Shown here one piece after another: positions 1 through 64,000 of a stretch of 64,000 nucleotides of DNA. Numbering within the stretch: the first letter of the stretch is position 1; the number at the start of each line of letters is the position of its first letter. The stretch covers positions 1-64,000 of IMG/VR virus record IMGVR_UViG_3300047585_000208. One strand, 5' to 3'. The position numbers were made by a program, and so were the translations under genes. The DNA comes from a virus. The notes beneath the pieces are model-generated. The model was not told the DNA's origin, did not search any database, and saw nothing but the letters and a program-made list of their open reading frames with translations.

Positions 1-288
1 GGTAACCGTGCAAGCATAGAGAGATGGGGTTCCGAGCAGGCTGCTCGGGATTCTCTGGCTACTTTGATTAAATGCTCCCGATGCTCCGATTGCTCCCGCT
101 GCTACGACTGCTCCCACTGCTACCGCTGCTCCGGCTGCTCCGACTGCTCCCACTGCTACGACTGCTACGACTGCTCCGACTGCTCCGGCTGCTCCGGCTG
201 CTCCCGCTGCTACCGCTGCTACGACTGCTCCGACTGCTCCGGCTGCTCCGACTGTTCCGAAATGGCACCGCAAAAAAATTTAGAATAA
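1..288 (+). CDS. Cys-rich (CxxCxx)n repeat protein, 5'-partial
   Basis: Frame 1 is open from base 1 (GNRASIERWGSEQAARDSLATLIK), followed by about 21 C-[SY]-[RDHG] triplets and a stop at 288. Confidence 0.7.
   Translation, partial: GNRASIERWGSEQAARDSLATLIKCSRCSDCSRCYDCSHCYRCSGCSDCSHCYDCYDCSDCSGCSGCSRCYRCYDCSDCSGCSDCSEMAPQKNLE
73..261 (+). repeat. 9-bp tandem repeat TGCT(C/A)C(C/G)(A/G)C
   Basis: About 21 consecutive units, read directly from the sequence. Confidence 0.9.
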
Positions 289-350
289 AACGCTGGCTGT
301 TCCAGCGTAGCGAAATTTTTTACGTAACGCATTACTCAAAAGGAGAACCC

Positions 351-632
351 GTGATCCAAGAGATTGAAAACCCCGTCGGTCACGCTATAGCTGAGGAACT
401 TCGAGCGAGCCTCCTCAAGCTTCTAGAAGAGACAGCAGACAAGCTCGCTAGAATGGATACGCCTATTCTCGTTTGCGCCTTTGGGCCTGTCGAGCTGGGC
501 CTTGACGGACTGAAATTCGGCATTTTGCATGTCAGGGGCGGGGCAACTAAACGCTGCGACTTACGCACTCCGCTTGTTGCGGGTAATAAGTTTATCGGCG
601 GCGCAATGGACGTACTCGACGAACTCTATTAA
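351..632 (+). CDS. hypothetical protein
   Basis: AAGGAG RBS followed by GTG at 351. The upstream Leu-rich part of track ORF 72..632 is a shadow of the 9-bp repeat. Confidence 0.7.
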   Translation: MIQEIENPVGHAIAEELRASLLKLLEETADKLARMDTPILVCAFGPVELGLDGLKFGILHVRGGATKRCDLRTPLVAGNKFIGGAMDVLDELY

Positions 633-647
633 CAAAGGAGCGCTCAA

Positions 648-848
648 GTGCCAGTCTTCATGCCTTGGAGCGAGTGGCAAACCTATGAAGCTGACGTTAA
701 AAACGTAAAAAGCCCGTTTCTAGCTATTTGGAAGGCTAACCAGTTCTTTGAAACTTGGGTAAAGTACCACGACTGCCTTTACCGCATAACTGGCTGGCAA
801 ATACCTGGTAGTGCTCCGTATGTAATCGCTTTACCTGCGGTTGAGTAA
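648..848 (+). CDS. hypothetical protein
   Basis: AAGGAG RBS; the stop codon lies inside the palindrome. Confidence 0.7.
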   Translation: MPVFMPWSEWQTYEADVKNVKSPFLAIWKANQFFETWVKYHDCLYRITGWQIPGSAPYVIALPAVE

Positions 849-934
849 CGCATTACTCAGAAAAAAGACCGTGCGTTACGGTGGTTTCAGAGTGGCTTAG
901 CGTTTGTCAACTTTAACAAAGGAGGGCTATTTCA

Positions 935-1267
935 ATGAACATTTCCAATCGCCTAACTCGCGACGTTAACATTCAAGTTACACGTCTGCACATTTATCTT
1001 GGGAACCCGCACAGTGCCGTCACTAACCCAGTTGCCCGGGCTACGTGTAAATTGCTCATTCCCGAGTGCAAAGTTCGCGCTGCCGGTGGCCAACTTGTCA
1101 TTCAAGCTGACGAAACACTCACTGCGCGATTATTTGAGCAACCCTGGACTGGTGAACTTCCACTGGCGGTTACAGAGTGGCTTAAAAGCTACAACGCAAA
1201 CCAGTCTTCAGAATTCGAGTTCCAGATGGGTATTCCCGTGAAATTCCTCAAAAACCTTCGAGGCTAA
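935..1267 (+). CDS. small paralog-family protein (ITxxHIxxG...PVAxA...LP...W...F..IP), copy 1
   Basis: GGAGG RBS; motifs shared with 1494 and 53270-54897. Confidence 0.8.
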   Translation: MNISNRLTRDVNIQVTRLHIYLGNPHSAVTNPVARATCKLLIPECKVRAAGGQLVIQADETLTARLFEQPWTGELPLAVTEWLKSYNANQSSEFEFQMGIPVKFLKNLRG

Positions 1268-1274
1268 CACACCT

Positions 1275-1308
1275 TAAAATTCGCCCAAAATGCGCCAATA
1301 TTAAATGC
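1275..1308 (+). promoter_or_regulatory. putative sigma28-like promoter TAAA-N15-GCCAATAT
   Basis: The same bipartite motif recurs at 2478, 15120 and 46748. Confidence 0.55.
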
Positions 1309-1437
1309 TATAGCTTTAGCAATTTTTGCTGGACTGTAGTAAGGTGTCGAAACTACAAGGTAACCTTTAATCTAAGAGGCAAGCCTGAAGAGTGACGGCG
1401 TCTTTCAACACTTTGATCAGGTCTAAACAACCTGACA

Positions 1438-1474
1438 GCCCAACCGGAACTGGGACTTCCGGTTGGGCCTTTTT
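1438..1474 (+). terminator. intrinsic terminator
   Basis: 12-bp stem GCCCAACCGGAA/TTCCGGTTGGGC followed by a T-run. Confidence 0.8.
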
Positions 1475-1493
1475 ACACTTTTAGGAGGGTCAA

Positions 1494-1811
1494 ATGTCCA
1501 CAACAACAGTTTCGCCCGTCCGGTCGTTCAGGTTTAACATCACTCGCACAATGATTGATCTTGGTGTCACGCACAGCCAGCAGCTTAATCCCGTCGCCAA
1601 AGCCATCAGAACGCGGCTAAACAGTGATGACTACTTTGTAGTCATTCAGGGGCGTAAGGTAACCATTTATCCGCACAACCACCGCGAGCCGTTCGTTACT
1701 AAAATTTCGGAAGACGTCGAGCAGTGGCTCGAAAACTATAACGGCACAAAGCCGGTCAGGCCGCGCGAGTTCGTCTTGGCGCTTCCTGTTGAGTTCATTG
1801 CGAGCGAATAG
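1494..1811 (+). CDS. small paralog-family protein, copy 2
   Basis: GGAGG RBS; ITRTMIDLG...NPVAKA...W...VRPREF..LP. Confidence 0.8.
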   Translation: MSTTTVSPVRSFRFNITRTMIDLGVTHSQQLNPVAKAIRTRLNSDDYFVVIQGRKVTIYPHNHREPFVTKISEDVEQWLENYNGTKPVRPREFVLALPVEFIASE

Positions 1812-1832
1812 CCAGGTGAAACTGGCCAAACG

Positions 1833-1860
1833 AGCCTCGCTTTTAGCGAGGCTTTCTTTT
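1833..1860 (+). terminator. intrinsic terminator
   Basis: AGCCTCGCT-TTT-AGCGAGGCT followed by TTCTTTT. Confidence 0.75.
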
Positions 1861-1875
1861 ACCTAGGAGAAAGTC

Positions 1876-2220
1876 TTGTCTAGTCCGTTAAGGCACTGGT
1901 TCGTCAGAGATTGGCTTGTGAAGCCGATTAATAAAGCGCTTACGTTCTTTTGGCTTGACCGCATTGCTGGCTTTTTGATTTGGCTTACGCGAGAAATTCC
2001 ACCAGCGGCCATTCCGTATTCTCCAGTTAAGTGCAAGCGCGACTGCTGGTTTGCAAAAGATGCTGGGCATCTTGTTGCAGAAGATTGCTCAGATTGCGCG
2101 AACTATCTTGGCAATTCTACTAACCCTTATCAAGAAAACGCCGTAGGTAAAGGCTATGGCGGAGGTTCAAAGCCTCCAATTAGCCCAGTAGTTAAAAAAG
2201 AGGTGTTCCTTGAATCCTGA
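1876..2220 (+). CDS. hypothetical protein
   Basis: AGGAG RBS with TTG start. Confidence 0.6.
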   Translation: MSSPLRHWFVRDWLVKPINKALTFFWLDRIAGFLIWLTREIPPAAIPYSPVKCKRDCWFAKDAGHLVAEDCSDCANYLGNSTNPYQENAVGKGYGGGSKPPISPVVKKEVFLES

Positions 2221-2452
2221 TAGCGGCAGTGGTCAAGGAGATGGAAGAGGCGGAAGGATATCTCTACCATACGCCCGTGACAGAGATTATGAATACAGCT
2301 ATGCAGGCGGTATGGCTAGCGGGGGCGGCAACGCCAGTAGCGAGGGTGATGGAGACCTGTATTATTGGTTAAGCACTGTTGACGGTACCGGGAAAGAAAA
2401 CAATTTAAGAGCTGATAGCGGAAAACTAGACGGTAGTGGCTCGGATTATTAA
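2210..2452 (+). CDS. Gly-rich mini-protein
   Basis: GAGG RBS; GxGxG repeats; ends GKLDGSGSDY like its paralogs. Confidence 0.65.
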   Translation: MNPDSGSGQGDGRGGRISLPYARDRDYEYSYAGGMASGGGNASSEGDGDLYYWLSTVDGTGKENNLRADSGKLDGSGSDY

Positions 2453-2477
2453 TAGTTTTGAGTAATGCGTTACTCAA

Positions 2478-2513
2478 CTAAAAAAGCCCCCAAAACAAGG
2501 CATTATAAAATGC
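2478..2513 (+). promoter_or_regulatory. putative sigma28-like promoter CTAAA-N16-GGCATTAT
   Basis: Recurrent motif with conserved spacing. Confidence 0.55.
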
Positions 2514-2553
2514 TTGGCTTTAGCAATTTAAGCTAGGCATTCTGTTGGAGACG

Positions 2554-2588
2554 GGCCGCTAGCCTGTTGCTAGCGGCCTTTGCTTTTT
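2554..2588 (+). terminator. leader terminator or attenuator
   Basis: GGCCGCTAGC-CTGTT-GCTAGCGGCC followed by TTTGCTTTTT, lying between the putative promoter and the first gene. Confidence 0.65.
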
Positions 2589-2600
2589 AAGGAAAAAAAA

Positions 2601-2909
2601 ATGGCAATCCCCACAGTAGCGCCGAAGATGCTAAAAAGCAAAAACTTTATGGACGCAGTGTCAGAATTTAAGGCTAAGTTTGACAACGAGAAAAAGAAAA
2701 TTAATGAGGCAAGGGCAAAAATTAAATCGGTGATTGGGCCAGCTTTAATTAAACAGGCAAAAGAAGCGCATAAACAGCTTGACAAAGCTCTACAGGATCT
2801 AAGAGATCTGGGAACTGCCCTAGATGGCTATATCGAGGAACTTGAAGCACAGGCAGATGACTTTGAGGAATCTTTAGAGGCGCTTAAAGACAACTCACTT
2901 TGTAATTAG
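2601..2909 (+). CDS. coiled-coil hypothetical protein
   Basis: AAGGA RBS before ATG 2601; heptad-rich sequence. Confidence 0.7.
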   Translation: MAIPTVAPKMLKSKNFMDAVSEFKAKFDNEKKKINEARAKIKSVIGPALIKQAKEAHKQLDKALQDLRDLGTALDGYIEELEAQADDFEESLEALKDNSLCN

Positions 2910-2972
2910 CCGATCATCGGCCAATCGTCTTTTGCTTAAAGACTTCCTTTCTTTTAGCACTGGAGAGTTCGC

Positions 2973-3173
2973 ATGAATACGATACTAGAGCAGTACACTG
3001 CGATTGCATCAGTCAACACGCCAATCGGTCGCGAGCAATTTGTCAAAGATATTGTGTCGTGGATTGAAATAGAGTGGGAAAGCCGAGATGGTCGAGAAGT
3101 CCTCACAGATAGTCGGGCGACCAAGTCACTTAAACAAGCATTACACAGGTGGGTAGAAGAAGCGGCGCTTTAG
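2973..3173 (+). CDS. hypothetical protein (3' half duplicated at about 3526-3640)
   Basis: GGAG RBS. Confidence 0.65.
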   Translation: MNTILEQYTAIASVNTPIGREQFVKDIVSWIEIEWESRDGREVLTDSRATKSLKQALHRWVEEAAL

Positions 3174-3287
3174 CCGCTCCTACTGTAACCTGTCCTCGGC
3201 AGAGGCGTTATATCTGCCTTACATACAGTCTGGCTAGTGGGGTCTTTGCACCCCTGAAACTGTTTTGTAGATGCATGGAGCAAAGCG

Positions 3288-3533
3288 ATGAAGATTCTGT
3301 TGGTGCACAATGTGGGCGCTGGTTTGACCGAGAACATCGACGTTGCTGATAACTGCAATATCAAGTCGGTTATCGAATCTCGGCCTGAGCTAAATGGTTT
3401 TAACTTGTCCCGCGTCAGGATAGTCGTTCGTCGGTTGACGAATGGCCAGATTGCTTCCATTTCGGACGTGAATGGCTTCACGCCGCTGCATGAGGGTGAT
3501 CGTCTCACCTTGAATCCTGCGAGACTGGATTGA
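3288..3533 (+). CDS. ubiquitin-like (beta-grasp) protein, copy 1, lacking C-terminal Gly
   Basis: Clear paralog of 3804..4064; ends NPARLD-stop at the duplication junction. Confidence 0.75.
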   Translation: MKILLVHNVGAGLTENIDVADNCNIKSVIESRPELNGFNLSRVRIVVRRLTNGQIASISDVNGFTPLHEGDRLTLNPARLD

Positions 3534-3803
3534 GCTTGAGTGGGAAAGCCGAGACGGACAAGCCATTCCTACAGATAGTCTAGCGACCAAGTCACTTAAA
3601 CAAGCATTACACAGGTGGGTAGAAGAAGCGGCACTGTAATCGCTCCTACTTGCCTATATTGAGCCATGCTCTCTCGTTCGAAGCTGTAACTTGTCCTCGG
3701 CAGAGGCGTTATATCTGCCTTACATACAGTCCGATTAGCGGAGCCGCTAATCGTGGGGTCTTTGCACCCCTGAAACTGTTTTGTAGATGCATGGAGCAAA
3801 GCG

Positions 3804-4064
3804 ATGAAGATTCTGTTGGTGCACAATGTGGGCGCGGGCGTGACTGAGAATATCAATGTCACTGATAGCAGCACTATCAAGTCCGTTATTGAATCTCGGC
3901 CGGAATTGAACGGGTTTAACCTGACCCACTTCAAGATGACTGTTCGCCGGCTGGTGAATGGCCAAATCACTCCGATCCCGGATGTGAACGGCTATACAAA
4001 CCTGCGCGAAGGCGACCGTCTCACCTTGAATCCCGCGAAACTCGAAGGCGCCTTCGCCGCCTAA
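3804..4064 (+). CDS. ubiquitin-like (ThiS/MoaD/Ub beta-grasp) modifier
   Basis: L(R)EGDRLTL C-terminal strand motif; KLEG followed by an AFAA tail; lies upstream of E2, JAB and E1 genes. Confidence 0.8.
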   Translation: MKILLVHNVGAGVTENINVTDSSTIKSVIESRPELNGFNLTHFKMTVRRLVNGQITPIPDVNGYTNLREGDRLTLNPAKLEGAFAA

Positions 4065-4158
4065 TCGGGTGAACCCTAATTGAAAACGACCGCCTCGGCG
4101 TAGGCTTTTATACGCCGTGTCTTTATTGCCCCCTAATTGAGCACAAGGGAGCGCTATT

Positions 4159-5634
4159 TTGTCTGACTTGCGTAGTATATTCCGCGCTGCCAAACGAATT
4201 CAGGAATCGCTACTTAAAACAAAATTTAGGCTGGCCTTTTCTGAGCTTAACATTCGAGTAGCTGACGCGACTCGGGGACTTCATGTAACAAAGTCAATTT
4301 TGGCTGGTAACGTGAAAAAGCAGCGCTTCGAAAAGTACACTGTAAAAAGGCTAACAAATTATCTCGACACTCTTTTAAACGCTATTGCTACGACTCGAAC
4401 AGTGTTATCGCAAGAGGGGCTTAAGAATGCCGAGATTCCGACGCTACGATTTATCGTTGAAGAGCTGCTTCACTCCGCATACGAGTTTAAAGGCCTGAAT
4501 GTCCATCTGGGTAACCGCCCAGGACAAACACCGACTTTGAGGCCGTACGTCAGCATAGTTACAGAACCGATTGTGCTTGAAAAAGTTCCACTTGGTCGAT
4601 TCGAGCTTCAGATTTTCACTGATACGTTAACGCAACATAACTTTACAGAAAACGTTGAAAGGTCCATTCACGCGGTTGCGCTTGACGCAAATCTGTCTTA
4701 TAAGCGCCAGTTTCCTCATCCGCACATTGATACTAGCGGCAACATATGCACGGGGGAGGGTAAAGCGCTTATTGCGCGATCGCTGCGAGAGGGTCGATTT
4801 TCAGACGCCTTTCAGCTATTGCACAGCGTTTTAAACTCTTACAACGCAAGAAGCGCCTATCAGACTATTGAGACCTGGCAGGGGGTCCGAAAAACTTGTG
4901 TGGCCTGCGGTCAAACTGAGTACGAAGAGGAAATGGTGCTGTGCCCAAGGTGCCGAACCATTCGATACTGTGCTAACTGCGTGTCTATTTGTAAAGGTTG
5001 CAGGTGTTCAACTTGTCCACAATGCTTTGTTGCATGTCGAAACTGTACAGAACCGTCATGTCTTAATTGCCGACGAAATTGTAACAGTTGCGCCCTAAGC
5101 GGGTGTGCAACATGTGTCTTTACGTGCGATCGCTGCCTCAGAGGAACTTGTAAAACGTGTCAATCGATTATTACAAACACGTGTGGGCACAATGTTTGCT
5201 CTGCTTGTGCAATAGTTTGTCTTAGTTGTAACACGATGTATTGCGCAAGCTGTAGCAAGTTTAAAATCAGCAACTGTGTAACTTGCCTGAAGCCTTGTTG
5301 TACTAAATGCGGCACAAGAAGGCCTGGGTCAAGTAACCGTACGCATACAGTTTGTCCTACTTTGATAACGCCAGTTTTACCAAGGCCCGCGCCACAACTA
5401 CAAGAGGTAGTTTTTTTTAATGCGGAGAACTTTGGTCTAGTACCGATTACAACTCCAGAACCGATAACAGAGTTACAAGCAGTTTTAGGAACTCCGATAC
5501 CTGCTAGGCTTATTGAGACCGCAGCCGAAGACTTTGATGATGAAGACGACGAAAACGACGATGATGACGAAGTTGAAAATGACGAAGACTTTGACGATGA
5601 AGATGATGAGGAGGATGACGATGAGATCGGCTAA
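4159..5634 (+). CDS. prokaryotic E2 (UBC-fold) protein with CxxC array and acidic tail
   Basis: HPHIDTSGNICTG active-site-like motif; about 16 CxxC; poly-D/E C-terminus. Confidence 0.75.
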   Translation: MSDLRSIFRAAKRIQESLLKTKFRLAFSELNIRVADATRGLHVTKSILAGNVKKQRFEKYTVKRLTNYLDTLLNAIATTRTVLSQEGLKNAEIPTLRFIVEELLHSAYEFKGLNVHLGNRPGQTPTLRPYVSIVTEPIVLEKVPLGRFELQIFTDTLTQHNFTENVERSIHAVALDANLSYKRQFPHPHIDTSGNICTGEGKALIARSLREGRFSDAFQLLHSVLNSYNARSAYQTIETWQGVRKTCVACGQTEYEEEMVLCPRCRTIRYCANCVSICKGCRCSTCPQCFVACRNCTEPSCLNCRRNCNSCALSGCATCVFTCDRCLRGTCKTCQSIITNTCGHNVCSACAIVCLSCNTMYCASCSKFKISNCVTCLKPCCTKCGTRRPGSSNRTHTVCPTLITPVLPRPAPQLQEVVFFNAENFGLVPITTPEPITELQAVLGTPIPARLIETAAEDFDDEDDENDDDDEVENDEDFDDEDDEEDDDEIG

Positions 5635-5676
5635 TAACCTTAAGTTGAGTAATACATTACTCAAAAGGAAGGAATT

Positions 5677-6651
5677 ATGACAGATCCAAATGTTTTACAA
5701 GCAGCTGTTGAGCTTTTTCTTGGCAAAACGCTTGGGCCAGCAGATTTAGTAGTTAACTCGCTCATCGAATTCGAGAAGGATTATGCGCGAGCAATCAAGG
5801 CATCAAAGGCCTACCGCAGGCTTTTAGCTACCCCGGGAAAAATTGGACCGTTTGAAAAGGTTAAACGCGTTTTATCGCGGTCTGTGTTTTGTCGACAAAA
5901 TTATTCGGTGCCTTATAGGAATATCATCGCCGTTAAGCATTCGGATACGACTGCTTTGACCGCTGAGGCACTTTTAGCCGAGATGGTACAGATTTCAATT
6001 GAGTTTGCCAATTTCGGTGTTAAAAACTCGTCGTCGCGTAAGTACATCTTTGCGGACACTCCTCCAATTACCCTTAAAGGTGTTGAACTCGGCTCGTTTC
6101 AGCTTCGAATTTCTAAGGGTCGGTGTTTAAGCGCACATGCTATTACGCCGAATAAAGCTGTATACGGGAACGAACTAATCCGTAATCTCACACATCCACA
6201 CGTATGTGACAATAAGGTCTGTTTAGGCGAAGCCCAAAGCTTAGTGCACAGAGCTCTAAACGATTTAAGGTTGGCAGACGTCTTTCAGCTCGCACACTCT
6301 GTGCTTACGACTTATTCCGCGGTGTCGGCTTATCGAAAGCTAGATCACTGGACGACGGCTATTAGGCACTGTTTTAATTGCGGAAGTACCCACTATAACT
6401 CGACAGAAAAACAGTGTACTGATTGTCTACGGTTTCCTTGTTTACAGTGCATTACGGATATTAAGGGCTGTATTGAGTGTCGGCGCATAACTTGTTTTAC
6501 CTGCGGTGGTTGGCAAACGTGCTCAGTTTGTCAATGTAGAATTTGTTTAACTTGCAGTAAATCATTCACACCGACAAAAATTTGTCAAAATTGTCTTCAA
6601 AAGCCTCCAACTAAACCCAGAAGGAGAAAAGCTGCTGTGCCGGTAGCATAA
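5677..6651 (+). CDS. prokaryotic E2 paralog 2 with CxxC array
   Basis: LGSFQL...HPHVCDNKVCLG...LTTYS..SAY..L..W; 8 CxxC. Confidence 0.75.
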   Translation: MTDPNVLQAAVELFLGKTLGPADLVVNSLIEFEKDYARAIKASKAYRRLLATPGKIGPFEKVKRVLSRSVFCRQNYSVPYRNIIAVKHSDTTALTAEALLAEMVQISIEFANFGVKNSSSRKYIFADTPPITLKGVELGSFQLRISKGRCLSAHAITPNKAVYGNELIRNLTHPHVCDNKVCLGEAQSLVHRALNDLRLADVFQLAHSVLTTYSAVSAYRKLDHWTTAIRHCFNCGSTHYNSTEKQCTDCLRFPCLQCITDIKGCIECRRITCFTCGGWQTCSVCQCRICLTCSKSFTPTKICQNCLQKPPTKPRRRKAAVPVA

Positions 6652-6687
6652 CAAGGCTTATGCCTTTCTTTCGTAAAGGAATAACTC

Positions 6688-7650
6688 ATGATCACAGCTG
6701 ATGGAATTTACCTTCAGGCTGCCGGCTGGTTTAAAGCGCCCGTCGCTGACATTATTTGTGATTTTCAGCAGTTATCCCAATCCTTTGATGACTTTGAAAT
6801 AAACCTTGTCGATAAGACCATCAGTGTGGTAACCAAGTTTATTGAGATGGAAAAGATTAGGCTTGGCCGATTTCGCCTAACAATGAGGACAGCCGATATA
6901 CAGCTAGGTATCCAAGTTGTGACATCGTTGTTTAGCGTTAAGGCCTTAGACCCAAATCCACCCAGCCGCGATAAGCTTATTTTTCATCCAAACATCAATT
7001 TTCAAGGAAATGTTTGTCTTGGCTATAATGCCCAAGCAGTACTTAGTAAAATAATGGCCGATTTTCGCATTGCTGACGCTTTTGAATTGATTAATACGAT
7101 TATGCACAGCTCCAGCGCTGGGCACGGCTACGTTAAATTACAAAACTGGGTAACTCAACCCGTAGTTTGCGCTGATTGTGCTTTTAAAGAAGAACAAGCG
7201 CAGGCGCAGCGCTGCACCGGTTGTCCAACTTACTTTTGCAAACGATGCATTAATAAATGCGCTTGCGGCGGCGTTACGTGCCAGAAGTGCGTTAAGCCTT
7301 GTAAGAACTGTGGCATTAACCATTGTCAAGTTTGTCCGAAAAGTTGTGAAGGCTGCAAGAAGAAATTTTGTCCGTCTTGCACGAAAACTTGCAAAAGCTG
7401 CCCAGCCGACACTTGCGAGAATTGCCAGCTTGTTTGTGCAGTTTGCGAAGTTTTTGGTTGTAAAGCTTGTACCGTTGCGACAGAGTTGTCAAAACGGCAC
7501 TGCCACGACACTTGTACAACACAGTGTGTACGTTGTGGTCAGATTTACGCAGATGATGAATCGCCCAGCAATGTTTGTGTATCGTGTCTTGAAGAAGAGG
7601 CCATACGCGATGAGCCAAGTATTGAAGTTCAGTCCGCTAGCATGGCATAA
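6688..7650 (+). CDS. prokaryotic E2 paralog 3 with CxxC array
   Basis: FHPNINFQGNVCLG matches the canonical UBC HPN-x7-C pattern; about 14 CxxC. Confidence 0.8.
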   Translation: MITADGIYLQAAGWFKAPVADIICDFQQLSQSFDDFEINLVDKTISVVTKFIEMEKIRLGRFRLTMRTADIQLGIQVVTSLFSVKALDPNPPSRDKLIFHPNINFQGNVCLGYNAQAVLSKIMADFRIADAFELINTIMHSSSAGHGYVKLQNWVTQPVVCADCAFKEEQAQAQRCTGCPTYFCKRCINKCACGGVTCQKCVKPCKNCGINHCQVCPKSCEGCKKKFCPSCTKTCKSCPADTCENCQLVCAVCEVFGCKACTVATELSKRHCHDTCTTQCVRCGQIYADDESPSNVCVSCLEEEAIRDEPSIEVQSASMA

Positions 7651-10600
7651 ATTGCAATACATGTGCCATCTCGGTGATACCGAGGTGGGCGGATTCGGTA
7701 TTTCAAAACCAGTGAAGTTGACCCACGGAACTGTCGTTCCTGAGAATTATTTCTACATCGAGGATTTTAAACTCGTTAAACAGCGCTCGACTTATGCCTT
7801 TGTTAAATTCACGGACGAAGGTATTGACGAGCACATGACTTACTGTGTGGACAATGAGATCGACCTTCAGCGCGGCATGAGAATCTGGATTCACACTCAT
7901 CCAGGCCAATCTGCACAGCCATCCTTCACTGATGAAAACACCTTTAAAGACCAAGACAGCCTAGGTCAGTGCGACTGGGCTGTGATGTTCATTTTGTCTC
8001 GAACTAACGAAACTTATGCTCGTTTACGTTTTTCAGCCGGTCCTGGCGGTCAGATTATGCTTCCTGTTGAAATTGATTGGTCCACAGTAAAAGAGAGCAT
8101 TAGGACATTTGCAAATAATATTGATGCGTACGACGCTGAATATGCTCGCTGCGTTGAGAAATCTTCCTACAGCACGGGATATGCACCGTATGGGGGAGGT
8201 GTGTCTTCGGACAAAAATTTTCCCCGTCACGCGTGGGAAAGAAATCACGCAAGCGAAAGCGGCGTCGGCACAAGCACCGTGCACGGTAAGTTTGATGACC
8301 ATGGACTCGCCTATGAAAACCGCCTCGTTAGGCATCCGAGCTCGCTTAATCGCTTGCCTCAGCAAAGTCAAGAGCCTGTTATTGCTACGCCAGCGCCCAA
8401 TACCATAAGGCTTTATCTCATTTACAACCAGATGACCAAGCAATACGGGTTTTACAAGAAAGAAGAAATTAAGAACGCGGCCATCCTCGTAAGATCACAG
8501 GGGATGAAGTTGCTTAATCGCGGAAGTTGGGACTTTCCCGATAACATCGAAGAGCGATTGGCAAAAGAAGGTAAAAAGCTTCCAAAGTTCAATTTTGAAG
8601 AAGAAGCAGAAGCTATTACTTGGGCGTCGACTAACGGAGAAAAAGTCGATCCGCACCAGCACGCTAAAACTTGCCCGTGCGAGAAGTGCTGGGAGTCGTT
8701 TAAACCAGGTAATTCAGTCAGAAAGCAGCAACTTCACCTTGTCATGCTAAAGTTAGCTAGGCGCTATGAGTTCAGAGACGCTACACAGATGATTGAACTC
8801 GATAATAGCGATCTCAGCTATGACGATTTTGGTACTTGGGAATTTGACGAAATTATCAAGACATTCCCGACTTGGGATATCCAAGATGGCAGTGGAGCTT
8901 ATTTCAGGGCAACTGATTGGGCTAATAAACACGGACGAAAGGTATTAACTACTCAAACGGTTAAGGCAATTGAGTCATCAAAGGGCTGGTTAGAGGCTGA
9001 TCGGTATTATCTGACCTGGATTCCGACTGTCAGTCAGTTTCAATTCTTGTCGTATGACCAGCTTTGTGAGACTTGGCACCATGTGGTCGAAGATGAAACT
9101 TCTTGGCCAATAGTTAAGAGCAATTGGTACATTAAGCCAGACAGCCTTCCAAATATCCAGAGCTGGCAAGCCGCTGAAGAAGAAGTTGCGCACAGTTGGG
9201 GTCGTGCCCATGGTGAACTGATTGGCAATACCGGTAATTACGATCCGTTTAGAGGCGGTTACGAAGCAGCCAAAACGGCTAAAGAAACTCTGACAGTTAA
9301 TACGGACATGCGTCGGCTTTTTCTGACTTACGATCCAATTTTCAAAGACTATTGTTTCATTAACGAAACAATTCTTAATACTCGTTGGCAAACTTGTTGC
9401 ACAAAGTCGCTTCATCCGCCAGCCGTGCACAGTAGCTGGGATATTCCGGTTTCGATAAATGAAACTGCTTTGAAGTGGACTAAAGACGAACTCGATGAGG
9501 CTATTGCCTGGGGTCGGCGATTCGGCACTGAGATTACAGAAGTTGGCAATTACGATCCTTGTAAGTTTAGACATACTAACAGCTCTAGCGCCACTATTAC
9601 TAAGCTCTTTCTGACTTATCGTGGCGCATTTGACGATTATGCTTTTCTGACAGACGGCCAGCTTAAGGATTATTGGGTGCGTTGGCAACATATGCCGAAT
9701 CAGCATCCAAAGGTCAACAGTGTTTGGGAAATCAGGGGTAACAGCAGCGTAACGCACGTTTACGGAAAAAGTCAATTGGTAGACGCCAGAATTTGGGCTA
9801 ACACCCACGGCAAATCTTTCTTTATGGACCCGCTTGATCCGTTTGAAGCCACGTACAAAAAGCCAGTTACCGTTGCGACAATCCCAGATTTACCGACAAT
9901 CCGATTTCTAACTTACAGCCCGATACTGCAGGATCACGAGCTTATCACTAATTCCATGCTTGAAGCTCGTTGGCGCAACAACGAAAAGAAACCACATCAT
10001 TATCCAGTTGTTGACAGCGTGTGGGATATGGCCGCGCCAGAGCATCCTAACGTAAACTGGCGGCGCTGGGCTAAAGATAAAATTGAAGATGCTAGAACCT
10101 TTTGTAAGGAAAACGGTAAACAAGTCATTACGGCTTGCGTTGACCCTTACCGCGAGTTTTACGAATTACCAACTAAGCCAAAAGCGAGTTACCCTACACT
10201 CGTAAACCCAATTAGTTACTATTTGACTTGGTTGCCAGTTCGAGTAGAGTTTAAGTTCTTGCTAGCAAACGACCTTATGGCGGCCAGCGGCACAAAGGGT
10301 GTGTATGCCCCGACTGTTATCTCCGTTTGGTTGTTTAGTGAAAGTCGAAAGCTGTCTTTAAGCGTCACTACGTTCTCTAAAGCCGAAACTGCGGAAGACT
10401 GGGCTAATGAAAATGGTGTTTGCATTAAAGCCATTTCAACCGAAGAAGCTTTAATCGAAGCTAAAACAGCGCTAAGTTCTGGAGCGCAAGTCTCTACTGA
10501 AGTTGTTCTAGTAAAACCGGAAATTACTGCGGCTATTGACGAAGCGTTATCTGCCCCCATAACCCCCGCTACTTCGACGACAGCTGGACCCTCGTCAGTC

Positions 10601-11179
10601 GATCTGGGTGGCGATATTCAGTTGTTTTATTTGGCTTGGGTTCCAGCTCAGCAAACTTTCAAATTTCTATCGCCACAAGAAATTATTGACATTTGCACCG
10701 ATTCAGGCCAAAATGACCCGCACATCCGAAGTAGCTGGATCTTTAGCACAGTTTATTACGGAACCCTTTTAGACTACAGCGTCGACGAATATGAATTAGC
10801 CGAGAATTACGGCAAAGAACACGGGGAATTTTATGAATTTTGCACTTTAAAGGAAGCGCTTCCAGAGAGCATCATGATTGTTGAGTCTATTGACAAAGAA
10901 GCAGCTGAAGCGCTTATACTCGCAGGGTTAGACGACACCTTTGCGGAAGAGTACTTAAAAACGCTTGACAAAGCTGAGGCTGAGGAAAAGCCTAAGGTTG
11001 TCGGGCTTTTACCCTATGTCCCAGAAAAGGAACCAGAAAATGCAAACAATGGAAGCATCAACGATGTCGGAATTAAAGGCGAAGTTGCCGCCGGTCATGG
11101 ACTCGACACCGGCTGCGGCTTTGGAGGAGGGTACGGCAGCCCAAACTCCCAATGGGGTCCCGGCTACGAATACGACTAA
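7610..11179 (+). CDS. JAB/MPN+ metallo-isopeptidase with long C-terminal repeat region
   Basis: TEVGGFG (catalytic Glu) and WIHTHPGQSAQPSFTD (HxH-x7-S-xx-D). Likely start ATG 7610. Confidence 0.85.
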   Translation: MSQVLKFSPLAWHKLQYMCHLGDTEVGGFGISKPVKLTHGTVVPENYFYIEDFKLVKQRSTYAFVKFTDEGIDEHMTYCVDNEIDLQRGMRIWIHTHPGQSAQPSFTDENTFKDQDSLGQCDWAVMFILSRTNETYARLRFSAGPGGQIMLPVEIDWSTVKESIRTFANNIDAYDAEYARCVEKSSYSTGYAPYGGGVSSDKNFPRHAWERNHASESGVGTSTVHGKFDDHGLAYENRLVRHPSSLNRLPQQSQEPVIATPAPNTIRLYLIYNQMTKQYGFYKKEEIKNAAILVRSQGMKLLNRGSWDFPDNIEERLAKEGKKLPKFNFEEEAEAITWASTNGEKVDPHQHAKTCPCEKCWESFKPGNSVRKQQLHLVMLKLARRYEFRDATQMIELDNSDLSYDDFGTWEFDEIIKTFPTWDIQDGSGAYFRATDWANKHGRKVLTTQTVKAIESSKGWLEADRYYLTWIPTVSQFQFLSYDQLCETWHHVVEDETSWPIVKSNWYIKPDSLPNIQSWQAAEEEVAHSWGRAHGELIGNTGNYDPFRGGYEAAKTAKETLTVNTDMRRLFLTYDPIFKDYCFINETILNTRWQTCCTKSLHPPAVHSSWDIPVSINETALKWTKDELDEAIAWGRRFGTEITEVGNYDPCKFRHTNSSSATITKLFLTYRGAFDDYAFLTDGQLKDYWVRWQHMPNQHPKVNSVWEIRGNSSVTHVYGKSQLVDARIWANTHGKSFFMDPLDPFEATYKKPVTVATIPDLPTIRFLTYSPILQDHELITNSMLEARWRNNEKKPHHYPVVDSVWDMAAPEHPNVNWRRWAKDKIEDARTFCKENGKQVITACVDPYREFYELPTKPKASYPTLVNPISYYLTWLPVRVEFKFLLANDLMAASGTKGVYAPTVISVWLFSESRKLSLSVTTFSKAETAEDWANENGVCIKAISTEEALIEAKTALSSGAQVSTEVVLVKPEITAAIDEALSAPITPATSTTAGPSSVDLGGDIQLFYLAWVPAQQTFKFLSPQEIIDICTDSGQNDPHIRSSWIFSTVYYGTLLDYSVDEYELAENYGKEHGEFYEFCTLKEALPESIMIVESIDKEAAEALILAGLDDTFAEEYLKTLDKAEAEEKPKVVGLLPYVPEKEPENANNGSINDVGIKGEVAAGHGLDTGCGFGGGYGSPNSQWGPGYEYD

Positions 11180-11921
11180 GCCAGAACTTACCAGAAATTC
11201 CCGTCAGCGAGACATCATCCCACCCGCCAAGCTCGCTGAGGTACATGCCCTGGTCATCGGTGTTGGCGCAGTCGGTCGGCAGGTGGCTTTAATGCTTGCC
11301 GCTGTCGGTACTCCAGAAGTAAGTATTTACGACGACGACATTGTTGCGATCGAGAATCTCGGTCCTCAAGCTTACTTCCAACAAGATATTAATATCCCGA
11401 AGGTTGTTGCGACCAAAGAGTTGATGAGGTTAGTCAATCCAGACATTACTTGCACAGCAAAGCAAGACCGGTTCAAGCGGTCGACGGAGTTTAAGGTCAA
11501 AGATGGGCGGCAGCTTTGCGTTTTCTGTTGCGTTGACGATATCGAGGTTCGAAAACTCCTTTGGGAGCGCCTCAAGGATCAAATTGATTTCTGGGTCGAT
11601 GGCCGAATGTCCGCAGAGATTTACGAAGTTTTGAGCGTCAATACGCCTCGCGAAGAGAAGGCGCTGGCCAAGATCAAAACCGAGAACTTGTTTACGACTT
11701 TTCGGGAGATCAAGTACAAGCCTTACGAAGATACCTTCTTTGCGAAGAATGAGGCATTCCCGGTTTCCTGTACTGCAAAATCGACTGTATTTACTGCCAA
11801 CATCTGCGCCGGCAACATGATTCAGCCGTGGTCAATGTATCTGCGTGGCGTGTCCACGGAAGATGAACTTGATGCGATCGAGTCGCACAAAGTGCTGATG
11901 AAGGCGGCTAAAGCCGAATAG
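11040..11921 (+). CDS. ThiF/MoeB-family E1-like activating enzyme
   Basis: SRQ, VIGVGAVG, DDDIV..ENL..Q, PKV, CCVDD...R, DGRM and candidate catalytic Cys in SCTAK. AAGGA RBS before ATG 11040. Confidence 0.9.
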   Translation: MQTMEASTMSELKAKLPPVMDSTPAAALEEGTAAQTPNGVPATNTTKPELTRNSRQRDIIPPAKLAEVHALVIGVGAVGRQVALMLAAVGTPEVSIYDDDIVAIENLGPQAYFQQDINIPKVVATKELMRLVNPDITCTAKQDRFKRSTEFKVKDGRQLCVFCCVDDIEVRKLLWERLKDQIDFWVDGRMSAEIYEVLSVNTPREEKALAKIKTENLFTTFREIKYKPYEDTFFAKNEAFPVSCTAKSTVFTANICAGNMIQPWSMYLRGVSTEDELDAIESHKVLMKAAKAE

Positions 11922-11995
11922 AATTGAGATAGGAGCTTGGTCAGAGGCTATATTCTGATCCTGAGTAACGCATTACTCAACTTTAGGCCTAGACT

Positions 11996-12904
11996 ATGAC
12001 GTTACCTTCTGGAACATCTCAAACTTATCTTTGGCCTGGCACAACCAGGGTCGAAGATGTCCCACTGCCGGCAAAGATCAAGGCAGTGGCATGTTCACAA
12101 GGTACAAACCCAAATCTTGGCTGGACTTTCTTAGATCAACAAGGTAAGCCTGTTGATATTTCTGATTTGCTCGCTCAGAGCTATACTTGTCAAGTCCGTA
12201 TGCGAGAAGCTGCCTTTTTGCACACCACCGAACCACCGACCATAATCAACTGCACTGTTATAACCCCAACAGAAGACGCAGCGCCAACAACCTCGATAAC
12301 AGCGCTGCTCCCGACTACTGCAACAGCCTGGAATCAGATCCTTCTGGCTGAATGGGCAGTATTGTCCCCTGCGGGCGTTCCGGCCTTTACGAACCTAGAG
12401 TACGTCTGGGTTGAAGCTGGCCAATACGCCCAACAGGTCAATTTTTACGGAACACCGTCGGTTCAAGACCTCCGGATGATCGTTCGCGATGTGTCTAGAG
12501 ATGGAAATCTCTGGCTCAAGAACTTCGAATACGACCTTAGCGACTTTGCCTGGAGTATTATTAGGTGTGTTCAGGAATTCCAAGAATCGCTTCCGCCGAT
12601 TAACAATTTCTATTCCACCAAGACATTCCCCTTCAGAAATAACCTCATGACCGGGGTAGCGGCTTATCTAATGCAAATTCAAGCTACTTGGTATAGGCGT
12701 GTACATTTGCCTTATCAAGCTGCAGGAATTTCTTTGGATGATAAAGCTAAATTTGCTGAATACACTAATGAGTCGCAAAGACTAATGAGCGATTGGAAAA
12801 AGTGGATGCAGCTTAAAAAAGTTCAGCTCAATGCCGACGGAGCGTATCAAAGCTTTGGCAGCGCATACGGAGAAGGCGCGTATGGCGGCTATGGTGGTTG
12901 GTGA
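11996..12904 (+). CDS. putative head-tail adaptor or neck protein
   Basis: Pattern ..PP...Y....FP.......G......Y.A.GIS.DDK; sits at the start of the virion gene block. Confidence 0.45.
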   Translation: MTLPSGTSQTYLWPGTTRVEDVPLPAKIKAVACSQGTNPNLGWTFLDQQGKPVDISDLLAQSYTCQVRMREAAFLHTTEPPTIINCTVITPTEDAAPTTSITALLPTTATAWNQILLAEWAVLSPAGVPAFTNLEYVWVEAGQYAQQVNFYGTPSVQDLRMIVRDVSRDGNLWLKNFEYDLSDFAWSIIRCVQEFQESLPPINNFYSTKTFPFRNNLMTGVAAYLMQIQATWYRRVHLPYQAAGISLDDKAKFAEYTNESQRLMSDWKKWMQLKKVQLNADGAYQSFGSAYGEGAYGGYGGW

Positions 12905-12928
12905 GTTATTTTTTAGCTGTGTGCCGAT

Positions 12929-13825
12929 ATGCCAGAACAAATCCATTCAATCGATCCTTATGGGCTTAATCCTTTTACGCGAGTAACGGTAGATTACTCC
13001 TTTCGCAATACAACTCGCATCTACTGGGAGTACCAACCCCTCTTTAACGACATTCCTGTTTACAGTATTCAAGTGCAGGTTGCCGAGGTAGATAATCCTA
13101 ATGCGACCTGGACAAATGTTGGAGCTCCTATAGTCGGAACCAACATCCGCTTTATAACCAACGACGAGCTTGGACTAGAGAGTGGGAAAGAGTTGACATT
13201 GTTCTTTAGAGTCGTTCTTACAGCTGCTCCAGGCCCAGGCCCCGAAAACCGTCCAGGTAACATCTATATCTCTCCTACTGCAGGAGTCTTTGGCAATTTA
13301 CCTCCTTTTACTTGGGGGTTATTTCAAGAGATCGTCAGAAAAGAATATCTGCGCTTTGCTTTACTCGGAGTAGCTAATCAGGGCTATCTTTTACAAGAAA
13401 AGCGCTCTGGACCTCTTTGCCCCCTTTGTATTGACCAGTTAACTGGCGAGTGTATAGATTCGGATTGCCCTTCTTGCTGCGGTACTCGCTTCGAGGGTGG
13501 GTTTTGGCCAGGGATTGAAAACTTCTGGTTTGACAGCGAGCCTTTTGGGCATTTCCCGAATATGGACCAGCAAATGCGCGGCACTATTGATGACGATGAA
13601 GTTACAACTGCTCGTGTTATTGCTAATCCTTATTGCACGGCTCGTGATGTTGTTGTCGATCTAACGTCAGATAGGCGCTTTAGGGTAAGGAAAGTAGAAA
13701 CACTGGCGCAATTTCGGATGGTCCCGATTGTGTCGCGAATAACCCTTAAAGAGGCACCATTTTCCGACGCTATCTATAAATTTCCTGTTCCGGCTATTTG
13801 CCCTAGCCAGTGCGATTTTGAGTAA
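12929..13825 (+). CDS. putative neck/head-closure protein with Zn finger
   Basis: G.LCPLC.D......CPSCCGT.F.GG motif followed by a beta-barrel-like C-terminus. Confidence 0.5.
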   Translation: MPEQIHSIDPYGLNPFTRVTVDYSFRNTTRIYWEYQPLFNDIPVYSIQVQVAEVDNPNATWTNVGAPIVGTNIRFITNDELGLESGKELTLFFRVVLTAAPGPGPENRPGNIYISPTAGVFGNLPPFTWGLFQEIVRKEYLRFALLGVANQGYLLQEKRSGPLCPLCIDQLTGECIDSDCPSCCGTRFEGGFWPGIENFWFDSEPFGHFPNMDQQMRGTIDDDEVTTARVIANPYCTARDVVVDLTSDRRFRVRKVETLAQFRMVPIVSRITLKEAPFSDAIYKFPVPAICPSQCDFE

Positions 13826-13848
13826 TGCATTACTCAAAAGGAGAAGCA

Positions 13849-14073
13849 ATGATATATGCAGGGTTCAAGTATGCTGGTACTAAAGATGGTACTGGTTATG
13901 GTGATATTAGTGGAACCGTAAACGGATCCGCAAGAGAATACTATGGTACAACCCCAGACGACTCAGTTCAATACGGTGGTAACGCTCAAGGGTGGGGTGA
14001 GCGCTCCGGAACCGGGAGTGGCGCTGAAAATTGGATAGTTCGACTTAATGGTCACAACAGACTTCAGAAATAA
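13849..14073 (+). CDS. Gly-rich mini-protein
   Basis: Palindrome plus AAGGAG before ATG 13849. Confidence 0.65.
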   Translation: MIYAGFKYAGTKDGTGYGDISGTVNGSAREYYGTTPDDSVQYGGNAQGWGERSGTGSGAENWIVRLNGHNRLQK

Positions 14074-14105
14074 GCTGAGTAACGCATTACTCAAAAGGAG
14101 CAGGT

Positions 14106-14339
14106 ATGGATATAAAAATAGCTACTGGTAGCGGTAACCCAGATGGAAGTGGGTACAGTTGTTCCGATTGGACAGGGGACGGTAGATCGGCTTACTTCGT
14201 GATGCTGCCTACACGCACAGACGGCTTCGGACAAGGCATTGGGACAGGTGCGGGGAAGTTATATGGGTGCGGGTTCGGAAAAGAGCATTGGGATGTAGTA
14301 AACCTAGGCCACGCCGTGGGGCAAGGTACCGGAGAGTAA
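14106..14339 (+). CDS. Gly-rich mini-protein
   Basis: Palindrome plus AAGGAG RBS. Confidence 0.7.
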   Translation: MDIKIATGSGNPDGSGYSCSDWTGDGRSAYFVMLPTRTDGFGQGIGTGAGKLYGCGFGKEHWDVVNLGHAVGQGTGE

Positions 14340-14343
14340 TTTT

Positions 14344-14487
14344 GTGGAAGAACAACCAATTACCCCGATCCAAGAAACAACACCAATTGAAAATCCGTTT
14401 ATCAAGCGGATTAAATCTCTTAATGACTTCAAACCCGATGAAGAGGCCTTAGAGCGGTTTGCTGGTCAAACGCTTGAAAAGAATTAA
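14344..14487 (+). CDS. small hypothetical protein (47 aa, below track cutoff)
   Basis: GGAG upstream; GTG start; MEEQPITPIQ...LEKN fills the gap between genes. Confidence 0.45.
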   Translation: MEEQPITPIQETTPIENPFIKRIKSLNDFKPDEEALERFAGQTLEKN

Positions 14488-14490
14488 CAA

Positions 14491-15123
14491 ATGCCCAGCG
14501 TAAATCCGTATACCAGATTTGACCCCAAATGGCTTCATGACGAATGCTGTGTAATACCTCGTCCATTTCTCATGACCGGCTGGCTTCGTACTCTATTAGC
14601 CGGCCACTTTCAAGCAGGTAACCTTTCAGACGAGTCTCAAAGTATTCAGCGGCTAATTTGGACTCCACTCAATACAACTGGCATAAAGATCGAGTCAATC
14701 ACTCGCTGGGACCCGTCTACAGCCGAAAAGCGTGCGGCTTTAATCATTAAGCGCAACGGCTGGAAGAGGGTCAAGCTTGGAATAGGTGATCGCGTTGGAG
14801 TAAATGCAAAGCAGCAGGAAATTAAAGGCAATGCCTGGATGGGCAGCCATACGACGTTCTGTATCGCAGCAGACGGGGCTGAAGCTGAAAAGCTTGGGGC
14901 AGAGGTTTTCAATTACTTCAACCAGTTTAGCCAAGCTATTAGAGCTACCCTTAATCTATTACGATTTGAAGTAACTGAGGTTGGGGAGCTGTTAATTGTT
15001 GAAGAAGCTAGGCAAAACTACGTGGTCCCTGTGGTAGTGGCTTATGCGTTTGAGGAGCAGTGGCTACTTAATCCCGAAAAGCCTCTTCTTATCTCTTCAA
15101 GCATTGAGACAGTAGAGCCCTAA
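14491..15123 (+). CDS. putative tail completion/terminator protein
   Basis: Size, position and an alpha/beta pattern (R.ALIIKR...C.A....EAE.L..EV...YVVPV.V.Y). Confidence 0.45.
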   Translation: MPSVNPYTRFDPKWLHDECCVIPRPFLMTGWLRTLLAGHFQAGNLSDESQSIQRLIWTPLNTTGIKIESITRWDPSTAEKRAALIIKRNGWKRVKLGIGDRVGVNAKQQEIKGNAWMGSHTTFCIAADGAEAEKLGAEVFNYFNQFSQAIRATLNLLRFEVTEVGELLIVEEARQNYVVPVVVAYAFEEQWLLNPEKPLLISSSIETVEP

Positions 15124-15155
15124 AATTTAAGCCGAATTGCGCCATTATTACATGC
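15120..15155 (+). promoter_or_regulatory. putative sigma28-like promoter CTAAA-N16-GCCATTAT
   Basis: Recurrent motif. Confidence 0.5.
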
Positions 15156-15213
15156 GTAAGATTTAAGTAGTATTCCGAGTAACGCATTACTCAAGTTTTA
15201 AAAGGAGGACCGC

Positions 15214-15519
15214 ATGTCTACAACTACTCAAACTCGCAAACCAATCAGCGAGCGCCTTCCGAGCGATTATCTAGAAATGGGGCGACCATCCGAGTCAGTA
15301 TTTTACAAAGTAGAGTACGAAGATTTCGCTAAGGCGATCTTAGGCCGGCTCGTCGAGCTTGGGGACAAATGGCGCAAATTATCGTTTGAAGAAGTCACAG
15401 TTGGAATGTCATCAAACCTCCAACGTTATTACCAACTGTGTCGTAGCCAGTACGAGGCAGTCGCAGCGTACACGGCCAGTCCAGAAGCCGCGGCTTCTTT
15501 CAGTCCTTACTGGAAATAG
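15214..15519 (+). CDS. hypothetical protein
   Basis: AAGGAGG RBS. Confidence 0.75.
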   Translation: MSTTTQTRKPISERLPSDYLEMGRPSESVFYKVEYEDFAKAILGRLVELGDKWRKLSFEEVTVGMSSNLQRYYQLCRSQYEAVAAYTASPEAAASFSPYWK

Positions 15520-15537
15520 CAGCAATTTAAGCTGCGG

Positions 15538-15565
15538 AGCCTATCGCTATAGCGATAGGCTTTTT
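15538..15565 (+). terminator. intrinsic terminator
   Basis: AGCCTATCGC-TATA-GCGATAGGCT followed by TTTT. Confidence 0.8.
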
Positions 15566-15613
15566 CATAGCTGTCAACAAGTTGAGTAACGCATTACTCA
15601 AAGGAGGAAGGGT

Positions 15614-15805
15614 GTGAAAGGAATAAAATTTGCATTACAGTTTGCAGGCGTTTCACTTTACACGTCTTTGTGGTGGATGGCTTGCTTAGGTTGGGCGCGT
15701 GCTCCAGCCGGGATAAGCTTCTTTTGGTTTCCGTTATGGCTTTCAACTGCCGCGTTAATCATCGTAGCCTTCATATGGCTGCATGTACACTGGGATGACG
15801 ATTAG
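15614..15805 (+). CDS. small two-TM membrane protein
   Basis: AAGGAGG RBS; two hydrophobic segments. Confidence 0.65.
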   Translation: MKGIKFALQFAGVSLYTSLWWMACLGWARAPAGISFFWFPLWLSTAALIIVAFIWLHVHWDDD

Positions 15806-15942
15806 TCATTTCTTTAGCTTCTTCAGAAGCTACGTCTGAAGCTGGCGTAATTGCCGCCGTATTGTTTAGCGAAGTGGATCTTCGCTATACAGAAACTCGC
15901 TCCAGGTGAGTTTCTTCTACTGGTCGCCCAAAGGAGCGTTTT

Positions 15943-16254
15943 GTGACTGCGGAATCGATGATCAAGGTAGGGTCGTACGTTTTGGTTCGTACTTATTCAG
16001 CTGGGTGTTTTGCCGGTATCCTCGTGAGTAGGGACGGTAAAGAGGTGGTGATGCACCAAGCTCGCCGGATCTGGTATTGGGCTGGCGCTGCTTCTCTGAG
16101 TCAGTTGGCACAAGAGGGTACTTCAAAGCCCGAAGAGTGTAAGTTTCCGGTTGAAGTTGATGAGGTGATCTTGACTGAGGCTATTGAGATTCTCAGAGTT
16201 ACTCAAAAAGCCCAGAACTCCATCATGGATGTTCCGGTCTGGACCGCTCACTAA
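15943..16254 (+). CDS. conserved phage protein, DUF6948-like
   Basis: YVLVRTYSAG.FAG.L......V.M..ARRIWYW.GAASLSQLA.EG pattern, recognised from memory. Confidence 0.7.
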   Translation: MTAESMIKVGSYVLVRTYSAGCFAGILVSRDGKEVVMHQARRIWYWAGAASLSQLAQEGTSKPEECKFPVEVDEVILTEAIEILRVTQKAQNSIMDVPVWTAH

Positions 16255-16332
16255 TCTTTGTTCTCCTTCGGCAGCAGGGTAAAAATCTGCCGCGTAGCTA
16301 AAAGCTACCACACCAAATTAAAAAGAACTAAC

Positions 16333-16584
16333 ATGACGCGAAAAGATTTTAGAGTTGGCTACGAAAACGGATGCGGCTACTCGCCAGGGAGCTCAATATA
16401 CCCTAAGCCGATAAGCATTAATAGTACTGCTTATTTCAGCTACGGGCATGGAGCGGCTGCTGGCGAAATGCATGGCTACGGTCGTGCGTCCAGCGGCCGT
16501 AACCATAGTGAAACGGAGGCGGGTACTTGCGGAACTCTTCGTAGAGCGGATGGTCGACTTAACGGAACAGGAAGAGAAGATTAA
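16333..16584 (+). CDS. Gly-rich mini-protein
   Basis: Likely ATG 16333; ends GRLNGTGRED. Confidence 0.6.
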   Translation: MTRKDFRVGYENGCGYSPGSSIYPKPISINSTAYFSYGHGAAAGEMHGYGRASSGRNHSETEAGTCGTLRRADGRLNGTGRED

Positions 16585-16585
16585 C

Positions 16586-16813
16586 ATGATAAAATCAGAA
16601 AGCAAACTACTTACTGATGAAATAAACGGAAAAGGAGCTGGATTTCACTTTCTCAGCGGCCAAGGTATGAGGCGCGGCGATGGCTACGGCAGTGGCTATG
16701 GCAACGGGTTTAGTTCTACTGATTATGGTAGTAGCGGGAACACTGAGCTTACTGTGGATAGTAGTGCGCATGCAAAAGGAACCTTAGAAGGAACAGGCAC
16801 AGACTATGCATAG
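16586..16813 (+). CDS. Gly-rich mini-protein
   Basis: ATG immediately after the previous stop; ends GTLEGTGTDYA. Confidence 0.6.
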   Translation: MIKSESKLLTDEINGKGAGFHFLSGQGMRRGDGYGSGYGNGFSSTDYGSSGNTELTVDSSAHAKGTLEGTGTDYA

Positions 16814-17027
16814 CGCAAAAACAAACGACGGTACAGAGAGTGGCACAGGTGGAGATATAGAGTTTGGCAACATCTTTGGAGCAGGTCCTTTTATTTTTCG
16901 TCAAGCTTTCCTAACAAACAGTGACGAAAGTAGCGCCTGCGGGCATGGGTTTTCTGACTTCGCGGGGATTGGCGCTGGTTGGGGAAATGGCGCCGGAAAT
17001 TCTCAAAGCGAAGACGGGAACTTTTAA
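16806..17027 (+). CDS. Gly-rich mini-protein
   Basis: Overlaps the previous ORF; GxG repeats. Confidence 0.6.
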   Translation: MHSAKTNDGTESGTGGDIEFGNIFGAGPFIFRQAFLTNSDESSACGHGFSDFAGIGAGWGNGAGNSQSEDGNF

Positions 17028-17029
17028 AC

Positions 17030-17293
17030 ATGGATATAAACTATTTAGGAGACGGCTCTGGCGAAGCTAGCGGTTACGGCGATTCGGCTGGTAGGGGTGG
17101 TGTTGAGGACACCCCCTACGGCCTGGCTGACGGAACCGGGCCAATCTGTCGACTTGGCCAGAATTTGAGTGACGGCGGCCACGGCACTGGGCTAGCTAGC
17201 GGCGCAGGTTTCTCCACTAGCTCGGGTAGCGGCTACGGCTACACTCAAGGAAACGGTGGTACCAATAGTTTAGATTTCTCTATAAACCTATAA
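17030..17293 (+). CDS. Gly-rich mini-protein
   Basis: ATG 17030; GDGSG..SGYG repeats. Confidence 0.6.
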   Translation: MDINYLGDGSGEASGYGDSAGRGGVEDTPYGLADGTGPICRLGQNLSDGGHGTGLASGAGFSTSSGSGYGYTQGNGGTNSLDFSINL

Positions 17294-17328
17294 AGCCCGG
17301 GGCCACCCCGGGCTCCTTTTTCCTTTTT
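17294..17328 (+). terminator. intrinsic terminator
   Basis: AGCCCGGGG-CCA-CCCCGGGCT followed by T-runs. Confidence 0.8.
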
Positions 17329-17399
17329 CTTAGTTATTATCTGCCCTATACTTGAAGTAGCTATCTGAGTAATGCATTACTCAAATTTTGGAGCCGATC

Positions 17400-20300
17400 A
17401 TGGCCTTGGTTTTAAGTCAGTCAACAGTTTTTAGCGAATTTAACTCCTTGCCGATCCCTCCAGTGATCGCGGCAGCGACTAGCTGTCATGTCAGCGGTGG
17501 GCAAGCTGAGCTTCATAGGTACAGTCAACCTTCCGAAAAAGAAGGAATCTCCCTTGGGTCCTATAATCCACTCGCTAATACTAGCTACCCTTGGCCAAGC
17601 CAGTCTCCTGGATCGATTGTTGACCTGAGCTTTGTTCAGCTCTACATCGATAACGCCTACCTTCAATACTTCTATAACCCGTCTTCTGGCGCAGACACAA
17701 TCGCCCCGGTACCGAGTTATCAAAACCAAATCAAGTCTGCTGCAACAAACTGGGTAGCAAACGGTACCCTTTATCCGCGAGCTGCGGCTCTTTATGACCG
17801 AAATGTTGAAGTTGGCGACTGGGTCTTGGTAACGGGGGGTGGAGCTTCAGTTTGGAGCTCGATCGCGAATATCCTGCCGACCCAGCTCCCCGGCTCTGTT
17901 TCCTCGGCTGTTCCTGCCAGCACTAATCAAGCTTCCCAGTCGCTGACAGTGACTACTACTCAGATCGCCGGATCTGACAATTACATTGATCTCTCTTCTA
18001 GCGCGAGTCTTTATGACGGCTCAGCTACTGGTGATATCAATGAAACTTACACAATTACAGTTACACAGGCTTCTGTCGGTGGCGACGCTACAACTGCGTT
18101 GCTAAACGTAGCTTCTGCTTCTGGTCGCGATAACCAAGCTTCGGTTAAGCCTTTGGCTTTTGGAACTGCCTTCGCTATTGGTACCCGCGGCCTTCGCTGT
18201 ACTTTTACTAACACCAACACCGGTAACACGCTTACTCCTGGCGCCTCTCCGAACAACTTTATCGTTGGGCAAGTCTGGACTGTCGCGATTCAAGAAGCTT
18301 GGACCGCGCCTATTGCAACTGCTGGCGGAACTTACACTGGAACCGTCAACCAACAGTACATTTGCACAGTAACCCGTGGCGGCCTTTATCAAAATCAACA
18401 GCCTATTACTGCCCCCACTGTCGTTCCAACTATTAATGCAACCGGCGGTGGTTCAACCGGCGGGTTACTCCAGGCTGGAACTTATTTTCTGAAGTACACC
18501 TGGGTAAACTCAAACGGTGAATCGACACCTAGCCCAGAATCGACTGTATTCTCTGTATCGGCTGGAAATATCCCTCAAGTTACACTTCCAGCTTTGCCGA
18601 CGGGCGTAACCAGCATTAGCCTTTACGTCACGCCGACTAACGGCCTCGCGGGTACCGAAATTCAGTACGCGACCGGTATTACTACTCTGACTTATAACCT
18701 TGCTTCAGCTGTCTCGACTGAACCGCCGGCTAGCAATACAGCTTACGGAGTTCTAACTGCTCCTGTTTCTGCGGCTGTTGTTAACCCGACCGGTGGCGGT
18801 GCTAGCGGCGGTGCTCTTCAGGCTGGTACTTTTTACCTCAAATATACCTACACGAATTCGGCTGGTGAGACTGCTCCAAGTCCGGAATCTCTTCAGTTTA
18901 CGGTCGCAGCCGGAAATCAGCCTTTAGTTACGCTTCCAGCTCTTCCTTCTGGTGCAACTGGGATCAGTTTGTACATTACACCTCCTGGAGGAGCTAGCGG
19001 CAGTGAGGTTGTCCAGTACGCGACCGGAATCAACTCTACTAGCTACACAATGGCTTCGGCGACTTCCAAGTTGCCGAATAGTTCTAATACGACTAGCCCG
19101 ACTGTAACTAGCCCAGCCACTACCCCGACAGTTACAGCGACTGGCGGTGGCACAACTGGTGGAAGCCTTCCAGCTGGGACCTATTACCTCAAATATTCTT
19201 ACACGGGAACTGCCGGCGAAACCTTACCGAGCCCTGAATCTGCTGCTTTCACAATCGCAGCTGGTAATATTCCCCAGGTTACTAACCTCCCGTCCTCGGC
19301 TCCAACTAACGCAATTGACTTCCGCCTTTACCTGACTCCGGTCGGGGCTGGTACTGGAACTGAAGTTTTCTATTATCAGTCGACTGGCTCTTGGGCTGCG
19401 ACCTATAACATGTCGGCCGCTTTCCCAACAACCGCCGTCACTGTACCTGTTTCGAACACGACTAACCCAGTTATTTCGGCCCCATCTGCGGCTGCTACTG
19501 TGGTTGCTACTGGTGGTGGTGCTTCTGGTGGTCTTCTTCCTCCGGGCACCTACTACCTTAAATATTCCTATTCTGGAAAAGGCGGCGAAACGACTCCTTC
19601 ACCAGAATCTTTAGTTTTCACAGTTGCAGCTGGTAATATCCCCCAAGTTACTCTTCCAGCTCTACCTACGAACTCAACTGCGATCAACCTCTACCTCACG
19701 CAGCCCTCTGGCGGAAGCAATACTGAAATCCTTTACGCTCAGGGTGTTACGACAACGACCTATAACTTGTCGTTGCCGATGCCGATTCATCGCGCGCCCC
19801 CTGGACCCAATACTTCTGCGACCTTTACTATCACTAATCCTAGCGTTGCGCCAACAGCCAACGCCACAGGTGGTGGAGCAATTGGCGGAAATCTCTCGGC
19901 CGGTTCGTATTATCTGAAATACTCCTGGGTTGGAGACGTAAACGGAGAAACTCTACCTTCCAGTGAAATCTCCTTTTCTATCGCGGCTGGTAACATTCCT
20001 GCGATTACTGTGCCGACTTTGCCGAATGGGGTTGCTGGCGCAAACATCTACATTTCGCAGCCAGGCGGAAACTCTGGAAGCGAGACTAAATTCCCGTCTA
20101 CAAACGTTAGCGCTGGCCCGACGATCAACCTCAACGCAACTGCAACGAGCGCTTTGATCAACCCCCCGCCTGCGACGAATACTTGCACTTCACTGCAAGC
20201 TAATCCGAGTCCTCCGCAGATAACTGCAGTAGCTAACTCCTCGACTGGGGGTTCTTCGGCTGGCCCTGTTAGTGTTACAGCCGCTGCTTCAAATGTTGCA

Positions 20301-22019
20301 GTTGGCACTAACGGAGTTTTGATTCAGTTCAGCGGAAGCGGCCTTGATAAGGGTGATGTTTATACGATCCAGGCTTCGGCACCTTCGGCCGGACCTTACC
20401 GAACCCTTGTCCTGAACAACAATCTTCCATCTGCGATCCAGAACTCTTCTTCGCTTGCGGTGACGCTATTCCTCAAGGAAGACCTTCAGATTCCTCAGCA
20501 AAGCCTGGCTTCTCCGCCAAACCTTAATTGGTCAGCCACGGAGAACTTGTTTACTATCAACGCCGGAATCTTGGCTTACAGTCCGACTCTAACCAATAAT
20601 GGAGTTCCTTTTGCTGTTCCGGTTGTGTCGGGTACGGACACGGATTGTTACGCGAACTATAGGGCTTGGCTTACTACTTACGCAAATTCCATTAGCTCGC
20701 TTCAGGTGACCAGTGGTGGTCCTAACGGCTTCACTGCGTCCGACCTTGCCACGATCACCGCTGCCCTTGGAACGATTGATCCAGATAATCCGTTGTGCTT
20801 CGGAGTCTACGAAGCACTCAATAACTCTAATTCTCAGCCGGTTTACTTTAGCGCGACCGGTGATCCGACTGTTACTGCGAATTGGGAAAATATCCTCGCA
20901 ATGCTGATCGGGAATAAGAATATCCGGCAGCTTGTGCCTCTTACGACGAACTCGGCTGTTCTAAGTCTGTATCAGCAACACATCGATACTCAAAGCGCTT
21001 CTACTGTGAGCGGTGAATGGCGATTTGGTTTGTTTGCGCTGTCGGCCATTACTACGATTCCAATTGTGACTATGGCGACTTCTAGCAATATGGAAGTTGT
21101 TAGTGCTGTCATTAATCAGAATCCTGCTGTGGTCGGTACTGCTTATACCTACTTGACGGACACCACGCTGAATGCCCACTTTGTGACGAATGGGGTTTTA
21201 CCTGGTGACACGGTCAGGACTCTTTATACTCAGGATGCTTTTGGAAACGTTACGTTCAGCTCTTTCACTGTGGCTTCGGTTGTCAATGAAGATACGCTGA
21301 TCCTTGTGGCCGGCCCTGCTTCTGCGGTTACGACGACCCAAAGGACTGAAGTCTGGCGGAATTTGTCACCAGACCAAATTGCTGAGAACTTGGCTGCGCA
21401 GATTGTCGCGACTAATGATGCTAGGATTGCTTGGGTTTGGCCAGATCAGATTAATGTGAATGGGGTGACGGTTCCTGGGTATTTCTTGTGTGCTGGTCTT
21501 GGCGGGTTCATGTCTGGAATTGCGCCACACCAGGGGATCAGGTTTGTTGGGATTAGCGGGTTCGATGCTCCAGTTTTGCGGTCGACCGTGTTCTTTAGCC
21601 AAGCTCAGCTGAACATTTTGGCTGCGGCTGGGGCGATCATTGTAACGAGTGATTCGCTAGGTGACGTCTATCCGATGCTAGCGACGACGAGCGCACAAGC
21701 TGCGCCGTTGTCAATGTCGTTGGAGCAAATCGTTAGGACGTTGGACGCAGTGAGTTACTTGACCTATTCCATGATGTCTTCCTATTTTGGGAATGCCAAT
21801 GTGACTTCGGGCACTTTGGCCTCTATGAAAACGGATGTTCAAGCTGCAATTAATCTCGCGATCTCTGGAACGCTTATCACCCGTATAGGTAGCATGATTA
21901 ATAGCGGAACAATTGTTACATTAGCCCAGAGCCCGACGATTCTGAACTCGACGACTTTGTCTCTTTCAGTCACGTATAACTATCCTGACGATAACGCGAT
22001 GGTAACGCTGGTGTTCTAA
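17400..22019 (+). CDS. tail sheath protein with five inserted Ig/FN3-like repeats
   Basis: Sheath-like C-terminus (PGYFLCAGLGG...PHQ...FSQAQLNIL..AG...VRTLD...G.ANVT); directly followed by a tube-sized gene. Confidence 0.75.
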   Translation: MALVLSQSTVFSEFNSLPIPPVIAAATSCHVSGGQAELHRYSQPSEKEGISLGSYNPLANTSYPWPSQSPGSIVDLSFVQLYIDNAYLQYFYNPSSGADTIAPVPSYQNQIKSAATNWVANGTLYPRAAALYDRNVEVGDWVLVTGGGASVWSSIANILPTQLPGSVSSAVPASTNQASQSLTVTTTQIAGSDNYIDLSSSASLYDGSATGDINETYTITVTQASVGGDATTALLNVASASGRDNQASVKPLAFGTAFAIGTRGLRCTFTNTNTGNTLTPGASPNNFIVGQVWTVAIQEAWTAPIATAGGTYTGTVNQQYICTVTRGGLYQNQQPITAPTVVPTINATGGGSTGGLLQAGTYFLKYTWVNSNGESTPSPESTVFSVSAGNIPQVTLPALPTGVTSISLYVTPTNGLAGTEIQYATGITTLTYNLASAVSTEPPASNTAYGVLTAPVSAAVVNPTGGGASGGALQAGTFYLKYTYTNSAGETAPSPESLQFTVAAGNQPLVTLPALPSGATGISLYITPPGGASGSEVVQYATGINSTSYTMASATSKLPNSSNTTSPTVTSPATTPTVTATGGGTTGGSLPAGTYYLKYSYTGTAGETLPSPESAAFTIAAGNIPQVTNLPSSAPTNAIDFRLYLTPVGAGTGTEVFYYQSTGSWAATYNMSAAFPTTAVTVPVSNTTNPVISAPSAAATVVATGGGASGGLLPPGTYYLKYSYSGKGGETTPSPESLVFTVAAGNIPQVTLPALPTNSTAINLYLTQPSGGSNTEILYAQGVTTTTYNLSLPMPIHRAPPGPNTSATFTITNPSVAPTANATGGGAIGGNLSAGSYYLKYSWVGDVNGETLPSSEISFSIAAGNIPAITVPTLPNGVAGANIYISQPGGNSGSETKFPSTNVSAGPTINLNATATSALINPPPATNTCTSLQANPSPPQITAVANSSTGGSSAGPVSVTAAASNVAVGTNGVLIQFSGSGLDKGDVYTIQASAPSAGPYRTLVLNNNLPSAIQNSSSLAVTLFLKEDLQIPQQSLASPPNLNWSATENLFTINAGILAYSPTLTNNGVPFAVPVVSGTDTDCYANYRAWLTTYANSISSLQVTSGGPNGFTASDLATITAALGTIDPDNPLCFGVYEALNNSNSQPVYFSATGDPTVTANWENILAMLIGNKNIRQLVPLTTNSAVLSLYQQHIDTQSASTVSGEWRFGLFALSAITTIPIVTMATSSNMEVVSAVINQNPAVVGTAYTYLTDTTLNAHFVTNGVLPGDTVRTLYTQDAFGNVTFSSFTVASVVNEDTLILVAGPASAVTTTQRTEVWRNLSPDQIAENLAAQIVATNDARIAWVWPDQINVNGVTVPGYFLCAGLGGFMSGIAPHQGIRFVGISGFDAPVLRSTVFFSQAQLNILAAAGAIIVTSDSLGDVYPMLATTSAQAAPLSMSLEQIVRTLDAVSYLTYSMMSSYFGNANVTSGTLASMKTDVQAAINLAISGTLITRIGSMINSGTIVTLAQSPTILNSTTLSLSVTYNYPDDNAMVTLVF

Positions 22020-22048
22020 TCGAGTAATGCATTACTCAAGGATTTAAT

Positions 22049-22591
22049 ATGGCTGTGCCTGTGCCATTAGACGTTTTCGGAGCAGTGCCACTTAATTTCG
22101 GCGGAAGCTTTTCTGCTGATAGTGCTATCTTCACGTTCGGTACTGGAGGAGCAGTTGTAGACGGTGGTGGTACTGTTTCTGGCGCTGGGGTAGGTTTGCT
22201 TACTCAGAGCGTGTCGTTCAGTTATCAGCAGCAAATTACAAGACTTTTTGAAGTTGGCACTCGCTCGACTTATTTCATCTCTGGACGTAGTAGCGGGTCT
22301 GCACAATGTCAGCGCGTTCTAGGCCCCAGGCCAATTATTGTAAGTTTCTACACAGTTTTCGGGAATGTTTGTAAAGCAGCTACAAATAACCTAAGTGTTA
22401 CGATTGCTTCAGGTTGTAACGCCCCTGTGAGCGGTAATCTTGTTAACACGCTTAACGTAGGCCAGTCAACGACGTTCTATATGTTGGCGTGCGTCATCAA
22501 CTCGCTATCGTATAGCACGACAGCGGAGTCAATGATCATCTCAGAGTCGCTGTCATTGATGTTCGTTAGTTTGCTATTAAGTCAGCCTTAA
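22049..22591 (+). CDS. putative tail tube protein
   Basis: 180 aa after the sheath; L.QS....YQQQI.RLFEVG....Y...G...GS...IISES.S pattern. Confidence 0.7.
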   Translation: MAVPVPLDVFGAVPLNFGGSFSADSAIFTFGTGGAVVDGGGTVSGAGVGLLTQSVSFSYQQQITRLFEVGTRSTYFISGRSSGSAQCQRVLGPRPIIVSFYTVFGNVCKAATNNLSVTIASGCNAPVSGNLVNTLNVGQSTTFYMLACVINSLSYSTTAESMIISESLSLMFVSLLLSQP

Positions 22592-22764
22592 TAACCGATT
22601 CTATGTCGGGATGCTGTAACTCGTTTAATCTGCCGTTTTTACCACGGCCAGTTGTCAATTTTTTGTCTCGACCATCTCAAGTCGCATCTAGACTAAAATT
22701 ATTAAAGTGATCCGTTCACCTTACTGGGGCACTGCTTAATCGGCAAACCCATTTTGGACAAAAA

Positions 22765-25347
22765 ATGTTTCAAGCCTCAGATCCTCGGCCCTACGCGCTT
22801 GAACTTCAAGGACTTCGCGATTCTCCGTCCCCAACCACTCGTCCCTTCCGTGATCCAACAAACTCTTTCAATCGGCACAAACTCGACCTAGGCGTCGAGC
22901 CGTCATTCATATTTGCTCGCATAGTCGATTACGTAGCTCAAAGCCATTGTTACAAATGTCAATTGAGCAGAGGCGGCCCCATCATCATGGCGACCGACTT
23001 GACCCATACTTCTCTTCAAATAACCGGCGCCTCCTCTATAGCGACCTACTCTCCTGGCACCGGCGTTTTCCTTCTGTATCATCCCCAAAGTACCGTTGCA
23101 TTTATTTTAGGCTGCCTGCCGGATTTCTCCTACGACCCCACAATCGGCCTTTCCGATCTCCTAGTTCAGGGTTCAAACGTTGGCCTACGCTCTGACGTTG
23201 TCCATACCTTCCCATTTAGCTTTCCACAAGGGGGTAACATCGAGGATCGGTCAGCTCGAAGGCCTTTCGACTCCCTCTCAGGTGAATGGGGAGCAATGAG
23301 CGAACTAGGCGTAGGCGTCCTAGTCGACAGCTTCATGGCCTATTTGCGAGCAGATGAGGAAACTGGCTTTTTTGCCTTCTACCATGACCAACTCGCTCGA
23401 ATGGCTGGTCACAACTTAGAACTCCGCTCCTCTGGTCACGTCAGAACCGAATACGACGATCAAAATGAATTTGACGGAGTATCGGGTTGGAGTCCGTACC
23501 TATTTGAAGCCCGTGGTGCGTTCTACCCAAATAAGCAAGTCTTTCGCGAGCTCGGTGCCGCCGATGCTCAGCAGCAAACCCCCTGGTATTCCGCCTATGA
23601 GCCCTTCTATGACGACCAACTAGCTTTCAACCGAAGATCTAACTACACCGGCTACTTAGGCCAAGGTGGCGCTTCTACTGTGGCTGTACCACCTATCGGG
23701 GTCAGCCAAAACGAAATCAACCGGCTGTCCGTTCCGCAGATTTTCCCGGGAGTATTCGAAGAAGGGGTAGGACTAGACGGCTCTGTCGCGATCCGCAGTG
23801 CTAAAGGAATCTTCATTTCCAAGCGACCTTTGATTCCTCTGCCAAAACAGCAAAAGCTTCCAGATGACCCAACCGGCGACACCGACCTAAACTACAAAGC
23901 GGCCGGTATTTACGGAGATGGCCCTGATCAACTAGTCCATGACCTTCCTCAGCCAACTGTAGGTGGTTCTGCTTCGCGAGCTGCTGGAATCATGGACCTT
24001 TACGACTTCACCTACAATTGGCAAGCTTGGCGTAGCGGTTTTCAATATCACACTCTCGACTGGTATCTCCCACAAGAATCAGCCATGCCAATGGCTGGCA
24101 ACATGCAAGCCGGCATTCCTTTTTACGGCAATCTCTCTGCGAGTCAATATCTTCCTGCTCCAGCTCCTTTCACGATGGCTGTTGATGAAAGATACGGCAA
24201 TGTAATGTACTTTCCCAATAACTCGCTGATCGCGCTAATGGAAGATGGCGGGCTGATGTTTGTCGATGGCTGGGGCAGCGAGATTTTGATGTCAGCCGGA
24301 TCGATTAGGCTGTCCTGTGCTGGGGATGTATTTGCGGCACCGGGTAGGAACTTCAACGTGTGGAGCGGCTACGATACTGAAATCAAGGCCAATAACTGCG
24401 TAGATATTTCTGCTAACCAGGGCAGCATTCGCACGAAAGCTCAACAGCAGCATATGGCAGTTGCTGGAAATGGCGGGTGTGGCGGGTTCCTGTTTGAAAG
24501 TAGAGCTGCTACTGGACCAGGTTATACCTATGACCCAAACAATCCGATTTCAAACGGCTTCAATGTAAGGTGTCCTGCGAGTCCTGTCGTAATGATGGGT
24601 CAGGATATGCTTTTAACAACCCGATATCCTGTGCAAGGCAACCACATTGTCATAGACGCTGGAACGGCTAAGACTATTCTTAATGGTGAATACGTTGAGG
24701 CTCAAGCAACTGAGGCTGTAACTTTGATTACTGGTGGAGCTGTTCATGAATTCTGGAACGGCTACGTAACACTAACTGGCGACACGAGCGTAGATGGAAA
24801 GATCGTTGTTTCGAATTGCGGGTTATTTGGGACTTCGGTAGCTGCGCCTCAAGTAGCAGCTAACTTGAACATATACGACGGAACCACATCGGCTATTGTT
24901 TCAACTGCGGTAGCAGATATAGCTACGAGAGAGTCTGCTCTTGCTAGTTATGCGATTGTTGCGTCTTTAGACGTTACTGAGCTCGTAACTACTGCACCAG
25001 CTCTTCCAACCGTTCAATTCGAATGGCGAGATGCGCCGGACTACCTCACAGAAGGTTTCGTGTATTATGAATCCCGCTGGCAGCAGGTAGCTAGACTAAC
25101 TGGTCAAGGGCTTCCGGGCTGGGTTGAGAGCGCTTCAGTTGACGCTTTCGGTAACAGAACGATGCCGTACCCTGGAATCAGCACTTGGACGGCTGAAGAC
25201 AGCTATGCCACTCAAAATCTGAATATCCATGACCAAGTTACTGATATTGCTCAAGACCGGGGTAGCTTGTATGAGACAGCTACTTATGCTGTTCCCGAGT
25301 TTATTACATTAAACGGTAATTACTCAGTAATCTCAAATGCTGAGTAA
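22765..25347 (+). CDS. putative baseplate spike (gp5/VgrG-like)
   Basis: N-terminal OB-like segment and later short beta-repeat stretches; tail module context. Confidence 0.4.
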   Translation: MFQASDPRPYALELQGLRDSPSPTTRPFRDPTNSFNRHKLDLGVEPSFIFARIVDYVAQSHCYKCQLSRGGPIIMATDLTHTSLQITGASSIATYSPGTGVFLLYHPQSTVAFILGCLPDFSYDPTIGLSDLLVQGSNVGLRSDVVHTFPFSFPQGGNIEDRSARRPFDSLSGEWGAMSELGVGVLVDSFMAYLRADEETGFFAFYHDQLARMAGHNLELRSSGHVRTEYDDQNEFDGVSGWSPYLFEARGAFYPNKQVFRELGAADAQQQTPWYSAYEPFYDDQLAFNRRSNYTGYLGQGGASTVAVPPIGVSQNEINRLSVPQIFPGVFEEGVGLDGSVAIRSAKGIFISKRPLIPLPKQQKLPDDPTGDTDLNYKAAGIYGDGPDQLVHDLPQPTVGGSASRAAGIMDLYDFTYNWQAWRSGFQYHTLDWYLPQESAMPMAGNMQAGIPFYGNLSASQYLPAPAPFTMAVDERYGNVMYFPNNSLIALMEDGGLMFVDGWGSEILMSAGSIRLSCAGDVFAAPGRNFNVWSGYDTEIKANNCVDISANQGSIRTKAQQQHMAVAGNGGCGGFLFESRAATGPGYTYDPNNPISNGFNVRCPASPVVMMGQDMLLTTRYPVQGNHIVIDAGTAKTILNGEYVEAQATEAVTLITGGAVHEFWNGYVTLTGDTSVDGKIVVSNCGLFGTSVAAPQVAANLNIYDGTTSAIVSTAVADIATRESALASYAIVASLDVTELVTTAPALPTVQFEWRDAPDYLTEGFVYYESRWQQVARLTGQGLPGWVESASVDAFGNRTMPYPGISTWTAEDSYATQNLNIHDQVTDIAQDRGSLYETATYAVPEFITLNGNYSVISNAE

Positions 25348-25369
25348 TGCATTACTCAAGGAGTCCAAA

Positions 25370-26398
25370 ATGGCAGAATTTAAAGTGCACGACCGTCGTC
25401 CTAGCCCTAAACTGGCGCCTGGCCAAGACAAACTCGCTGAAATGATCAAAGCTGGGCCGCTTCCGTTTAAGCCTGGTACGGTTCTGCATGCTAGCGAAAG
25501 TCAAGACCTAAAGGTCTTGGGTTGGGAAGAAGGTGATCCTATTCCGGCTAACTTCGCTAAAGAAGTAGCTAAAGAGAAGGAGCTAGCTGCGGCGGACTTC
25601 AAAGCTGAAGTAAATAAGCTAACAAAGCTTCCCAACCTCAAGCTTCCCCCTGAAACTCGTATTGGCGACCTGCCCAGGGAACACCAGCAGCGGCTCTCTA
25701 AAGCTCTCCAAGACTATAAAGAGATGCTTCCACAGCTAAAGAAAAGCCAGGAGAGTCAGGCAGCTTTGCCTCCGCATATTGCTCAGGCAGTAGCTCAGAT
25801 TCAAAGTGCTGTAGAAGAACCAGTTGTGAAAGAAGAAAACAAGGAAGAAACTAACCCCGAGAAGCACGAGCACTGTCCGCGCTGCTTTTGGGATGTTAAG
25901 CAGAAAAATGTAGCTGAACCGGACATGATCGACAAAATGGTCTTTACAGCCGCCATTTTGGGAGGGTTACCGTTCAAGAAAGATTACTCTTTCCTTAATG
26001 GAAAGCTTGTTGCGGCTTTTAGGAGCGCCAGCACCTCAGCTATGTCTCTATTGTCTGACCAAATCAGCCATGACATGAAAAACGGCAAGATTGGCAGCAT
26101 TGACGACGCTTTGCGCCTCGGACATAATTACAGGCTCGCGATCAGTCTTGATTACATTGCTTGCGATGGCCAAGTTACTAAAATTGCTCCTGGAGTAGAC
26201 GAAGCGCTTAGCCAGCCAACGGACGGAAATGAAACTCAGCTGCCTAGGATTGTCGAGCAGCTCAAAGAAACTTCTCCGCTAAACAACGAATTTACTTGGG
26301 ATCTTCTTCTTGGAGCTGTAACCAGGTTCATCGCTATTGGTAGGACACTCCAGGACAGGGCGCATAAGCCGGATTTTTCGATAGCGACCGAAGCCTAA
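25370..26398 (+). CDS. putative tail assembly chaperone
   Basis: AAGGAG before ATG 25370; CPRC; ends with a G GAT TTT slippery site; lies upstream of the tape-measure-like gene. Confidence 0.55.
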   Translation: MAEFKVHDRRPSPKLAPGQDKLAEMIKAGPLPFKPGTVLHASESQDLKVLGWEEGDPIPANFAKEVAKEKELAAADFKAEVNKLTKLPNLKLPPETRIGDLPREHQQRLSKALQDYKEMLPQLKKSQESQAALPPHIAQAVAQIQSAVEEPVVKEENKEETNPEKHEHCPRCFWDVKQKNVAEPDMIDKMVFTAAILGGLPFKKDYSFLNGKLVAAFRSASTSAMSLLSDQISHDMKNGKIGSIDDALRLGHNYRLAISLDYIACDGQVTKIAPGVDEALSQPTDGNETQLPRIVEQLKETSPLNNEFTWDLLLGAVTRFIAIGRTLQDRAHKPDFSIATEA

Positions 26399-26418
26399 GC
26401 CTGCTTCGCGAGTCGCAC

Positions 26419-26817
26419 ATGCGGAAGCTTTTAGACTTCCGAGAGGCTCAGTTCCAAGACCCCGATTGGTGGTTACTAGTCAGCTGGACGACTGACTGGG
26501 TAGAACAAACTCTGCTCAACGAGCTTTTGGAGCTGAGCCACGACCTAAATCTAGCAGTAATGGATTACTCGCTAGAGCAAAAAGCCTTCGATACGCACTG
26601 GGATCGCGCTAATACCATACGCGAAGCCGTTCAAAAGCATAAGCTTCCATGGATCGAGACTAAAATTAAGGGAGTCTCTCGCGGAGAGACAAAGAGCCTT
26701 ATTGCGCAGTGGAAAGCTATCTTTGGTGATCCTGAGGACCCAGAGGTCGCAAAGAGAATTGAACTAACTGTATTGCGCATGCGGCAAGCGTCTCAGCAAG
26801 TTTGCGAGGTAAACTAA
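26419..26817 (+). CDS. putative frameshift extension (gpT-like) of the tail chaperone
   Basis: In the -1 frame relative to the upstream ORF and open from 26368. Confidence 0.5.
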   Translation: MRKLLDFREAQFQDPDWWLLVSWTTDWVEQTLLNELLELSHDLNLAVMDYSLEQKAFDTHWDRANTIREAVQKHKLPWIETKIKGVSRGETKSLIAQWKAIFGDPEDPEVAKRIELTVLRMRQASQQVCEVN

Positions 26818-26818
26818 C

Positions 26819-28924
26819 GTGCCTGGTCAACCAGTCAATAGTTGGCAACCTCGTGTTGACCCGTCTTTTCAAACCGGCAGTAGTACTGCCGACATGCTTC
26901 TTCAGCTTCTCTCTCAGCCCATTCATCAGCGAGCTGCCAGCGCCGGTGTGGCGATGGGGCAGTTTAGCCCGACTCAGAGTTATTACGACCGACTTCAGGG
27001 ACTACAGTTTAACCAGCAGCTAATGCAGTCCATGACTGCTGGTAATGTTGGTGATCGTCAATTCTATAGTCAGTTTCTTAACGGCCTCAACCATATAGTT
27101 GGTGGTGCCCCCCTCACAGGCGCACGAGGCACTGCGGCACAACAAGCTATTAACGACGTTGCAGCGATTAGCCCAGCTCTAGCTGTAACAATGCCGAGAT
27201 TGTTCGATCAGTTGCACGGTCAGCGAGGTTCTTCTCAAGTTCTAGCCGCTGAGCTCTTTATGTCTGGCCGTGGGATGTTTAATCCTGCGACCGGCCATCT
27301 TGGATTTGACGGAGCAAGAGCCGGAGCACTAGCTAACTCAGTTTACGCAGATCTTTTTGCAGTTCGCGGTACGCCAGGTAGCGATGCGGACGCAGCTAAC
27401 CTTCGGCGAACTCACGGTTTTAGCGCTGGGCAAGCTGGTGAAATCTTTAATCAGCTTCAGCAGATGGGGCAAGGAGGCCAACTTACTGGGAATGTTAGAC
27501 AAGACTCTAGGAACATATCTCGCAGAATCGAAGAAATGACAGGGGCTGTCCGTGCTATGCAGGACATTTTTGGTGATATGGGGCATCCCAACGCACCAAT
27601 GCACCAGCTTATGGCCTCGTTAGACGCGCTGACTGCTGGCGGTGTAATGACGATGAGCCCAGAGCGCATGCAGCAAAATGTTCGGCGCATGCAAGCTCTA
27701 GCGCACCAGGGCGGGGTTGGATTTGAATATATGGCTGCAGCTGCTCAAGCTGGCGGCATGATGGCTGAAGGTGTTGGGATAAGCAGGCAGTTTGGAGTGG
27801 CAACTGCTCAATCGTCTATGGCTTTTCGAACCGCGTTTAGAAGCTTAGCCGGAAATCAAGGGTTCGGCGGATTCGAAAGTCCTGACGATGCTAGGGTTGA
27901 AGATCAGCGATTAAGGACTGCGGCGGCTAATAGTTCAGTTGGTCGGGTTGTTGGCGCTGTTCAAGCTATGGCAGAAGCCGGGTTGATTCACGGAGCCGAT
28001 CCTTCAACACCAGAAGGGCGTAGACGATTAAGCGAAATTTCAAACCAAGTAGCTGATCTCGGGCCAGGTCAAACCTCTCAATTTTTACAAGGACTTGGTG
28101 TAGCTCCGGCTACATTTAATAACTTTCTTAGTAACCACCAAGCTAATAACGGAGCTTTATTCCGTAACGGCGGAGCAGACATTGTTCAAGCTCGTCAAAT
28201 TAATGAAGTGGCTCAAGGTGCTATACCGCTAGCTGGTAGCGCTTTTGCTGGGTCGCAACCCGCAGCTAATTTGCAAGGCATTGGCGCGGCTGTTTTTGGC
28301 GCGCTTAGACAAATAGGTGATTCAAACCCAGATCTTTTAGAGAATCGCGAAGGTAGGAGACCTGCCCTTATTCAAGCTGTTCAGCAGCGATTACGCGCTA
28401 ACAACATTCACGGTAGCGATGCCGAGGTTGCTAATTCTATTCAAAGCGTTGAAGGCTTTGCGTGGGGCCAGCACAACCGACCTTTAGCTTCAGTGCTCTC
28501 GGTTCATGGCGATCGGATACGCCAAGAGGCTAATCGCAACCTTTTGAATGCTGATGCCCAAGGTGCTGCAGCAGAAGGATTAGCCGGGTTAGGCCAACAA
28601 AACGTTACTCGTCGATTAGCTGATGTAATAGCCGCAGCTCCTGGAATATCAATAGGCGCAGCTGTACAAAGGCTTTTAGGCGCTATTCCGCAAGAACAAC
28701 GCCAAGCTGCCGCCCGAGATTTATTAAACGACCAGAGAGTTGCTAATGACCCAATGATTAGTGGGTTTTTACGCGGTGTTGCTGGACCTCAAGAAGCTGT
28801 TAGCCCAGCGGCAGCCGGTGCCGGAGGCGCAATGCGAATCACTGGAACGCTTGATCTTCGTAATGGAAACATTAATGCTAATGGAGACATTGGAGCTGTT
28901 CCGCCGCCCGGAGGTAGGCAATAA
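26819..28924 (+). CDS. tape-measure-like protein
   Basis: Helical composition rich in A, G and Q; follows the chaperone pair. Confidence 0.55.
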   Translation: MPGQPVNSWQPRVDPSFQTGSSTADMLLQLLSQPIHQRAASAGVAMGQFSPTQSYYDRLQGLQFNQQLMQSMTAGNVGDRQFYSQFLNGLNHIVGGAPLTGARGTAAQQAINDVAAISPALAVTMPRLFDQLHGQRGSSQVLAAELFMSGRGMFNPATGHLGFDGARAGALANSVYADLFAVRGTPGSDADAANLRRTHGFSAGQAGEIFNQLQQMGQGGQLTGNVRQDSRNISRRIEEMTGAVRAMQDIFGDMGHPNAPMHQLMASLDALTAGGVMTMSPERMQQNVRRMQALAHQGGVGFEYMAAAAQAGGMMAEGVGISRQFGVATAQSSMAFRTAFRSLAGNQGFGGFESPDDARVEDQRLRTAAANSSVGRVVGAVQAMAEAGLIHGADPSTPEGRRRLSEISNQVADLGPGQTSQFLQGLGVAPATFNNFLSNHQANNGALFRNGGADIVQARQINEVAQGAIPLAGSAFAGSQPAANLQGIGAAVFGALRQIGDSNPDLLENREGRRPALIQAVQQRLRANNIHGSDAEVANSIQSVEGFAWGQHNRPLASVLSVHGDRIRQEANRNLLNADAQGAAAEGLAGLGQQNVTRRLADVIAAAPGISIGAAVQRLLGAIPQEQRQAAARDLLNDQRVANDPMISGFLRGVAGPQEAVSPAAAGAGGAMRITGTLDLRNGNINANGDIGAVPPPGGRQ

Positions 28925-29460
28925 TGGCTGACATATTCGTTTCAAGCCCCGGTTCAGTTGTAGTGGTTGCAAGCCCCGGTATACCGATGAAACTATCGAT
29001 GCAGCGCTGGGGCGGATTCTCTAGTATGAACTCAATTTTGACTGGCATTCAAACTCAGACAAAATCTGGTGTTCAGTACATGTACTCGCTCAGAGACATG
29101 ATTTATATCTACACTTTTGGAGAGCGGCTTGCCCCTATGTCAATCTCCGGGCTAGCCTTCGCTCAGGCCTGCGTAGACGCAAACTTTGTTGGACCACCTA
29201 CTCTTCAGCAGTCTTCTCATGGTATTGAACTTGCTCTTAGGTATTACGGAGAAAACCGGGTTGCTAAATTGGGAGCGCCAGTCACAATAACCCTTGGAGT
29301 TCAAACAACCTTTTATGGGTTTATGGACGGTGGGTCTTTTAATGTTACGGATCCAGACAGCATGATTGGTAATTTTTCCTTCAACTTTACTGCGATCTTG
29401 TCTCCTCAGGCTCTAGCAGACACGCCACCTTCTTCTAACATCCCATCAGGAAATACTTAG
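28924..29460 (+). CDS. putative tube-fold baseplate (tube initiator) protein
   Basis: YIYTFGER...MSISG.AF pattern; position in the tail module. Confidence 0.45.
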   Translation: MADIFVSSPGSVVVVASPGIPMKLSMQRWGGFSSMNSILTGIQTQTKSGVQYMYSLRDMIYIYTFGERLAPMSISGLAFAQACVDANFVGPPTLQQSSHGIELALRYYGENRVAKLGAPVTITLGVQTTFYGFMDGGSFNVTDPDSMIGNFSFNFTAILSPQALADTPPSSNIPSGNT

Positions 29461-30248
29461 TGATAAACCAAGTACGAACTCTTCTGCTTAACCAAAACAG
29501 TAGCAACGCTCCAGGGCCAAACTACCCAGGAGAAGAGTACGTACCAGTCGGTTACGCTGCGCAGCAACTGCCTAATGCTCTTCAAACTGTCTGGAGTGTT
29601 CTATTCGGAGTAAGCCCAGACAGGGCTTTACTTAACTGGCGTCTTCGCGCTTACATGGGCATTCTTCACGCGAGCCAGCTCGCTGAGTACGTTTATGCTT
29701 TAGACCCTAGAGTTACCTATCTGCCGTTTAAGGACGATTTGCTTTATCTGGCTGCAGAAGGTGCAAGCTTTGCGCAGCTAGTTAATAGCGGCCAAACTCT
29801 TACCTGGGCTAGTTCTATTTACCCAGCGCAGTATGGTAATCGGATTCTTCTTCAATACGGGCTGACTGTTACAAGTAACTCGCAGGTAGAGATTACGTAT
29901 TACAGCAATTCGTCTGGCACAGTTACTACTGTTCCACAGAGTTACTCAGTTAACAGTGGACTGTCTTCTCCTGTAGCTTTGCCTGGTTCATCTTTAGCAG
30001 TGCAGTTTACAGCCGGAACTGGAAGTGTTTGGAACATTCAAGCGCTTGCGCGACCGACGGTTGGGATTCCAGAAGTATTAGCTGAATGTTTAGCCTCTTT
30101 GACTAGCCAACAGCTAAACGCTGTTTTCAATAACTCAGCAACTTCTCAAATTCCAACCTTCCAGAATCTTTGGGAGCAAGAGGATCAGCTTCCGTATAGG
30201 CTTGGCGGGTTAATCATCGCACTCGCGTACTCTATCAATAACTTATGA
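29460..30248 (+). CDS. virion/baseplate hypothetical protein
   Basis: Coupled to its neighbours; composition typical of structural proteins. Confidence 0.5.
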   Translation: MINQVRTLLLNQNSSNAPGPNYPGEEYVPVGYAAQQLPNALQTVWSVLFGVSPDRALLNWRLRAYMGILHASQLAEYVYALDPRVTYLPFKDDLLYLAAEGASFAQLVNSGQTLTWASSIYPAQYGNRILLQYGLTVTSNSQVEITYYSNSSGTVTTVPQSYSVNSGLSSPVALPGSSLAVQFTAGTGSVWNIQALARPTVGIPEVLAECLASLTSQQLNAVFNNSATSQIPTFQNLWEQEDQLPYRLGGLIIALAYSINNL

Positions 30249-30255
30249 GATACGC

Positions 30256-32010
30256 ATGTCAACAATAAATTGGGCAACAAATCGAATTCAGATGTGGGGG
30301 TCAATCTGGATTCCTATTAATGGAGTGCCGACTCCATTCATTCTCGACATTTCTCATGCAGAAATGAACTGGGGAATTAACTCTATTCCTACAGCAACGG
30401 TTCTTTTAAGCACTGGTTTTAATTCTAAAGATGGTTTACCTGCGACTATTCACTATCTCGTAAATTACTTAAAGATGCAGTTGCCATTTGCGCTAATTCT
30501 TCAAGTAACCCCTTTAACTAATTCACTAGGTATTCCTCCTTATGTGTGGCCAGACACTTGGCCCAACACGCCGTTTTCAGTGTTTGAAGGCTACACTGCT
30601 GCGATAGGCTTTTCAACTAGCATGAGTGGACAAGCTACTTATACACTCACGATTGATCATTGGCTTTCAGATCTAAATTATTCGTCAGCGCTTACAGCTT
30701 CGACGAATACACTTAGCGCTAGCCGGCTCGCAAGATCTGCGAACATCTTCTTTAATACCCCCGTTGGCGTAGCAGCCGGGGGTGCCGGTGCTAATTTTGT
30801 TTCTGCAACTGGAGGGCTTGCTTATTTTAGTACTGGGCGCATTGCTACTGATTTTTGGGGGCTAAGTCTTAAGCCTTGGCTACAAGGGCTTTGTCGACAA
30901 GATGTTTTAACTGACCCGTCTACAATCGCAGCCGGAGGCGCTATTGCTGGTGGCGAAAATAGCCAAGCACTTAAGGCTTTGGCTAGATTCGAGCCTTTCG
31001 CAAATACTGGTTATACCTGGGGTGTTCCTTTACCTTTCGGTATTGATATTACCCAGCAAGCAACTGCGCTTAATATTCTATTTCAATCGATCAATGAAGA
31101 CGCGGTTCAAGGAAGTATAACAAGCTGGTATTCGCAGACACTGTGGGAAAAACTCGGAACTTACGCCGCTAACTACTTGTTCTCAGTTGTCCCAATGGTA
31201 AAGCGTTGTTTAGTTGTACCAATGCAACCAGGTATTCAGGGCGTTTGGCAAACAATTTACACAGAAGAGTACGATCAAATCAGCTTTGGTGGGTTACTTC
31301 CCAGACTTATTCGTGGAGTACGAATTCTTGGAGGACTGGGTAATGATTTTGGGGCAAACGGTGGAGTACAGCCACAGAACGGCGCAAATGCAGCTCAGAC
31401 TTCTGTAGGTGGAACTTTCAATAATCCAAATCTGACCGCTGGGATGCTCCTTTATCTCGACGCGCCAAAGTGGCTTAGCTGCATAACTAGCCCAAATGCA
31501 CTAGGCCGGGCCGCTTTAGCGCCTAACGGAGTTTGTGGTAATGCTTTGTTTCCAGGGTCTGGAGTTACTTTTAATGGGTTTACAGCAGTCGCAAGAAGGC
31601 AAGCTGGTCAAGGTGTTCTAACCAATTATGCGCAGTCAATGTACGTTAATGAAATTCTGCAAGGTCGTACCGGTAGACTTACAGGCAAACTGCGCTTTGA
31701 TATCTCCCCCGGTTCAAGCGTGCGTGTAGCGATTAACGAAGAAGCATTTATTGCTGCGAAGCTTCCAGCCGTGGTCGGCGATAATTACATGTATGGAACC
31801 GTTAGGCGACTTACGCACGTTATTGACGCAGAGCAAACTTCAGCTTCAACTACATTCGATATCGGTTGGTTGCGCTCAGAAGCTGAAAATGCTCTTCCAG
31901 GAACCTCAATTGCTGCGCACCCAATATGGGCTAATCAGTGGTATGGGGCGCCAAATGTAGACTTGCCGCAGTTTATACCTAACACCCTTGGCCCAAACCC
32001 GCTTAGTTGA
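30256..32010 (+). CDS. putative baseplate hub (gp27/gpD-like)
   Basis: FEGY in the N-terminal barrel; C-terminal G.L.G.LRFDI.PG..V...G.V..LTH.I....T.F. Confidence 0.55.
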   Translation: MSTINWATNRIQMWGSIWIPINGVPTPFILDISHAEMNWGINSIPTATVLLSTGFNSKDGLPATIHYLVNYLKMQLPFALILQVTPLTNSLGIPPYVWPDTWPNTPFSVFEGYTAAIGFSTSMSGQATYTLTIDHWLSDLNYSSALTASTNTLSASRLARSANIFFNTPVGVAAGGAGANFVSATGGLAYFSTGRIATDFWGLSLKPWLQGLCRQDVLTDPSTIAAGGAIAGGENSQALKALARFEPFANTGYTWGVPLPFGIDITQQATALNILFQSINEDAVQGSITSWYSQTLWEKLGTYAANYLFSVVPMVKRCLVVPMQPGIQGVWQTIYTEEYDQISFGGLLPRLIRGVRILGGLGNDFGANGGVQPQNGANAAQTSVGGTFNNPNLTAGMLLYLDAPKWLSCITSPNALGRAALAPNGVCGNALFPGSGVTFNGFTAVARRQAGQGVLTNYAQSMYVNEILQGRTGRLTGKLRFDISPGSSVRVAINEEAFIAAKLPAVVGDNYMYGTVRRLTHVIDAEQTSASTTFDIGWLRSEAENALPGTSIAAHPIWANQWYGAPNVDLPQFIPNTLGPNPLS

Positions 32011-32035
32011 GTAATGCATTACTCAGATAAAAACT

Positions 32036-32773
32036 ATGGACGATTATCTAGAGCCCCATTTTGCAGAGCCATTTAAGGCCTGGCAAGCTAAGCCGACGTC
32101 AGACGCTACTAGCTCGCTCCTAAAAGCTATTAATCCAGTCCTAGACGCGGCTGTAAGAACCTATGGCGGTAGTAAAGCTAGTCCTACGCTAAAGAGCCAC
32201 GCTAAAGTTATGGCGCTTGACGCCCTAAAGCGCTACGACCCTTCCAGAGCTAAACTCCGTACCCATCTAATGGTTCAGTTGCAAGGTCTTAGGCGTGTGT
32301 CTGCTAAAGAAGGCCAAATGGTCTCAATCCCTGAGCGCGTAGCGCTGCACCTTGGAATGCTGCACTCTGCTGAGAATGAACTCAAAGATCAGCTTGGTCG
32401 TGATCCGTCTGATATTGAGCTAGCTGACCACACAAAGCTGTCTACAAAAAGAATTGCTTATATTCGGCAAGCTAAGCCTACTTACGCCGAAGGGCAATTT
32501 ATGAGTCAGTCCGAAGAGGGCGGAGAAGAGCTAATCCATCCAGCTACAGCTGGGCTAAATGACGAACACTGGGTCAAATACGTTCACAGCGACCTCAGCC
32601 CAACAGATCAAGTTATCCTTGAGCACTCTCTTGGGCTCTTTGGTAAGCGAAAATTGAATAAGGGCGCTATTGCTCGCAAACTCAATATGAGCGGCGGCGC
32701 TGTTACTCAAAGAGCAGCTAAGATTCAATCGATGCTGGATAAAGGTAGTCAACTCGGGGCGGGATTAATTTAA
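32036..32773 (+). CDS. phage-encoded sigma70-family factor (FliA/WhiG/SigB-like, group 3)
   Basis: Region 2 ALKRYDPSRAKLRTH; region 3 LGRDPSDIELAD; region 4 HTH LSPTDQVIL...GL...IARKLNMSGGAVTQ. Confidence 0.85.
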   Translation: MDDYLEPHFAEPFKAWQAKPTSDATSSLLKAINPVLDAAVRTYGGSKASPTLKSHAKVMALDALKRYDPSRAKLRTHLMVQLQGLRRVSAKEGQMVSIPERVALHLGMLHSAENELKDQLGRDPSDIELADHTKLSTKRIAYIRQAKPTYAEGQFMSQSEEGGEELIHPATAGLNDEHWVKYVHSDLSPTDQVILEHSLGLFGKRKLNKGAIARKLNMSGGAVTQRAAKIQSMLDKGSQLGAGLI

Positions 32774-33205
32774 ATGCCTATCGGACATCTGGATTCAAAT
32801 TATGTCGCCCAGAGTAATACACTCGCGGACTACGGCACAACTGACGGTGATGCCAACCTTGAACAAGATCAGCGAATGTGGATGGTCCCAGAGCTAAATG
32901 GGGCTTCTTGGGATATTCCTGGCTGGGCAGCTGCTTATTCACGAAAAGGCATTGGAGATGTTTATACCCAGGTCTTGTCTTACCCGAGTGGCTCAGCTGG
33001 CGACGCGATGGCTATGAAGATGCAATCGGATTATGTGGCTACTCAAGAGCGAGCTTATAGGCTTAGGCAGCTTAGCCCAGTTAGGGCTTGTATGCATGCG
33101 GCAGCTCGCAGGCTAGGCCATGGGCAAGACAACGGTATATTTGGTCGAATTGATTCTACTATCCAAGACGTAATTGCTGCTGGCGCAGCAGGATTTTCGA
33201 GTTAG
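32774..33205 (+). CDS. hypothetical protein
   Basis: Abuts the sigma factor gene. Confidence 0.6.
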   Translation: MPIGHLDSNYVAQSNTLADYGTTDGDANLEQDQRMWMVPELNGASWDIPGWAAAYSRKGIGDVYTQVLSYPSGSAGDAMAMKMQSDYVATQERAYRLRQLSPVRACMHAAARRLGHGQDNGIFGRIDSTIQDVIAAGAAGFSS

Positions 33206-33207
33206 CA

Positions 33208-33765
33208 ATGCCAGATATTCTGGTTTACACCACTAGCTCAGACGGTCAAATTCTTGTCACCTCAGTTGGGTCGACTCAAGGTATCCCTGCAATTACGCCT
33301 TCGGGGCAGATTACAGCCCCGGCTACTCCGACCTACGTTCAATCCTTAACGCTTAGCTTTGTCCAGCCTGGAACGAACGATCAGTTGATTTTTGGTCCCG
33401 GCTACAGCGGTTTTACTATCCAGGGTGGTCAAAAGCTTGTTCAGCGCTTTCTTCTTCAGTTGTTGACAGTTCAAGGGTCGATTCTCTATAGGCCGCAAAT
33501 TGGAACGAACTTTGTTCCTGAGCTTCAAACGCCTCTTGGCTCAAACGAGTCAGACGTCTTTGCTGCTTTCGCCGCTGCGATGCTTACTCTAGGCCCAAAT
33601 ATGTGGGCAGAGGAGCTTGTTACTGATCCGCCAGACGAACGCTTCTCTAGCGCGACCATGACTCAGCTAACAGTTGGCTCTGGGTCACTCTCTGCTACGA
33701 TTGTGATAGTTAGCTTGGCAGGCGGTACTCAAACGATGTCGCTTCCGCTGAACTTTGCAATTTGA
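33208..33765 (+). CDS. baseplate wedge gp25/W-like protein
   Basis: G.QKLVQRFL..LLT..GS..YRP..GT.F ... PPDER motif. Confidence 0.65.
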   Translation: MPDILVYTTSSDGQILVTSVGSTQGIPAITPSGQITAPATPTYVQSLTLSFVQPGTNDQLIFGPGYSGFTIQGGQKLVQRFLLQLLTVQGSILYRPQIGTNFVPELQTPLGSNESDVFAAFAAAMLTLGPNMWAEELVTDPPDERFSSATMTQLTVGSGSLSATIVIVSLAGGTQTMSLPLNFAI

Positions 33766-33796
33766 GTAATGCGTTACTCAACTTTAGGCCTGGATT

Positions 33797-35437
33797 ATGA
33801 CGTTAACTATTACAGACCTGAATACGCTAAACCAACAGCAGGTCGAGCAGATGCGCCAACTGCTCACTCAGCTGCTCTCTGAGTACAACCCTAATGCCGG
33901 GCTTGAGATGGGTCCAACCCAGGACCTTATCGTTACGCCGAAGGCCGTTCTTGACACTGCAACTCAAAACAATATCAATTTAGTCGTTCAATCTAGCAGC
34001 CTTGCGGCAATCGTTGCAAACCCGGCTCTTGGTGATCCAACTACAGTCGCTAACCTTCTTTCGAACTACGGCATTACCCCTACGGCAGCTGCCCCTGCAA
34101 GCGGGAATGTCACTATTCTTTTAAGCACTCTTATTCCTACTGTTATTCCGTCTACTACAGTTTTTACAATTAGTGGTCAGACATTCCAACCAGCGCAAAC
34201 TTATTCTGCAAGAGTGTCTTCTACCCTTGTGCAACTTTCAACTGATGTGCTGATTTCCCAGCTTGGCAACTATTACGCTTTTACTATTCCTGTAACTGCT
34301 GTAACTGCCGGTTCTGCTGGAAACGTTACCCTTGGCTCTCCTGCAACTCTTTCTCAAAATCCTGGTTCTTTTGTAAGCGCTTATGCTTCAACTAGCTTTT
34401 CTGGCGGCACAGACGCCGAATCTAATTCTCAATTAGTTACTCAGCTTCAGTCTGGGCTCGCGGCTAAAGCCTGGGGAAACCGGGTTACAGCCGCAGCCCA
34501 GATAACTCAGCAGTTTCCTTCTGTAACTGAGACGTCGATCATTGGCTTTGGCGATCCAGAGATGCTCAGAGATGAGCATTCAATCTGGCCAGGACATACA
34601 GGTGGTCGAACGGATACTTATATCCAAACAGCGCCAATACAGCAGTACGTAACTGTCACTGAAACCGCTACCCTTATTGCTACAGCTGGTAACGTTGGAA
34701 CTTGGCAGTTTCAAATAGCTCGCGATGATGCTCCTGGCTTCTATGAAGTTACTCAAATATTGACACCGTCAATGCCCTTGACCGCTCAAGGCTTCCTTCC
34801 GGCTAGCGATGTTAGAGGATTTGATCTTTCAATAGACTCAACCCATACTTACATTCCAGACATTATTTCTCCGCTGGAAGCAGCTTATACCGAATTCCAA
34901 ACTTCAACGATTACCTTCATCGATACAGTCACGAGCGTTTCAGGGTTAACTGTCGGAGTGGCAACTGCTCCTTACCAAGTTGTAATGAGTCTAATGCCCC
35001 AGATTGACACGATTCAGGCTTTTCTTGGGCTGAGGACAAACCGACCTCCGATGGGTGATGTTCTAGTCAGAGGTGCTGTTCCGTGCTTTACTGGAGTTTC
35101 TCTGACGCTGAATGTAATATCAGCTTCAACGCTCACAGTCGCAGCAGTTCAGGCAGCGCTTGCGTCAGCTGTGAATAGCCAGGGGTTTGTAGGAAGCCTA
35201 GCTGCCTCCTTTATCAATCAAGTCTTGCATAACCTGGCCGGAACTAGCCTGGTATCGGTAAGCGGTCTTTCGATGACTGGTAGGATTAGGCGACCCGATG
35301 GGGTTAATGTCTTTGTCAATAGCTCAACAGTCCTGAGCGTTCCGAGTTCACCGCAGGTTATGTCAACGGCCAATACTGTGTTATTCTTACTAAGTCCAAG
35401 TAACGTGGCAGTGAACCTAGTCACGGTATCAAGTTAG
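33797..35437 (+). CDS. baseplate J-like wedge protein
   Basis: A.G.VT....T.IP..T.F ... V.A..AGSAGNV ... FSGGTDAESN..L. Confidence 0.8.
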   Translation: MTLTITDLNTLNQQQVEQMRQLLTQLLSEYNPNAGLEMGPTQDLIVTPKAVLDTATQNNINLVVQSSSLAAIVANPALGDPTTVANLLSNYGITPTAAAPASGNVTILLSTLIPTVIPSTTVFTISGQTFQPAQTYSARVSSTLVQLSTDVLISQLGNYYAFTIPVTAVTAGSAGNVTLGSPATLSQNPGSFVSAYASTSFSGGTDAESNSQLVTQLQSGLAAKAWGNRVTAAAQITQQFPSVTETSIIGFGDPEMLRDEHSIWPGHTGGRTDTYIQTAPIQQYVTVTETATLIATAGNVGTWQFQIARDDAPGFYEVTQILTPSMPLTAQGFLPASDVRGFDLSIDSTHTYIPDIISPLEAAYTEFQTSTITFIDTVTSVSGLTVGVATAPYQVVMSLMPQIDTIQAFLGLRTNRPPMGDVLVRGAVPCFTGVSLTLNVISASTLTVAAVQAALASAVNSQGFVGSLAASFINQVLHNLAGTSLVSVSGLSMTGRIRRPDGVNVFVNSSTVLSVPSSPQVMSTANTVLFLLSPSNVAVNLVTVSS

Positions 35438-35449
35438 CGGGGTTGAATC

Positions 35450-36286
35450 ATGCGTTTGTTTAGAATTGCTGCGATTATCCTTCTGCTGTTGCCAGTCGGC
35501 GCTTTGACTTGTGCTGAAAGTAAGAAAGTGCTCGTCTCGGCTCCAGAATTTAAACTGCCAGACCAGCCTCCGGTTACTCCGCCCGTGCCAGTTCAGCCGC
35601 CGACCCCGGTTCAACCTCCGGCGCCTGTCCAGCCACCAGCTCCACCAGCGCCTACTCCTGATGAATTTCAAGAAATTACTCCTCCTACTAGTTCTAAAGT
35701 GGCTGGTCTAGAGATCACCAGTGACCGCACACTTTCTGCGAGTACGAAATTTATTCTCTTAACAGCTAAAACAGACACCGCTAATCAAAAAATCAAGTGG
35801 CTTGTTTTTGGTTCGAATCCTTCTTTGCCTCCTTCCGCGCTTGTTTCGCCAAGTGGAAAAAGTGTTCTGGTGTTCCCTGGCTCTCTGAATGACGATCTTA
35901 TTGCTGTACTAGCTTATACAAGCGTTAATGGGGTCCCGTCCGATACTGTGGTTTGTAAACTGACCTTGCAGGCTACCCCAGTTATTCCGCCAACCCCAAC
36001 TAAACAGGGTCTTAAAGGCACTATTCACTGCACTGTTGTAATTGATCCAAGTGTCAAGTTTGAGATGCCTGCAGTTTTTCAAGCGGCTATGCAATCTGCA
36101 AACGTTCGGATTTATACAAAGAGCACACTGGATCTTCCTGAAGCTATGCGTCCAGCTCTCGCTCGCGCCGGTGGTACTCCAGCTTTGATTACTCAAGATA
36201 GCGATGGGACAATCGTCGCTAGTGAAAAAATTGGAAATATTGAAGATATTTCAAATCGGGTCGCTGCTTTGCGACAGGGCTTATAA
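35450..36286 (+). CDS. secreted Pro-rich protein
   Basis: Signal peptide, PVQPP linkers and a small C-terminal domain. Confidence 0.6.
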   Translation: MRLFRIAAIILLLLPVGALTCAESKKVLVSAPEFKLPDQPPVTPPVPVQPPTPVQPPAPVQPPAPPAPTPDEFQEITPPTSSKVAGLEITSDRTLSASTKFILLTAKTDTANQKIKWLVFGSNPSLPPSALVSPSGKSVLVFPGSLNDDLIAVLAYTSVNGVPSDTVVCKLTLQATPVIPPTPTKQGLKGTIHCTVVIDPSVKFEMPAVFQAAMQSANVRIYTKSTLDLPEAMRPALARAGGTPALITQDSDGTIVASEKIGNIEDISNRVAALRQGL

Positions 36287-36327
36287 TTAGAAAGTGATCT
36301 CTAAACTTTTACTTGCGGGGAATCAAA

Positions 36328-36621
36328 ATGAATGGGTCTAAAGCGTCTTTGGAAACTCGTGGTGCCTCGGTTGGGTTGTCGGCTGTCCAAATTTTGCAGC
36401 TCATTGAGCAATACGGCGTGCCAGCGGCTGAAGCTATTATTCAAGCCCTTGCAAGCGGTGGCACTGGCGCGCTAAGAGCTAACGACGCCTCTTCTCCAGT
36501 TATCTGGGCCAAGTCCGCTATCGTTACACTGCTTAAGCAGTATCACGATCAGATCTTGGCTACCATGAACGAGGCTGAAGGTCAAGCGCTTGATTTGTTG
36601 ATTGCCGCGCTTTCGAAGTGA
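36328..36621 (+). CDS. hypothetical helical protein
   Basis: Likely ATG 36328. Confidence 0.55.
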   Translation: MNGSKASLETRGASVGLSAVQILQLIEQYGVPAAEAIIQALASGGTGALRANDASSPVIWAKSAIVTLLKQYHDQILATMNEAEGQALDLLIAALSK

Positions 36622-36670
36622 CGATTTCTTCGCCTGGCGCTACCAGCTTCTAGTTAGTGGCGCCTACCTT

Positions 36671-36741
36671 GCGGGTATAGTTCAAGGGTAGAACCCTAGT
36701 TTTCCAAACTAGTCACGTCGGCTCGACTCCGACTACCCGCT
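36671..36741 (+). tRNA. tRNA-Gly (TCC)
   Basis: Acceptor GCGGGTA/TACCCGC; anticodon arm CTAGT-TTTCCAA-ACTAG; T arm GTCGG-CTCGACT-CCGAC; no encoded CCA. Confidence 0.9.
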
Positions 36742-36770
36742 ATAAGCTGAGTAACGCATTACTCAAATGA

Positions 36771-38726
36771 GTGCGCACAATGGCGGCAAGGCTGCCGATA
36801 CTTTTGGCCTTTCTTTTAGCTTTGGCAGCTTTGCCAGCCCTCGCTCAGCCTCCACAAACTCCTCCATTAGTTCGCGGTGACACCACCAGAGCTCGAAGAG
36901 CTGTTCGCGAGTGGAAACTCGATGATAAGCTCTTTTCTCCTAACGACGATTCGACTGCGGCCCTTTTTGATCTTGAGCAGCTTTATCAAATGAAGTTGGC
37001 CTCTAGAGGCCTTGTAACAGACGCCAAAGCTGCTGCAGCCGCTGAGCGCTACGTCTTAGACGAATTATCAACAATTCGTTATCTGTCTTTAGCTAACATC
37101 CCTTCTGCGATGCGTTCAGAGATGTGGGAGCTGGTTAGCTTCTGGGTTAACTCCCTCTCGCGAACTCCGGACATAATTCGCCCCGCGCTGGGAGGTCCAT
37201 CAAACACACTCATTCGCATTGATCTGTCTGACTACGACATCCGCGGAACTGATTGGGATACACTCGCTGTTCAGGAGCCTTATCACAACCAAGACATTAC
37301 TGTTATCAGCTCTAAAACTCCAGCTATCACGACTAAAGCTGCTCCAGGGACGATTGTCATCTTGACGCAGCCAGGCGCAGACATTTCAGTAGATGGTACT
37401 TTTATTGGTAAAGGTCCTGAGCTTAAACGGACAACCGCAGTCCTTGAAGTTGATTCTCAGTACTTCTACAATGTCACATCGACCTGGACAGAGGACGGCA
37501 AGCAGCGCAAAGCTACTCAAAGAGCTACGATGCAAGCCGGTAAGACAACTACAGTTGATCTGCGAAAAGAAGGCGAACAGAACGAGCTTGTAGTTGTTTC
37601 TAGTGGTAAGACTGTTCGGGCAATGGCTGCTTGGATTAACCCGGAAGTTAATAAACGGCTAGCTTTCCTTACCGGATCAGCGGCTCCAGTCACCAGAGCT
37701 GACTGGTGGCTTGCTAATGCTTCAGTTGCTCCTGCCTACTATGACTTGCTCAGGATTAAGACTCTCGACGACTTCAAAGCTTTAGTTGCTTTTGATAAGA
37801 AAGCTGAAGACTTAAAAGAAATTCGTGCCACTGTTGTTAAAAGCGGCTCTGGTGGAGTCTCAACACCGGTGGCCCGCAATAACCGCATCTTATCGCGATC
37901 CCCTACATTTCAGGGGAACTATTGGCAGACCTTTGATTTTCTGACCTCTATCAAAGCTGCAAACGTAATCAATAATTTCCTGAACATTAAAGCTGGAAAA
38001 GAAAACTCGTTTGAAGTTGGCGAGCTGTCTGGGCTTAAGAACGCTAAAGAGTGGTTGAAGCAAGCTCGCGCACATCTAGTTGGCTTTAAAGATGCCTCTG
38101 AGATTATTGGAAATTTGCCTAACGGACTTCAGGCTTATCTATTGACAGACGGCCAAGACAAGGTAATCAATGAAGCGGACATTAAGATTGCCTACGACCT
38201 TGGAGCTGCCGATTTGCGGGTAAGGTCAGCCAGAAGCTGTGTTACTTGCCACACCAACGGACACCAGAAGTTTTTGAGCCATTTTCAGTTAGAAGTATCG
38301 CCTAAGTCGGCAATCGATCTTGGGATTTACCTTAACGATGAAAAGAGAGTTAGAGCACTAGTCCAGTACATCCGGTCTTCATATGGAACCCCTGAATTTG
38401 AAGACTACATTCAAAACGATCAAACTCTGTACCGTAAAGCGGTAGCAGCTTCTAATGGGGCAGAAGCTCCAAAGAACGCAGCCAGCTTTAATTATTTTTA
38501 TAACTCTTACGCAGAGGTCGATTTAGACCTCACTCGGGTTTGCCTTGAAATCGGCCTTCAGCCAAACGAAGTAAAAGCGCTGCTTACGCTGCGGCCAAAC
38601 GGCGCTAATAACGGGGTTTTAATTCAGCAACTTCTTCAGCCGCCTATCGCTATTAGGCGCGATCAATTTGAAGAAGCATTTTCGGATTTGGCTATGTTGT
38701 CATTGCTATTAAAAAAACATCCGTAA
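36771..38726 (+). CDS. secreted Planctomycete-type protein with TIGR03000-like insert and CxxCH motif
   Basis: Signal peptide; GADISVDG...Y.Y.V..TW..DG......AG....VDL; EII.NLPNGLQAY; SCVTCH. Confidence 0.6.
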   Translation: MRTMAARLPILLAFLLALAALPALAQPPQTPPLVRGDTTRARRAVREWKLDDKLFSPNDDSTAALFDLEQLYQMKLASRGLVTDAKAAAAAERYVLDELSTIRYLSLANIPSAMRSEMWELVSFWVNSLSRTPDIIRPALGGPSNTLIRIDLSDYDIRGTDWDTLAVQEPYHNQDITVISSKTPAITTKAAPGTIVILTQPGADISVDGTFIGKGPELKRTTAVLEVDSQYFYNVTSTWTEDGKQRKATQRATMQAGKTTTVDLRKEGEQNELVVVSSGKTVRAMAAWINPEVNKRLAFLTGSAAPVTRADWWLANASVAPAYYDLLRIKTLDDFKALVAFDKKAEDLKEIRATVVKSGSGGVSTPVARNNRILSRSPTFQGNYWQTFDFLTSIKAANVINNFLNIKAGKENSFEVGELSGLKNAKEWLKQARAHLVGFKDASEIIGNLPNGLQAYLLTDGQDKVINEADIKIAYDLGAADLRVRSARSCVTCHTNGHQKFLSHFQLEVSPKSAIDLGIYLNDEKRVRALVQYIRSSYGTPEFEDYIQNDQTLYRKAVAASNGAEAPKNAASFNYFYNSYAEVDLDLTRVCLEIGLQPNEVKALLTLRPNGANNGVLIQQLLQPPIAIRRDQFEEAFSDLAMLSLLLKKHP

Positions 38727-38764
38727 CGCTATAATCAAGTTAGTACCAAATTAAAGGAACTCAA

Positions 38765-39454
38765 ATGCGCTCGCTCATTGCTTCTATTGTTCTTGTTTGC
38801 TCGACCTCGGTTGCTTCGGCACAATGCGGTATTCACAACTCGTATGTGCCTAGCTATACTCCGACTTATACTCCAACAGTCGTTCACGATACGACTACGA
38901 TCATTGTTGCTTCGCCTGCGGTCTTCACAGTTGCGGTTCCAGTAGTTTCATATTTGTACGGAAACGGCTATAGCCCGGCCTTCGCGGCTGTTCCTGCAGC
39001 TCCCGGTTTCCCGGGTATGATTGCCCCGCAAGCCCCCGCAGCTCAAGCCCCGCAATCGCTAGAGTTGTCTGATGCCGCGATTGACAAACTGATTGACCGG
39101 ATTGAAAAGCGCCTTCAACAGCGACAACCCGTTCAGCCTGTTCAGCCGATTCAACAGCCTATTGTTCAGCCAAGTCCTCCGCCAGTTAAAACATCGATGT
39201 CGGTCGATGAAATTAACACTCGTGCAGTTGTAGCTCTTCGAACCAGCTGTGCAGCTTGCCACGGCGGTCAAACTGTGAAAGGGGGTGTTAGAATCTTTAC
39301 TCCCGAAGGCCAATTGGCAGCGAACCTTAATCGCTCGCGAATCGTCAATGCGATTGAGTCCGGTGAAATGCCTAAATTGACTGACCCGCGGTTTTCCGTG
39401 CCGGATATTACTGACTACGATCTGGCAATACTCCGCGCTTGGGTTAAAACTTGA
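38765..39454 (+). CDS. secreted c-type cytochrome-domain protein (Planctomycete PSCyt1-like)
   Basis: Signal peptide; SCAACHG...KGG...I..GEMP.....L..LRAWV. Confidence 0.7.
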   Translation: MRSLIASIVLVCSTSVASAQCGIHNSYVPSYTPTYTPTVVHDTTTIIVASPAVFTVAVPVVSYLYGNGYSPAFAAVPAAPGFPGMIAPQAPAAQAPQSLELSDAAIDKLIDRIEKRLQQRQPVQPVQPIQQPIVQPSPPPVKTSMSVDEINTRAVVALRTSCAACHGGQTVKGGVRIFTPEGQLAANLNRSRIVNAIESGEMPKLTDPRFSVPDITDYDLAILRAWVKT

Positions 39455-39493
39455 TAGTATAACGGTAGACAAAATTCTCGCTAAAGGTGACTT

Positions 39494-40120
39494 ATGATTC
39501 GAACGATTGCTGCTTTTCTGGTTGGAAGTATCCTCGCTGTTATCCCGGCTGAGGCTCAAGCCATTGGTATTCATCGCACAATCGCCATTCGGCGCGCAGA
39601 GCGCCAATTGGCGATTGCTCAAGCGATTGCTGCGTCTCGTTCAGTTATTGTGGCGCCTACGGTTGTTAATCACGTCGTTCGCAATTCTGCAATCGTGGTT
39701 ACCCCGGCTGTGTCGGTTGTTCACTCGATTGCACCGAGTTACGTCGCGCCGGTGGCTTTCAGCGCGCCAGTTTCTTACGGGGTCGTGCCAAGCGCAGTTG
39801 CTTCCACGGCTTTCCAGGCTTCGCCACCGGTCGCGAGCTGTGCTGCGACGTCGTTCGCGGCCCCGGTTGTACCGAGCTGTCCACTGACGACCAGACTTGT
39901 TAGTTCTTACTCCCTGCCTGTTAGCGGCTCGGTCGGTTATAGTGGGCTGAGCGCTATTGGCTTCAATCATGCGGGTTCTGTAGTTAACTCACTGGTTAGT
40001 GGGTCTAGATTTGGTATTACAGGCGGCGGGTTCGGGTTTGGTTTTAGCCCGTTTGGCTTTAACACCTTTAACCCGTTCTTTGGATTTGGTTTCGGCCGAG
40101 GCTTTGGTTTCCGGCTGTAA
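39494..40120 (+). CDS. secreted low-complexity protein with GF-rich tail
   Basis: Signal peptide ending AEAQA; V/A/S-rich; GFGFG repeats. Confidence 0.6.
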   Translation: MIRTIAAFLVGSILAVIPAEAQAIGIHRTIAIRRAERQLAIAQAIAASRSVIVAPTVVNHVVRNSAIVVTPAVSVVHSIAPSYVAPVAFSAPVSYGVVPSAVASTAFQASPPVASCAATSFAAPVVPSCPLTTRLVSSYSLPVSGSVGYSGLSAIGFNHAGSVVNSLVSGSRFGITGGGFGFGFSPFGFNTFNPFFGFGFGRGFGFRL

Positions 40121-40238
40121 CCTGGATGGATGCTCCTCGGCTGGTCACTTCGCTCCTCGGTGACTAGCCTTCTTTCGCGGCTGATGCGGTTCCCTCCTTG
40201 CCGCATCAGTCGCTTTTATTTTTAGCTGAGGTTGTGCT

Positions 40239-41945
40239 GTGGCTCTCTGGGAATTCCCCACAACGTCGCTTGACTCCTTAGCCACTTTTCAGGCGTTCTC
40301 TTCGTCTTATTGGATTGCTGGTCTATTTGGTTCTATCGAGAACATTCTCGATATCAACAATCTTTTCAAAGTTGTTGAAACGCAATTACTAGAACAAAGC
40401 CAGGAGATGCAGGCTTCAGTTGGGCTACAAACCTGCCCAGTCTGGCATACCAGCTGCTGGTATCCAGTAACAATCTTTCAGTCACAAGGAACCCCGGGAA
40501 ATCCGCTCCTATACGGCGCAGGGGAGCTTTATGGGCCACAACCATCAAATCAACCCTCCAGCCCCGTCTCAAGCTTAACTGGGCAATCTATAGGCCTACT
40601 CAGCGCGATCACCTACAGCTCTAACCAGCCACAACCCATTCCTACGAACGGATTGACCTATCTTTACGGCCAAAACCTTGACTCAACAATCAAATATCCT
40701 CTTCCAGGCGAAGTCAGCGAAGCTCTCTATCTTGCGAGTGGTATAACCAATCCGAGCGTAACCTGGGCTTTAGGGGTGGATTTCGAAATAGCGTCTGGTG
40801 AGTCCTTAATCCTTACCCAGAACCCTTTCAGTAATGCATTACTCAACCCAACTGCTGTTACCAACACTTTGGGCGATATTATCGATTACTCATTAACTCT
40901 GTGGTTATTCCGTGCCAAACTTGACTGGGGCTATCTTTACCAGAACTTCGGTTCTGTCTTAGGGATTGGTCAAAGTTTGCCCAGTACTCCGAATTACAAA
41001 AGGTTATTGGAAGCTTACTGGTCTTCGGCTCAAGGAACCACATATGAAAACGTAGTGGAAGCTTTGAGCGCAATGTGCGACGTTCCTTTTGTGAAGTCAA
41101 CTGGTGAAACAGTTGAAATAATTTCTGAAGATAGCGAAAACCTTCTAATCATCACAGATCAACAAGTTTACAAGTTGGCCTTAACAGCTAATCCTTTAGT
41201 GCAAATTGGGCAAACACTAGTTGAAGGACAAGCTTTAGCAGACTCTGTTCAAATCTTTGAGCCTCGTAGAGGCATCCTTCCAAGCGTAATTGGACAAATC
41301 ACACTAGATGACGAGTTTCTGTTAACTGACCTTTCAAACATTCTCGTGTTCGCGAATGTAAACGAGTCGCTGAATGTTCAAACTAACGTCCAAGGTTATA
41401 CGAAGCTCAGCTGGAACCTTGGGGGCTTTCCATCCGACATTGCGACCTTCTTCTCAGATCTTCATGAAAACGGCGTAGAGGCTGGTAATACACTCGCTAA
41501 CTACCTCAGAACTAGCAATGAGCCTTATCCCTGGAGCCTAGAAGAAACTATTTGGTCTAATTGGCAAGTGCCTTGGGGCCAGACTCAGCCACTACCAACG
41601 CTTAACTGGAGTGACGAATCAACTGTTTGGTGGTTATGGAAGCAGCCGTGGGGGCAAGGTGGACCAACCAATCAGCCAACTGCATCTCAACTGCCTACCA
41701 ATATCAACCCAGCTCAGTTTTTAGTTGCTAACGTACTTCGGGATGATTGCTTACTTATTTCGGTTAAACCAGACGAGTTTGGACCAGCTGCACTAGGTCT
41801 TCAGTATTCCTGGGTATTTCGCGAGATGCTTCCACCCCAGACTACTGCGATAATTATTGGAGAAGTGGCTGGTTATGTCGATACGTGTAACGCCGTAGCT
41901 GGGGCCACCTCAAGCTACACAGTAATGGCTGTTCCGGGGCAATGA
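40239..41945 (+). CDS. putative baseplate wedge protein
   Basis: YLYQNFG..LG...S..YK...; context between the J-like gene and fibre genes. Confidence 0.5.
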   Translation: MALWEFPTTSLDSLATFQAFSSSYWIAGLFGSIENILDINNLFKVVETQLLEQSQEMQASVGLQTCPVWHTSCWYPVTIFQSQGTPGNPLLYGAGELYGPQPSNQPSSPVSSLTGQSIGLLSAITYSSNQPQPIPTNGLTYLYGQNLDSTIKYPLPGEVSEALYLASGITNPSVTWALGVDFEIASGESLILTQNPFSNALLNPTAVTNTLGDIIDYSLTLWLFRAKLDWGYLYQNFGSVLGIGQSLPSTPNYKRLLEAYWSSAQGTTYENVVEALSAMCDVPFVKSTGETVEIISEDSENLLIITDQQVYKLALTANPLVQIGQTLVEGQALADSVQIFEPRRGILPSVIGQITLDDEFLLTDLSNILVFANVNESLNVQTNVQGYTKLSWNLGGFPSDIATFFSDLHENGVEAGNTLANYLRTSNEPYPWSLEETIWSNWQVPWGQTQPLPTLNWSDESTVWWLWKQPWGQGGPTNQPTASQLPTNINPAQFLVANVLRDDCLLISVKPDEFGPAALGLQYSWVFREMLPPQTTAIIIGEVAGYVDTCNAVAGATSSYTVMAVPGQ

Positions 41946-41946
41946 C

Positions 41947-42525
41947 ATGGTTAAAGGTTATTACGAAATCAGCTCTGTGGAGGAAGCCACTGGAATCCGT
42001 AAGCCGCTTTTCTCGCGAGCTAACCAGCTTATGGTTAGCTGGGGGTGGATCGCAGCTCAAGCTATTGGACTAGGAAATCCGGCTTATAAGGTAGCTGGTG
42101 GGTATCTTGAGTTCCAAAATGTCGCAGATACCGGCAATACTGTTCCTGTTCCGAATTTCTTGCCGACAGACGGGCTTTCCTATTTCAACAACCTGCCCGC
42201 TGGAAATGACTACCTTCGGTTACCATTAGCGACTACGCCGACAATCAGTATCGCGCCAGGTTATAACTCATCCTTTATTTCTGGTTTTTCTGGTAACCAG
42301 GTGACCTTTACTCTGCAATCAGGTGGAACAGTCGGGGTCAACGGGCTACCATTTAATTACCAGTCGCTGTCAACTATTTTTGGTATTACGCTGGTTGCAA
42401 TGCCTGTCGCTAATTCACCATCGCAAGATGTGATTTTAAGTCGTGGTTATTTTCTGCCAAGCGACCAGCAGCTAAAAGCTTACGGCTATCAAACAGCTGT
42501 TTCCTGGGCGATCACGTTTGAGTAA
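41947..42525 (+). CDS. putative baseplate or fibre-attachment protein
   Basis: N.L...G start and V.W.ITF end typical of tail collar-like proteins. Confidence 0.45.
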   Translation: MVKGYYEISSVEEATGIRKPLFSRANQLMVSWGWIAAQAIGLGNPAYKVAGGYLEFQNVADTGNTVPVPNFLPTDGLSYFNNLPAGNDYLRLPLATTPTISIAPGYNSSFISGFSGNQVTFTLQSGGTVGVNGLPFNYQSLSTIFGITLVAMPVANSPSQDVILSRGYFLPSDQQLKAYGYQTAVSWAITFE

Positions 42526-42546
42526 TGCGTTACTCAAGAGGAACCA

Positions 42547-43392
42547 ATGAGCTCTTTTACGCAGACTATCCCGACAATTCAAGATGGCACAGCGGTTAGC
42601 GCGGCTAACACCAATCCGCCACTGCTAGCACTCCAGAACAATTGTCTGTACCTATATCAGGTTTTGCAGGCTCTTGGCGCGAGTCAAGCCCTTTATATTC
42701 AAAACGCTTCAGTTAATCCAACCGCGATGGTTGGTCAGGTTCTTTACTACAACACAAGCGCTGGATATTTTGATCTTGCGTTAGCCGCTGGTGGGTTACC
42801 TCAAAATGTTGTTGGGCTTTTGCTTAATAAGAGCTCTGCCGGTGTTGGAACGATTATCACTAGCGGGTTTGCAGCTCTCTCACTCGCGAATGCGCTACCT
42901 AGCGGGACAAGCCTTCCAGCTATAGCCGGACAATACTTTTTATCTCCCTATACGGCTGGTTCTCTTAGCACAGCCCCCAGCGCTGTTTTAGTTTGTATTT
43001 CTGACGGAACTGGCAATCTCTTTGTTCTGCCTCAGAACTATAACCTTGAACCAGCTCAGCCTTACGCGCTAACAGGTGGCGGAACGACTACAAACGCAGC
43101 CGCGACCGCTGTGACAGTTAATGGGCCAAACGGTATTCTTGGAACAGTCTGTATTCAAAACACTGGCTCCACTAACGGGCTTACTTGGACAGTCACCGTA
43201 AATGATCAATTTGGCCACACCGGCTCGACCGGTACTGGAAACGTTGCTGCGAGCTCTAGCCAAATCCTTACAATGGGCTCCACTGCTTACGGCGCCGCCT
43301 TGCCGCCATACACAAGCTTTAGCCTCGCGGTCCAAGCTGAGAACGCGGGCAACCAGACTACTTATAGCCTCAAGGGAGCGGTGATGTACTAA
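42547..43392 (+). CDS. putative tail fibre-related protein
   Basis: I.DG..V.A.NTN.PL..L..N..YL fibre N-terminal motif. Confidence 0.5.
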   Translation: MSSFTQTIPTIQDGTAVSAANTNPPLLALQNNCLYLYQVLQALGASQALYIQNASVNPTAMVGQVLYYNTSAGYFDLALAAGGLPQNVVGLLLNKSSAGVGTIITSGFAALSLANALPSGTSLPAIAGQYFLSPYTAGSLSTAPSAVLVCISDGTGNLFVLPQNYNLEPAQPYALTGGGTTTNAAATAVTVNGPNGILGTVCIQNTGSTNGLTWTVTVNDQFGHTGSTGTGNVAASSSQILTMGSTAYGAALPPYTSFSLAVQAENAGNQTTYSLKGAVMY

Positions 43393-45179
43393 TGCCGCAG
43401 TACGATACCGGAAATTGCCCAGGTAAGCCTTCACCAGGAGATCATTTTTTAATTGGTCCTTCCGGACTACCGGTCTGTCCAAATAGCTTTACGCCGATAA
43501 CAACCGCTTCCTCGGTGTTGATCGTCTCAATCGCGTATTTTCATGTTACTTCGCCTATTTCAGCCGGTATGCAGATTTTGACGCCTAGCAGTATGCAAGG
43601 CATTATCAACGGTGCTAGTTATTATTGCGATACAGGAGAAAATCAAGAGCTGGTCACGCTTATCGCAGTAGGTTCAACAACCCTTACGGCGGTCTTTGCG
43701 TATGACCACGAAGCTAATACACAGTTTGCTGGTGGACCAACTACAGTTAGCTCAGTAAGCTATTACTGGCCAGGGCAAGTAAGCTCTTTTAGTGGTTCAG
43801 ACGATATCTCGTACATCGGTAACATTTGGATTCTTGACCCGAACGCTGTCCCGCCAGCTCCAGTCATTTATTACACTGGAGCGCTATGTGTCGGCACAAC
43901 CGGCGGTTTGCCGGTCTACTGGCTCACTAGCATAATCGAATATTTTCCAGTTCAGATCACAGACGCGTATCGCAGCGATCTGCCCGGTATTACATGGGGA
44001 ACTTACGACGAGACCTATGAGTCAATTGATACTCCTTGGGGCGGGCTAATCTTCTATAGCTGGCTAGAGCAGATCAGAAACTTTTCAACAGTTAATTATT
44101 TCCCGCTGCCTGCAGGCAGAACTGGAAGTGCCGCTTTAAATCCTGCGCTTGAGATAAACAATCTTGACCTGATTGACGCTATCCCTTTCATAGCTGAAGC
44201 CAAATATTCAGCCTTAATCCCCGGGCTTGGGTTTGTATACGAGTTTACTGACCCAGTTGAAGACGGTGTTGGGGTTGCATACGATGGAGAGTTCATCGGC
44301 ATTGAGCCAATCATCAACTTCATTGCTGGTCAAAATATCGAGCTCGCGATCGAAGATGTGCCAGAAGATGAGCAGATTGATGTTGAAATTACTGCCCTTA
44401 CAACAGTTGAATCCGCCGGCACCCCTGTAGGAACTGAAAAGAATATCAACTTTATTGCTGGGCCGAATATTGGATTAACCATCGCAGATGACCCTAGTTA
44501 TTACCGTGTTGATATCGGTATTACTGGTTTTGTTAGTGTCGAGAATAGCGGTTCTTATGTTGGCACTGAAGAGTACATTAACTTCATCGCTGATCAAAAT
44601 ATTTCTTTAAACATTACCAATAATCCGACCAATAACCGGGTCGATGTAGCGATTACTGGGCTTGTTTCAGTTGAGGACGACGGAGATGACGTAGGTACTG
44701 AGAAAAACATCAACTTCATTGCTGATCAGAATATTGAATTAGACATTACGGATGACCCGGACAATGCTCGCGTCGATGTGGCGATTACTGGGCTTGTAAC
44801 GGTTGAAGACAGCGGTGAAGAGGTTGGAACAGAAAAAAACCTTAACTTCATTGCCGAGCAAAACATTGATTTGACAATTACAGACAACCCCGACGATAAT
44901 CGCGTTGATATTAAAATTGAAGCGCTTACAAGTGTTGAGAACAACGGTTCACTTGTAGGAACCGAACCAAACATCAATATAATCAATACCTGTTTGTCAG
45001 CTATAGTTGTCAGTGTCGTTAATAATACGGAAGACAATCGAATCGATATTACGATTAAAGATGCGGCTATGGAACAAGTAACTATTGTTGAATCGTTTAA
45101 TCCATCAACTTGTGAAGTTACAGATTTTACGTTGTGCGTTCCATCTGCCTGGATAAACGCTTCTTGTACAGATTGTTAA
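43392..45179 (+). CDS. acidic fibre-like protein with six ~44-aa repeats
   Basis: V.VE..G..VGTE.NINFIA.QNI.L.IT..P...RVD..IT.L repeats. Confidence 0.65.
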   Translation: MPQYDTGNCPGKPSPGDHFLIGPSGLPVCPNSFTPITTASSVLIVSIAYFHVTSPISAGMQILTPSSMQGIINGASYYCDTGENQELVTLIAVGSTTLTAVFAYDHEANTQFAGGPTTVSSVSYYWPGQVSSFSGSDDISYIGNIWILDPNAVPPAPVIYYTGALCVGTTGGLPVYWLTSIIEYFPVQITDAYRSDLPGITWGTYDETYESIDTPWGGLIFYSWLEQIRNFSTVNYFPLPAGRTGSAALNPALEINNLDLIDAIPFIAEAKYSALIPGLGFVYEFTDPVEDGVGVAYDGEFIGIEPIINFIAGQNIELAIEDVPEDEQIDVEITALTTVESAGTPVGTEKNINFIAGPNIGLTIADDPSYYRVDIGITGFVSVENSGSYVGTEEYINFIADQNISLNITNNPTNNRVDVAITGLVSVEDDGDDVGTEKNINFIADQNIELDITDDPDNARVDVAITGLVTVEDSGEEVGTEKNLNFIAEQNIDLTITDNPDDNRVDIKIEALTSVENNGSLVGTEPNINIINTCLSAIVVSVVNNTEDNRIDITIKDAAMEQVTIVESFNPSTCEVTDFTLCVPSAWINASCTDC

Positions 45180-45641
45180 ATGAGCACATACCATGTCAAT
45201 TGTTCCTGCTGCGGCGGCATACCTGGAGCACCATGCTGTCCAGACGTATTGATTCCGAGTACGCTTTACATGACATGGACCAGCCAGATTGGCACCAGTT
45301 ACGATTTCCCAACAAGCATTCCGCTTACCTATGGAAACAATACGGCTCCTTGGATGGCGTACAACGGCTACGGGTGGATTTCTACTTGCTACTACGATTC
45401 GACGAGCGGGTGCTACACTTTCATATTCCTTTTTTGCGATCCGTCCTCGAATACGTGGATTCTGGAGGTAGGTGTTGATTCCACAACCATGACCCAGTCC
45501 AGTTGCTCGCCCTTGGTTCTTACGCTCTCTTCAATTGGTGGTGCTGTTGGAGTTACTGATTCATCGTGCCAGGGATCTGTTGGGCCGGCAAACTGCAATT
45601 TGGACTCAAGCGGCATGACCGGGATAGCGATAGGCCCATGA
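45180..45641 (+). CDS. Cys-rich hypothetical protein
   Basis: Coupled ORF; CSCC and CC motifs. Confidence 0.6.
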   Translation: MSTYHVNCSCCGGIPGAPCCPDVLIPSTLYMTWTSQIGTSYDFPTSIPLTYGNNTAPWMAYNGYGWISTCYYDSTSGCYTFIFLFCDPSSNTWILEVGVDSTTMTQSSCSPLVLTLSSIGGAVGVTDSSCQGSVGPANCNLDSSGMTGIAIGP

Positions 45642-46048
45642 CGCTAATTTGTGGTCACCAAACGAATGCTCTACGATGTGTTCCAGGTTCCGAGTTTACA
45701 TTAGACCAATGCCGCCATTGCTGGATGTACGCGGAGAAAAACTCGACTTCTAACATAAAGCAAGCCACCGATTTCGTCCAAGTGCAAATCCCAGGATTTG
45801 TCCAGAAAATGATAAATGCCACCGGCGCTGTCGTTCAGCACATTTCGGGTGGAATGCGGCATACATCCGAAGAGCAAAGGCAAGCAAGGTTGCTTGTTTG
45901 CCACGATTGCCCAATGTTCAGCAGCAAAACTTGCGCCTTGTGCGGGTGCAAGTTATGGATAAAGGCTGGCTGGGCAGATCAGCATTGCCCGCACCCAGAT
46001 AACGATAAATGGGTGGAAATAGATAAAAAGTTCAACGAGGGTAAATAA
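45638..46048 (+). CDS. Cys-rich small protein (R..VC..CP...C..CGC....K......CP...W)
   Basis: ATGA overlap with the previous gene; motif common next to phage fibre genes. Confidence 0.65.
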   Translation: MTLICGHQTNALRCVPGSEFTLDQCRHCWMYAEKNSTSNIKQATDFVQVQIPGFVQKMINATGAVVQHISGGMRHTSEEQRQARLLVCHDCPMFSSKTCALCGCKLWIKAGWADQHCPHPDNDKWVEIDKKFNEGK

Positions 46049-46050
46049 GC

Positions 46051-46482
46051 ATGGCTATCCACACAATTCAAGTAACGCGTTACGTGGCGCAGCCAAACCC
46101 ACCGCTTAGCGGTTCGCAAAATGGAGAGAGTTTTGGGTACAGTGTTCAGATAATTGCATCGGGTGCTGTTGGAATGCCTAACGAGGTCTTTGTAGAACAT
46201 CAAAGGCCACTTAATCCGCTTTGCCCAACTGCCCCACTTGTGTCTGACTTCTGGGGAGTAGCCACTACTAGCGAGTTAGTGGATCTTCCAATTAATGCCC
46301 CACTTCCTGGGCAGTTCCTTTACAGGGTCGCGAATGTGTCCATTGTTTACCCAAGCCAGGTTCAGGCAGACGCTTCTTGGCAAGGAATAGAAACCCAGGT
46401 TCAGTCGCTAATCAACGCGCTTTACGCTAGCGACGACCTTAACGTAATCGACACTTTTGTACCAATTGCGCCAATAAACTAA
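46051..46482 (+). CDS. hypothetical protein
   Basis: Coupled ORF. Confidence 0.6.
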   Translation: MAIHTIQVTRYVAQPNPPLSGSQNGESFGYSVQIIASGAVGMPNEVFVEHQRPLNPLCPTAPLVSDFWGVATTSELVDLPINAPLPGQFLYRVANVSIVYPSQVQADASWQGIETQVQSLINALYASDDLNVIDTFVPIAPIN

Positions 46483-46745
46483 TGACAGCCATCTCTGACC
46501 AACTGATTCAGTCTCTCAGGCAGCGCCCGGACATTCTTCTAGCGTTTCCTATTCTTGCCTCCACAACTCAAACTAAACGTGCTTGCTGTGGTAAACCCGC
46601 AGTTGCGCCAAACTTTAACGCGATCAAGCTCTCAATCGCGAGCATGCCTGCAAGTCAACAGCAGAAGTTCAAATCTCTAATCGGCGCCACTTCTTGCCGA
46701 GTAATTTGCCGCCAAGGCGACGACGTCCTCGATAGGACATTCTAG
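46482..46745 (+). CDS. hypothetical protein
   Basis: Coupled ORF; ACCG motif. Confidence 0.6.
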   Translation: MTAISDQLIQSLRQRPDILLAFPILASTTQTKRACCGKPAVAPNFNAIKLSIASMPASQQQKFKSLIGATSCRVICRQGDDVLDRTF

Positions 46746-46747
46746 CT

Positions 46748-46783
46748 CTAAAATTTTGGCTTATTTGAGGCATTATAAAAAGC
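46748..46783 (+). promoter_or_regulatory. putative sigma28-like promoter CTAAA-N16-GGCATTAT
   Basis: Fourth copy of the motif, upstream of the DUF1559 gene. Confidence 0.5.
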
Positions 46784-46847
46784 AGAGCTGTAGCTCAGCA
46801 GGCTTGCCAGCGCCATTTTGTCTGGCACTACTTAAAGGAGCAAAGTT

Positions 46848-47741
46848 ATGCGAAAAGCGTTTACGCTCATCGAGATGCTGGTCGTCATTGCGATCATCGC
46901 CATCCTGATGGGGCTATTACTCCCGGCTATCCAGTACGCCAGAACAGCTGCGGCGTATACTCAAACGTCGAACAATCTCAAGAACATCGGATTATCTGGG
47001 ATCAACTTCCACGGAATGTACAAATTCCTTCCGTACAACGGTACGTCAACAAGCGCGACTTGGACGCTCTGGACACCCCAAGCGCCGAACAACTGGGCTA
47101 ATAGCCTAGATGTTGAATCTGGTTCTTGGTGTTTCGCGCTATTACCGTTTATGGATCAAAGGCAACTTTGGCAGCAGGTTGTACCGCCACCTAATGTGCC
47201 CACGCCAACGAGCGCTACACTGACTTACTGGCAGCCGCCTAACACAATCGCGTCAACTGTTTTGGCGGTGTTTAATGACCCAGAACGCAACCGAACAGGA
47301 ACGTATGTTTACGGCTCTAACATCCTCGCTTCGACGGATTATGCCATAAACACCTGGGTCAATTCTCCTACTGGCACGCTCAACGATCCTGACGCGCGAT
47401 TGACGCTGCTTGGCATCCGGGATGGTACCAGCAATACAATCTTCGCTGGAATAGCGGGGATGGCGTCGGCTGATTACCGTAACGCGTTTCCAAGCCAGTG
47501 GAATCAGACTTGGTGGCTTGGCGGACTCGGCGGCTCTGGTCGAAATTCAACCGTTCTCCAACCGGACGGCGCTACAACGGCATCGGCAGCTGGTCAGTGG
47601 GGCGGCCCATATCCTGGAGCTTGCCCATTCGTCTTCTGCGACGGCTCAGTCAGATCGATTGGATATGGGCTAATTACAGGCACACAGCTTCAGGCGCTCA
47701 TGACACCCAATGGAAACGATCAGGCGCCTTCAATACCGTAA
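46848..47741 (+). CDS. DUF1559-family prepilin-type N-terminal cleavage/methylation protein
   Basis: [30 protein letters not shown]...NNLK.IGL; SW...LLPFMDQ; IRDGTSNT; F.DGSVR. Confidence 0.92.
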
Positions 47742-47786
47742 TGCGTAGCTTTGCTGAGTAACGCATTACTCAGAAAGGAAAAAGAC

Positions 47787-47906
47787 ATGAAAATTACCGA
47801 CGCAGTCGCGTTCGCTGTATGGGGCGCCGCTTCTGTGCTGGGGTTCGTTTTTGGAATTCTTCCATACGCGCCTCGATTATGCGAGGTACTGTTTCGCCAT
47901 AACTAG
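47787..47906 (+). CDS. small membrane peptide (39 aa)
   Basis: Palindrome plus AAAGGA RBS; hydrophobic. Confidence 0.5.
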   Translation: MKITDAVAFAVWGAASVLGFVFGILPYAPRLCEVLFRHN

Positions 47907-47923
47907 CTAGACACGGAGGATCA

Positions 47924-48070
47924 GTGCGTATTTCTACCCCCATCGCCCTTGGTAGCTACTCGGCTGGTTTTTTGACCATCATGACCTGGCTCGTCATACC
48001 CCAGTATGGCGAGCAGTTCATGGTGATACGGTTCTGGCTCAAGGCGTTGTTTGGAAGTAGTTTCATCTAA
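47924..48070 (+). CDS. small membrane peptide (48 aa)
   Basis: GGAGG RBS with GTG start. Confidence 0.5.
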   Translation: MRISTPIALGSYSAGFLTIMTWLVIPQYGEQFMVIRFWLKALFGSSFI

Positions 48071-48142
48071 CAATCTTAGGGTTATCCTAAGCGCCCGCTT
48101 ATTTTGCGGAGCGCTTTTAATTTAGTTATTAAAAGGAGAAGC

Positions 48143-48511
48143 ATGGGACTTGATGTTTATTTAGAAACCGGAGAAGAGCTCAAAGAGACGTGTCCACACT
48201 GTGGCGGGCATGGTGTCATCAACCTAGGTAAAGAACAACTTTACAGAGACTCGATTACACACAACCACTGGAAAATGGTAGATAATGCCAGTCTCTATCG
48301 CGCGATTTGGCGACCAGAAGAATTGCAAATTACAAAAGCTGCACAGTTAATACCAATTCTGGAACAAGGCCTTAAGCACATTGAAGAGCATCAGGATGAA
48401 CTCTGTAAGCTAGGAACTGCAAATGACCATACAGAGGTTTGGTCGTTTGTTCGAGCTTACTTGAAAGCTTGTCGCGAACACCCGGACGCTGACATCCGCG
48501 TATCCAGGTAG
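48143..48511 (+). CDS. conserved phage hypothetical protein (MGLDVYL...ITHN...)
   Basis: AAGGAG RBS before ATG 48143; CPHC. Confidence 0.75.
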   Translation: MGLDVYLETGEELKETCPHCGGHGVINLGKEQLYRDSITHNHWKMVDNASLYRAIWRPEELQITKAAQLIPILEQGLKHIEEHQDELCKLGTANDHTEVWSFVRAYLKACREHPDADIRVSR

Positions 48512-48559
48512 AATGTACCGCTGTGGCTAAACCATTTTGTTTTCACAGCGGAGTTTGAA

Positions 48560-48865
48560 ATGTCTGTCAAAGTTGTTAAGGACAAGTGCGAGCAAAGCCC
48601 CACCGAGATGCGTATCGTCGTTGAATCGACCAACCGTGAGGAGGCGATTAGCCTTCAAACTCGTAACGACGTAATCAAGTACGCGCAGCAGTGTGGTTTC
48701 CCGGCCAGGGGACTTGCTGGAGTGCCTACGCCGTATCCGGTTGATGCTGCCGGTAAAACGGACGAGGATGGCGATGTTGAGCAGGCGGAACTAGCTTTGG
48801 GTAAGCGAGCGATCGCTGGCTACCGCGCGGACTTTAAACTTCACGCCGGAATAGGAGCGCGATAA
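48560..48865 (+). CDS. hypothetical protein
   Basis: GGAG RBS. Confidence 0.7.
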   Translation: MSVKVVKDKCEQSPTEMRIVVESTNREEAISLQTRNDVIKYAQQCGFPARGLAGVPTPYPVDAAGKTDEDGDVEQAELALGKRAIAGYRADFKLHAGIGAR

Positions 48866-48927
48866 TTATCGAATACCGAATAGACCAGTTAGGGGCCGCA
48901 GTTAATCACCGCATTGACTCAAGCAAA

Positions 48928-49368
48928 GTGCGGCGTATTTTACGGTACCATTTCAAGGGACTGGCTAAGCTTGCAACTTGCTCACCCGGGCAAGCGCTAA
49001 TTGTGTGGTTGTACAGCTGGCCCGATATTAACGAAGTGTGGTTAGACACAATAGTAGAAGCTTTCGAAGAAGAGCTTCTACTGTTTGCCCAACAGTTAGA
49101 TAGGGAGCTTACGTCCAGTGAACAATCTTCTGATTGGCACGGACAAGCTTGTTTGTCTAATTTACCGGACTATTGGCTAACAATCTGGGATAACCGAACG
49201 GCGGCAATAAGCCGCAGAGAAAACGCTATAGACCTTACAACCGGTGAAGACCTGCCAAAGGACTATAATCCTAAACCGCTTTATAGCGTTGCGATTTGCC
49301 TGACCAAGTTGTTCTTGATCGGACGAGCAGGACTTTTCCGCGAACAAACCAAACAAAAACTTGAGTAA
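48928..49368 (+). CDS. hypothetical protein
   Basis: ORF whose stop lies in the palindrome. Confidence 0.55.
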   Translation: MRRILRYHFKGLAKLATCSPGQALIVWLYSWPDINEVWLDTIVEAFEEELLLFAQQLDRELTSSEQSSDWHGQACLSNLPDYWLTIWDNRTAAISRRENAIDLTTGEDLPKDYNPKPLYSVAICLTKLFLIGRAGLFREQTKQKLE

Positions 49369-49443
49369 CGCATTACTCAAATTTCGGCGTAGATTACAAA
49401 TACGCCGCCATCGCTAATTGCCCGATCCAGCCGTGGAACGATA

Positions 49444-50571
49444 ATGCTAGAGGTTCAAAAGTATCTAAAGTCAGGGAAAACGCTTCAAGATCTTTCAGCT
49501 GAACTTGGGATAATCGCATCAGCCCACGACACTCTTCCGCTCGTCATTCTCAATTACGGCCAAATTGATAGCCCCAAAACTAATCCAATCGCGAGAGAGT
49601 GCCGTGGGCTTGTTCTGAATAGCCAGACCTTTGATCTTGTTGCCCGGTCTTTTCCGCGATTCTTCAATTGGGGCGAAGTAGCTGACGAAATGCCCCTTTT
49701 CAATTTCAACACCTTTAATGCCTTTGAAAAAGTCGACGGAAGCTTGGTCATCTTATATAACTTCGAAGGTAAGTGGATGGCTAACACCCGCGGCAGCTTT
49801 GGCACAGGTGCAATTGATCGATTTAGCAACCGAACTTGGCATGATGGGTTTTGTGCAGCGATGGGTGTTGACAATTTAGAAGTTTTAGCTAAAGTTGGAC
49901 TTGATCCAAAGCTTACTTATGTCTGTGAATTCTGCTCTCCATGGAATAAGATTGTTCGGCGTTACCCCGAACCTTTGATGTACTTGTTATCTAGATTTGA
50001 GGGTGAAACTGAAATCCAGTGGAACGAGAACGCTTACCGAGATATCTGTACTACAGGTTTATTTGAAAAGGTTAAGCACTGGCATTTTAGTAACGTTGAT
50101 CAAATTCTTGTCTTTCTAGAAAAGAACAGCACAGACGACCCAACTTTCGAAGGTGTCGTAATTCGCGATGACAACAACCGGCGTTGGAAGATCAAAAGCA
50201 AAACGTACCTAGGTCTCCACGCAATTAAAGGTGCTGAAGGCAATCTGTTTAACCCTAAACATCTATTGCCTTTCGTCTTGTCTGGTAACGGCGCTGAGCT
50301 CTTGACCTACTTTGAAGAAGCCACTGACGCGTTTAATGAGTTAAAGAAAAGCGTTGACCGAGAGTTTGAACAATTAACCCAGGTCTGGCACGATTACAAA
50401 GATGTCGCGGACCAAAAAACCTTCGCACTTGCGATCAATGGGAAAACGCGCTTTACATCGATCTTATTTACGATTAAGAAAAAATTCGGTAACGCCCAAA
50501 CACTTGAACACCTTCAACATGCCTGGCGAAACTCAGAAGCGCAGATTTTAAACAACCTCAAACTTGAGTAA
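49444..50571 (+). CDS. RNA ligase 1 (T4 Rnl1-like)
   Basis: ECRGL, F.RFFN, motif I EKVDGSL, FEGVV and KIKS. Confidence 0.9.
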   Translation: MLEVQKYLKSGKTLQDLSAELGIIASAHDTLPLVILNYGQIDSPKTNPIARECRGLVLNSQTFDLVARSFPRFFNWGEVADEMPLFNFNTFNAFEKVDGSLVILYNFEGKWMANTRGSFGTGAIDRFSNRTWHDGFCAAMGVDNLEVLAKVGLDPKLTYVCEFCSPWNKIVRRYPEPLMYLLSRFEGETEIQWNENAYRDICTTGLFEKVKHWHFSNVDQILVFLEKNSTDDPTFEGVVIRDDNNRRWKIKSKTYLGLHAIKGAEGNLFNPKHLLPFVLSGNGAELLTYFEEATDAFNELKKSVDREFEQLTQVWHDYKDVADQKTFALAINGKTRFTSILFTIKKKFGNAQTLEHLQHAWRNSEAQILNNLKLE

Positions 50572-50649
50572 CGCATTACTCAACTCCGAGTCAGGAGGCA
50601 TACTGGCTACTCGGCAAAGGCCGCATCGTTTCTATAACACGGTGAGCCA

Positions 50650-51060
50650 ATGATGTACATGTCGAGCATCAAGATGCAAACAACTGTCAAGAAGTCGGTA
50701 CTTCTTGAAACACTCAAGAAGAACTTAGCCGTTCATGAGACGATCGTTAAAGAAGCGTTTGCTGGCTACGCTAAAGCAGCCAAGCATCTTCTGGCGGACA
50801 AACTGGCTAAGTTTGAAAAGGGTGAATACCCGTCTTTAGCTTGTCGGCTGGAAAGACCAGATGATTGCAGCGAGGTCTACAAGACCTCCATCCACATGCT
50901 GGAATTAAACAACGACGACCTTATCGTTCTGTCTCCGGATGAATTCCGACAACTTGTAGAAGACAAATGGGACTGGACTAACTCTTTCTTTGCCAAAAAC
51001 AGCACTTACTCTTTGACTGCCTCACGAATGAGCAATAATAGCGATGAAGACTCTTGGTGA
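50650..51060 (+). CDS. hypothetical protein
   Basis: ORF of plausible composition. Confidence 0.7.
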   Translation: MMYMSSIKMQTTVKKSVLLETLKKNLAVHETIVKEAFAGYAKAAKHLLADKLAKFEKGEYPSLACRLERPDDCSEVYKTSIHMLELNNDDLIVLSPDEFRQLVEDKWDWTNSFFAKNSTYSLTASRMSNNSDEDSW

Positions 51061-51094
51061 CTATTCGTGAAAAGATCGCGGGAAAGGTTCTTCA

Positions 51095-51799
51095 ATGCCA
51101 GTCCAAGCCCATCAGCTTCAGCGCCATTTTCTCGACCCTGAATCATACACTTTCACTTTGATAGCGTGTTTCCTCGAAATCTACGGTACTGAAGCGGTAT
51201 CGTGGAGCCCTTTGACTATTGATATGGAGCTAACTCAAGACGTTGGAGATGTTCCCAGAGAGAACTTTGACAAGCTTCAGACAGCGATCTTTCTTCTTAC
51301 TTCGAACTCCTTTTTTGTCAGTGTGGCGGATTTTGCTAGAACCTGCTGTGTTCTGGCAGGACATTCTTTTAACCCCAACTCAATTATTCTTCCTGACTGC
51401 GTTGACTTAGCTTGGGGTATTACTGAGGGGATGCTTATCTGCCCACCTGAGGAAGAAGATAAAGAGCCATTCTCGGCCGAGATCCTCGGCTTTATTGGAG
51501 CGTGCCTTTCGCAAGAGGGCATTCTAAACGCTCCAGACGTGCTACGAATTGGAACCCGCGATAAAGACTTGGCTAATCAAGCACGCCTCAACTTTTCTGA
51601 TGACCCCGAGATGTTTGGCGCTGTAATGGGCGTTGACAAACTCAAGGGGGAAGATATTACCAAGACAGTTGAGGCCAAACTCCAGCAGCTACTGCGCCAG
51701 CTCGTTGACCTTCCCGTTGCAGAAGGCCGAGCCAGTCAATTAGCAAAAGCGCTGCTAGAGCGATTAAGCCAGTCTGGAAAGCTTCCAATTCCCATGTAG
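51095..51799 (+). CDS. hypothetical protein
   Basis: ORF of 234 aa with AAAGG RBS. Confidence 0.7.
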   Translation: MPVQAHQLQRHFLDPESYTFTLIACFLEIYGTEAVSWSPLTIDMELTQDVGDVPRENFDKLQTAIFLLTSNSFFVSVADFARTCCVLAGHSFNPNSIILPDCVDLAWGITEGMLICPPEEEDKEPFSAEILGFIGACLSQEGILNAPDVLRIGTRDKDLANQARLNFSDDPEMFGAVMGVDKLKGEDITKTVEAKLQQLLRQLVDLPVAEGRASQLAKALLERLSQSGKLPIPM

Positions 51800-51863
51800 C
51801 TTCGGCAGAGGCGTATCTGCCGCATACCTAGGTGTTCGTCCTATTCAGTTCTCAAGGAGAAAT

Positions 51864-52454
51864 GTGATGAGGGTACGGATTGTACTTTGCATGATTGCCT
51901 TGTTTGTTTGCGCGGCTTGCGTGTTCGGAAACCAGAATACGTCTACGACCAGGGTCAGCAATCAAGCGCAGCCTGGCAATTTGAAGTATTTGATCAGCGT
52001 TAACGGCAAGATCACGAATGAAGGCGATACTGGCACGCACGAATTCAAGATGACCGCCGGTAAGACCTACGTACTGTACGCGGCTAGCAAGACGATCGAT
52101 ACGATGCTCAGCTTGCAGACACTCGGCGGCGAAGAGCTGGCTGAAAACGATGACGAAGTTACTCCGCCAAACCAAGATGTATCTTTGAATTCCAAAATCG
52201 TTTACAAGTGCACAACAACGGGCACGTACAAAGCAGTTATTAAAGCTTACGACTGGAAAAATGCCGCAGAAGCGCCTCGCGAAGCGACTGGTCCGTACAC
52301 GTTTACGGTTCGTGAAGCAACTGATGATGAGGCCGCCTTGAAAAGGATGCCAGTAGCGCCTGGGGTTGGTCGGGTCGGCCAACGCGGAGGTGAGCTTATC
52401 CCCCTCCCCAGGGTTGGGCAATTTCCAGATTCTAGTGTGATTGGTGGGACGTAA
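51864..52454 (+). CDS. secreted PPC-like (pre-peptidase C-terminal) domain protein
   Basis: Signal peptide; F...AGKTY......DT.L.L....G.ELAENDD......NS.I......G.Y.......G.Y...V. Confidence 0.7.
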   Translation: MMRVRIVLCMIALFVCAACVFGNQNTSTTRVSNQAQPGNLKYLISVNGKITNEGDTGTHEFKMTAGKTYVLYAASKTIDTMLSLQTLGGEELAENDDEVTPPNQDVSLNSKIVYKCTTTGTYKAVIKAYDWKNAAEAPREATGPYTFTVREATDDEAALKRMPVAPGVGRVGQRGGELIPLPRVGQFPDSSVIGGT

Positions 52455-52478
52455 CTTCCGAAAGGCTTCCCAGGTGGC

Positions 52479-52595
52479 ATGTTCGAAATCAAGGTCAGTG
52501 ACATTCAACCTCTTCTGCAATACTTGACCGACGACCAGATCAACATGCTCACAACCATCCTCCAAGCCGAAAAGACCGCTCGCAGCAAGAAGTAA
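52479..52595 (+). CDS. small hypothetical protein (38 aa)
   Basis: AGGTGG RBS; fills the gap before a hairpin. Confidence 0.45.
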   Translation: MFEIKVSDIQPLLQYLTDDQINMLTTILQAEKTARSKK

Positions 52596-52706
52596 GCTTT
52601 GACTAGCGGCTTCGGCAGAGGTTTATCTGCCGCTAAGCAAGAAGGGCATGGTTCTCGGCCTGCTTAAACAGGCTACCCCGTAAAACAGAAAATCTGAAAG
52701 ATACAG

Positions 52707-53123
52707 ATGAGCAAACCAACGCGATATGATCCGCGTTCTTTTTGGTTCGTAATTGCCCGAAAGCCCAACAAGGATGTTGGGCTTTACTCTTTTCAATCTC
52801 GTGAAGATGCACGAGAGTTTGTTGATGAAAGTCCAAATCGCCCCTTTGGTCCTGTAGCGGTGGCTAAATCACCGCTTGAGCAGATCGCTCCGATGATGTA
52901 TCAGGCACTGCAACATCTTGTTCTAACAACTGGAACTCCGGCTGAAGGACTTGCTAAAGCGTTTGCCGAAGCGGTTTTAGCGGTTGCGTGCAAAGAACCT
53001 CGGCTGCCAGCTGCTTGCAGAATTACCAAGAACTGGCTGATGTACGACCGGGTCCAACCTGAGTGGGACCCTGACACGACGCTAGTAGGCCAGCTAAGAA
53101 CTGGGCTAGCTGCTGTTGGTTAA
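52707..53123 (+). CDS. hypothetical protein
   Basis: ORF followed by a terminator. Confidence 0.65.
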   Translation: MSKPTRYDPRSFWFVIARKPNKDVGLYSFQSREDAREFVDESPNRPFGPVAVAKSPLEQIAPMMYQALQHLVLTTGTPAEGLAKAFAEAVLAVACKEPRLPAACRITKNWLMYDRVQPEWDPDTTLVGQLRTGLAAVG

Positions 53124-53130
53124 AGGGAAC

Positions 53131-53174
53131 GCCCAGCAAGCTTTTCTAGTTGAAGAGCTTGCTGGGCTTATTTT
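53131..53174 (+). terminator. intrinsic terminator
   Basis: 16-bp stem GCCCAGCAAGCTTTTC/GAAGAGCTTGCTGGGC followed by TTATTTT. Confidence 0.8.
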
Positions 53175-53269
53175 AAGGAGACCGTTTTGATCATTGACAT
53201 TGTCTAAAAGAAACCATTCGTGTTTGTCAGTTCAACGGTAAGTAATGCATTACTCAAAGGAGGAGTTTC

Positions 53270-53557
53270 ATGCTTGTGTTAATTAAGGTCACTCACAAAC
53301 TGCTCAATAGTGGTATCCGAAGTAGTTGTACCGAGTGCGCAATTTCTTTGGCGATTAAGCGTCTGGTGAAAAGGCCAGAGCTTGTTTCTGTTGGGATTTC
53401 AAAAATTAATCTTGGGCTCAGCGAAGCAATTGAATTACCGCTTAACGCTTATGTGTGGCGGCAACTCTACGATAAGGGGCTTCGTGTTGGCCCCACGTCG
53501 TTTGAGCTATTTATCCCGGATAACTTACTCAAACCAGAAGTGCTTAAAGCAAATTGA
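53270..53557 (+). CDS. small paralog-family protein, copy 3
   Basis: Palindrome plus AGGAGG; shared family motifs. Confidence 0.8.
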   Translation: MLVLIKVTHKLLNSGIRSSCTECAISLAIKRLVKRPELVSVGISKINLGLSEAIELPLNAYVWRQLYDKGLRVGPTSFELFIPDNLLKPEVLKAN

Positions 53558-53586
53558 GTAATGCGTTACTCAGAAAGGACGATTAA

Positions 53587-53874
53587 ATGAGAATTGTTAT
53601 CACGCATAAACACATCCGCAACGGGGTCAAAGCTGACCCAGCTAATCATCCGCTCAAAAAGGCCGTTGATGACATACTTCGACTCGGTGTCTACGTCAGA
53701 GTCAAACAAGCTTCATTGTTCCTTTACAAAGAAGAACCAACTGAAAAAACACAACCATGGCGGGTTATACCGCTGGCAAGGTCTATTGTCAACTGGGTCA
53801 AAAACTTCGATCTTGGATTCAATCACAGCCCCAGAACGGTCTGGATAAGTTTACCAAAAGAAGTTTTAAAATAA
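53587..53874 (+). CDS. small paralog-family protein, copy 4
   Basis: ITHKHIRNG...HPL..A...W..NFD.G. Confidence 0.8.
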   Translation: MRIVITHKHIRNGVKADPANHPLKKAVDDILRLGVYVRVKQASLFLYKEEPTEKTQPWRVIPLARSIVNWVKNFDLGFNHSPRTVWISLPKEVLK

Positions 53875-53908
53875 ACTGGGCAGCGCATTACTCAAAAGGA
53901 AGGCCTTA

Positions 53909-54202
53909 ATGCAATTTACCATCACACAAGAACACATCGATCACGGGGTCAAAAATAACAGCTTAGCCAACCCAATTGCGTTGGCTATTAATGAAAGCCT
54001 GCGCGATGAGTTTTTCATAAGGATGGGCTGCAGTGTGTTAGGCGTTTTTTCTAAAAATGCGACCGTCAACTTGGCATTGGTATGGGTAGAGCTACCAACT
54101 GACATTAAAGACTGGTACGCAAAATATGGCTTAGGGCTAAAGTGCGGTCCAACGACCTTCGATTTGCGCATTTCAGCTGAGTTTCTAAAGCCAATTAAGT
54201 AA
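53909..54202 (+). CDS. small paralog-family protein, copy 5
   Basis: ITQEHIDHG...NPIALA...LP....W...GPTTF. Confidence 0.8.
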   Translation: MQFTITQEHIDHGVKNNSLANPIALAINESLRDEFFIRMGCSVLGVFSKNATVNLALVWVELPTDIKDWYAKYGLGLKCGPTTFDLRISAEFLKPIK

Positions 54203-54227
54203 GGCATTACTCAAAAGGAGGGCCTTA

Positions 54228-54521
54228 ATGAAGATTACTATCGCTATCACTGAAGAACACATTAAACACGGAATAAGAAAAAGTGCAGCTGACTGTCCAG
54301 TTAAACTTGCGATCGATGAGGTAGTGCGGTCGAACGTGCTTGTGCGTGCTGGGTATTACCTAACAATGCGAGAGCTGGGCAGTGTTGACAGTACCAGAGT
54401 TTTTGTGGCTCGGCTAGTTGAACTACGTTGCTGGATGGGCCGTTTTGATTGCGGCCTCCCCGTTAAACCAATCACATTTGAAATAGATATACCAAACTGG
54501 TTTTTAAAGCCAATTAAGTAA
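54228..54521 (+). CDS. small paralog-family protein, copy 6
   Basis: ITEEHIKHG...CPVKLA. Confidence 0.8.
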   Translation: MKITIAITEEHIKHGIRKSAADCPVKLAIDEVVRSNVLVRAGYYLTMRELGSVDSTRVFVARLVELRCWMGRFDCGLPVKPITFEIDIPNWFLKPIK

Positions 54522-54546
54522 GGCATTACTCAAAAGGAGAGTCTTA

Positions 54547-54897
54547 ATGAAGATTACTATCACTGTCACTGAAGAACACATTAGACACGGAATAAAAAGA
54601 AGTACAGCTAACTGTCCAGTTAAACTTGCGATCGATGAGGTAGTGCGATCGAACGTGCTTGTACGTGTTGGGAATTGCCTAATAATACAAGAGCTGGGCA
54701 GTGTCGTCAAGGCCGGATTTTATTTGAGTCCGCTAGTTGAACCACGTCTCTGGATAGCCCGTTTTGATAACGACCTCCCCGTTAAACCAATCACATTTGA
54801 AATAAATATACCAAGCCGGTTTTTAAAGTTTAGCGCCGACGATGCGCTAACTGCTGCCGGTACTCTCCCGCAAGTTCTCCGAGATACTGTTCGCTGA
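54547..54897 (+). CDS. small paralog-family protein, copy 7 (recent duplicate of copy 6)
   Basis: High nucleotide identity to 54228..54521. Confidence 0.8.
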   Translation: MKITITVTEEHIRHGIKRSTANCPVKLAIDEVVRSNVLVRVGNCLIIQELGSVVKAGFYLSPLVEPRLWIARFDNDLPVKPITFEINIPSRFLKFSADDALTAAGTLPQVLRDTVR

Positions 54898-56035
54898 GCC
54901 TAGTTTGTTCCTGAGAGGCTTCTTTGGCGATGGGCTGAACTCCGAGGCTGCTTAAGAGTCGATCAAGCTGTATAGCGTCTGGAACGGGCAGCGTTGGCAA
55001 AAGCGCCGCTGCCTTTTCGCTATCAACATGAAGTCCGTCGCTAGTAACACGATCCGCAAAGCCATCCCCAAAATAATCGCGAATCTCCGCCAGCTTGACT
55101 CTTTCGAGATCCGCAAGCTTATAAATGCTACCAGTGAGAAGGCCACAATGTTCTTTGGCAACTTCAGCCATCTTCTCACCGGTTAACCCGAAAACAACGT
55201 CTTCGACCGGGCGAATCGCACTATCGTACTGTTTGATTTTCATCGTACGGTCAAACTGATCAATCACACCAGCAACCTTCACTCGCATTCCGGGCTCTCG
55301 CAACTTTGCCCGGTTGCTTTCAAGCATAGTTGCGAATTTGAGCATTTCGCTCTGCAGCTCGCTAAGTTGGTTGCCTTGGCGAGTTGCTTTTACTCTGTTT
55401 TTGATAGCCGTTACGACTTCGCTGCAAGGAGAAGCCCCATGTCCAGCTTGCTTTGTGATGTACTCATTAAGCGCACCAAGCGTAACCCCGTATTCAGCTT
55501 GCTTCTGGAGGATCTTATCTGCAATTTGCTGCCTAATCTCAAACGGCAATTCAACGCGGTGTTTGACAAGATAGTCAGCAGCGGCCTTTACCTCGTTTAC
55601 GTTCACCATCCGGTAGTGCCTGCGCTTACTGCCGTTTTCTTCCCATACAAGTGCAAAGTCGTCGTCACTAAGAGTTGAATCGTCCGGAATAACCGTTTTC
55701 GCCAATTTTATAGATTCGACTTTCTTTTTTAATTCGTCAACGGCATTGCCGATTCCGTGGATATGCGCACAACGAGTAATGCGTTTCTCAATAAACTCAG
55801 CGTCTGTCGGTTTAAAGAGCGCCTTCTTCTCTAGAAAGAAAGCCGCGCTTGTCCAGGTCGCAGCAGCGGTGTCACAAGGGAAGAGCCTGTGCTTTGGATC
55901 ACCGTAGGCCTCTGTAGGAAGCGTAGAATTACCACACAGTTCCTCGTGGCTGGCCTGTTTCACATAATCAGGCGTATTATAAGTAGCCGCGATCTTGTGG
56001 AATTCCCGTTGACCTTTGTCGGAGCGCTGATCCAT
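54830..56035 (-). CDS. hypothetical protein, possibly head-associated
   Basis: 401-aa ORF; two related segments (LPTEAYG...RLFP, LSDDDFA...RHY); recurrent K-x-A motifs. Confidence 0.7.
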   Translation of the reverse strand: MDQRSDKGQREFHKIAATYNTPDYVKQASHEELCGNSTLPTEAYGDPKHRLFPCDTAAATWTSAAFFLEKKALFKPTDAEFIEKRITRCAHIHGIGNAVDELKKKVESIKLAKTVIPDDSTLSDDDFALVWEENGSKRRHYRMVNVNEVKAAADYLVKHRVELPFEIRQQIADKILQKQAEYGVTLGALNEYITKQAGHGASPCSEVVTAIKNRVKATRQGNQLSELQSEMLKFATMLESNRAKLREPGMRVKVAGVIDQFDRTMKIKQYDSAIRPVEDVVFGLTGEKMAEVAKEHCGLLTGSIYKLADLERVKLAEIRDYFGDGFADRVTSDGLHVDSEKAAALLPTLPVPDAIQLDRLLSSLGVQPIAKEASQEQTRLSEQYLGELAGEYRQQLAHRRR

Positions 56036-58705
56036 ATGACGAACCTTTCAAGCCGAATGATTTGGTACGACGTTTTGCAGTGTCTTAATATTGAGACTAC
56101 AACCAAGTCGCTTCCTTGCACAGCCCAGTGTCCTGCGTGCAAAGCGCTTACCCTCCTTATTATGAACGATCAAACGTTTGGCGGAGAGTGGTACTACTGT
56201 ACGAGTTGTAAGATATCAGGAGATAATTTTGACATATGGCAACTTGGTTCTGGATTACCTCCGGTAGAAGCGGCTTTTCGAGCTGCTGAACTGCGGCTGA
56301 TGGCAGACCGCCCAAGCTACGCCGATATTGACGAACATACAGCTCAAGTCAACGAACGAAATGCTAACCTCGAAGTTCTTCGGGAATCTCAAGACTATAT
56401 GCGATCGACCTCCTCGCTCGCGAGGATATTCCCGTTCATCGACGCTAAGAACTCGGACTGGCCCGAAAGATGCGGGAAATTTGTAGGCGCTCTAAGCCGT
56501 ATGCGACTGGCAGAAGTAGTAGTGCCACGCAGGCTCGATAACATTTCCACGAGCCTTCGCCGAAGTATGTTCGGAAAACAGCACCTAAAACCTGAATGGA
56601 ACGAAGTCCTCATAATTCCTTTTTGGGACATGCCGGGAAGGCTATCAGCGGTTACTGGAACTACTTATGACGGACAGCAGTTCTATACTCGCTACATAGC
56701 TGCGCCTTTTAATAAAAAGCCTGGGTCTGGCTTACGGACTGGCGCAGCAATGCTTCAAGTAGGCCTTGATCCGGCAATAAGGCCATTTGCTAAACCATTT
56801 GGCGCTATCCTTGTAGCAATTGATCCTCTAATGGCGCTTGAGCAGCACGCTAGGCAATTCCAAACCTCTGACGAGATATTACCCCTCGTAACGGTTTACC
56901 CGACGGCTAGAGCTTTTCAGTTCAAGCAAGTTTTCGACAACAGACCTATCGTCTTTGTTGGTCGGGAAAACCATGAACTTCCGCTGCTCTTCAAGTGTGC
57001 TCGCGAGCTGGATACTCGTATAGCAGTTATTGAAACAGACCATGTGGCTGGTCCTACTCGTCATTACATGACAACCGACAAAACTTGTCGTGCGTGGATG
57101 GAGTATGAACTTCAGTTTGCTAAGCCTTGGGCAGACGTGCTTGAGCAGCAGCTCGCAAAAATGCAAGCAACTGAAGCAGGACCGTTTCTAGAGAAAGTTG
57201 GATTTACCCAGGACGCCGCTTCGGCCTTTATTAGAGGCTGCCCAGCTACACTGCGTAACCGCCTTACTTTCTTAACAACTGAATCAAAAACTAAGTCAAC
57301 TAAGATCGGGACGATCGAAATAGTCGAAACAGAAGCTGGCTGGCGCATTGCTAAGACGAAGGAGCTTATTTGCAATGCTTCTTTCCGAATCGACGAGCTC
57401 GTGTACATGCAAAGCACCGGTAAGACACTAGCGTCAGGGGTAATCCGGTTCAACGGAGAAGATATTCCATTCTCAGCTCCTTACAGTTCTTTTGACCTAG
57501 CGCCGTTTAGGTGGTTTAAGCACTATCTACTGAAGCTTGGCAAAGGTGTGCTTTCTTTCCATTCCTCTTGGCAAAAACACGCTATCCACATATCGGAGAA
57601 CTTTCATAAGCCGGTTAGTCGCTCTGTAGCTGGAACCTACGGCTGGGACGAACCAAACAAAAATTGGCTCTTTCCTCACTGGACAATCGAAGACGGTGGT
57701 AAGGTCGTGGAGCACAGTGTTACTGATTTTGAAACTCCGTTTAGGCCGTGCCATGTCATTGCCAAACCCAGGAAGTTCACAATTCAGGAGCTCCTCGATC
57801 TTGGAGATATGAACTCAGTTGGTTTTTGGAAGCTTACTGGGGCAGTGCTAGCTAACCTGCTCGCAAAGAGATATTCAGCCAAACCAACTGGAATAGGCCT
57901 CATTGGTTGGAAGCTGCAGTCAACTCTGCCTCTCCTGGAACAACTCGGCTGCGCCTTAATAAAGCGTGGTAATCCAAGAAAGTGGCACAGAAGCCCGGAT
58001 CGCTGGCATGAATACGAGCTAGCTGAACAATGGCCTCTTGCTATGGAGCAGCTTGTGCGCGGCCAGAGGTGGTGGGACTGGATAGCGCAGCCAGAGCATA
58101 ACTGCATTGCTTGCTTTATTCCACTCCAAGGTAGGCTTGCCGCCCTGACTTACGGCTGGACTTTGATCCAAGAGCCACTTTGGGATCGAGTAATGCATTA
58201 CTCAGAATTCGCAAGATTCGTTGTACCGTCTGTGCTCCAGTGGATCGAGGGATCGAATAAGAAAATCAAACTGCACAGCCGCGGGATGTTCGATTGGGCA
58301 TTTGAGATTCTGAGGGAGTGGTTTACTGCGGAAGGTGGGAATCCGGTCGCAATCAACTATGCTGCGCTTGATATCGATGAAACGAACAGCCCGGGGATGA
58401 AGTTTGGTTATGCCCTTCAGGCGGCGCTGAAGAGGAATTTGCTAATAACAACAACAGAAGGGGTTGATGAAGCAGCTGGAACTCTTGTGCTAACTCGCAA
58501 TCAGAAGATTTGGCTAGCTGAAGCAGATCTCAGGACAGCGATTATCAAGAGCCGATCACCAAGGATTCCTGAAGAGCTCGTAACGAAGGAACTTGAAGCT
58601 GCGAAGGTTTTAAGCGAGAGAATTCGTATGGGTGAGAGAGGCTGGCTCTTTGACGAAAAGTGGTTTAGCTCTTGTAAAAGGAGAATTGCAAACGACGAAG
58701 AGTGA
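56036..58705 (+). CDS. primase-like protein with N-terminal Zn ribbon
   Basis: CPAC...WYYCTSC...GD; LIIPFWD..G (DnaG-like); GGAG RBS before ATG 56036. Confidence 0.55.
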   Translation: MTNLSSRMIWYDVLQCLNIETTTKSLPCTAQCPACKALTLLIMNDQTFGGEWYYCTSCKISGDNFDIWQLGSGLPPVEAAFRAAELRLMADRPSYADIDEHTAQVNERNANLEVLRESQDYMRSTSSLARIFPFIDAKNSDWPERCGKFVGALSRMRLAEVVVPRRLDNISTSLRRSMFGKQHLKPEWNEVLIIPFWDMPGRLSAVTGTTYDGQQFYTRYIAAPFNKKPGSGLRTGAAMLQVGLDPAIRPFAKPFGAILVAIDPLMALEQHARQFQTSDEILPLVTVYPTARAFQFKQVFDNRPIVFVGRENHELPLLFKCARELDTRIAVIETDHVAGPTRHYMTTDKTCRAWMEYELQFAKPWADVLEQQLAKMQATEAGPFLEKVGFTQDAASAFIRGCPATLRNRLTFLTTESKTKSTKIGTIEIVETEAGWRIAKTKELICNASFRIDELVYMQSTGKTLASGVIRFNGEDIPFSAPYSSFDLAPFRWFKHYLLKLGKGVLSFHSSWQKHAIHISENFHKPVSRSVAGTYGWDEPNKNWLFPHWTIEDGGKVVEHSVTDFETPFRPCHVIAKPRKFTIQELLDLGDMNSVGFWKLTGAVLANLLAKRYSAKPTGIGLIGWKLQSTLPLLEQLGCALIKRGNPRKWHRSPDRWHEYELAEQWPLAMEQLVRGQRWWDWIAQPEHNCIACFIPLQGRLAALTYGWTLIQEPLWDRVMHYSEFARFVVPSVLQWIEGSNKKIKLHSRGMFDWAFEILREWFTAEGGNPVAINYAALDIDETNSPGMKFGYALQAALKRNLLITTTEGVDEAAGTLVLTRNQKIWLAEADLRTAIIKSRSPRIPEELVTKELEAAKVLSERIRMGERGWLFDEKWFSSCKRRIANDEE

Positions 58706-58753
58706 TTTGCTGGTGAACTGCTGGATAATGGCGTCATAGCTAGGAGAAAAGTT

Positions 58754-59215
58754 ATGACGCCATATATTCGCTGGATGATTCGGATGGACATCCAAAGGTT
58801 ACTCACGATAGAAGAGAACAGCTTTGACCAACCCTGGGACGAAAAGACGTTTTTAGATCAGATGCGGAAAAGGGATGTGATTGGGCTGGTTTCTGAAGTT
58901 GACGGGATCGTCGCTGGGTACATAATGTACTCGCTGGAAGACGGCTGGATGAGACTTTTAAATTTGGCCGTGACGCCGGAGCTTAGGCGGCAATCAATAG
59001 GCTCACAGTTGGTGATGAAATTGAAGTCGAAGCTGGAGCTCCACAAAAGAGAGTTCATTGAGATTACGGTTCGTGAAGGAAATACAGTCGCACAGGTATT
59101 TTTCCGTGAACTTGGTTTCGTGTGCGAGTTGCCAGTGTTGCGCAGTCATTTTGAGGACCCAGTTGAAGATGGGTATCAACTTTTTTACAGACTTCGAAAA
59201 AAGATTAAAGAATAA
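58754..59215 (+). CDS. rimI: RimI-like GNAT N-acetyltransferase
   Basis: IRWM..D...IE..SF..PW; LNLAV.PE.RRQ.IG; VRE.N..AQ.FF..LGF; EDGY. Confidence 0.85.
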   Translation: MTPYIRWMIRMDIQRLLTIEENSFDQPWDEKTFLDQMRKRDVIGLVSEVDGIVAGYIMYSLEDGWMRLLNLAVTPELRRQSIGSQLVMKLKSKLELHKREFIEITVREGNTVAQVFFRELGFVCELPVLRSHFEDPVEDGYQLFYRLRKKIKE

Positions 59216-59241
59216 ACCAGATTACTTCAACTGACCAGAAG

Positions 59242-61125
59242 CTATTGAATTCCAAAGAAACCGGCCATACCGTCATCGGAAGGCCCGTAGTGCTGCGGAG
59301 ATAGCATTTGCATTTGGCTTTCGGATATTTTCGTATTTGCTACTTCTGCCAAATCTGGCCAAGAGCCTTTTATATGGCACGCGGCGCACACAGCGAAATT
59401 CACACTGTGCGCATAGTCGTCTGAACGCCCAACCGCCCTAACAATTGTGTAAACGTCTCTACCTCTAGCTGATTCCATTTTGTTTTCAGTCAGCGCAAGG
59501 AAGTCGTCCAGCAGCCCAACTTCATCCGAGTCGACGTAGTCATAGGCAAACGTACGAATGTATTGGAACTTTAGGAGCGTGCACGTGTTGACAAGACTGC
59601 GCGCTTTATCGAGTAACCAATAATTCCTGGAATTCTTAACTTCACTCTTGTGAAATGAAATTAGAGATTTAGACGAACAATATACAAATGGGACCAATTG
59701 TTCTATTGGTAAACCCATGTGGACCATCAAAGCTTCACGTACAGCGCCGCTGCCGCAATTATCATGAGCACAAAAATGGCAACGGAACTTTTGATAGTCC
59801 TGGAGGATTGAAATTCCTTCAGAAATCTGGTCGGCTGGGTTAAGTAATTGACGACCATAAATGACATCAAACTTACCGTCAGGTCTAACACCCAAAACAC
59901 AATACTTTGTAAGGCTGACGGCCTGCCGCTCACCGCTACTAACAGTTTCGGCTTTCAAACCGGAACCCCAGTCGACACCCATAATTCTCAAAATGTAATC
60001 ATCGAGATGGCGTAAAGCTTCTGTAGGTTCGTTCCGGCATAGTGGATCATTTTTCCACGGAAGTATAGCAGCATTCATCAAGTCCGTCTTCGTGACAAGT
60101 TTAATCCCCTGGTCACAGCTCTCGCCCAAAACCTCGTTGTCAAAGTTAGCTGGAGAAGTGTTGTCTTTTCCCTCTCGCTTTCCTAAAAGGGTCTTCCAGC
60201 GATCTCGTTTCGCATAATGCATTGGCATGATAATTTGAGGAATGTGCATACCAAAAAAATCCCATCTACGCTCTGGTCTCGAATGCAACCATCGTCCCGT
60301 TCTGGGGTTAATCGGTCTTTGGCACTTAGCACAAACCACCCCCGGGGCATGTTCAGAGATATCTTCGCGATCTGGGCCAATCATCTTGTCAATATCAAAA
60401 GCTTTAGCGGGGATATTGCTATAGTTACAAGCCGGACAGACGATCAACCATTCCGCCTGAGAGCTACTCTGCCAAAGGGATTCCAGGGTATTGTCGAGCG
60501 TCAGAGCTGTCCCACTATACTGCGTCAACCGCCACTGGCTAGCGCTCAGAACTTCCTTGATAACAGGCAACAAGTCAATACTGATGTTTTGAACTTCGTC
60601 GATTAGGAGATTATCAATAGCGAGACCGCGGATTCGGTCCGCGTCAGTTAAAGCAAAGCTAAAAAAAATCTTAGACAAATTACTAAAGCTACGCTGTAAA
60701 ACCGACGCATCGACTGTGGTACCCATAAGCAGTTGCTTAATCGGCGACTGGTCAATGAGTGGTCGGACGTACTGTGTGGACTCTCTTTTCGACTGCTCAA
60801 ACCTTGGCGCAACGTACAGCACAGAATAATAGGCTATAGCTGCGCACCTCAAAACGGCGTTGACAGCGATAGTCTGCGACTTCCCGACTTGCCGAGCCGC
60901 TTTAACAACGCTCTGCAACGGCGATCTAACCTGAAACATTGTCTCAAATGGAAAATGGTCTTTAAGCGTAAACGGCTTTCCGCGCAAATTGAACAATAGC
61001 GGCAAAACTGGCGCGAGGTTTGTAACCCGCCCACTTGCCATCAACTGACAAAACGCATTCACCTTCTCTACATCTGACAACCCTTTTCCCGATAACGATT
61101 TAACAGCGTTCTCTATGTCATGCAT
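59242..61125 (-). CDS. terL: terminase large subunit (GpA-like)
   Basis: Walker A ARQVGKS; DRIRG; Walker B LLIDE; CPAC/CAKC Zn motifs; nuclease MGVDWG; DDYAH. Confidence 0.88.
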   Translation of the reverse strand: MHDIENAVKSLSGKGLSDVEKVNAFCQLMASGRVTNLAPVLPLLFNLRGKPFTLKDHFPFETMFQVRSPLQSVVKAARQVGKSQTIAVNAVLRCAAIAYYSVLYVAPRFEQSKRESTQYVRPLIDQSPIKQLLMGTTVDASVLQRSFSNLSKIFFSFALTDADRIRGLAIDNLLIDEVQNISIDLLPVIKEVLSASQWRLTQYSGTALTLDNTLESLWQSSSQAEWLIVCPACNYSNIPAKAFDIDKMIGPDREDISEHAPGVVCAKCQRPINPRTGRWLHSRPERRWDFFGMHIPQIIMPMHYAKRDRWKTLLGKREGKDNTSPANFDNEVLGESCDQGIKLVTKTDLMNAAILPWKNDPLCRNEPTEALRHLDDYILRIMGVDWGSGLKAETVSSGERQAVSLTKYCVLGVRPDGKFDVIYGRQLLNPADQISEGISILQDYQKFRCHFCAHDNCGSGAVREALMVHMGLPIEQLVPFVYCSSKSLISFHKSEVKNSRNYWLLDKARSLVNTCTLLKFQYIRTFAYDYVDSDEVGLLDDFLALTENKMESARGRDVYTIVRAVGRSDDYAHSVNFAVCAACHIKGSWPDLAEVANTKISESQMQMLSPQHYGPSDDGMAGFFGIQ

Positions 61126-61212
61126 GTCCGAAACCCTTCAATTTCCCATTGACACCCCAAGAGGGTGCTTCTCCTGTATTAGCTAGACGGTTTTACATCA
61201 CAGGAGAATTTA

Positions 61213-61365
61213 GTGCAGCATCAAGAGTTCTTTCCGCGTTATGCAACAACTACGATAGCAGGCGGTTGCATCATCTGGTTTTGTGGCCTAGGCCCTTGGG
61301 CTTTAATTGGAGCGTCCATAGCTCTCGTCCTTAGTAAGTCTTTCCTTAACGAGCTAGACGATTAG
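61213..61365 (+). CDS. small membrane protein (50 aa)
   Basis: AGGAG RBS with GTG start; hydrophobic. Confidence 0.5.
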   Translation: MQHQEFFPRYATTTIAGGCIIWFCGLGPWALIGASIALVLSKSFLNELDD

Positions 61366-61454
61366 TATACGCTCGCAGCTGAGTAACGCATTACTCAGGC
61401 CCTACAGCAGAAGGTAATCTGCTGCTTTCATAAATTCAATTAAGGAGTTTCGCA

Positions 61455-61874
61455 ATGGAAGAAGTAATGACAGCGGCAATGGAAAATTGGCAGCTATGGC
61501 TACTGGGAGTGCTCGGGGTTATAGCTGTATGGCCAATTGGCGGTAAATTTACCATGGGGCTATTCTCAACGGGGGATTTTAGTGACGACATCGCATTTTG
61601 GCTTTGGCCAGCGCTCCTGCCAATGCTTGCAGTGGTCGCGGGGCTTACCGTTACAGTAGCTGTAGCTCACCGAGCTGGTTTAGCGGTTTATGCACTGTAC
61701 CCAAAAGGGAGTTCACTGCATAAAACGCGGGTATTTAAAGCTGGACAAGCTGTTGATTACATGATTACTTGGTTAATTTGCCCGGATGACTGTAAAACGT
61801 TTAAGATTCACCCAAGCAAAGCGTCACAATCCGATTCCAAGTACCCCGTCTTCGGCTACCCAAAGGGTCACTAA
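61455..61874 (+). CDS. membrane protein (xWP family)
   Basis: AAGGAG RBS; two TM segments; FWLWP. Confidence 0.7.
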   Translation: MEEVMTAAMENWQLWLLGVLGVIAVWPIGGKFTMGLFSTGDFSDDIAFWLWPALLPMLAVVAGLTVTVAVAHRAGLAVYALYPKGSSLHKTRVFKAGQAVDYMITWLICPDDCKTFKIHPSKASQSDSKYPVFGYPKGH

Positions 61875-61883
61875 GGAGCGCCA

Positions 61884-62216
61884 ATGCTAACAATCCTCTT
61901 TAGTGGCTGGCCTTACTTCTTGCTCGGACTCCTCTTGACCATCCTCGTTTGGCGAATTGGTTATCACACAACTCTCGGGATCTGCAACGCAAACGAGCAA
62001 GACAGGGGCTGTGGGTTAGTTTTTCTGTTCTGGCCAGTAATTGCAGCTTTCATTGTTATCGTGTCTGCGCTTATTCCCGTCTGTGTGGCCTTACCTCGCT
62101 TAGCGAGATGGCTTCAAGGTGGAGCTAAATTTTCAAAGGCTAACCCACCTGTTACTTACAAGTTCGGTAAATGGTGGATTGATCAAGTTCAAACCTTCTA
62201 CAAACTCAGTAGCTAA
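61884..62216 (+). CDS. membrane protein (xWP family)
   Basis: AAGGAG RBS; FLFWP. Confidence 0.7.
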   Translation: MLTILFSGWPYFLLGLLLTILVWRIGYHTTLGICNANEQDRGCGLVFLFWPVIAAFIVIVSALIPVCVALPRLARWLQGGAKFSKANPPVTYKFGKWWIDQVQTFYKLSS

Positions 62217-62227
62217 AGGAGACCTAA

Positions 62228-62659
62228 ATGGTTGAAATCTTCCTTTTACTGGTTCTTGCTTCGATCGCTCTTTCAAGAGCCTGGCACGAAAGTCCGCTGT
62301 TTATCGCTGCTCGCGAGTACACCAAAGCTTGGCAAACACTTCCGGGATTTAAAGGTTTTGTCGGTAAGCTCGCGAATTGTCATGTTTGTAACGCGTTTCA
62401 CTTTACGTTTTTGCTCCTCGTCCTATTCATTTTGCTGCCAATGCTACTTGGCGGCGGAGCTCCTTTTCTTGGAGAACTAATTTTGACTTGCCTCTCAGCC
62501 ACAACTTTAGTACACTGGCACGGGGACATTAAGAACTATTCAGGAGCACCCCGTGAGTCGAAAGAAAGGCAAGAAGGTCCGTATTCAGAAGCCACCGGAG
62601 CCCCTTTTGGAAGCGCCGGTCAGCCAGATCATACAAGAGCTTGGTCCAGATGCCGCTAA
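62228..62659 (+). CDS. DUF1360-like membrane protein
   Basis: TM...LF...R....G.L..CxxC...F pattern. Confidence 0.55.
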   Translation: MVEIFLLLVLASIALSRAWHESPLFIAAREYTKAWQTLPGFKGFVGKLANCHVCNAFHFTFLLLVLFILLPMLLGGGAPFLGELILTCLSATTLVHWHGDIKNYSGAPRESKERQEGPYSEATGAPFGSAGQPDHTRAWSRCR

Positions 62660-63182
62660 CTGGGACGCTACAATAATTGGCGACGGCAGCGGCAGTACTT
62701 GGGACGGCTCGTGCGGCTGGGCTTCAGTAATCGTTGATAAACACAGCGGAGTTCGAAAAGCTTTTAAAGGGGCTATGACACCCGGTACAAGTTTTCTTGG
62801 CGAGATCTTCGCGTACATCCAGCCTTTACTTTGGTATTCGCGTAACCCTGGAAGGCATTACTTAAGAAAGGCGATGCAAGACCACGCCTTTGCACAGCTA
62901 AAAGTAAACATCATTACAGACTCTGAAACACTGGCTAGGCAGGGGCGTGGTCTGTATTCCCGTGGCGGCTCGCAGCCGCTGTGGCAGATGATTGACAGTA
63001 TTGCAAGCGAAGGGTACAGCTTTAGGTGGTTTTGGATCCGAAGAGATCGAACCGGGCTCAATATGCTCGTTGACCATTTGTCGAGAATGTGCCGAAAAGC
63101 TGTTGAAGATGTTAGCCTGCCCGAAGGAACTAAACTCGAAGATTTTAATCCGGATGTTGCAGAAGAAGGAAGTCAGATATGA
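62553..63182 (+). CDS. RNase H (type 1)-like protein
   Basis: IIGDGS...GWA; GE; IITDS; LW; W; N..VD.LS acidic tetrad. Confidence 0.75.
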   Translation: MSRKKGKKVRIQKPPEPLLEAPVSQIIQELGPDAANWDATIIGDGSGSTWDGSCGWASVIVDKHSGVRKAFKGAMTPGTSFLGEIFAYIQPLLWYSRNPGRHYLRKAMQDHAFAQLKVNIITDSETLARQGRGLYSRGGSQPLWQMIDSIASEGYSFRWFWIRRDRTGLNMLVDHLSRMCRKAVEDVSLPEGTKLEDFNPDVAEEGSQI

Positions 63183-63481
63183 GCGATTTTGCCGGAGCGC
63201 CAACTATAACGACACCGGAAGGCGGTCATCAGAGTAAGTGCTGTATGCGAGCAGACTTACTGCCATTTAAAGCTTTGCGAGATATTTCTCAGGTTCTAGG
63301 TGAAGGTGCTAGGAAGTACGGAGTAGGCAACTGGAAGCTTATCCCAGTCGTGGATCATTTAAATCACGCCGTTGCTCACATCATGGCGAGCCTAGATGGT
63401 AACAGCGAAGAGCCTCATCTGCTGCACGCGGGGTGCCGCATACTCTTCGCAATCGAGTGTAATCGTGATAAAGCTGAGTAA
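63179..63481 (+). CDS. dATP/dGTP diphosphohydrolase N-terminal domain (DUF5664-like) protein
   Basis: R.DLLP..AL..I..VL..GA.KYG..NW......HL.HA..H........HL.HA.C. Confidence 0.8.
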   Translation: MSDFAGAPTITTPEGGHQSKCCMRADLLPFKALRDISQVLGEGARKYGVGNWKLIPVVDHLNHAVAHIMASLDGNSEEPHLLHAGCRILFAIECNRDKAE

Positions 63482-63505
63482 CGCATTACTCAAAAGGAGA
63501 AAGCT

Positions 63506-63805
63506 ATGACGTCTGAATGGATTCTTTACGGGTTACTTGGGTTGGTCGTCTACTGGCGGATAGCTGTTTTTACTTGCGCTGTTGCTTACGCAGCGCTTGG
63601 TGCGCCGAGGTATTTTGATTTTTCCGCAGGAATGGAGTACGTCGGAGCAATTTTTTGGCCTATAACCTGGGTTGTAATCGGGTGCGCTGTTGTTATTGGT
63701 ACTTGCTGTAAAGTCCTGCAGAACGCCGGTAATTCTAGCCCAAAAGGCTTAATCAACAAAGCCGGTGCCAAAATCGGCAATATCGTTTACAAAAGTGTTA
63801 ACTAG
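63506..63805 (+). CDS. membrane protein (xWP family)
   Basis: Palindrome plus AAGGAG; AIFWP. Confidence 0.7.
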   Translation: MTSEWILYGLLGLVVYWRIAVFTCAVAYAALGAPRYFDFSAGMEYVGAIFWPITWVVIGCAVVIGTCCKVLQNAGNSSPKGLINKAGAKIGNIVYKSVN

Positions 63806-63858
63806 GAGCAAAAGATGGAGCTTTCGTATATCCCGCTTGTGGTCTAAGGTAATTTCTC

Positions 63859-63887
63859 TTGACACCTAGCCTTTCATAGGCTATGAT
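63859..63887 (+). promoter_or_regulatory. sigma70-type promoter TTGACA-N17-TATGAT
   Basis: Near-consensus hexamers with 17-bp spacing, followed by AAGGAG RBS. Confidence 0.75.
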
Positions 63888-63909
63888 GCTTAAATATCAA
63901 GGAGTTGCC

Positions 63910-64000
63910 GTGCAACGAGCCGCTAAAGTCACATTGAAGTTTACGACTCAAGCAAAGCGCGACAAGCTGGCTGCGTTGCTCCGTCGGTATAGGTCAGCTG
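63910..64000 (+). mobile_element. 5' end of a probable TnpB-like (IS200/IS605/IS607-family) gene, runs off the window
   Basis: MQRAAKVTLKFTTQAKRDKLAALLRRYRSA resembles TnpB N-termini; only 30 codons are visible. Confidence 0.5.

Follow-up and report, generated by a model that had tools for sequence, protein, structure and literature searches.

What could a short palindrome do for a phage that repeats it throughout its genome? A large uncultured phage has dozens of near-identical palindrome copies directly ahead of genes. The window analyzed corresponds to bases 1–64,000 of a 137,890-base virus record, the completeness of which is estimated at 67%. A preliminary description of the window had counted about 27 palindromes, and viewed them either as sites bound genome-wide by a dimeric protein or as joints for the shuffling of gene cassettes.

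Number and distribution of the repeats

The element TGAGTAANNNNTTACTCA (TGAGTAA-N4-TTACTCA) occurs in exact form 19 times in the window (mean in shuffles 0.00, largest 0), and 28 copies are found if up to 2 mismatches are allowed (shuffled sequence mean 0.28, largest 3), which bears out the earlier count. Centers were also distributed as described before (CGCA 12, TGCA 8, TGCG 5, GGCA 2, TACA 1), the fifth TGCG being the degenerate copy at 55773, added to the 4 counted earlier. Copies in the window, with neighboring elements, are listed below; SD denotes Shine-Dalgarno sequences.

321–338, + strand: 2 mismatches (left arm TACGTAA), center CGCA; adjoining SD
842–859, + strand: exact, CGCA; contains upstream stop (TAA); A-run and hairpin follow
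2459–2476, + strand: exact, TGCG; minus-strand terminator-like hairpin follows
5646–5663, + strand: exact, TACA; adjoining SD; start 13 nt 3'
11962–11979, + strand: exact, CGCA; right flank ACTTTAGGCC; start 16 nt 3', without SD
13819–13836, + strand: exact, TGCA; contains upstream stop; adjoining SD; before Gly-rich micro-protein paralogue
14076–14093, + strand: exact, CGCA; adjoining SD; ahead of Gly-rich paralogue
15176–15193, + strand: 1 mismatch (CGAGTAA), CGCA; SD 7 nt 3'
15583–15600, + strand: exact, CGCA; strong terminator 14 nt 5'; adjoining SD
17366–17383, + strand: exact, TGCA; terminator 42 nt 5'; ahead of 1539-aa gene
22021–22038, + strand: 1 mismatch (CGAGTAA); flanking gene pair syntenic in relatives
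25341–25358, + strand: exact, TGCA; contains upstream stop; adjoining SD; junction syntenic in relatives
32008–32025, + strand: exact, TGCA; TGA is upstream stop; sigma-like gene 10 nt 3'
33763–33780, + strand: exact, TGCG; TGA is upstream stop; ahead of Baseplate_J gene
36671–36741, + strand: tRNA-Gly(TCC), immediately 5' of the next copy
36748–36765, + strand: exact, CGCA; tRNA-Gly 7 nt 5'
40828–40845, + strand: within a gene (TCAGTAA), TGCA; codes FSNALLN over conserved NPF..N.L segment, without indel
42519–42536, + strand: exact, TGCG; contains upstream stop; SD next
47755–47772, + strand: exact, CGCA; SD next
49362–49379, + strand: exact, CGCA; handle-like hairpin next
49385–49407, + strand: second element, hairpin CGGCGTA / 9-nt loop / TACGCCG, 5 nt 3' of the palindrome
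50565–50582, + strand: exact, CGCA; followed by hairpin AGTCAG / CTGGCT (about 50589–50608)
53239–53256, + strand: 1 mismatch (TAAGTAA); adjoining SD; first of tandem 95-aa paralogues
53555–53572, + strand: exact, TGCG; ahead of 95-aa paralogue
54196–54213, + strand: 1 mismatch (TAAGTAA), GGCA; ahead of 97-aa paralogue
54515–54532, + strand: 1 mismatch (TAAGTAA), GGCA; ahead of 116-aa paralogue
55773–55790, + strand: 2 mismatches; within minus-strand 401-aa gene; weakest member, may be chance
58187–58204, + strand: within a gene, frame CGA GTA ATG CAT TAC TCA; no insertion relative to orthologues
61380–61397, + strand: exact, CGCA; divergent region 3' of terminase gene; handle-like hairpin next
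61405–61424, + strand: second element, hairpin CAGCAGA / 6-nt loop / TCTGCTG, 7 nt 3' of the palindrome
63475–63492, + strand: exact, CGCA; contains upstream stop; adjoining SD

The two good intragenic copies noticed previously near 40830 and 58188 are real, and each has 1 mismatch. Of two degenerate ones, that at 55773 has 2 mismatches; the sequence at 46071 is only a look-alike with 5 mismatches (core GTAACGCGTTAC), and may be due to chance.

A scan of the whole 137,890-base contig identified 62 copies (41 exact, 18 with one mismatch, 3 with two), or one copy per 2.2 kb. Repeats are spaced more regularly than expected: their coefficient of variation is 0.75, whereas simulations give 0.98 if copies are placed uniformly and 0.97 if gene starts are picked at random, and 1.2% and 1.1% of these simulations, respectively, reach values this low. 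SD sequences aside, the motif is the sole enriched intergenic word.

Association with gene starts and with a second hairpin

The repeats are tied to gene starts beyond their mere intergenic location, as they sit close to the start, not to the stop, in long spacers. Thirty of the 62 copies are located 10–22 nt 5' of a called start, usually adjoined by AAAGGAG, a word which follows the motif in 17/30 start-proximal copies, and marks 11/136 other genes (p = 1.5e-8). An SD-like word lies within 12 nt of 32/62 copies, in agreement with the earlier remark that most precede a ribosome binding site. The association is partly inherited through paralogue duplication, as two paralogue families account for the genes following 10 of the 30 start-proximal copies.

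In 10/62 copies a hairpin resembling a Cas12m handle is found 5–8 nt after the motif. In the Cas12m2 scaffold, the ordered 5' portion begins 6–7 nt ahead of the stem (PMC10442227), a distance which matches the gap measured here, and the fixed gap suggests that an RNA 5' boundary may coincide with the right edge of the motif. Neither this coupling nor the link to gene starts was noticed in the preliminary description. The strong terminators which begin at 108553, 112617 and 15538 are each followed by a copy, at +4, -2 and +14 nt, respectively; the copy at 102728 has a terminator 2 nt later, and that at 125846 forms the top of a terminator stem.

Sequence constraint and symmetry

The consensus is kept in 60–62 of the 62 copies at positions 4–7, 10 and 12–18, and changes concentrate at positions 1, 2, 8 and 11. 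The 3' arm, the C17-A18 dinucleotide and a purine at position 19 are each conserved in 61–62/62 copies (the purine in 61), while the pairing partners at positions 1–2 vary. Such position-specific constraint is not what a recent burst of copies decaying neutrally would leave.

The halves of the motif are unequally conserved, a feature overlooked in the preliminary description. Changes are found 19 times in the left arm and 5 in the right (p = 0.007); the left arm alone is altered, center and right arm being intact, in 12 copies, and the reverse occurs in 3 (p = 0.035). Contig-wide, centers are CGCA in 26 copies, TGCA in 19, TGCG in 8 and CGCG in none, and those with one C are over-represented (chi-square p = 2e-4). 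Orientation had been regarded as free: both orientations occur, but CGCA outnumbers TGCG 26 to 8 (p = 0.003). The stronger right arm and the mostly asymmetric CGCA center leave room for a signal at RNA 5' edges, or for a promoter.

Residues flanking the palindrome are also non-random. Position 0 is T in 40 and C in 18 of the 62 copies, position 19 is A in 43 and G in 18, and Watson-Crick pairs between the two are as many as expected (33 observed, 33.0 expected). Thirty copies lack an adjacent SD, and in these A-G-T on the left side has its mirror image, A-C-T, on the right; ACT is found in 10/30 (p = 2e-11), and the two triplets do not co-occur (Fisher p = 0.37). Flank preferences which are mirrored but unpaired are expected of two protein subunits contacting two half-sites, not of an extended stem. 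In sequence context, the core stem has a median predicted pair probability of 0.89, exceeding 0.5 in 71% of the copies. Eight TAAGTAA copies, otherwise perfect and in the usual location, have a predicted RNA fold of only -1.2 kcal/mol, compared to -5.0 for the consensus.

Copies within coding sequences

Three intragenic copies were compared to orthologous sequences; they overwrite conserved coding sequence, and none comes with an indel. The copy at 40828 overlays the conserved protein segment NPF(S/D)N(A/E)L(L/I), and those at 58187 and 73674 have no 6-codon insertion relative to orthologues. At 58187 and 125785 a C occupies position 1 exactly where TGA would be an in-frame stop. Neither SD sequences nor starts are found behind any intragenic copy.

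Occurrence in other genomes and gene searches

The motif appears to be private to this phage in the collections searched. The exact motif has 0 matches in IMG/VR, and those obtained from other collections are either unrelated or no more frequent than chance predicts. Among 185,579 species genomes, 12 single matches were found and about 35 were expected, as by chance, and no bacterial genome has more than one copy. No Rfam family matched the motif, in keeping with the earlier statement that this is not a recognised site. Three syntenic relatives (G001–G003) are devoid of the motif and feature plain stop-SD-start junctions; junctions in the phage are about 18 nt longer. At junctions 22021, 25341, 32008 and 33763 the relatives have the same gene pairs as direct neighbors, in unchanged order.

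HTH_3, MerR_1, ParB_N and Phage_integrase had no match in the 138 kb; the lack of a ParB_N match leaves the suggestion of a parS-like organization unsupported. The only match in these searches, to HTH_17 (15.9 bits), is a 34-aa ORF next to a TnpB gene, and no DNA-binding family is among the matches listed for 140 small and medium proteins (25 of 78 families in one set). A sigma-like gene at 32036–32773 is shared with the motif-free relatives. Genes of the IS605/IS607 type are present on the contig, namely a resolvase and three TnpB-like ORFs; no Y1 transposase (RAYT/TnpA) was found in the 138 kb, and the IS607-type resolvase is the only site-specific recombinase that was found. A search for T7-type polymerases gave no match, but its control also matched nowhere. 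Sigma-70-type promoters are not enriched (20, against 20.7 in shuffles), and the only strong intergenic one on the + strand precedes a TnpB gene. Upstream of the motif, from position -29 to -3, information content stays under 0.12 bit, which denotes that no promoter is conserved there at a fixed distance.

Discussion

If transcribed, the repeat would form a 7-bp/4-nt hairpin which, in polycistronic mRNA, would mark where cistrons have their 5' edge. Its loop and 3' arm would be read by an endoribonuclease or RNA-binding protein, which would cut or bind at the foot of the stem on the 3' side; downstream RNAs would start with the SD or the Cas12m handle, and upstream RNAs would end in a protective hairpin. 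The constancy of the 3' side while its partners vary, the biased center, the SD (often the strong AAAGGAG) adjoining the stem, the gap which fits the Cas12m2 scaffold (PMC10442227), and the stem predicted to form in context all point this way. One RNA-library contig, from assembled contigs and not end data, stops 3 nt past 22021, a single weak coincidence. Such a signal is nonetheless unlikely. Pairs broken by changes at positions 1–2 (C.A in 7 copies, A.C in 8) are in no case restored by a compensating change, which denotes lack of covariation; the stem is weak, with 2 G-C pairs, and very weak in the eight TAAGTAA copies; flanks do not pair; good copies in three long genes would have their mRNAs cut or bound with no start after; Rfam offers no family, and the loop is not known to be a stable tetraloop. 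Even less probable is a compact phage-specific promoter, which the host RNA polymerase would read together with a phage factor, and at which transcription would start at the purine right after the motif, mRNAs being born with a 5'-terminal SD or Cas12m handle. The lack of enrichment in sigma-70-type promoters, the enrichment of the motif between genes, the purine at position 19 and the conserved sigma-like gene fit this scheme, as do copies squeezed between a strong terminator and an SD, with no space for another promoter; density and asymmetric conservation recall T7-type promoter sets. However, dyad symmetry would have no role, the sigma-like gene is also found in motif-free relatives, the copies at 102728 and 125846 run into or belong to terminators, intragenic copies have no nearby gene to drive, and the motif does not fit the -35/-10 spacing of the sigma-70 consensus.

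It is quite improbable that the repeat is a REP-like selfish mini-palindrome which has little function of its own, owes its spread to a transposase or to copy-pasted junction modules, and is tolerated only between stop and SD. Restriction to one lineage, near identity of the copies, an estimated information content far above the need for 62 sites in about 200 kb, the IS605/IS607-type genes, the clear co-duplication of motif and SD with two paralogue families and the longer junctions could be so accounted for. No Y1 transposase was found, however, the three tested intragenic copies are substitutions and not 18-nt insertions, copies are over-regularly spaced and not clustered, and the bacterial genomes searched have at most one; variation confined to positions 1, 2, 8 and 11 implies purifying selection elsewhere. 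The idea that palindromes are crossover points for the gain and loss of gene cassettes, raised in the preliminary description, deserves hardly any credit. Many small accessory genes and the paralogue arrays do have sites at their borders, and in Corndog a 17-bp direct repeat lies on either side of gene 14 (PMC4351075). But the four structural-block junctions are syntenic in motif-free relatives, the three intragenic copies show no insertion, the only site-specific recombinase found is the IS607-type resolvase, and the Cluster O authors describe few if any repeats at rearrangement points (PMC4351075).

The genome-wide site for a dimeric protein envisaged earlier is the reading favored here, though the search for a binder was empty: the repeat is a candidate double-stranded DNA site of a dimeric protein, with a probability of roughly 0.45. 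It is favored because flanks mirror each other independently, intragenic copies arose without indels, spacing is over-regular, eight copies retain a very weak RNA stem, and no promoter is conserved at a fixed distance upstream. The repeat of Cluster O mycobacteriophages, for which a dimeric DNA binder is likewise predicted (PMC4351075), also has the 7-4-7 geometry and a large number of near-invariant copies. Short repeats of this kind are already known from other phages. Against a dimer stand the unequal halves (19 vs 5; 12 vs 3), the CGCA-biased center, which a symmetric dimer does not predict, the tight association with starts and AAAGGAG, the ten handle-like hairpins at a fixed 5–8 nt, the lack of a binder in 138 kb, and relatives which do without the site.

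The number, placement and symmetry of the copies, with their statistics, and their absence from the relatives are observations; binding, the dimeric state and the effect of binding are inferred. In the dimer reading, the site would be a 20–24-bp dyad, (AGT)-Y-TGAGTAA-YGCR-TTACTCA-R-(ACT), in double-stranded DNA, most likely recognized by a homodimeric DNA-binding protein, which could be of host origin or encoded by the phage, perhaps in the third of the genome that the contig lacks. Selection would have placed and maintained it about every 2 kb, mostly in the one place where this tightly packed genome leaves DNA free, from the stop codon to the next Shine-Dalgarno, and occasionally within genes. 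Initiation at a classical promoter is probably not the point of action. The bound protein may rather act on transcription traversing long co-oriented operons, which it could block, pause or insulate where one cistron meets the next, or form a chromosome-organizing lattice.

Copy number and structure of the repeat

Positions 1–18 are counted along the palindrome TGAGTAA-N4-TTACTCA; the arms correspond to positions 1–7 and 12–18, the centre to positions 8–11, and positions 0 and 19 are the bases just left and right of the element. Exact TGAGTAANNNNTTACTCA copies number 19 in the window versus 0.00 in dinucleotide-preserving shuffles, and 28 copies are counted when up to two mismatches are allowed (shuffles: mean 0.28, largest 3), in line with the approximately 27 full or near-full copies of the preliminary description. 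The window corresponds to the first 64 kb of a record of 137,890 bases, hereafter the contig, estimated to be 67% complete. The contig carries 62 copies (41 exact, 18 with one mismatch, 3 with two), and the pattern read backwards, used as control, has no match in it. Copies are named by their start coordinate.

The position table of the 62 copies gives the consensus A-G-T / T-G-A-G-T-A-A / Y-G-C-R / T-T-A-C-T-C-A / R. Positions 4–7, 10 and 12–18 are near-invariant (consensus base in 60–62 of the 62 copies), and the variable positions are 1 (T in 55), 2 (G in 53), 8 (C in 28, T in 30) and 11 (A in 51, G in 11). Information is below 0.12 bit upstream of position -3. Centres found over the contig are CGCA (26 copies), TGCA (19), TGCG (8), GGCA (3) and others (6); CGCG does not occur (0 copies, Fisher p = 8e-4), and there are more one-C centres than expected (p = 2e-4). 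Centre counts reported earlier for the window were recovered, TGCG amounting to 5 once the degenerate copy at 55773 is included; the sequence at 46071, also listed as a degenerate copy, is a 5-mismatch look-alike which may be due to chance. Orientation had been described as apparently free: both CGCA and TGCG do occur, but with a bias of 26 to 8 (p = 0.003).

Gene content of the contig

The G+C content is 48%, and 192 genes were called by a crude ORF procedure of our own, 166 of them on the plus strand. None of 10 large proteins compared with PHROGs matched a family. Recognisable genes are the following.

Contig: Baseplate_J gene
Window 59242–61125, minus strand: terminase large subunit (GpA_ATPase, E = 3e-9)
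Contig: genes for DNA polymerase A, RecA-like and SbcC/Rad50-like proteins
Contig 133645–135354: Ro60 gene (TROVE and vWA_Ro60 matches)
Contig: two Cas12f1-like_TNB (TnpB-like) ORFs, and a third TnpB-like ORF of 427 aa
Window 63910–64986, contig 93859–95142 and 126982–128061: the three TnpB-like genes, one with an IS607-type resolvase upstream
Contig 126227–127003: IS607-type resolvase, upstream of a TnpB-like gene
Contig: genes for Thg1, an RNA ligase and a DUF1559/N_methyl protein

The terminase gene sits in a small conserved minus-strand island of a genome otherwise on the plus strand, and one TnpB-like gene is preceded by a 34-aa HTH_17-like remnant. The contig encodes a DUF1559 (SBP_bac_10) protein and two proteins with N_methyl prepilin-type motifs. 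Both families are typical of Planctomycetota, and give a weak hint that the host belongs to this phylum. The sole tRNA found in the contig is a tRNA-Gly(TCC) at window 36671–36741. Rfam, searched at gathering threshold with the window and four further pieces of sequence (L001, L002, L003 and L005, without contig bases 116001–120000), returned tRNA only.

Location of the repeats

Copies range from 321 to 135441 and mark accessory and structural genes alike, as first described, the structural block included. Plus-strand gene junctions with gaps of 20 nt or less carry no copy (0/49), those with 21–30 nt gaps carry one in 9 of 12 cases, and all junctions in 52 of 157. The stop codon of the upstream gene is provided by the TGA of the motif itself in 12 copies and by its TAA in 14. 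A called start lies 10–22 nt downstream of 30 of the 62 copies, and a Shine-Dalgarno (SD)-like word is found within 12 nt in 32 of 62, which bears out the earlier remark that most copies precede a ribosome binding site. In long spacers the copy adjoins the start, not the stop, as at 321, 15176, 15583, 17366, 36748, 53239, 95630, 105306 and 112647. The word AAAGGAG follows the motif in 17 of 30 motif-adjacent genes and is found in 11 of 136 others (p = 1.5e-8); ATG is the start codon of 26/30 and 95/136 genes, respectively (p = 0.07). Five of the 62 copies lie inside genes.

The association with starts and SD sequences is partly inherited via paralogue families carrying both motif and SD, since the two are found upstream of 7 of 12 Gly-rich micro-proteins and of 3 of 4 tandem 95-aa paralogues. 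The 12 Gly-rich micro-proteins measure 74–110 aa (window 13849–14339, 16806–17293; contig 67344, 81085–81660, 88084–90488), and in 7 members palindrome and AAAGGAG are directly upstream. At window 53270–54897 five tandem paralogues of 95–116 aa (MKITI.VTEEHI..G...) are each preceded by a motif copy, the left arm of the copy at 53877 being decayed; the search of the ESM Atlas with one of these proteins returned viral hypothetical proteins only.

Strong intrinsic terminators are present on the plus strand, and several copies directly follow one, at +4, -2, +14, +28 and +28 nt from the terminators at 108553, 112617, 15538, 104617 and 135382, respectively. A terminator begins 2 nt past copy 102728. 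Copy 125846 forms the top of a terminator stem, being lengthened by GAGC/GCTC pairing and followed by TTTTCGTTTT. The 3' end of the tRNA-Gly is 7 nt before copy 36748. The terminator hairpin GAGCAGCCCTA(CC/GG)TAGGGCTGCTC, followed by a T-run, occurs three times (contig 104617–104693, 133440–133471, 135382–135458), twice with an identical 30-nt spacer and then the palindrome, near the Ro60 gene.

Relatives and public collections

Three syntenic relatives were examined: G001 (94 kb), G002 (200,903 bases, with terminal repeats) and G003 (202,582 bases), which have 18, 30 and 25 proteins, respectively, in common with the present phage, gene order being conserved across the structural block. The 16-nt core is nearly matched once in G001, never in G002 and once in G003, and no comparable intergenic repeat was found in the three genomes. 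At the junctions corresponding to 22021, 25341, 32008 and 33763, nothing but a stop codon, a short spacer containing an SD and a start codon is found in the relatives. No repeated junction palindrome was detected in 15 + 86 relative loci, of which the 86 surround a 646-aa gene conserved in this large phage family; the IMG/VR relatives compared share 42–63% identity in the 646-aa protein, the closest by protein (63–69%) lying outside the comparison. Conservation of the repeat was not found among the relatives compared. In G003 (L097–L107, 202.6 kb) 41 AGCGCGCT cores occur, mostly as GTAGCGCGCTAC, a different genome-wide word. It was rejected as an analogue of the palindrome, as nearly all of its copies are intragenic and share one orientation and, for the most part, one frame.

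The exact motif has no match in IMG/VR, and megablast of bases 30000–36000 against 50,697 phage records returned no match. Twelve single matches were found in 185,579 species genomes, versus approximately 35 expected by chance, and none of these species representatives carries many copies. The motif is present in 59 metagenome stretches, none of which has anything but the motif itself in common with the phage. Many short metagenome contigs (L021–L078) of 33–42% G+C carry the identical 18-mer in an unrelated low-GC repeat family, in the form ..TTTTGC-TGAGTAATGCATTACTCA-GCAAAA.., inside a longer inverted repeat and often twice approximately 38 nt apart; this looks like a transposon-type inverted repeat of another organism.

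Handle-like hairpins and Cas12m

In 10 copies the palindrome is followed, after 5–8 nt, by a second hairpin, whose stem sequence differs from copy to copy with pairing kept (GGCGTA/TACGCC, CGTCAGA/TCTGACG, TGGTAGA/TCTACCA, CAGCAGA/TCTGCTG, CGGCGGA/TCCGCCG). Hairpins of this form (6–7-bp stem, AGA...TCT top, 6–11-nt loop) number about 17–19 on the plus strand, including the 10 found 5–8 nt past a palindrome. Locations are as follows.

Window 49385–49407, about 50589–50608, and 61405–61424, plus strand: second hairpin
Contig 84980, 89455, 93523, 99690, 115172, 131374, 135447 and others, plus strand: second hairpin
Contig 113432–115153 (L003:17432–19153), outside the window: 573-aa protein

The 573-aa protein matches PDB 23vw_A, 'CRISPR-associated DNA-binding protein Cas12m', over nearly its full length (E = 6e-38). 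The second hairpin, not the palindrome, fits the geometry of the Cas12m crRNA scaffold (6-bp stem, 8–9-nt loop, 2 nt before the guide). The palindrome itself is a 4-nt loop closed by 7 bp, and no CRISPR array is found in the 138 kb of the phage. A Cas12m-like gene was not found in G001–G003. In a further relative of 201.9 kb (L207:7876–8619) a Cas12m homologue with 25% identity precedes an array of 11 repeats of 36 nt with 72–74-nt spacing, of the V-M type (repeat ATCGTAATACCTGCTCATCGGTTTAGAAGATGAGAC). The palindrome was considered as stem I of a Cas12m repeat and rejected on the basis of the L207 array, where the 5' part of ATCGTAATACCTGCTCATCGGTTTAGAAGATGAGAC is different, and of the published scaffold description. 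The fixed coupling to Cas12m-handle-like hairpins is the most unusual trait of the repeat.

Search for promoters and for a binding protein

Neither upstream conservation nor a standout bipartite pair was found that would correspond to sigma-70 hexamers (-35 and -10) 16–18 bp apart. One strong intergenic sigma-70-like site stands alone on the plus strand.

Window 63859–63887, plus strand: sigma-70-like promoter (TTGACA-17-TATGAT), before the first TnpB-like gene

We also rejected a promoter of the MerR type whose spacer would hold the 7-4-7 operator, as the -10 element would then fall between SD and ATG. A 245-aa protein of the tail/baseplate block (window 32036–32773), with a motif copy 10 nt upstream, shows a region-3 match of 24.6–26.1 bits and a C-terminal region-4-like helix-turn-helix which the relatives conserve, has no match to PF04545, and is 35–51% identical to its counterparts in G001–G003. 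It looks like a putative sigma-70-family factor.

For 140 ORFs compared with Pfam at two thresholds (E 0.001 and 0.1), no DNA-binding family is among those listed, which at the second threshold are 25 of 78. The HTH_3, MerR_1, ParB_N, Phage_integrase and Y1_Tnp profiles have no match in the 138 kb of this 67% complete contig, and HTH_17 a single one, the 34-aa fragment beside a TnpB gene. The parS-like organisation initially proposed found no counterpart in the gene content, PF02195 having 0 matches at E <= 1 in 138 kb. The T7-type RNA_pol profile has no contig match, its control also matching nowhere.

Alternative readings of the repeat

The reading we favour, with a probability of about 0.45, is that the palindrome may be a dyad DNA site for a predicted dimeric binder. 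Position 0 (T in 40, C in 18) mirrors position 19 (A in 43, G in 18), and Watson-Crick combinations of the two are as frequent as expected (33 observed, 33.0 expected). Where no SD adjoins the copy (30 copies), A-C-T on the right mirrors A-G-T on the left (ACT in 10/30, p = 2e-11), and left AGT and right ACT do not co-occur (p = 0.37). Such mirror-image but statistically independent preferences were counted for a two-fold DNA site, as were copies written into protein and an over-regular spacing. The intragenic copy 40828 encodes FSNALLN, and the orthologous stretches FDNELIS and FSDTRVP align to it without gap; at 58187 and 73674 there is no six-codon insertion relative to orthologues, which is moderate evidence, identity being low there. 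In copies 58187 and 125785, in which a T at position 1 would put a TGA in frame, that base is C. Insertion of 18 nt into coding sequence was rejected for the intragenic copies tested. The coefficient of variation of the spacing is 0.75, compared with 0.98 for uniform placement and 0.97 for random gene starts; values this small were reached in 1.2% and 1.1% of the simulations, respectively. Arm changes are unequally distributed (19 left, 5 right, p = 0.007; 12 versus 3 copies, p = 0.035), and unequal arms, together with an asymmetric and orientation-biased commonest centre, count against a simple symmetric dimer. The same 18 bp could work as RNA, as a hairpin or processing signal at the 5' edge of messages. 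The consensus is predicted to fold at -5.0 kcal/mol, core pairs in context having a median probability of 0.89, yet no change is compensated: C at position 1 gives C.A in 7 copies and A at position 2 gives A.C in 8, partner positions 17 and 18 keeping the consensus in 62 and 61 of 62 copies, and the eight TAAGTAA copies, otherwise perfect, fold at only -1.2 kcal/mol. An extension of the stem was rejected, no covariation being seen. The stem has 2 G-C pairs out of 7 and is followed by A-rich SD sequence, differently from an intrinsic terminator, copy 125846 excepted. RNA evidence comes from one run (X3) of short contigs, in which the phage has a small share. Eight contigs matched; one ends 3 nt past copy 22021 and another includes a motif copy with flanking sequence found neither in G000 (the present phage) nor in G001–G003. 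As contigs cannot show RNA ends, the end at 22021 is a contig end and stays anecdotal. The RNA hairpin is regarded as unlikely, though the strongest competitor of the dyad DNA site.

The other readings are less probable still. The motif may be a compact promoter: sigma-70-like sites are at shuffle level (20 versus 20.7), with the one strong site before the TnpB gene, there is no other enriched intergenic word or bipartite pair, some genes have the motif alone between terminator and SD, and 61 of the 62 copies have a purine at position 19. However, the sigma-like gene is common to relatives which are without the motif, the dyad is left unexplained, and a terminator immediately follows copy 102728; we hold a promoter to be improbable. 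We give similarly little credence to the palindrome marking the 5' edge of RNA units in a self-directed control layer which this phage, but not its relatives, would have gained along with an array-less Cas12m. Transcripts would be cleaved or initiated where the palindrome ends on its right side, and would carry at their 5' end a strong SD on its own or else a Cas12m handle, and a non-cutting, DNA-binding Cas12m would be loaded from the phage's own leaders, as a CRISPR-style punctuation of ordinary operons. Such a scheme is compatible with the data because 10 of about 19 handle-like hairpins follow a palindrome at that short distance, because Cas12m gene, handles and palindrome are all present in this phage and all absent in G001–G003, and because the better-conserved side of the palindrome faces the handle or the SD. 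REP elements are short, lineage-specific intergenic palindromes found in many near-identical copies, which can affect mRNA stability and termination. The present repeat shares this general appearance, and some copies spread by co-duplication with paralogues. It differs from REP/RAYT systems in being a shorter, perfect palindrome placed before starts and not after stops, in intragenic copies which arose by substitution, and in occurring in numbers in no bacterial genome searched; no RAYT or Y1 transposase was found (PF01797, 0 matches at E <= 1, control genomes being positive in 10/14). A recombination joint for the shuffling of gene cassettes, with breakpoints on the motif, had also been suggested, but the genes on either side of the motif are conserved, syntenic neighbours. 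The lack of a Y1 transposase, the origin by substitution, variation limited to four positions and the syntenic placement make a REP-like selfish element quite improbable, and leave a cassette joint with hardly any likelihood. What probability remains goes to some reading other than these.

Comparison with known repeats

Stoperators of Cluster A mycobacteriophages are asymmetric 13-mers oriented with transcription, dozens of which lie in short intergenic gaps of temperate phages with a known repressor and an integrase; a DNA-bound protein has been proposed to halt transcription run-through at these sites. The present repeat similarly comprises dozens of sites in short intergenic spaces of co-oriented operons. 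It is a dyad, no Phage_integrase or HTH_3 match is found in the 138 kb of the 67% complete contig, and nothing shows lysogeny. In the KorB O_B sites of RK2 and the C1 operators of phage P1 one protein acts at a dozen or more copies of its site across the replicon. The likeness is in one site repeated across a whole replicon; in contrast to those sets, for which proteins and genes are known, no ParB_N (KorB-type) match is found here, and copy number and sequence identity are far higher.

Dispersed dyads most similar to the present one are those of the Cluster O mycobacteriophages. Cresawn et al. (2015, PMC4351075) describe them as a 17-bp repeat, 5'-TGTTCGGNNNCCGAACA, in at least 34 copies with invariant 7-bp arms and a 3-nt spacer; approximately one third of the copies are in genes, without close linkage to starts, few, if any, are at rearrangement points, and a dimeric DNA-binding protein was predicted. 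Both repeats have 7-bp inverted arms, a short variable centre and more than 30 near-invariant copies genome-wide, many times the number expected by chance; in both, genes contain some of the copies, and there is no obvious sign that the phages are temperate. Sequence, spacer (4 nt here, 3 nt there), host and phage group are different. In contrast to the Cluster O repeat, the present one has 5/62 copies in genes, not approximately one third, and is tightly linked to starts, 30 of 62 copies being near one. The Cluster O repeat is common to all five members of the cluster (PMC4351075), whereas the present one is absent in every relative compared.

The linkage to starts recalls the Start-Associated Sequence (SAS) of Cluster K mycobacteriophages, which Pope et al. 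(2011, PMC3203893) describe as an asymmetric 13-bp element containing the SD. Imperfect inverted repeats stand ahead of half of the SAS sites (the extended form, ESAS); one of their arms is better conserved, and an mRNA hairpin found little support there. The elements are alike in lying few bases before the start, fused to a strong AGGAG-type SD with ATG favoured, in the upstream stop being sometimes inside the element, and in the ESAS inverted repeats being directly upstream of the SD part. ESAS are imperfect 17-mers with a variable spacer of 4–13 bp, whereas perfect 7-mers flank a fixed 4-bp centre here; the better-conserved arm is the left one in ESAS, the right one in the present repeat. 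SAS are asymmetric and confined to the non-structural half of the genome (PMC3203893), in contrast to a motif found through structural and non-structural genes. The present repeat joins the perfect short dyad of Cluster O to the start linkage of Cluster K (PMC4351075, PMC3203893).

Significance

Dispersed near-invariant dyad repeats have been known in phage genomes since at least 2011–2015 (PMC3203893, PMC4351075). The repeat is a new instance of this already known kind, and a clean example from a very different phage, uncultured, of approximately 200 kb and with almost no annotated genes. Options are narrowed by the fusion to strong ribosome binding sites, by the Cas12m-handle-like hairpins at fixed distance and by the absence from syntenic relatives, which marks the motif as a recent acquisition by a gene-expression system that already worked. 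Finding the binder or mapping RNA ends would separate control of transcription elongation, chromosome organisation and mRNA punctuation, and the repeat might then provide a compact, portable junction element for synthetic operons.

What the first reader, a model, noticed from the sequence alone, without database searches (positions are those of the whole stretch)
3288..11921. Phage-encoded, apparently complete ubiquitin-like conjugation pathway (2 Ubl, 3 E2, JAB, E1)
Seen: a co-oriented cluster with a beta-grasp Ubl ending KLEG|AFAA, three UBC-fold proteins with HP[HN]-x6-7-C motifs, a JAB/MPN+ protease (E...HxH-x7-S-xx-D) and a ThiF-type E1 with a candidate catalytic Cys. It sits directly upstream of the virion genes of a large phage. 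Established: bacterial Ubl-E2-JAB-E1 operons exist, and Bil and CBASS Cap2/Cap3 use this chemistry against phage; in Bil the JAB/DUB trims the Ubl to expose Gly. From memory, a simpler single-E2 version occurs in Planctomycete genomes. Inference: the phage has acquired and expanded the machinery, either to tag host or phage proteins, to counter host Ubl-based defence, or to attack co-infecting phages.
Basis: partly seen in the sequence, partly recalled or inferred. Interest (0 to 1): 0.93.

Follow-up and report, generated by a model that had tools for sequence, protein, structure and literature searches.

The report
Expanded ubiquitin-like tagging kit in phage
A large uncultured phage carries its own kit for attaching a small ubiquitin-like tag to proteins, from an apparently undescribed family shared with Planctomycetota bacteria, and here the kit is unusually enlarged to two tags, three carrier enzymes and a giant trimming protease.

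Summary
Window 3288-11921 encodes, on one strand, two small beta-grasp proteins, three paralogous HP[HN]-x6-7-C proteins with CxxC-rich tails, a JAB/MPN+ protease and a minimal ThiF-type E1.

E1, JAB and Ubl are well supported. The UBC fold of the E2-like proteins is only moderately supported.

The cassette is native to the phage. The phage's own 18-bp palindrome lies inside and beside it, and its GC matches the rest of the window.

It belongs to a large four-gene family, Ubl ending in Gly-Ala plus a variable tail, then E2 with a zinc-finger array, JAB and mini-E1. That order is complete in 53 of 80 fetched bacterial loci, 76 of them labelled as planctomycete lineages. All 25 fetched IMG/VR contigs hold E2-JAB-E1, 24 of them with the Ubl, and several are complete 165-181 kb genomes. 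I found no paper describing the family, but Burroughs et al. 2011 was not readable. This scan has met it before on other DNA.

Four things are special here:
- Three tandem E2 paralogs form one clade; one is the only HPN form among 103.
- A second Ubl lost its Gly-Ala end through a tandem duplication, yet is under purifying selection (dN/dS 0.14).
- The JAB protein has 1189 residues, including eight orphan repeats of about 100 aa.
- The E1 start overlaps the JAB gene.

Targets and biological role remain unknown.

The parts
3060..3287 (+). Leader copy 1 upstream of Ubl1: non-coding, hairpin-rich, with a GGAG ribosome-binding site 8 nt before the ATG
   Evidence: Direct repeats D2/D3/D1. The pairwise DNA alignment shows 86-100% identity to copy 2, and the last ~55 nt before the ATG are identical. 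No Rfam match.
3288..3533 (+). Ubl1: 81-aa beta-grasp paralog that ends ...ARLD and lacks the family's Gly-Ala end. The duplication junction falls at codon 81.
   Evidence: 74% identical to Ubl2. Homology to Ubl2 breaks at the last codons, where the next repeat unit begins. dN/dS 0.143 with dS about 1 over 80 codons. Matches the family profile at 2.4e-19.
3526..3803 (+). Leader copy 2 upstream of Ubl2
3804..4064 (+). Ubl2: 86-aa ubiquitin-like precursor ending KLEGA-FAA, the probable conjugated tag
   Evidence: AF2 pLDDT 89.6 with beta-grasp order of elements. Foldseek rows are RnfH, ubiquitin, MoaD, TtuB and Caldiarchaeum Ub, best E 2.1e-3. The family profile hits MoaD at E 0.067 and ThiS at 0.55 in PDB. 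68 of 68 trimmed bacterial homologues carry [KR][IVL][EDAQ]-G-A plus a variable tail.
4096..4117 (+). Terminator-like hairpin between Ubl2 and E2a, a possible attenuator that would give more tag than enzymes
   Evidence: The number of such sites in the region is not above chance (11 found, 10.5 expected), so this is a lead only.
4159..5634 (+). E2a: 491 aa, made of an N-terminal helical part, an E2-like core (HPH-x7-C), 16 CxxC pairs, a linker and a C-terminal Asp/Glu-rich tail
   Evidence: family core profile 9.0e-37.
5646..5663 (.). Copy of the phage-wide palindrome TGAGTAA-N4-TTACTCA between E2a and E2b
   Evidence: 28 matches in the window against 0.28 expected.
5677..6651 (+). E2b: 324 aa, made of a helical hairpin, an E2-like core (HPH-x6-C) and 8 CxxC pairs. 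This is the typical family architecture.
   Evidence: AF2 model pLDDT 83 with helix, beta-meander, HPH loop, Cys and two helices. In Foldseek, 32 of 46 listed rows are E2/UEV entries by my count, none at E<=1e-3..
6688..7650 (+). E2c: 320 aa with no N-terminal hairpin, an E2-like core with IFHPNINFQGNVCLG (HPN-x7-C) and 14 CxxC pairs
   Evidence: Pfam UQ_con E 0.14 at the active-site motif. Profile A2 gives 21 of 21 PDB hits as eukaryotic E2s, E 0.21-2. It is the only HPN among 103 family E2s carrying the motif.
7610..8140 (+). JAB/MPN+ metalloprotease domain of the giant protein (whole gene 7610-11179, 1189 aa)
   Evidence: Pfam Prok-JAB 0.0034 and PADLOC JAB 0.0016. Invariant E, HxH, S and D. 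The profile's 26 PDB hits are Rpn11, PSMD14, AMSH and CSN5 plus one entry titled only 'Peptidase', best E 0.0036. 43-58% identical to the JAB of planctomycete cassettes.
8402..10939 (+). Eight tandem repeats of about 100 aa of an orphan domain in the JAB protein (consensus ..LYLTY.P....Y.FL....L...W...P.V.S.W.F...A..WA..HG)
   Evidence: The repeat HMM hits only this protein among all ORFs of the fetched loci, and only these 8 places in the 138-kb record. No meaningful PDB hit and no Atlas hit.
11040..11921 (+). Minimal E1 (ThiF-type adenylation domain). The frame is open from 10965 and the conserved core begins at about 11193. The start is uncertain: ATG 11040 has an AAAGGAA motif upstream, and all candidate starts overlap the JAB stop at 11179.
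   Evidence: Pfam ThiF 3.5e-20. Profile against PDB: ThiF 1.3e-14, then UBA6, UBA7, UBA1, UBA5 and MoeB. Start codons. GxGxxG in 87 of 87 and the candidate catalytic Cys in 86 of 87 family members.
11962..11979 (.). Phage-wide palindrome just after the E1 stop, marking the end of the cassette

Best explanation
This is a genuine, phage-native ubiquitin-like conjugation cassette. It belongs to a large family, unnamed in the libraries I searched, with the order Ubl, E2 with a zinc-finger array, JAB, minimal E1. The family is carried by large phages and by integrated elements of Planctomycetota, and in this phage it is expanded.

Likely mechanism (inferred from the families, not shown here):
1. 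The Rpn11-like JAB domain trims the short variable tail (FAA) of the Ubl2 precursor. This exposes the conserved Gly-Ala end, or possibly the Gly.
2. The minimal ThiF-type E1 adenylates that end and takes it onto its conserved crossover-loop cysteine.
3. The tag passes to the cysteine 6-7 residues after the HP[HN] motif of an E2-like protein.
4. The E2 attaches the tag to a target. Its fused CxxC array serves as a built-in substrate-choosing or E3-like module.
5. The JAB domain can also take the tag off again.

The three old E2 paralogs differ in their tails and N-termini, and would give the phage three target specificities served by one E1 and one tag. Ubl1 cannot be activated because it lacks the Gly-Ala end, yet it is kept under purifying selection. 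It is most likely a non-conjugatable regulator or competitor that binds the same enzymes. The eight orphan repeats on the JAB protein probably anchor or scaffold the protease on a repetitive or multimeric partner. The targets and the benefit to the phage are unknown.
For: Identity of the parts:
- E1: Pfam ThiF 3.5e-20, PDB ThiF 1.3e-14, conserved Cys in 86 of 87.
- JAB: full E/HxH/S/D motif invariant in 9 of 9; PDB profile hits are Rpn11-type deubiquitinases.
- Ubl2: confident beta-grasp model; family-wide G-A motif in 68 of 68 followed by 0-13 variable residues.
- E2: His, Pro, Cys and Gly are invariant in 78 of 78 aligned cores and in 100 of 100 full-length members. The model has helix, beta-meander, HPH loop, Cys and helices. 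32 of 46 listed Foldseek rows are E2/UEV entries. All 21 PDB hits of the three-paralog profile are E2 active sites. The Atlas lead points to Prok-E2_D clusters at 0.83.

Family and gene order:
- 1707 cluster representatives at E<=1e-3 and 895 at <=1e-10.
- 53 of 80 bacterial loci hold the full Ubl-E2-JAB-E1 order; the rest are mostly cut by contig ends.
- All 25 viral loci hold E2-JAB-E1, and 24 of 25 also hold the Ubl.

Phage-native.

Expansion:
- Exactly 2 Ubl and 3 E2 in the 138-kb record.
- The three E2s form one side of a branch with SH-aLRT 92.
- Ubl1 against Ubl2 gives dN/dS 0.143.

Tail as zinc fingers: the first ~55 residues of the tail give weak PDB profile hits to the MID1 B-box (0.0012), the CesA RING-type finger (0.0063), the TFIIH p44 finger (0.0095) and TRIM21 RING (0.012). 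The tail is modelled at pLDDT about 79-90.
Against: - The UBC assignment is not statistically secure. No Foldseek match reaches E<=1e-3.
- Both VIA-align searches were filled by the N-terminal helical hairpin.
- 0 of 100 family members hit Pfam UQ_con at E<=0.01.
- The family-wide core profile (78 sequences) finds no E2 in PDB. The sequence link to eukaryotic E2s therefore rests mainly on E2c's motif.
- The zinc-finger hits are weak and may reflect cysteine content.
- No thioester, cleavage or conjugate has been shown.
- Whether the mature end is Gly or Gly-Ala is open. 5 of 68 homologues end exactly in Gly-Ala and none ends in Gly.
- The E1 start is unresolved.
- The AAA ATPase and DUF3150 genes that accompany the cassette elsewhere are absent from this incomplete record.
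Confidence: 0.72

Rival explanations
1. Same chemistry, with a specific role. The cassette is a weapon between mobile elements, a Bil-like system carried by the phage or prophage. It would tag structural proteins of competing phages, giving superinfection exclusion, rather than serving the phage's own programme.
For: The studied bacterial Ubl-E1-E2-DUB system conjugates its Ubl to a phage central tail fibre (abstract of 10.1101/2023.09.04.556158 as listed). The bacterial copies of this family lie next to a serine recombinase, as expected for integrated elements that often carry defence genes. Several copies occur per genome, for example three loci on one Gemmatales contig and four in one MAG.
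Against: No Bil or ISG15-like model in PADLOC matched the Ubl or E2 proteins. The cassette is present in complete 165-181 kb phage genomes with terminal repeats. No target is known.
Confidence: 0.3
2. Same chemistry, with a specific role. The cassette is a host-takeover or regulated-turnover device. Tagged proteins would be handed to an AAA+ unfoldase, in a miniature ubiquitin-proteasome-like pathway.
For: A CDC48/PAN-like AAA ATPase (Pfam AAA 3.6e-32; NCBIfam CDC48 1.1e-23) and a DUF3150 protein accompany the cassette in 37 loci each: 27 bacterial plus 10 viral, and 29 bacterial plus 8 viral. The JAB domain is closest to Rpn11, the proteasome lid deubiquitinase.
Against: Neither gene is found in this 138-kb record, though the record is only about 67% complete. 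Neighbourhood alone does not show a functional link.
Confidence: 0.2
3. Same chemistry, with a specific role. The cassette takes part in building or maturing the phage's own virion, for example by tagging or cross-linking structural proteins.
For: It lies in the same + strand gene run as the probable tail and baseplate genes (Baseplate_J at 33797-35437). The JAB protein ends in a Gly/Tyr-rich tail that resembles the end of the next gene's product at 11996-12904 (read by eye). Lambda-type phages use a Ubl (TAPI) and a JAB protein (TAPK) in tail assembly (PMC1779556, passages read).
Against: In the other viral contigs the neighbours differ. The integrated bacterial copies are not beside recognisable virion genes in the flanks examined. 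The genes just downstream here have no named family.
Confidence: 0.2
4. It is not a conjugation system at all. It would be a ThiS/MoaD-type sulfur-carrier pair (Ubl plus ThiF) with unrelated neighbours.
For: The Ubl profile's natural PDB hits are MoaD and ThiS. The E1 is closest to ThiF and is of minimal size.
Against: No sulfurtransferase, rhodanese or cofactor-synthesis gene lies in the cassette. The order with a Cys-bearing HP[HN] protein and a JAB protease is fixed across 53 of 80 bacterial loci and in all 25 viral loci. The tag is made as a precursor with a variable tail.
Confidence: 0.04
5. The segment is host or foreign DNA joined to the phage contig by mis-assembly.
For: The closest relatives of the genes are in Planctomycetota genomes. 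The cassette lies near one end of the contig.
Against: The phage-wide palindrome occurs inside the cassette at 5646 and on both sides of it. GC matches the window and not the bacterial cassettes. Genes continue on the same strand on both sides. Complete phage genomes carry the same cassette.
Confidence: 0.02

Closest known systems
Bil (BilABCD, bacterial ISG15-like) operons, types I and II; operon type 6d of Iyer, Burroughs & Aravind 2006 (PMC1779556)
   Same: Separate genes for a small beta-grasp tag, an E2-like Cys protein, a JAB protease and a ThiF-type E1. The tag is presumably processed and conjugated by an E1 to E2 relay.
   Different: - Here the E2 keeps a His in the classical HP[HN] position. 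In type 6d the classical His is missing and a downstream His replaces it (PMC1779556 section 14, read).
- Here the E2 is fused to a long CxxC array.
- No JAB-N domain or helical fifth protein was seen.
- The E1 is only about 225 aa.
- The tag ends in Gly-Ala plus a tail.
- No PADLOC model other than generic JAB and the adenylation part of E1-E2 matched.
Eukaryote-like Ub / E1 / E2 / small RING / Rpn11 operon of Caldiarchaeum subterraneum, and the related bacterial operons said to occur in Actinobacteria, Planctomycetes and Acidobacteria (PMC4197634 passage read, which cites Burroughs et al. 2011, a paper I could not read)
   Same: An Rpn11-like JAB: the Caldiarchaeum Rpn11-like protein 6fjv scores E 0.0073. 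The tag's Foldseek rows include Caldiarchaeum ubiquitin, 2mqj and 6fj7. There is an E2 with a His-Pro-x motif, plus a zinc-finger element that may act as an E3.
   Different: The zinc fingers are fused to the E2 as an array of 8-16 CxxC pairs rather than forming a separate small RING. The E1 is a bare adenylation domain. The tag is ThiS/MoaD-like in sequence and ends in Gly-Ala plus a tail. Whether Burroughs 2011 already covers this family could not be checked.
Type II CBASS Cap2 (E2-E1 fusion) and Cap3 (JAB)
   Same: E1 adenylation domain: PADLOC E1-E2 3.2e-10 and NCBIfam 6A-MBL cap2_3 1.3e-08. Weak JAB match: Cap3 E 0.098.
   Different: There is no E2-E1 fusion and no CD-NTase. A dedicated beta-grasp tag is present.
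PRTRC cassette (NCBIfam TIGR03736 ThiF; Pfam Prok-E2_D)
   Same: It is carried on mobile elements and has a ThiF-like protein and an E2-like protein. The Atlas feature search for the E2c core points to viral clusters partly carrying Prok-E2_D, at score 0.83, which is a lead only.
   Different: The E1 scores 35 bits against a cutoff of 144.75 for TIGR03736. No ParB or other PRTRC protein was matched.
Lambda / T1 tail-assembly TAPI (Ubl) and TAPK (JAB + NlpC/P60)
   Same: A phage-encoded Ubl with a JAB protease (PMC1779556).
   Different: Those systems have no E1 and no E2, and the protein families and gene context are different.

Membership tests
Unnamed Planctomycetota/phage cassette: Ubl(G-A) - E2 with CxxC array - JAB - mini-E1 | Gene order Ubl, E2, JAB, E1 on one strand, tightly spaced or overlapping | tested here: met
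   Window order. The same order is found in 53 of 80 bacterial loci. All 25 viral loci hold E2-JAB-E1, and 24 of 25 also hold the Ubl.
Unnamed Planctomycetota/phage cassette: Ubl(G-A) - E2 with CxxC array - JAB - mini-E1 | Tag of about 72-86 aa ending [KR][IVL][EDAQ]-G-A plus a short variable tail | tested here: met
   Ubl2 ends KLEGA-FAA. 68 of 68 trimmed homologues have the motif. Ubl1 does not.
Unnamed Planctomycetota/phage cassette: Ubl(G-A) - E2 with CxxC array - JAB - mini-E1 | E2-like core with invariant H-P-x...C-x-G, followed by 8 or more CxxC pairs | tested here: met
   Invariant columns. The window proteins have 16, 8 and 14 CxxC pairs. The bacterial median is 10, with a range of 8-11.
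Unnamed Planctomycetota/phage cassette: Ubl(G-A) - E2 with CxxC array - JAB - mini-E1 | Sequence homology of JAB and E1 to those of the family | tested here: met
   tblastn gives JAB 2.6e-50 at 53% identity and E1 7.1e-56 at 42% identity to planctomycete loci.
UBC/E2 superfamily (Pfam UQ_con and relatives) | UBC fold: N-terminal helix, four-strand meander, HPN loop, catalytic Cys, C-terminal helices | tested here: inconclusive
   The order of elements in the model fits, and 32 of 46 listed Foldseek rows are E2/UEV entries, with TM up to 0.45 normalised to the target. No row reaches E<=1e-3. The VIA searches were filled by the helical hairpin.
UBC/E2 superfamily (Pfam UQ_con and relatives) | Significant match to an E2 sequence profile | tested here: not met
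   Pfam UQ_con scores E 0.14 for E2c only. 0 of 100 members match at E<=0.01. The family-wide core profile finds no E2 in PDB. The three-paralog profile gives 21 of 21 E2 hits, but at E 0.21-2.
UBC/E2 superfamily (Pfam UQ_con and relatives) | HPN-type motif 7-8 residues before the catalytic Cys | tested here: met
   HPH-x7-C, HPH-x6-C and HPN-x7-C in the three proteins.
JAB/MPN+ (JAMM) metalloproteases | E ... HxH-x7-S-xx-D zinc site | tested here: met
   One search shows the invariant residues. Pfam Prok-JAB scores 0.0034, below its gathering score. The PDB profile hits are Rpn11, PSMD14, AMSH and CSN5.
ThiF/MoeB/E1 adenylating enzymes | Rossmann GxGxxG adenylation domain above the Pfam threshold | tested here: met
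   ThiF scores 72.6 bits against a cutoff of 28.1. Also.
ThiF/MoeB/E1 adenylating enzymes | Catalytic cysteine used for a Ubl thioester | not testable with these tools
   A Cys is conserved in 86 of 87 members about 58 residues after the CVD Asp. Its equivalence to ThiF Cys184 is my inference from spacing; that residue number is recalled.
Bil (BilABCD) | Match to Bil / ISG15-like protein models | tested here: not met
   PADLOC gave no hit for Ubl1, Ubl2, E2a or E2b, and only an unrelated weak Csm3 hit for E2c. That PADLOC 2.0 holds ISG15-like models is recalled, not checked.
Bil (BilABCD) | E2 lacking the classical His and using a downstream His (type 6d, PMC1779556) | tested here: not met
   The classical-position His is invariant here.
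Type II CBASS Cap2/Cap3 | E2-E1 fusion protein next to a CD-NTase | tested here: not met
   E2 and E1 are separate genes with the JAB gene between them. No CD-NTase family was matched in the cassette.
PRTRC | E1 reaching the TIGR03736 cutoff | tested here: not met
   35 bits against a cutoff of 144.75.

The most novel reading that the evidence does not exclude
The phage runs a miniature ubiquitin system with several specificities. One tag and one minimal E1 feed three ancient E2 paralogs, each permanently fused to its own zinc-finger E3-like array, so that three sets of host or rival-phage proteins are tagged during infection.

A second tag that can never be conjugated has been kept by selection. 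It would act as a built-in brake or decoy for the host's or a competitor's copy of the same system. The deubiquitinase would be tethered by eight copies of a domain seen nowhere else.

If so, E2-E3 fusion, paralog-based substrate choice and a non-conjugatable regulatory Ubl all arose in a virus of bacteria. These are features otherwise thought of as eukaryotic elaborations.
Probability: 0.25. Interest if true: 0.85.

Novelty: new variant of a known kind. Interest (0 to 1): 0.62.

Why it matters
Characterised bacterial ubiquitin-like conjugation systems (Bil, CBASS Cap2/Cap3) are host defences against phages. Here the same kind of chemistry is carried by the phage itself.

The cassette belongs to a family with about 1,700 cluster representatives that no Pfam, NCBIfam, PHROG or PADLOC model names. 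I found it in no paper I could search.

This copy is a natural experiment in expanding the system. It has three E2-like enzymes with different zinc-finger tails, a tag that cannot be activated yet is conserved, and a protease with eight unknown repeats. Working out its targets would show what phages of Planctomycetota use protein tagging for. It would also test whether an E2 fused to a zinc-finger array works as a one-piece E2-E3.

Single-E2 versions occur in cultured strains (Allorhodopirellula solitaria CA85 and Rhodopirellula sp. SWK7), so the family is open to experiment.

Tried and rejected
Searches that found nothing:
- A viral-contig scan with the three-E2 alignment gave 36 pattern matches and none was confirmed.
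- A word-indexed homologue search with E2b returned only the protein itself. The exhaustive profile search then found the family.
- PHROGs on 30 window proteins named almost nothing. The matches were the E1 to three PHROGs of unknown function, a weak Hdf-like hit and one unnamed PHROG for 2580-2909, phrog_2806 (unknown function), and an RNA-ligase-type family.
- Rfam on the Ubl leaders gave nothing meaningful.

Fold searches:
- VIA-align on the full E2b model was used twice. Both lists were filled by the N-terminal helical hairpin. They say nothing about the core.
- The family-wide E2 core profile against PDB gave no E2 hit.

The JAB repeats:
- PDB gave two chance-level hits and the Atlas gave no usable hit.
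- The other loci held no copy.
- A complex prediction of one repeat with Ubl2 gave 'no answer' with score 0.00. This counts neither for nor against binding.

Other checks:
- The AAA ATPase and DUF3150 neighbours were searched in this record and not found. The record is incomplete.
- The promoter and terminator scan gave counts at chance level.

Literature:
- Searches found no paper describing this cassette, or any phage-borne Ubl-E2-JAB-E1 set of this family.
- Burroughs et al. 2011 (PMC5938088), their 2012 review (PMC5881585), the 2008 E2 paper (PMC2701696) and the 2009 E1 paper (PMC2732565) are not held and may bear on novelty.
- Supplements were not consulted.
- Iyer 2006 was read in section 14 plus found passages. 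PMC4197634, PMC3417536, PMC11601603, PMC11354881 and PMC3791482 were read as passages only. All other papers were seen as search listings only.

Readings rejected: mis-assembly, a sulfur-carrier pair, and membership of Bil, CBASS or PRTRC (see Rival explanations and Membership tests).

Full report
WHAT IS THERE. The window is the first 64 kb of an IMG/VR virus record of 137,890 bases, linear and estimated 67% complete. Between 3288 and 11921 all long ORFs lie on the + strand:
- Ubl1: 3288-3533, 81 aa.
- Ubl2: 3804-4064, 86 aa.
- E2a: 4159-5634, 491 aa.
- E2b: 5677-6651, 324 aa.
- E2c: 6688-7650, 320 aa.
- A giant protein whose frame is open from 7178. Its likely start is the ATG at 7610 (MSQVLKF...), where homology to other JAB proteins begins. 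It ends at 11179, giving 1189 aa.
- An E1 whose frame is open over 10965-11921.

THE PARTS, ONE BY ONE.

E1. Pfam ThiF scores 3.5e-20, 72.6 bits against a cutoff of 28.1. A four-sequence profile finds E. coli ThiF at 1.3e-14, followed by UBA6, UBA7, UBA1, UBA5 and MoeB, with 74 PDB sequences at E<=1e-3. The protein is a bare adenylation domain: family members are about 215-260 aa. A cysteine followed by Thr or Gly is present in 86 of 87 family E1s. It lies about 58 residues after the CVD aspartate in most members, a spacing that I infer corresponds to the crossover-loop cysteine of ThiF. All candidate start codons ahead of the conserved core (from about 11193) lie inside the JAB gene. The ATG at 11040 is preceded by AAAGGAA.

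JAB. Pfam Prok-JAB (0.0034) and PADLOC JAB (0.0016) are below curated thresholds. The full E...HxH-x7-S-xx-D site is invariant in 9 of 9 aligned members. A profile of these gives 26 PDB hits at E 0.0036-0.94. Rpn11 comes first, then the Caldiarchaeum Rpn11-like protein, PSMD14, AMSH and CSN5, plus one entry titled only 'Peptidase'.

Ubl. The two proteins are 74% identical. With a 63-row alignment, Ubl2 folds at pLDDT 89.6 into beta-beta-alpha-beta-beta-beta. Foldseek gives no row at E<=1e-3; the best is 2.1e-3. The listed rows are nearly all beta-grasp proteins: RnfH, ubiquitin, MoaD, TtuB, Caldiarchaeum ubiquitin, SUMO, NEDD8 and SAMP1, at probability 0.91-1.00. In the PDB profile search the first three hits are designed helical repeat proteins, which I take to be spurious. 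The natural hits are MoaD (0.067) and ThiS (0.55).

E2-like proteins. They are paralogs, 25-30% identical, with HPH-x7-C, HPH-x6-C and HPN-x7-C.

Evidence for a UBC fold:
- A profile of the three cores hits 21 PDB sequences, all eukaryotic E2s, all at the active-site motif, but at E 0.21-2.
- Pfam UQ_con scores E 0.14 for E2c.
- The E2b model (pLDDT 83) has a helix, a beta-meander, the HPH loop, the Cys and two helices in the order of a UBC domain.
- In Foldseek, 32 of the 46 listed rows are E2 or UEV entries by my count. The best are Rad6 2yb6 (probability 0.75, TM 0.41 on the target) and Ube2w (TM 0.45).
- The Atlas feature search for the E2c core points to viral clusters that partly carry Prok-E2_D, at score 0.83, a lead only.

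Evidence against, or limits:
- No Foldseek row reaches E<=1e-3.
- Both VIA-align runs were filled by the N-terminal helical hairpin.
- 0 of 100 family members hit UQ_con at E<=0.01.
- A 78-sequence family core profile finds no E2 in PDB.

I therefore call the UBC fold probable but not proven. The context and the invariant His, Pro, Cys and Gly carry much of the weight.

The cysteine-rich tails hold 16, 8 and 14 CxxC pairs. The family profile's first ~55 tail positions give weak hits to cross-braced zinc fingers: MID1 B-box 0.0012, CesA RING-type 0.0063, TFIIH p44 0.0095 and TRIM21 RING 0.012. This suggests a zinc-finger array, possibly E3-like, but cysteine content may inflate these scores.

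IT IS A FAMILY, AND IT IS ON PHAGES. The exhaustive profile search with the three cores found 1707 cluster representatives at E<=1e-3 and 895 at <=1e-10. Most are about 350 aa, with the core at about residues 95-232. Eight were looked up, and none carries a name other than 'hypothetical protein'.

Bacterial loci:
- In genome contigs, 111 of 131 pattern matches encode relatives.
- Of the 80 loci kept, 76 carry planctomycete-lineage titles. The other four are titled uncultured bacterium, Thiobacillus, Hydrogenedentota and Bdellovibrionaceae MAGs.
- Two are cultured strains, Allorhodopirellula solitaria CA85 and Rhodopirellula sp. SWK7.
- tblastn with the window proteins finds Ubl2 in 65, the E2s in 80, JAB in 75 and E1 in 68 of the 80 loci.
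- After iterative searches, 53 of 80 show the complete order Ubl-E2-JAB-E1 on one strand. Most of the others are cut by contig ends.

Viral loci:
- A viral-contig scan with the E1 alignment returned 25 contigs of 18-181 kb.
- All 25 have E2-JAB-E1 and 24 have the Ubl.
- Five loci, two of them identical, hold two cassettes in tandem, with enlarged E2 (666-798 aa) and JAB (466-654 aa by my ORF calls).
- Of five records checked, all are rated 100% complete and four have direct terminal repeats. One has a baseplate-J homologue of the window's protein at 26% identity.

Neighbours. In other loci the cassette is accompanied by a CDC48/PAN-like AAA ATPase and a DUF3150 protein, in 37 loci each, bacterial and viral. 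In bacteria a DUF1257 protein and a large serine recombinase are also present. That fits integrated mobile elements. Neither the ATPase nor DUF3150 is in this incomplete record.

No Pfam, NCBIfam, PHROG or PADLOC model names the Ubl or E2 of this family.

Earlier agents of this scan reported the same family on other DNA: e1-1361988, e1-5743628, e1-6043450, e1-3445354, e1-3113804, e1-5743638 and e1-6043423. My results agree with them and were obtained independently, before I read those notes.

NATIVE TO THE PHAGE. The window-wide palindrome TGAGTAA-N4-TTACTCA has 28 matches against 0.28 expected. It occurs at 5646-5663 between E2a and E2b, at 2459 upstream, and at 11962 just after E1. Cassette GC is 0.463 against 0.482 for the rest of the window, while 80 bacterial cassettes have a median of 0.583. 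Mis-assembly is very unlikely.

WHAT IS SPECIAL HERE.

(1) Three tandem E2 genes. The 138-kb record holds exactly three. No other locus among the 105 examined shows such a run. One bacterial locus has two E2 genes a few kb apart, and one has a fragmented E2. In a 101-row tree the three form one side of a branch (SH-aLRT 92, not starred, with a long-branch warning). This fits an old triplication in this phage lineage. E2c lacks the N-terminal hairpin and is the only HPN among the 103 family E2s with the motif; the other 102 have HPH. E2a ends in an Asp/Glu-rich tail of about 40 residues.

(2) Two tags.
- A tandem duplication of about 500 nt (3060-3529 and 3526-4045) copied the leader and the first 80 codons.
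- The junction replaces the family's E-G-A end by D-stop, so Ubl1 ends ARLD.
- All 68 trimmed bacterial homologues have G-A followed by 0-13 further variable residues. Five end exactly in G-A and none ends in G.
- The mature end may therefore be Gly-Ala rather than Gly. Six of 74 ORFs were dropped from that count for length, among them a natural di-Ubl fusion.
- Ubl1 is not decaying. Over 80 codons there are 32.5 synonymous and 23.5 non-synonymous differences, giving dS about 1.0 and dN/dS 0.143.
- The non-coding leaders are 86-100% identical although synonymous sites are saturated. The leaders are therefore constrained or homogenised.

(3) The JAB protein carries eight repeats of about 100 aa (8402-10939) with four invariant positions. 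The repeat HMM finds nothing else in any fetched locus or in the rest of the record. PDB and Atlas give nothing.

(4) The E1 start overlaps the JAB gene by at least 59 nt. In most other loci the overlap is a few bases, as my ORF calls show.

HOW IT MOST LIKELY WORKS (inferred). The steps below are inferred from what is established for E1/E2/JAB systems (Iyer 2006, section 14; abstracts of the Bil papers). None was tested.
1. JAB trims the Ubl2 tail.
2. E1 adenylates the exposed end and forms a thioester.
3. The tag moves to the E2 cysteine.
4. The E2, guided by its own zinc-finger array, attaches it to targets.
5. JAB reverses the mark.

Three E2 paralogs would mean three specificities. Ubl1 would be a non-conjugatable binder of the same enzymes. 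The biological role is open, and I list inter-element warfare, regulated turnover with an AAA unfoldase, and virion assembly as rivals.

DIRECTION OF TRANSFER. In the 87-row E1 tree the window's E1 is a long, unresolved branch. Viral rows are more diverse and lie basally under midpoint rooting, and bacterial rows largely follow taxonomy. This does not show that the phage took the cassette from a host. Phages and integrated elements may be its main home.

COMPARISON WITH KNOWN SYSTEMS. The cassette works like Bil in outline, but it is not a member by the features tested. It has the classical-position His, a fused zinc-finger array, a minimal E1 and a Gly-Ala tail, and it matches no Bil-type PADLOC model. 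It shares the Rpn11-like JAB and an E2-plus-zinc-finger logic with the Caldiarchaeum-type operons. It differs from them in E1 size, in the fusion and in the tag. It is not CBASS (no fusion, no CD-NTase) and it is below the PRTRC thresholds.

A review passage says related operons occur in Planctomycetes, citing Burroughs et al. 2011. I could not read that paper, so prior description of the family cannot be excluded.

VERDICT. The cassette is a new variant, phage-borne and expanded, of a known kind of system, from a family that appears uncatalogued but that this scan has met before.

Noticed in passing
window 3060-3287 and 3526-3803: The non-coding leaders of the two Ubl genes are 86-100% identical, and the last ~55 nt before each ATG are identical, while synonymous sites of the adjacent coding regions are saturated (dS about 1). 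The leaders hold several hairpins. They are either a constrained regulatory RNA or promoter, or are homogenised by gene conversion.
   Followed up: partly
window 10965-11179: The JAB and E1 frames are both open over 215 nt, and every candidate E1 start lies inside the JAB gene. A long translational overlap is the simple reading. A frameshift product fusing JAB to E1 is not excluded.
   Followed up: partly
window 11090-11179, 12850-12904, 13825-14339: The JAB protein ends in a Gly/Tyr/Trp-rich tail (..GFGGGYGSPNSQWGPGYEYD). It resembles the end of the next gene's product (..GSAYGEGAYGGYGGW) and the Gly-rich micro-proteins just downstream. This may be a shared targeting or assembly motif. Read by eye only.
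   Followed up: no
L056:6441-8925, L085:13527-16115 and 35 further loci: A CDC48/PAN-like AAA ATPase and a DUF3150 protein travel with the cassette in both bacterial and viral loci, 37 loci each. In Pirellulaceae-type loci a DUF1257 protein and a large serine recombinase are also present.
   Followed up: partly
L008:2287-2772: A natural head-to-tail fusion of two Ubl domains, each ending KIEGA, in a planctomycete cassette. This is a polyubiquitin-like precursor, and it argues for cleavage at or after the G-A motif.
   Followed up: no
L087, L088, L095, L096, L102 (viral contigs): Two cassettes lie in tandem. The first is E2-JAB-E1 with very divergent E1s that form their own clade on a long branch. 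The second is Ubl-E2-JAB-E1 with an enlarged E2 (666-798 aa) and JAB (466-654 aa).
   Followed up: partly
window 842, 2459, 5646, 11962 and 24 more: The 18-bp palindrome TGAGTAA-N4-TTACTCA recurs 28 times (0.28 expected), mostly at gene junctions. Other readers of this genome have already noted it.
   Followed up: partly
window 49444-50571: A 375-aa protein matches phrog_562, 'RNA ligase and tail fiber protein attachment catalyst', at 6.4e-45. It is the only strong PHROG match with a named function among the 30 window proteins scanned.
   Followed up: no
window 2580-2909: A 109-aa coiled-coil-like protein just upstream of the cassette has a weak match (7.8e-4) to the Hdf-like antirestriction family phrog_1620.
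   Followed up: no
window 5500-5634: E2a ends in a run of about 40 Asp/Glu residues. This recalls the acidic tails of some eukaryotic E2s (recalled, not tested).
   Followed up: no
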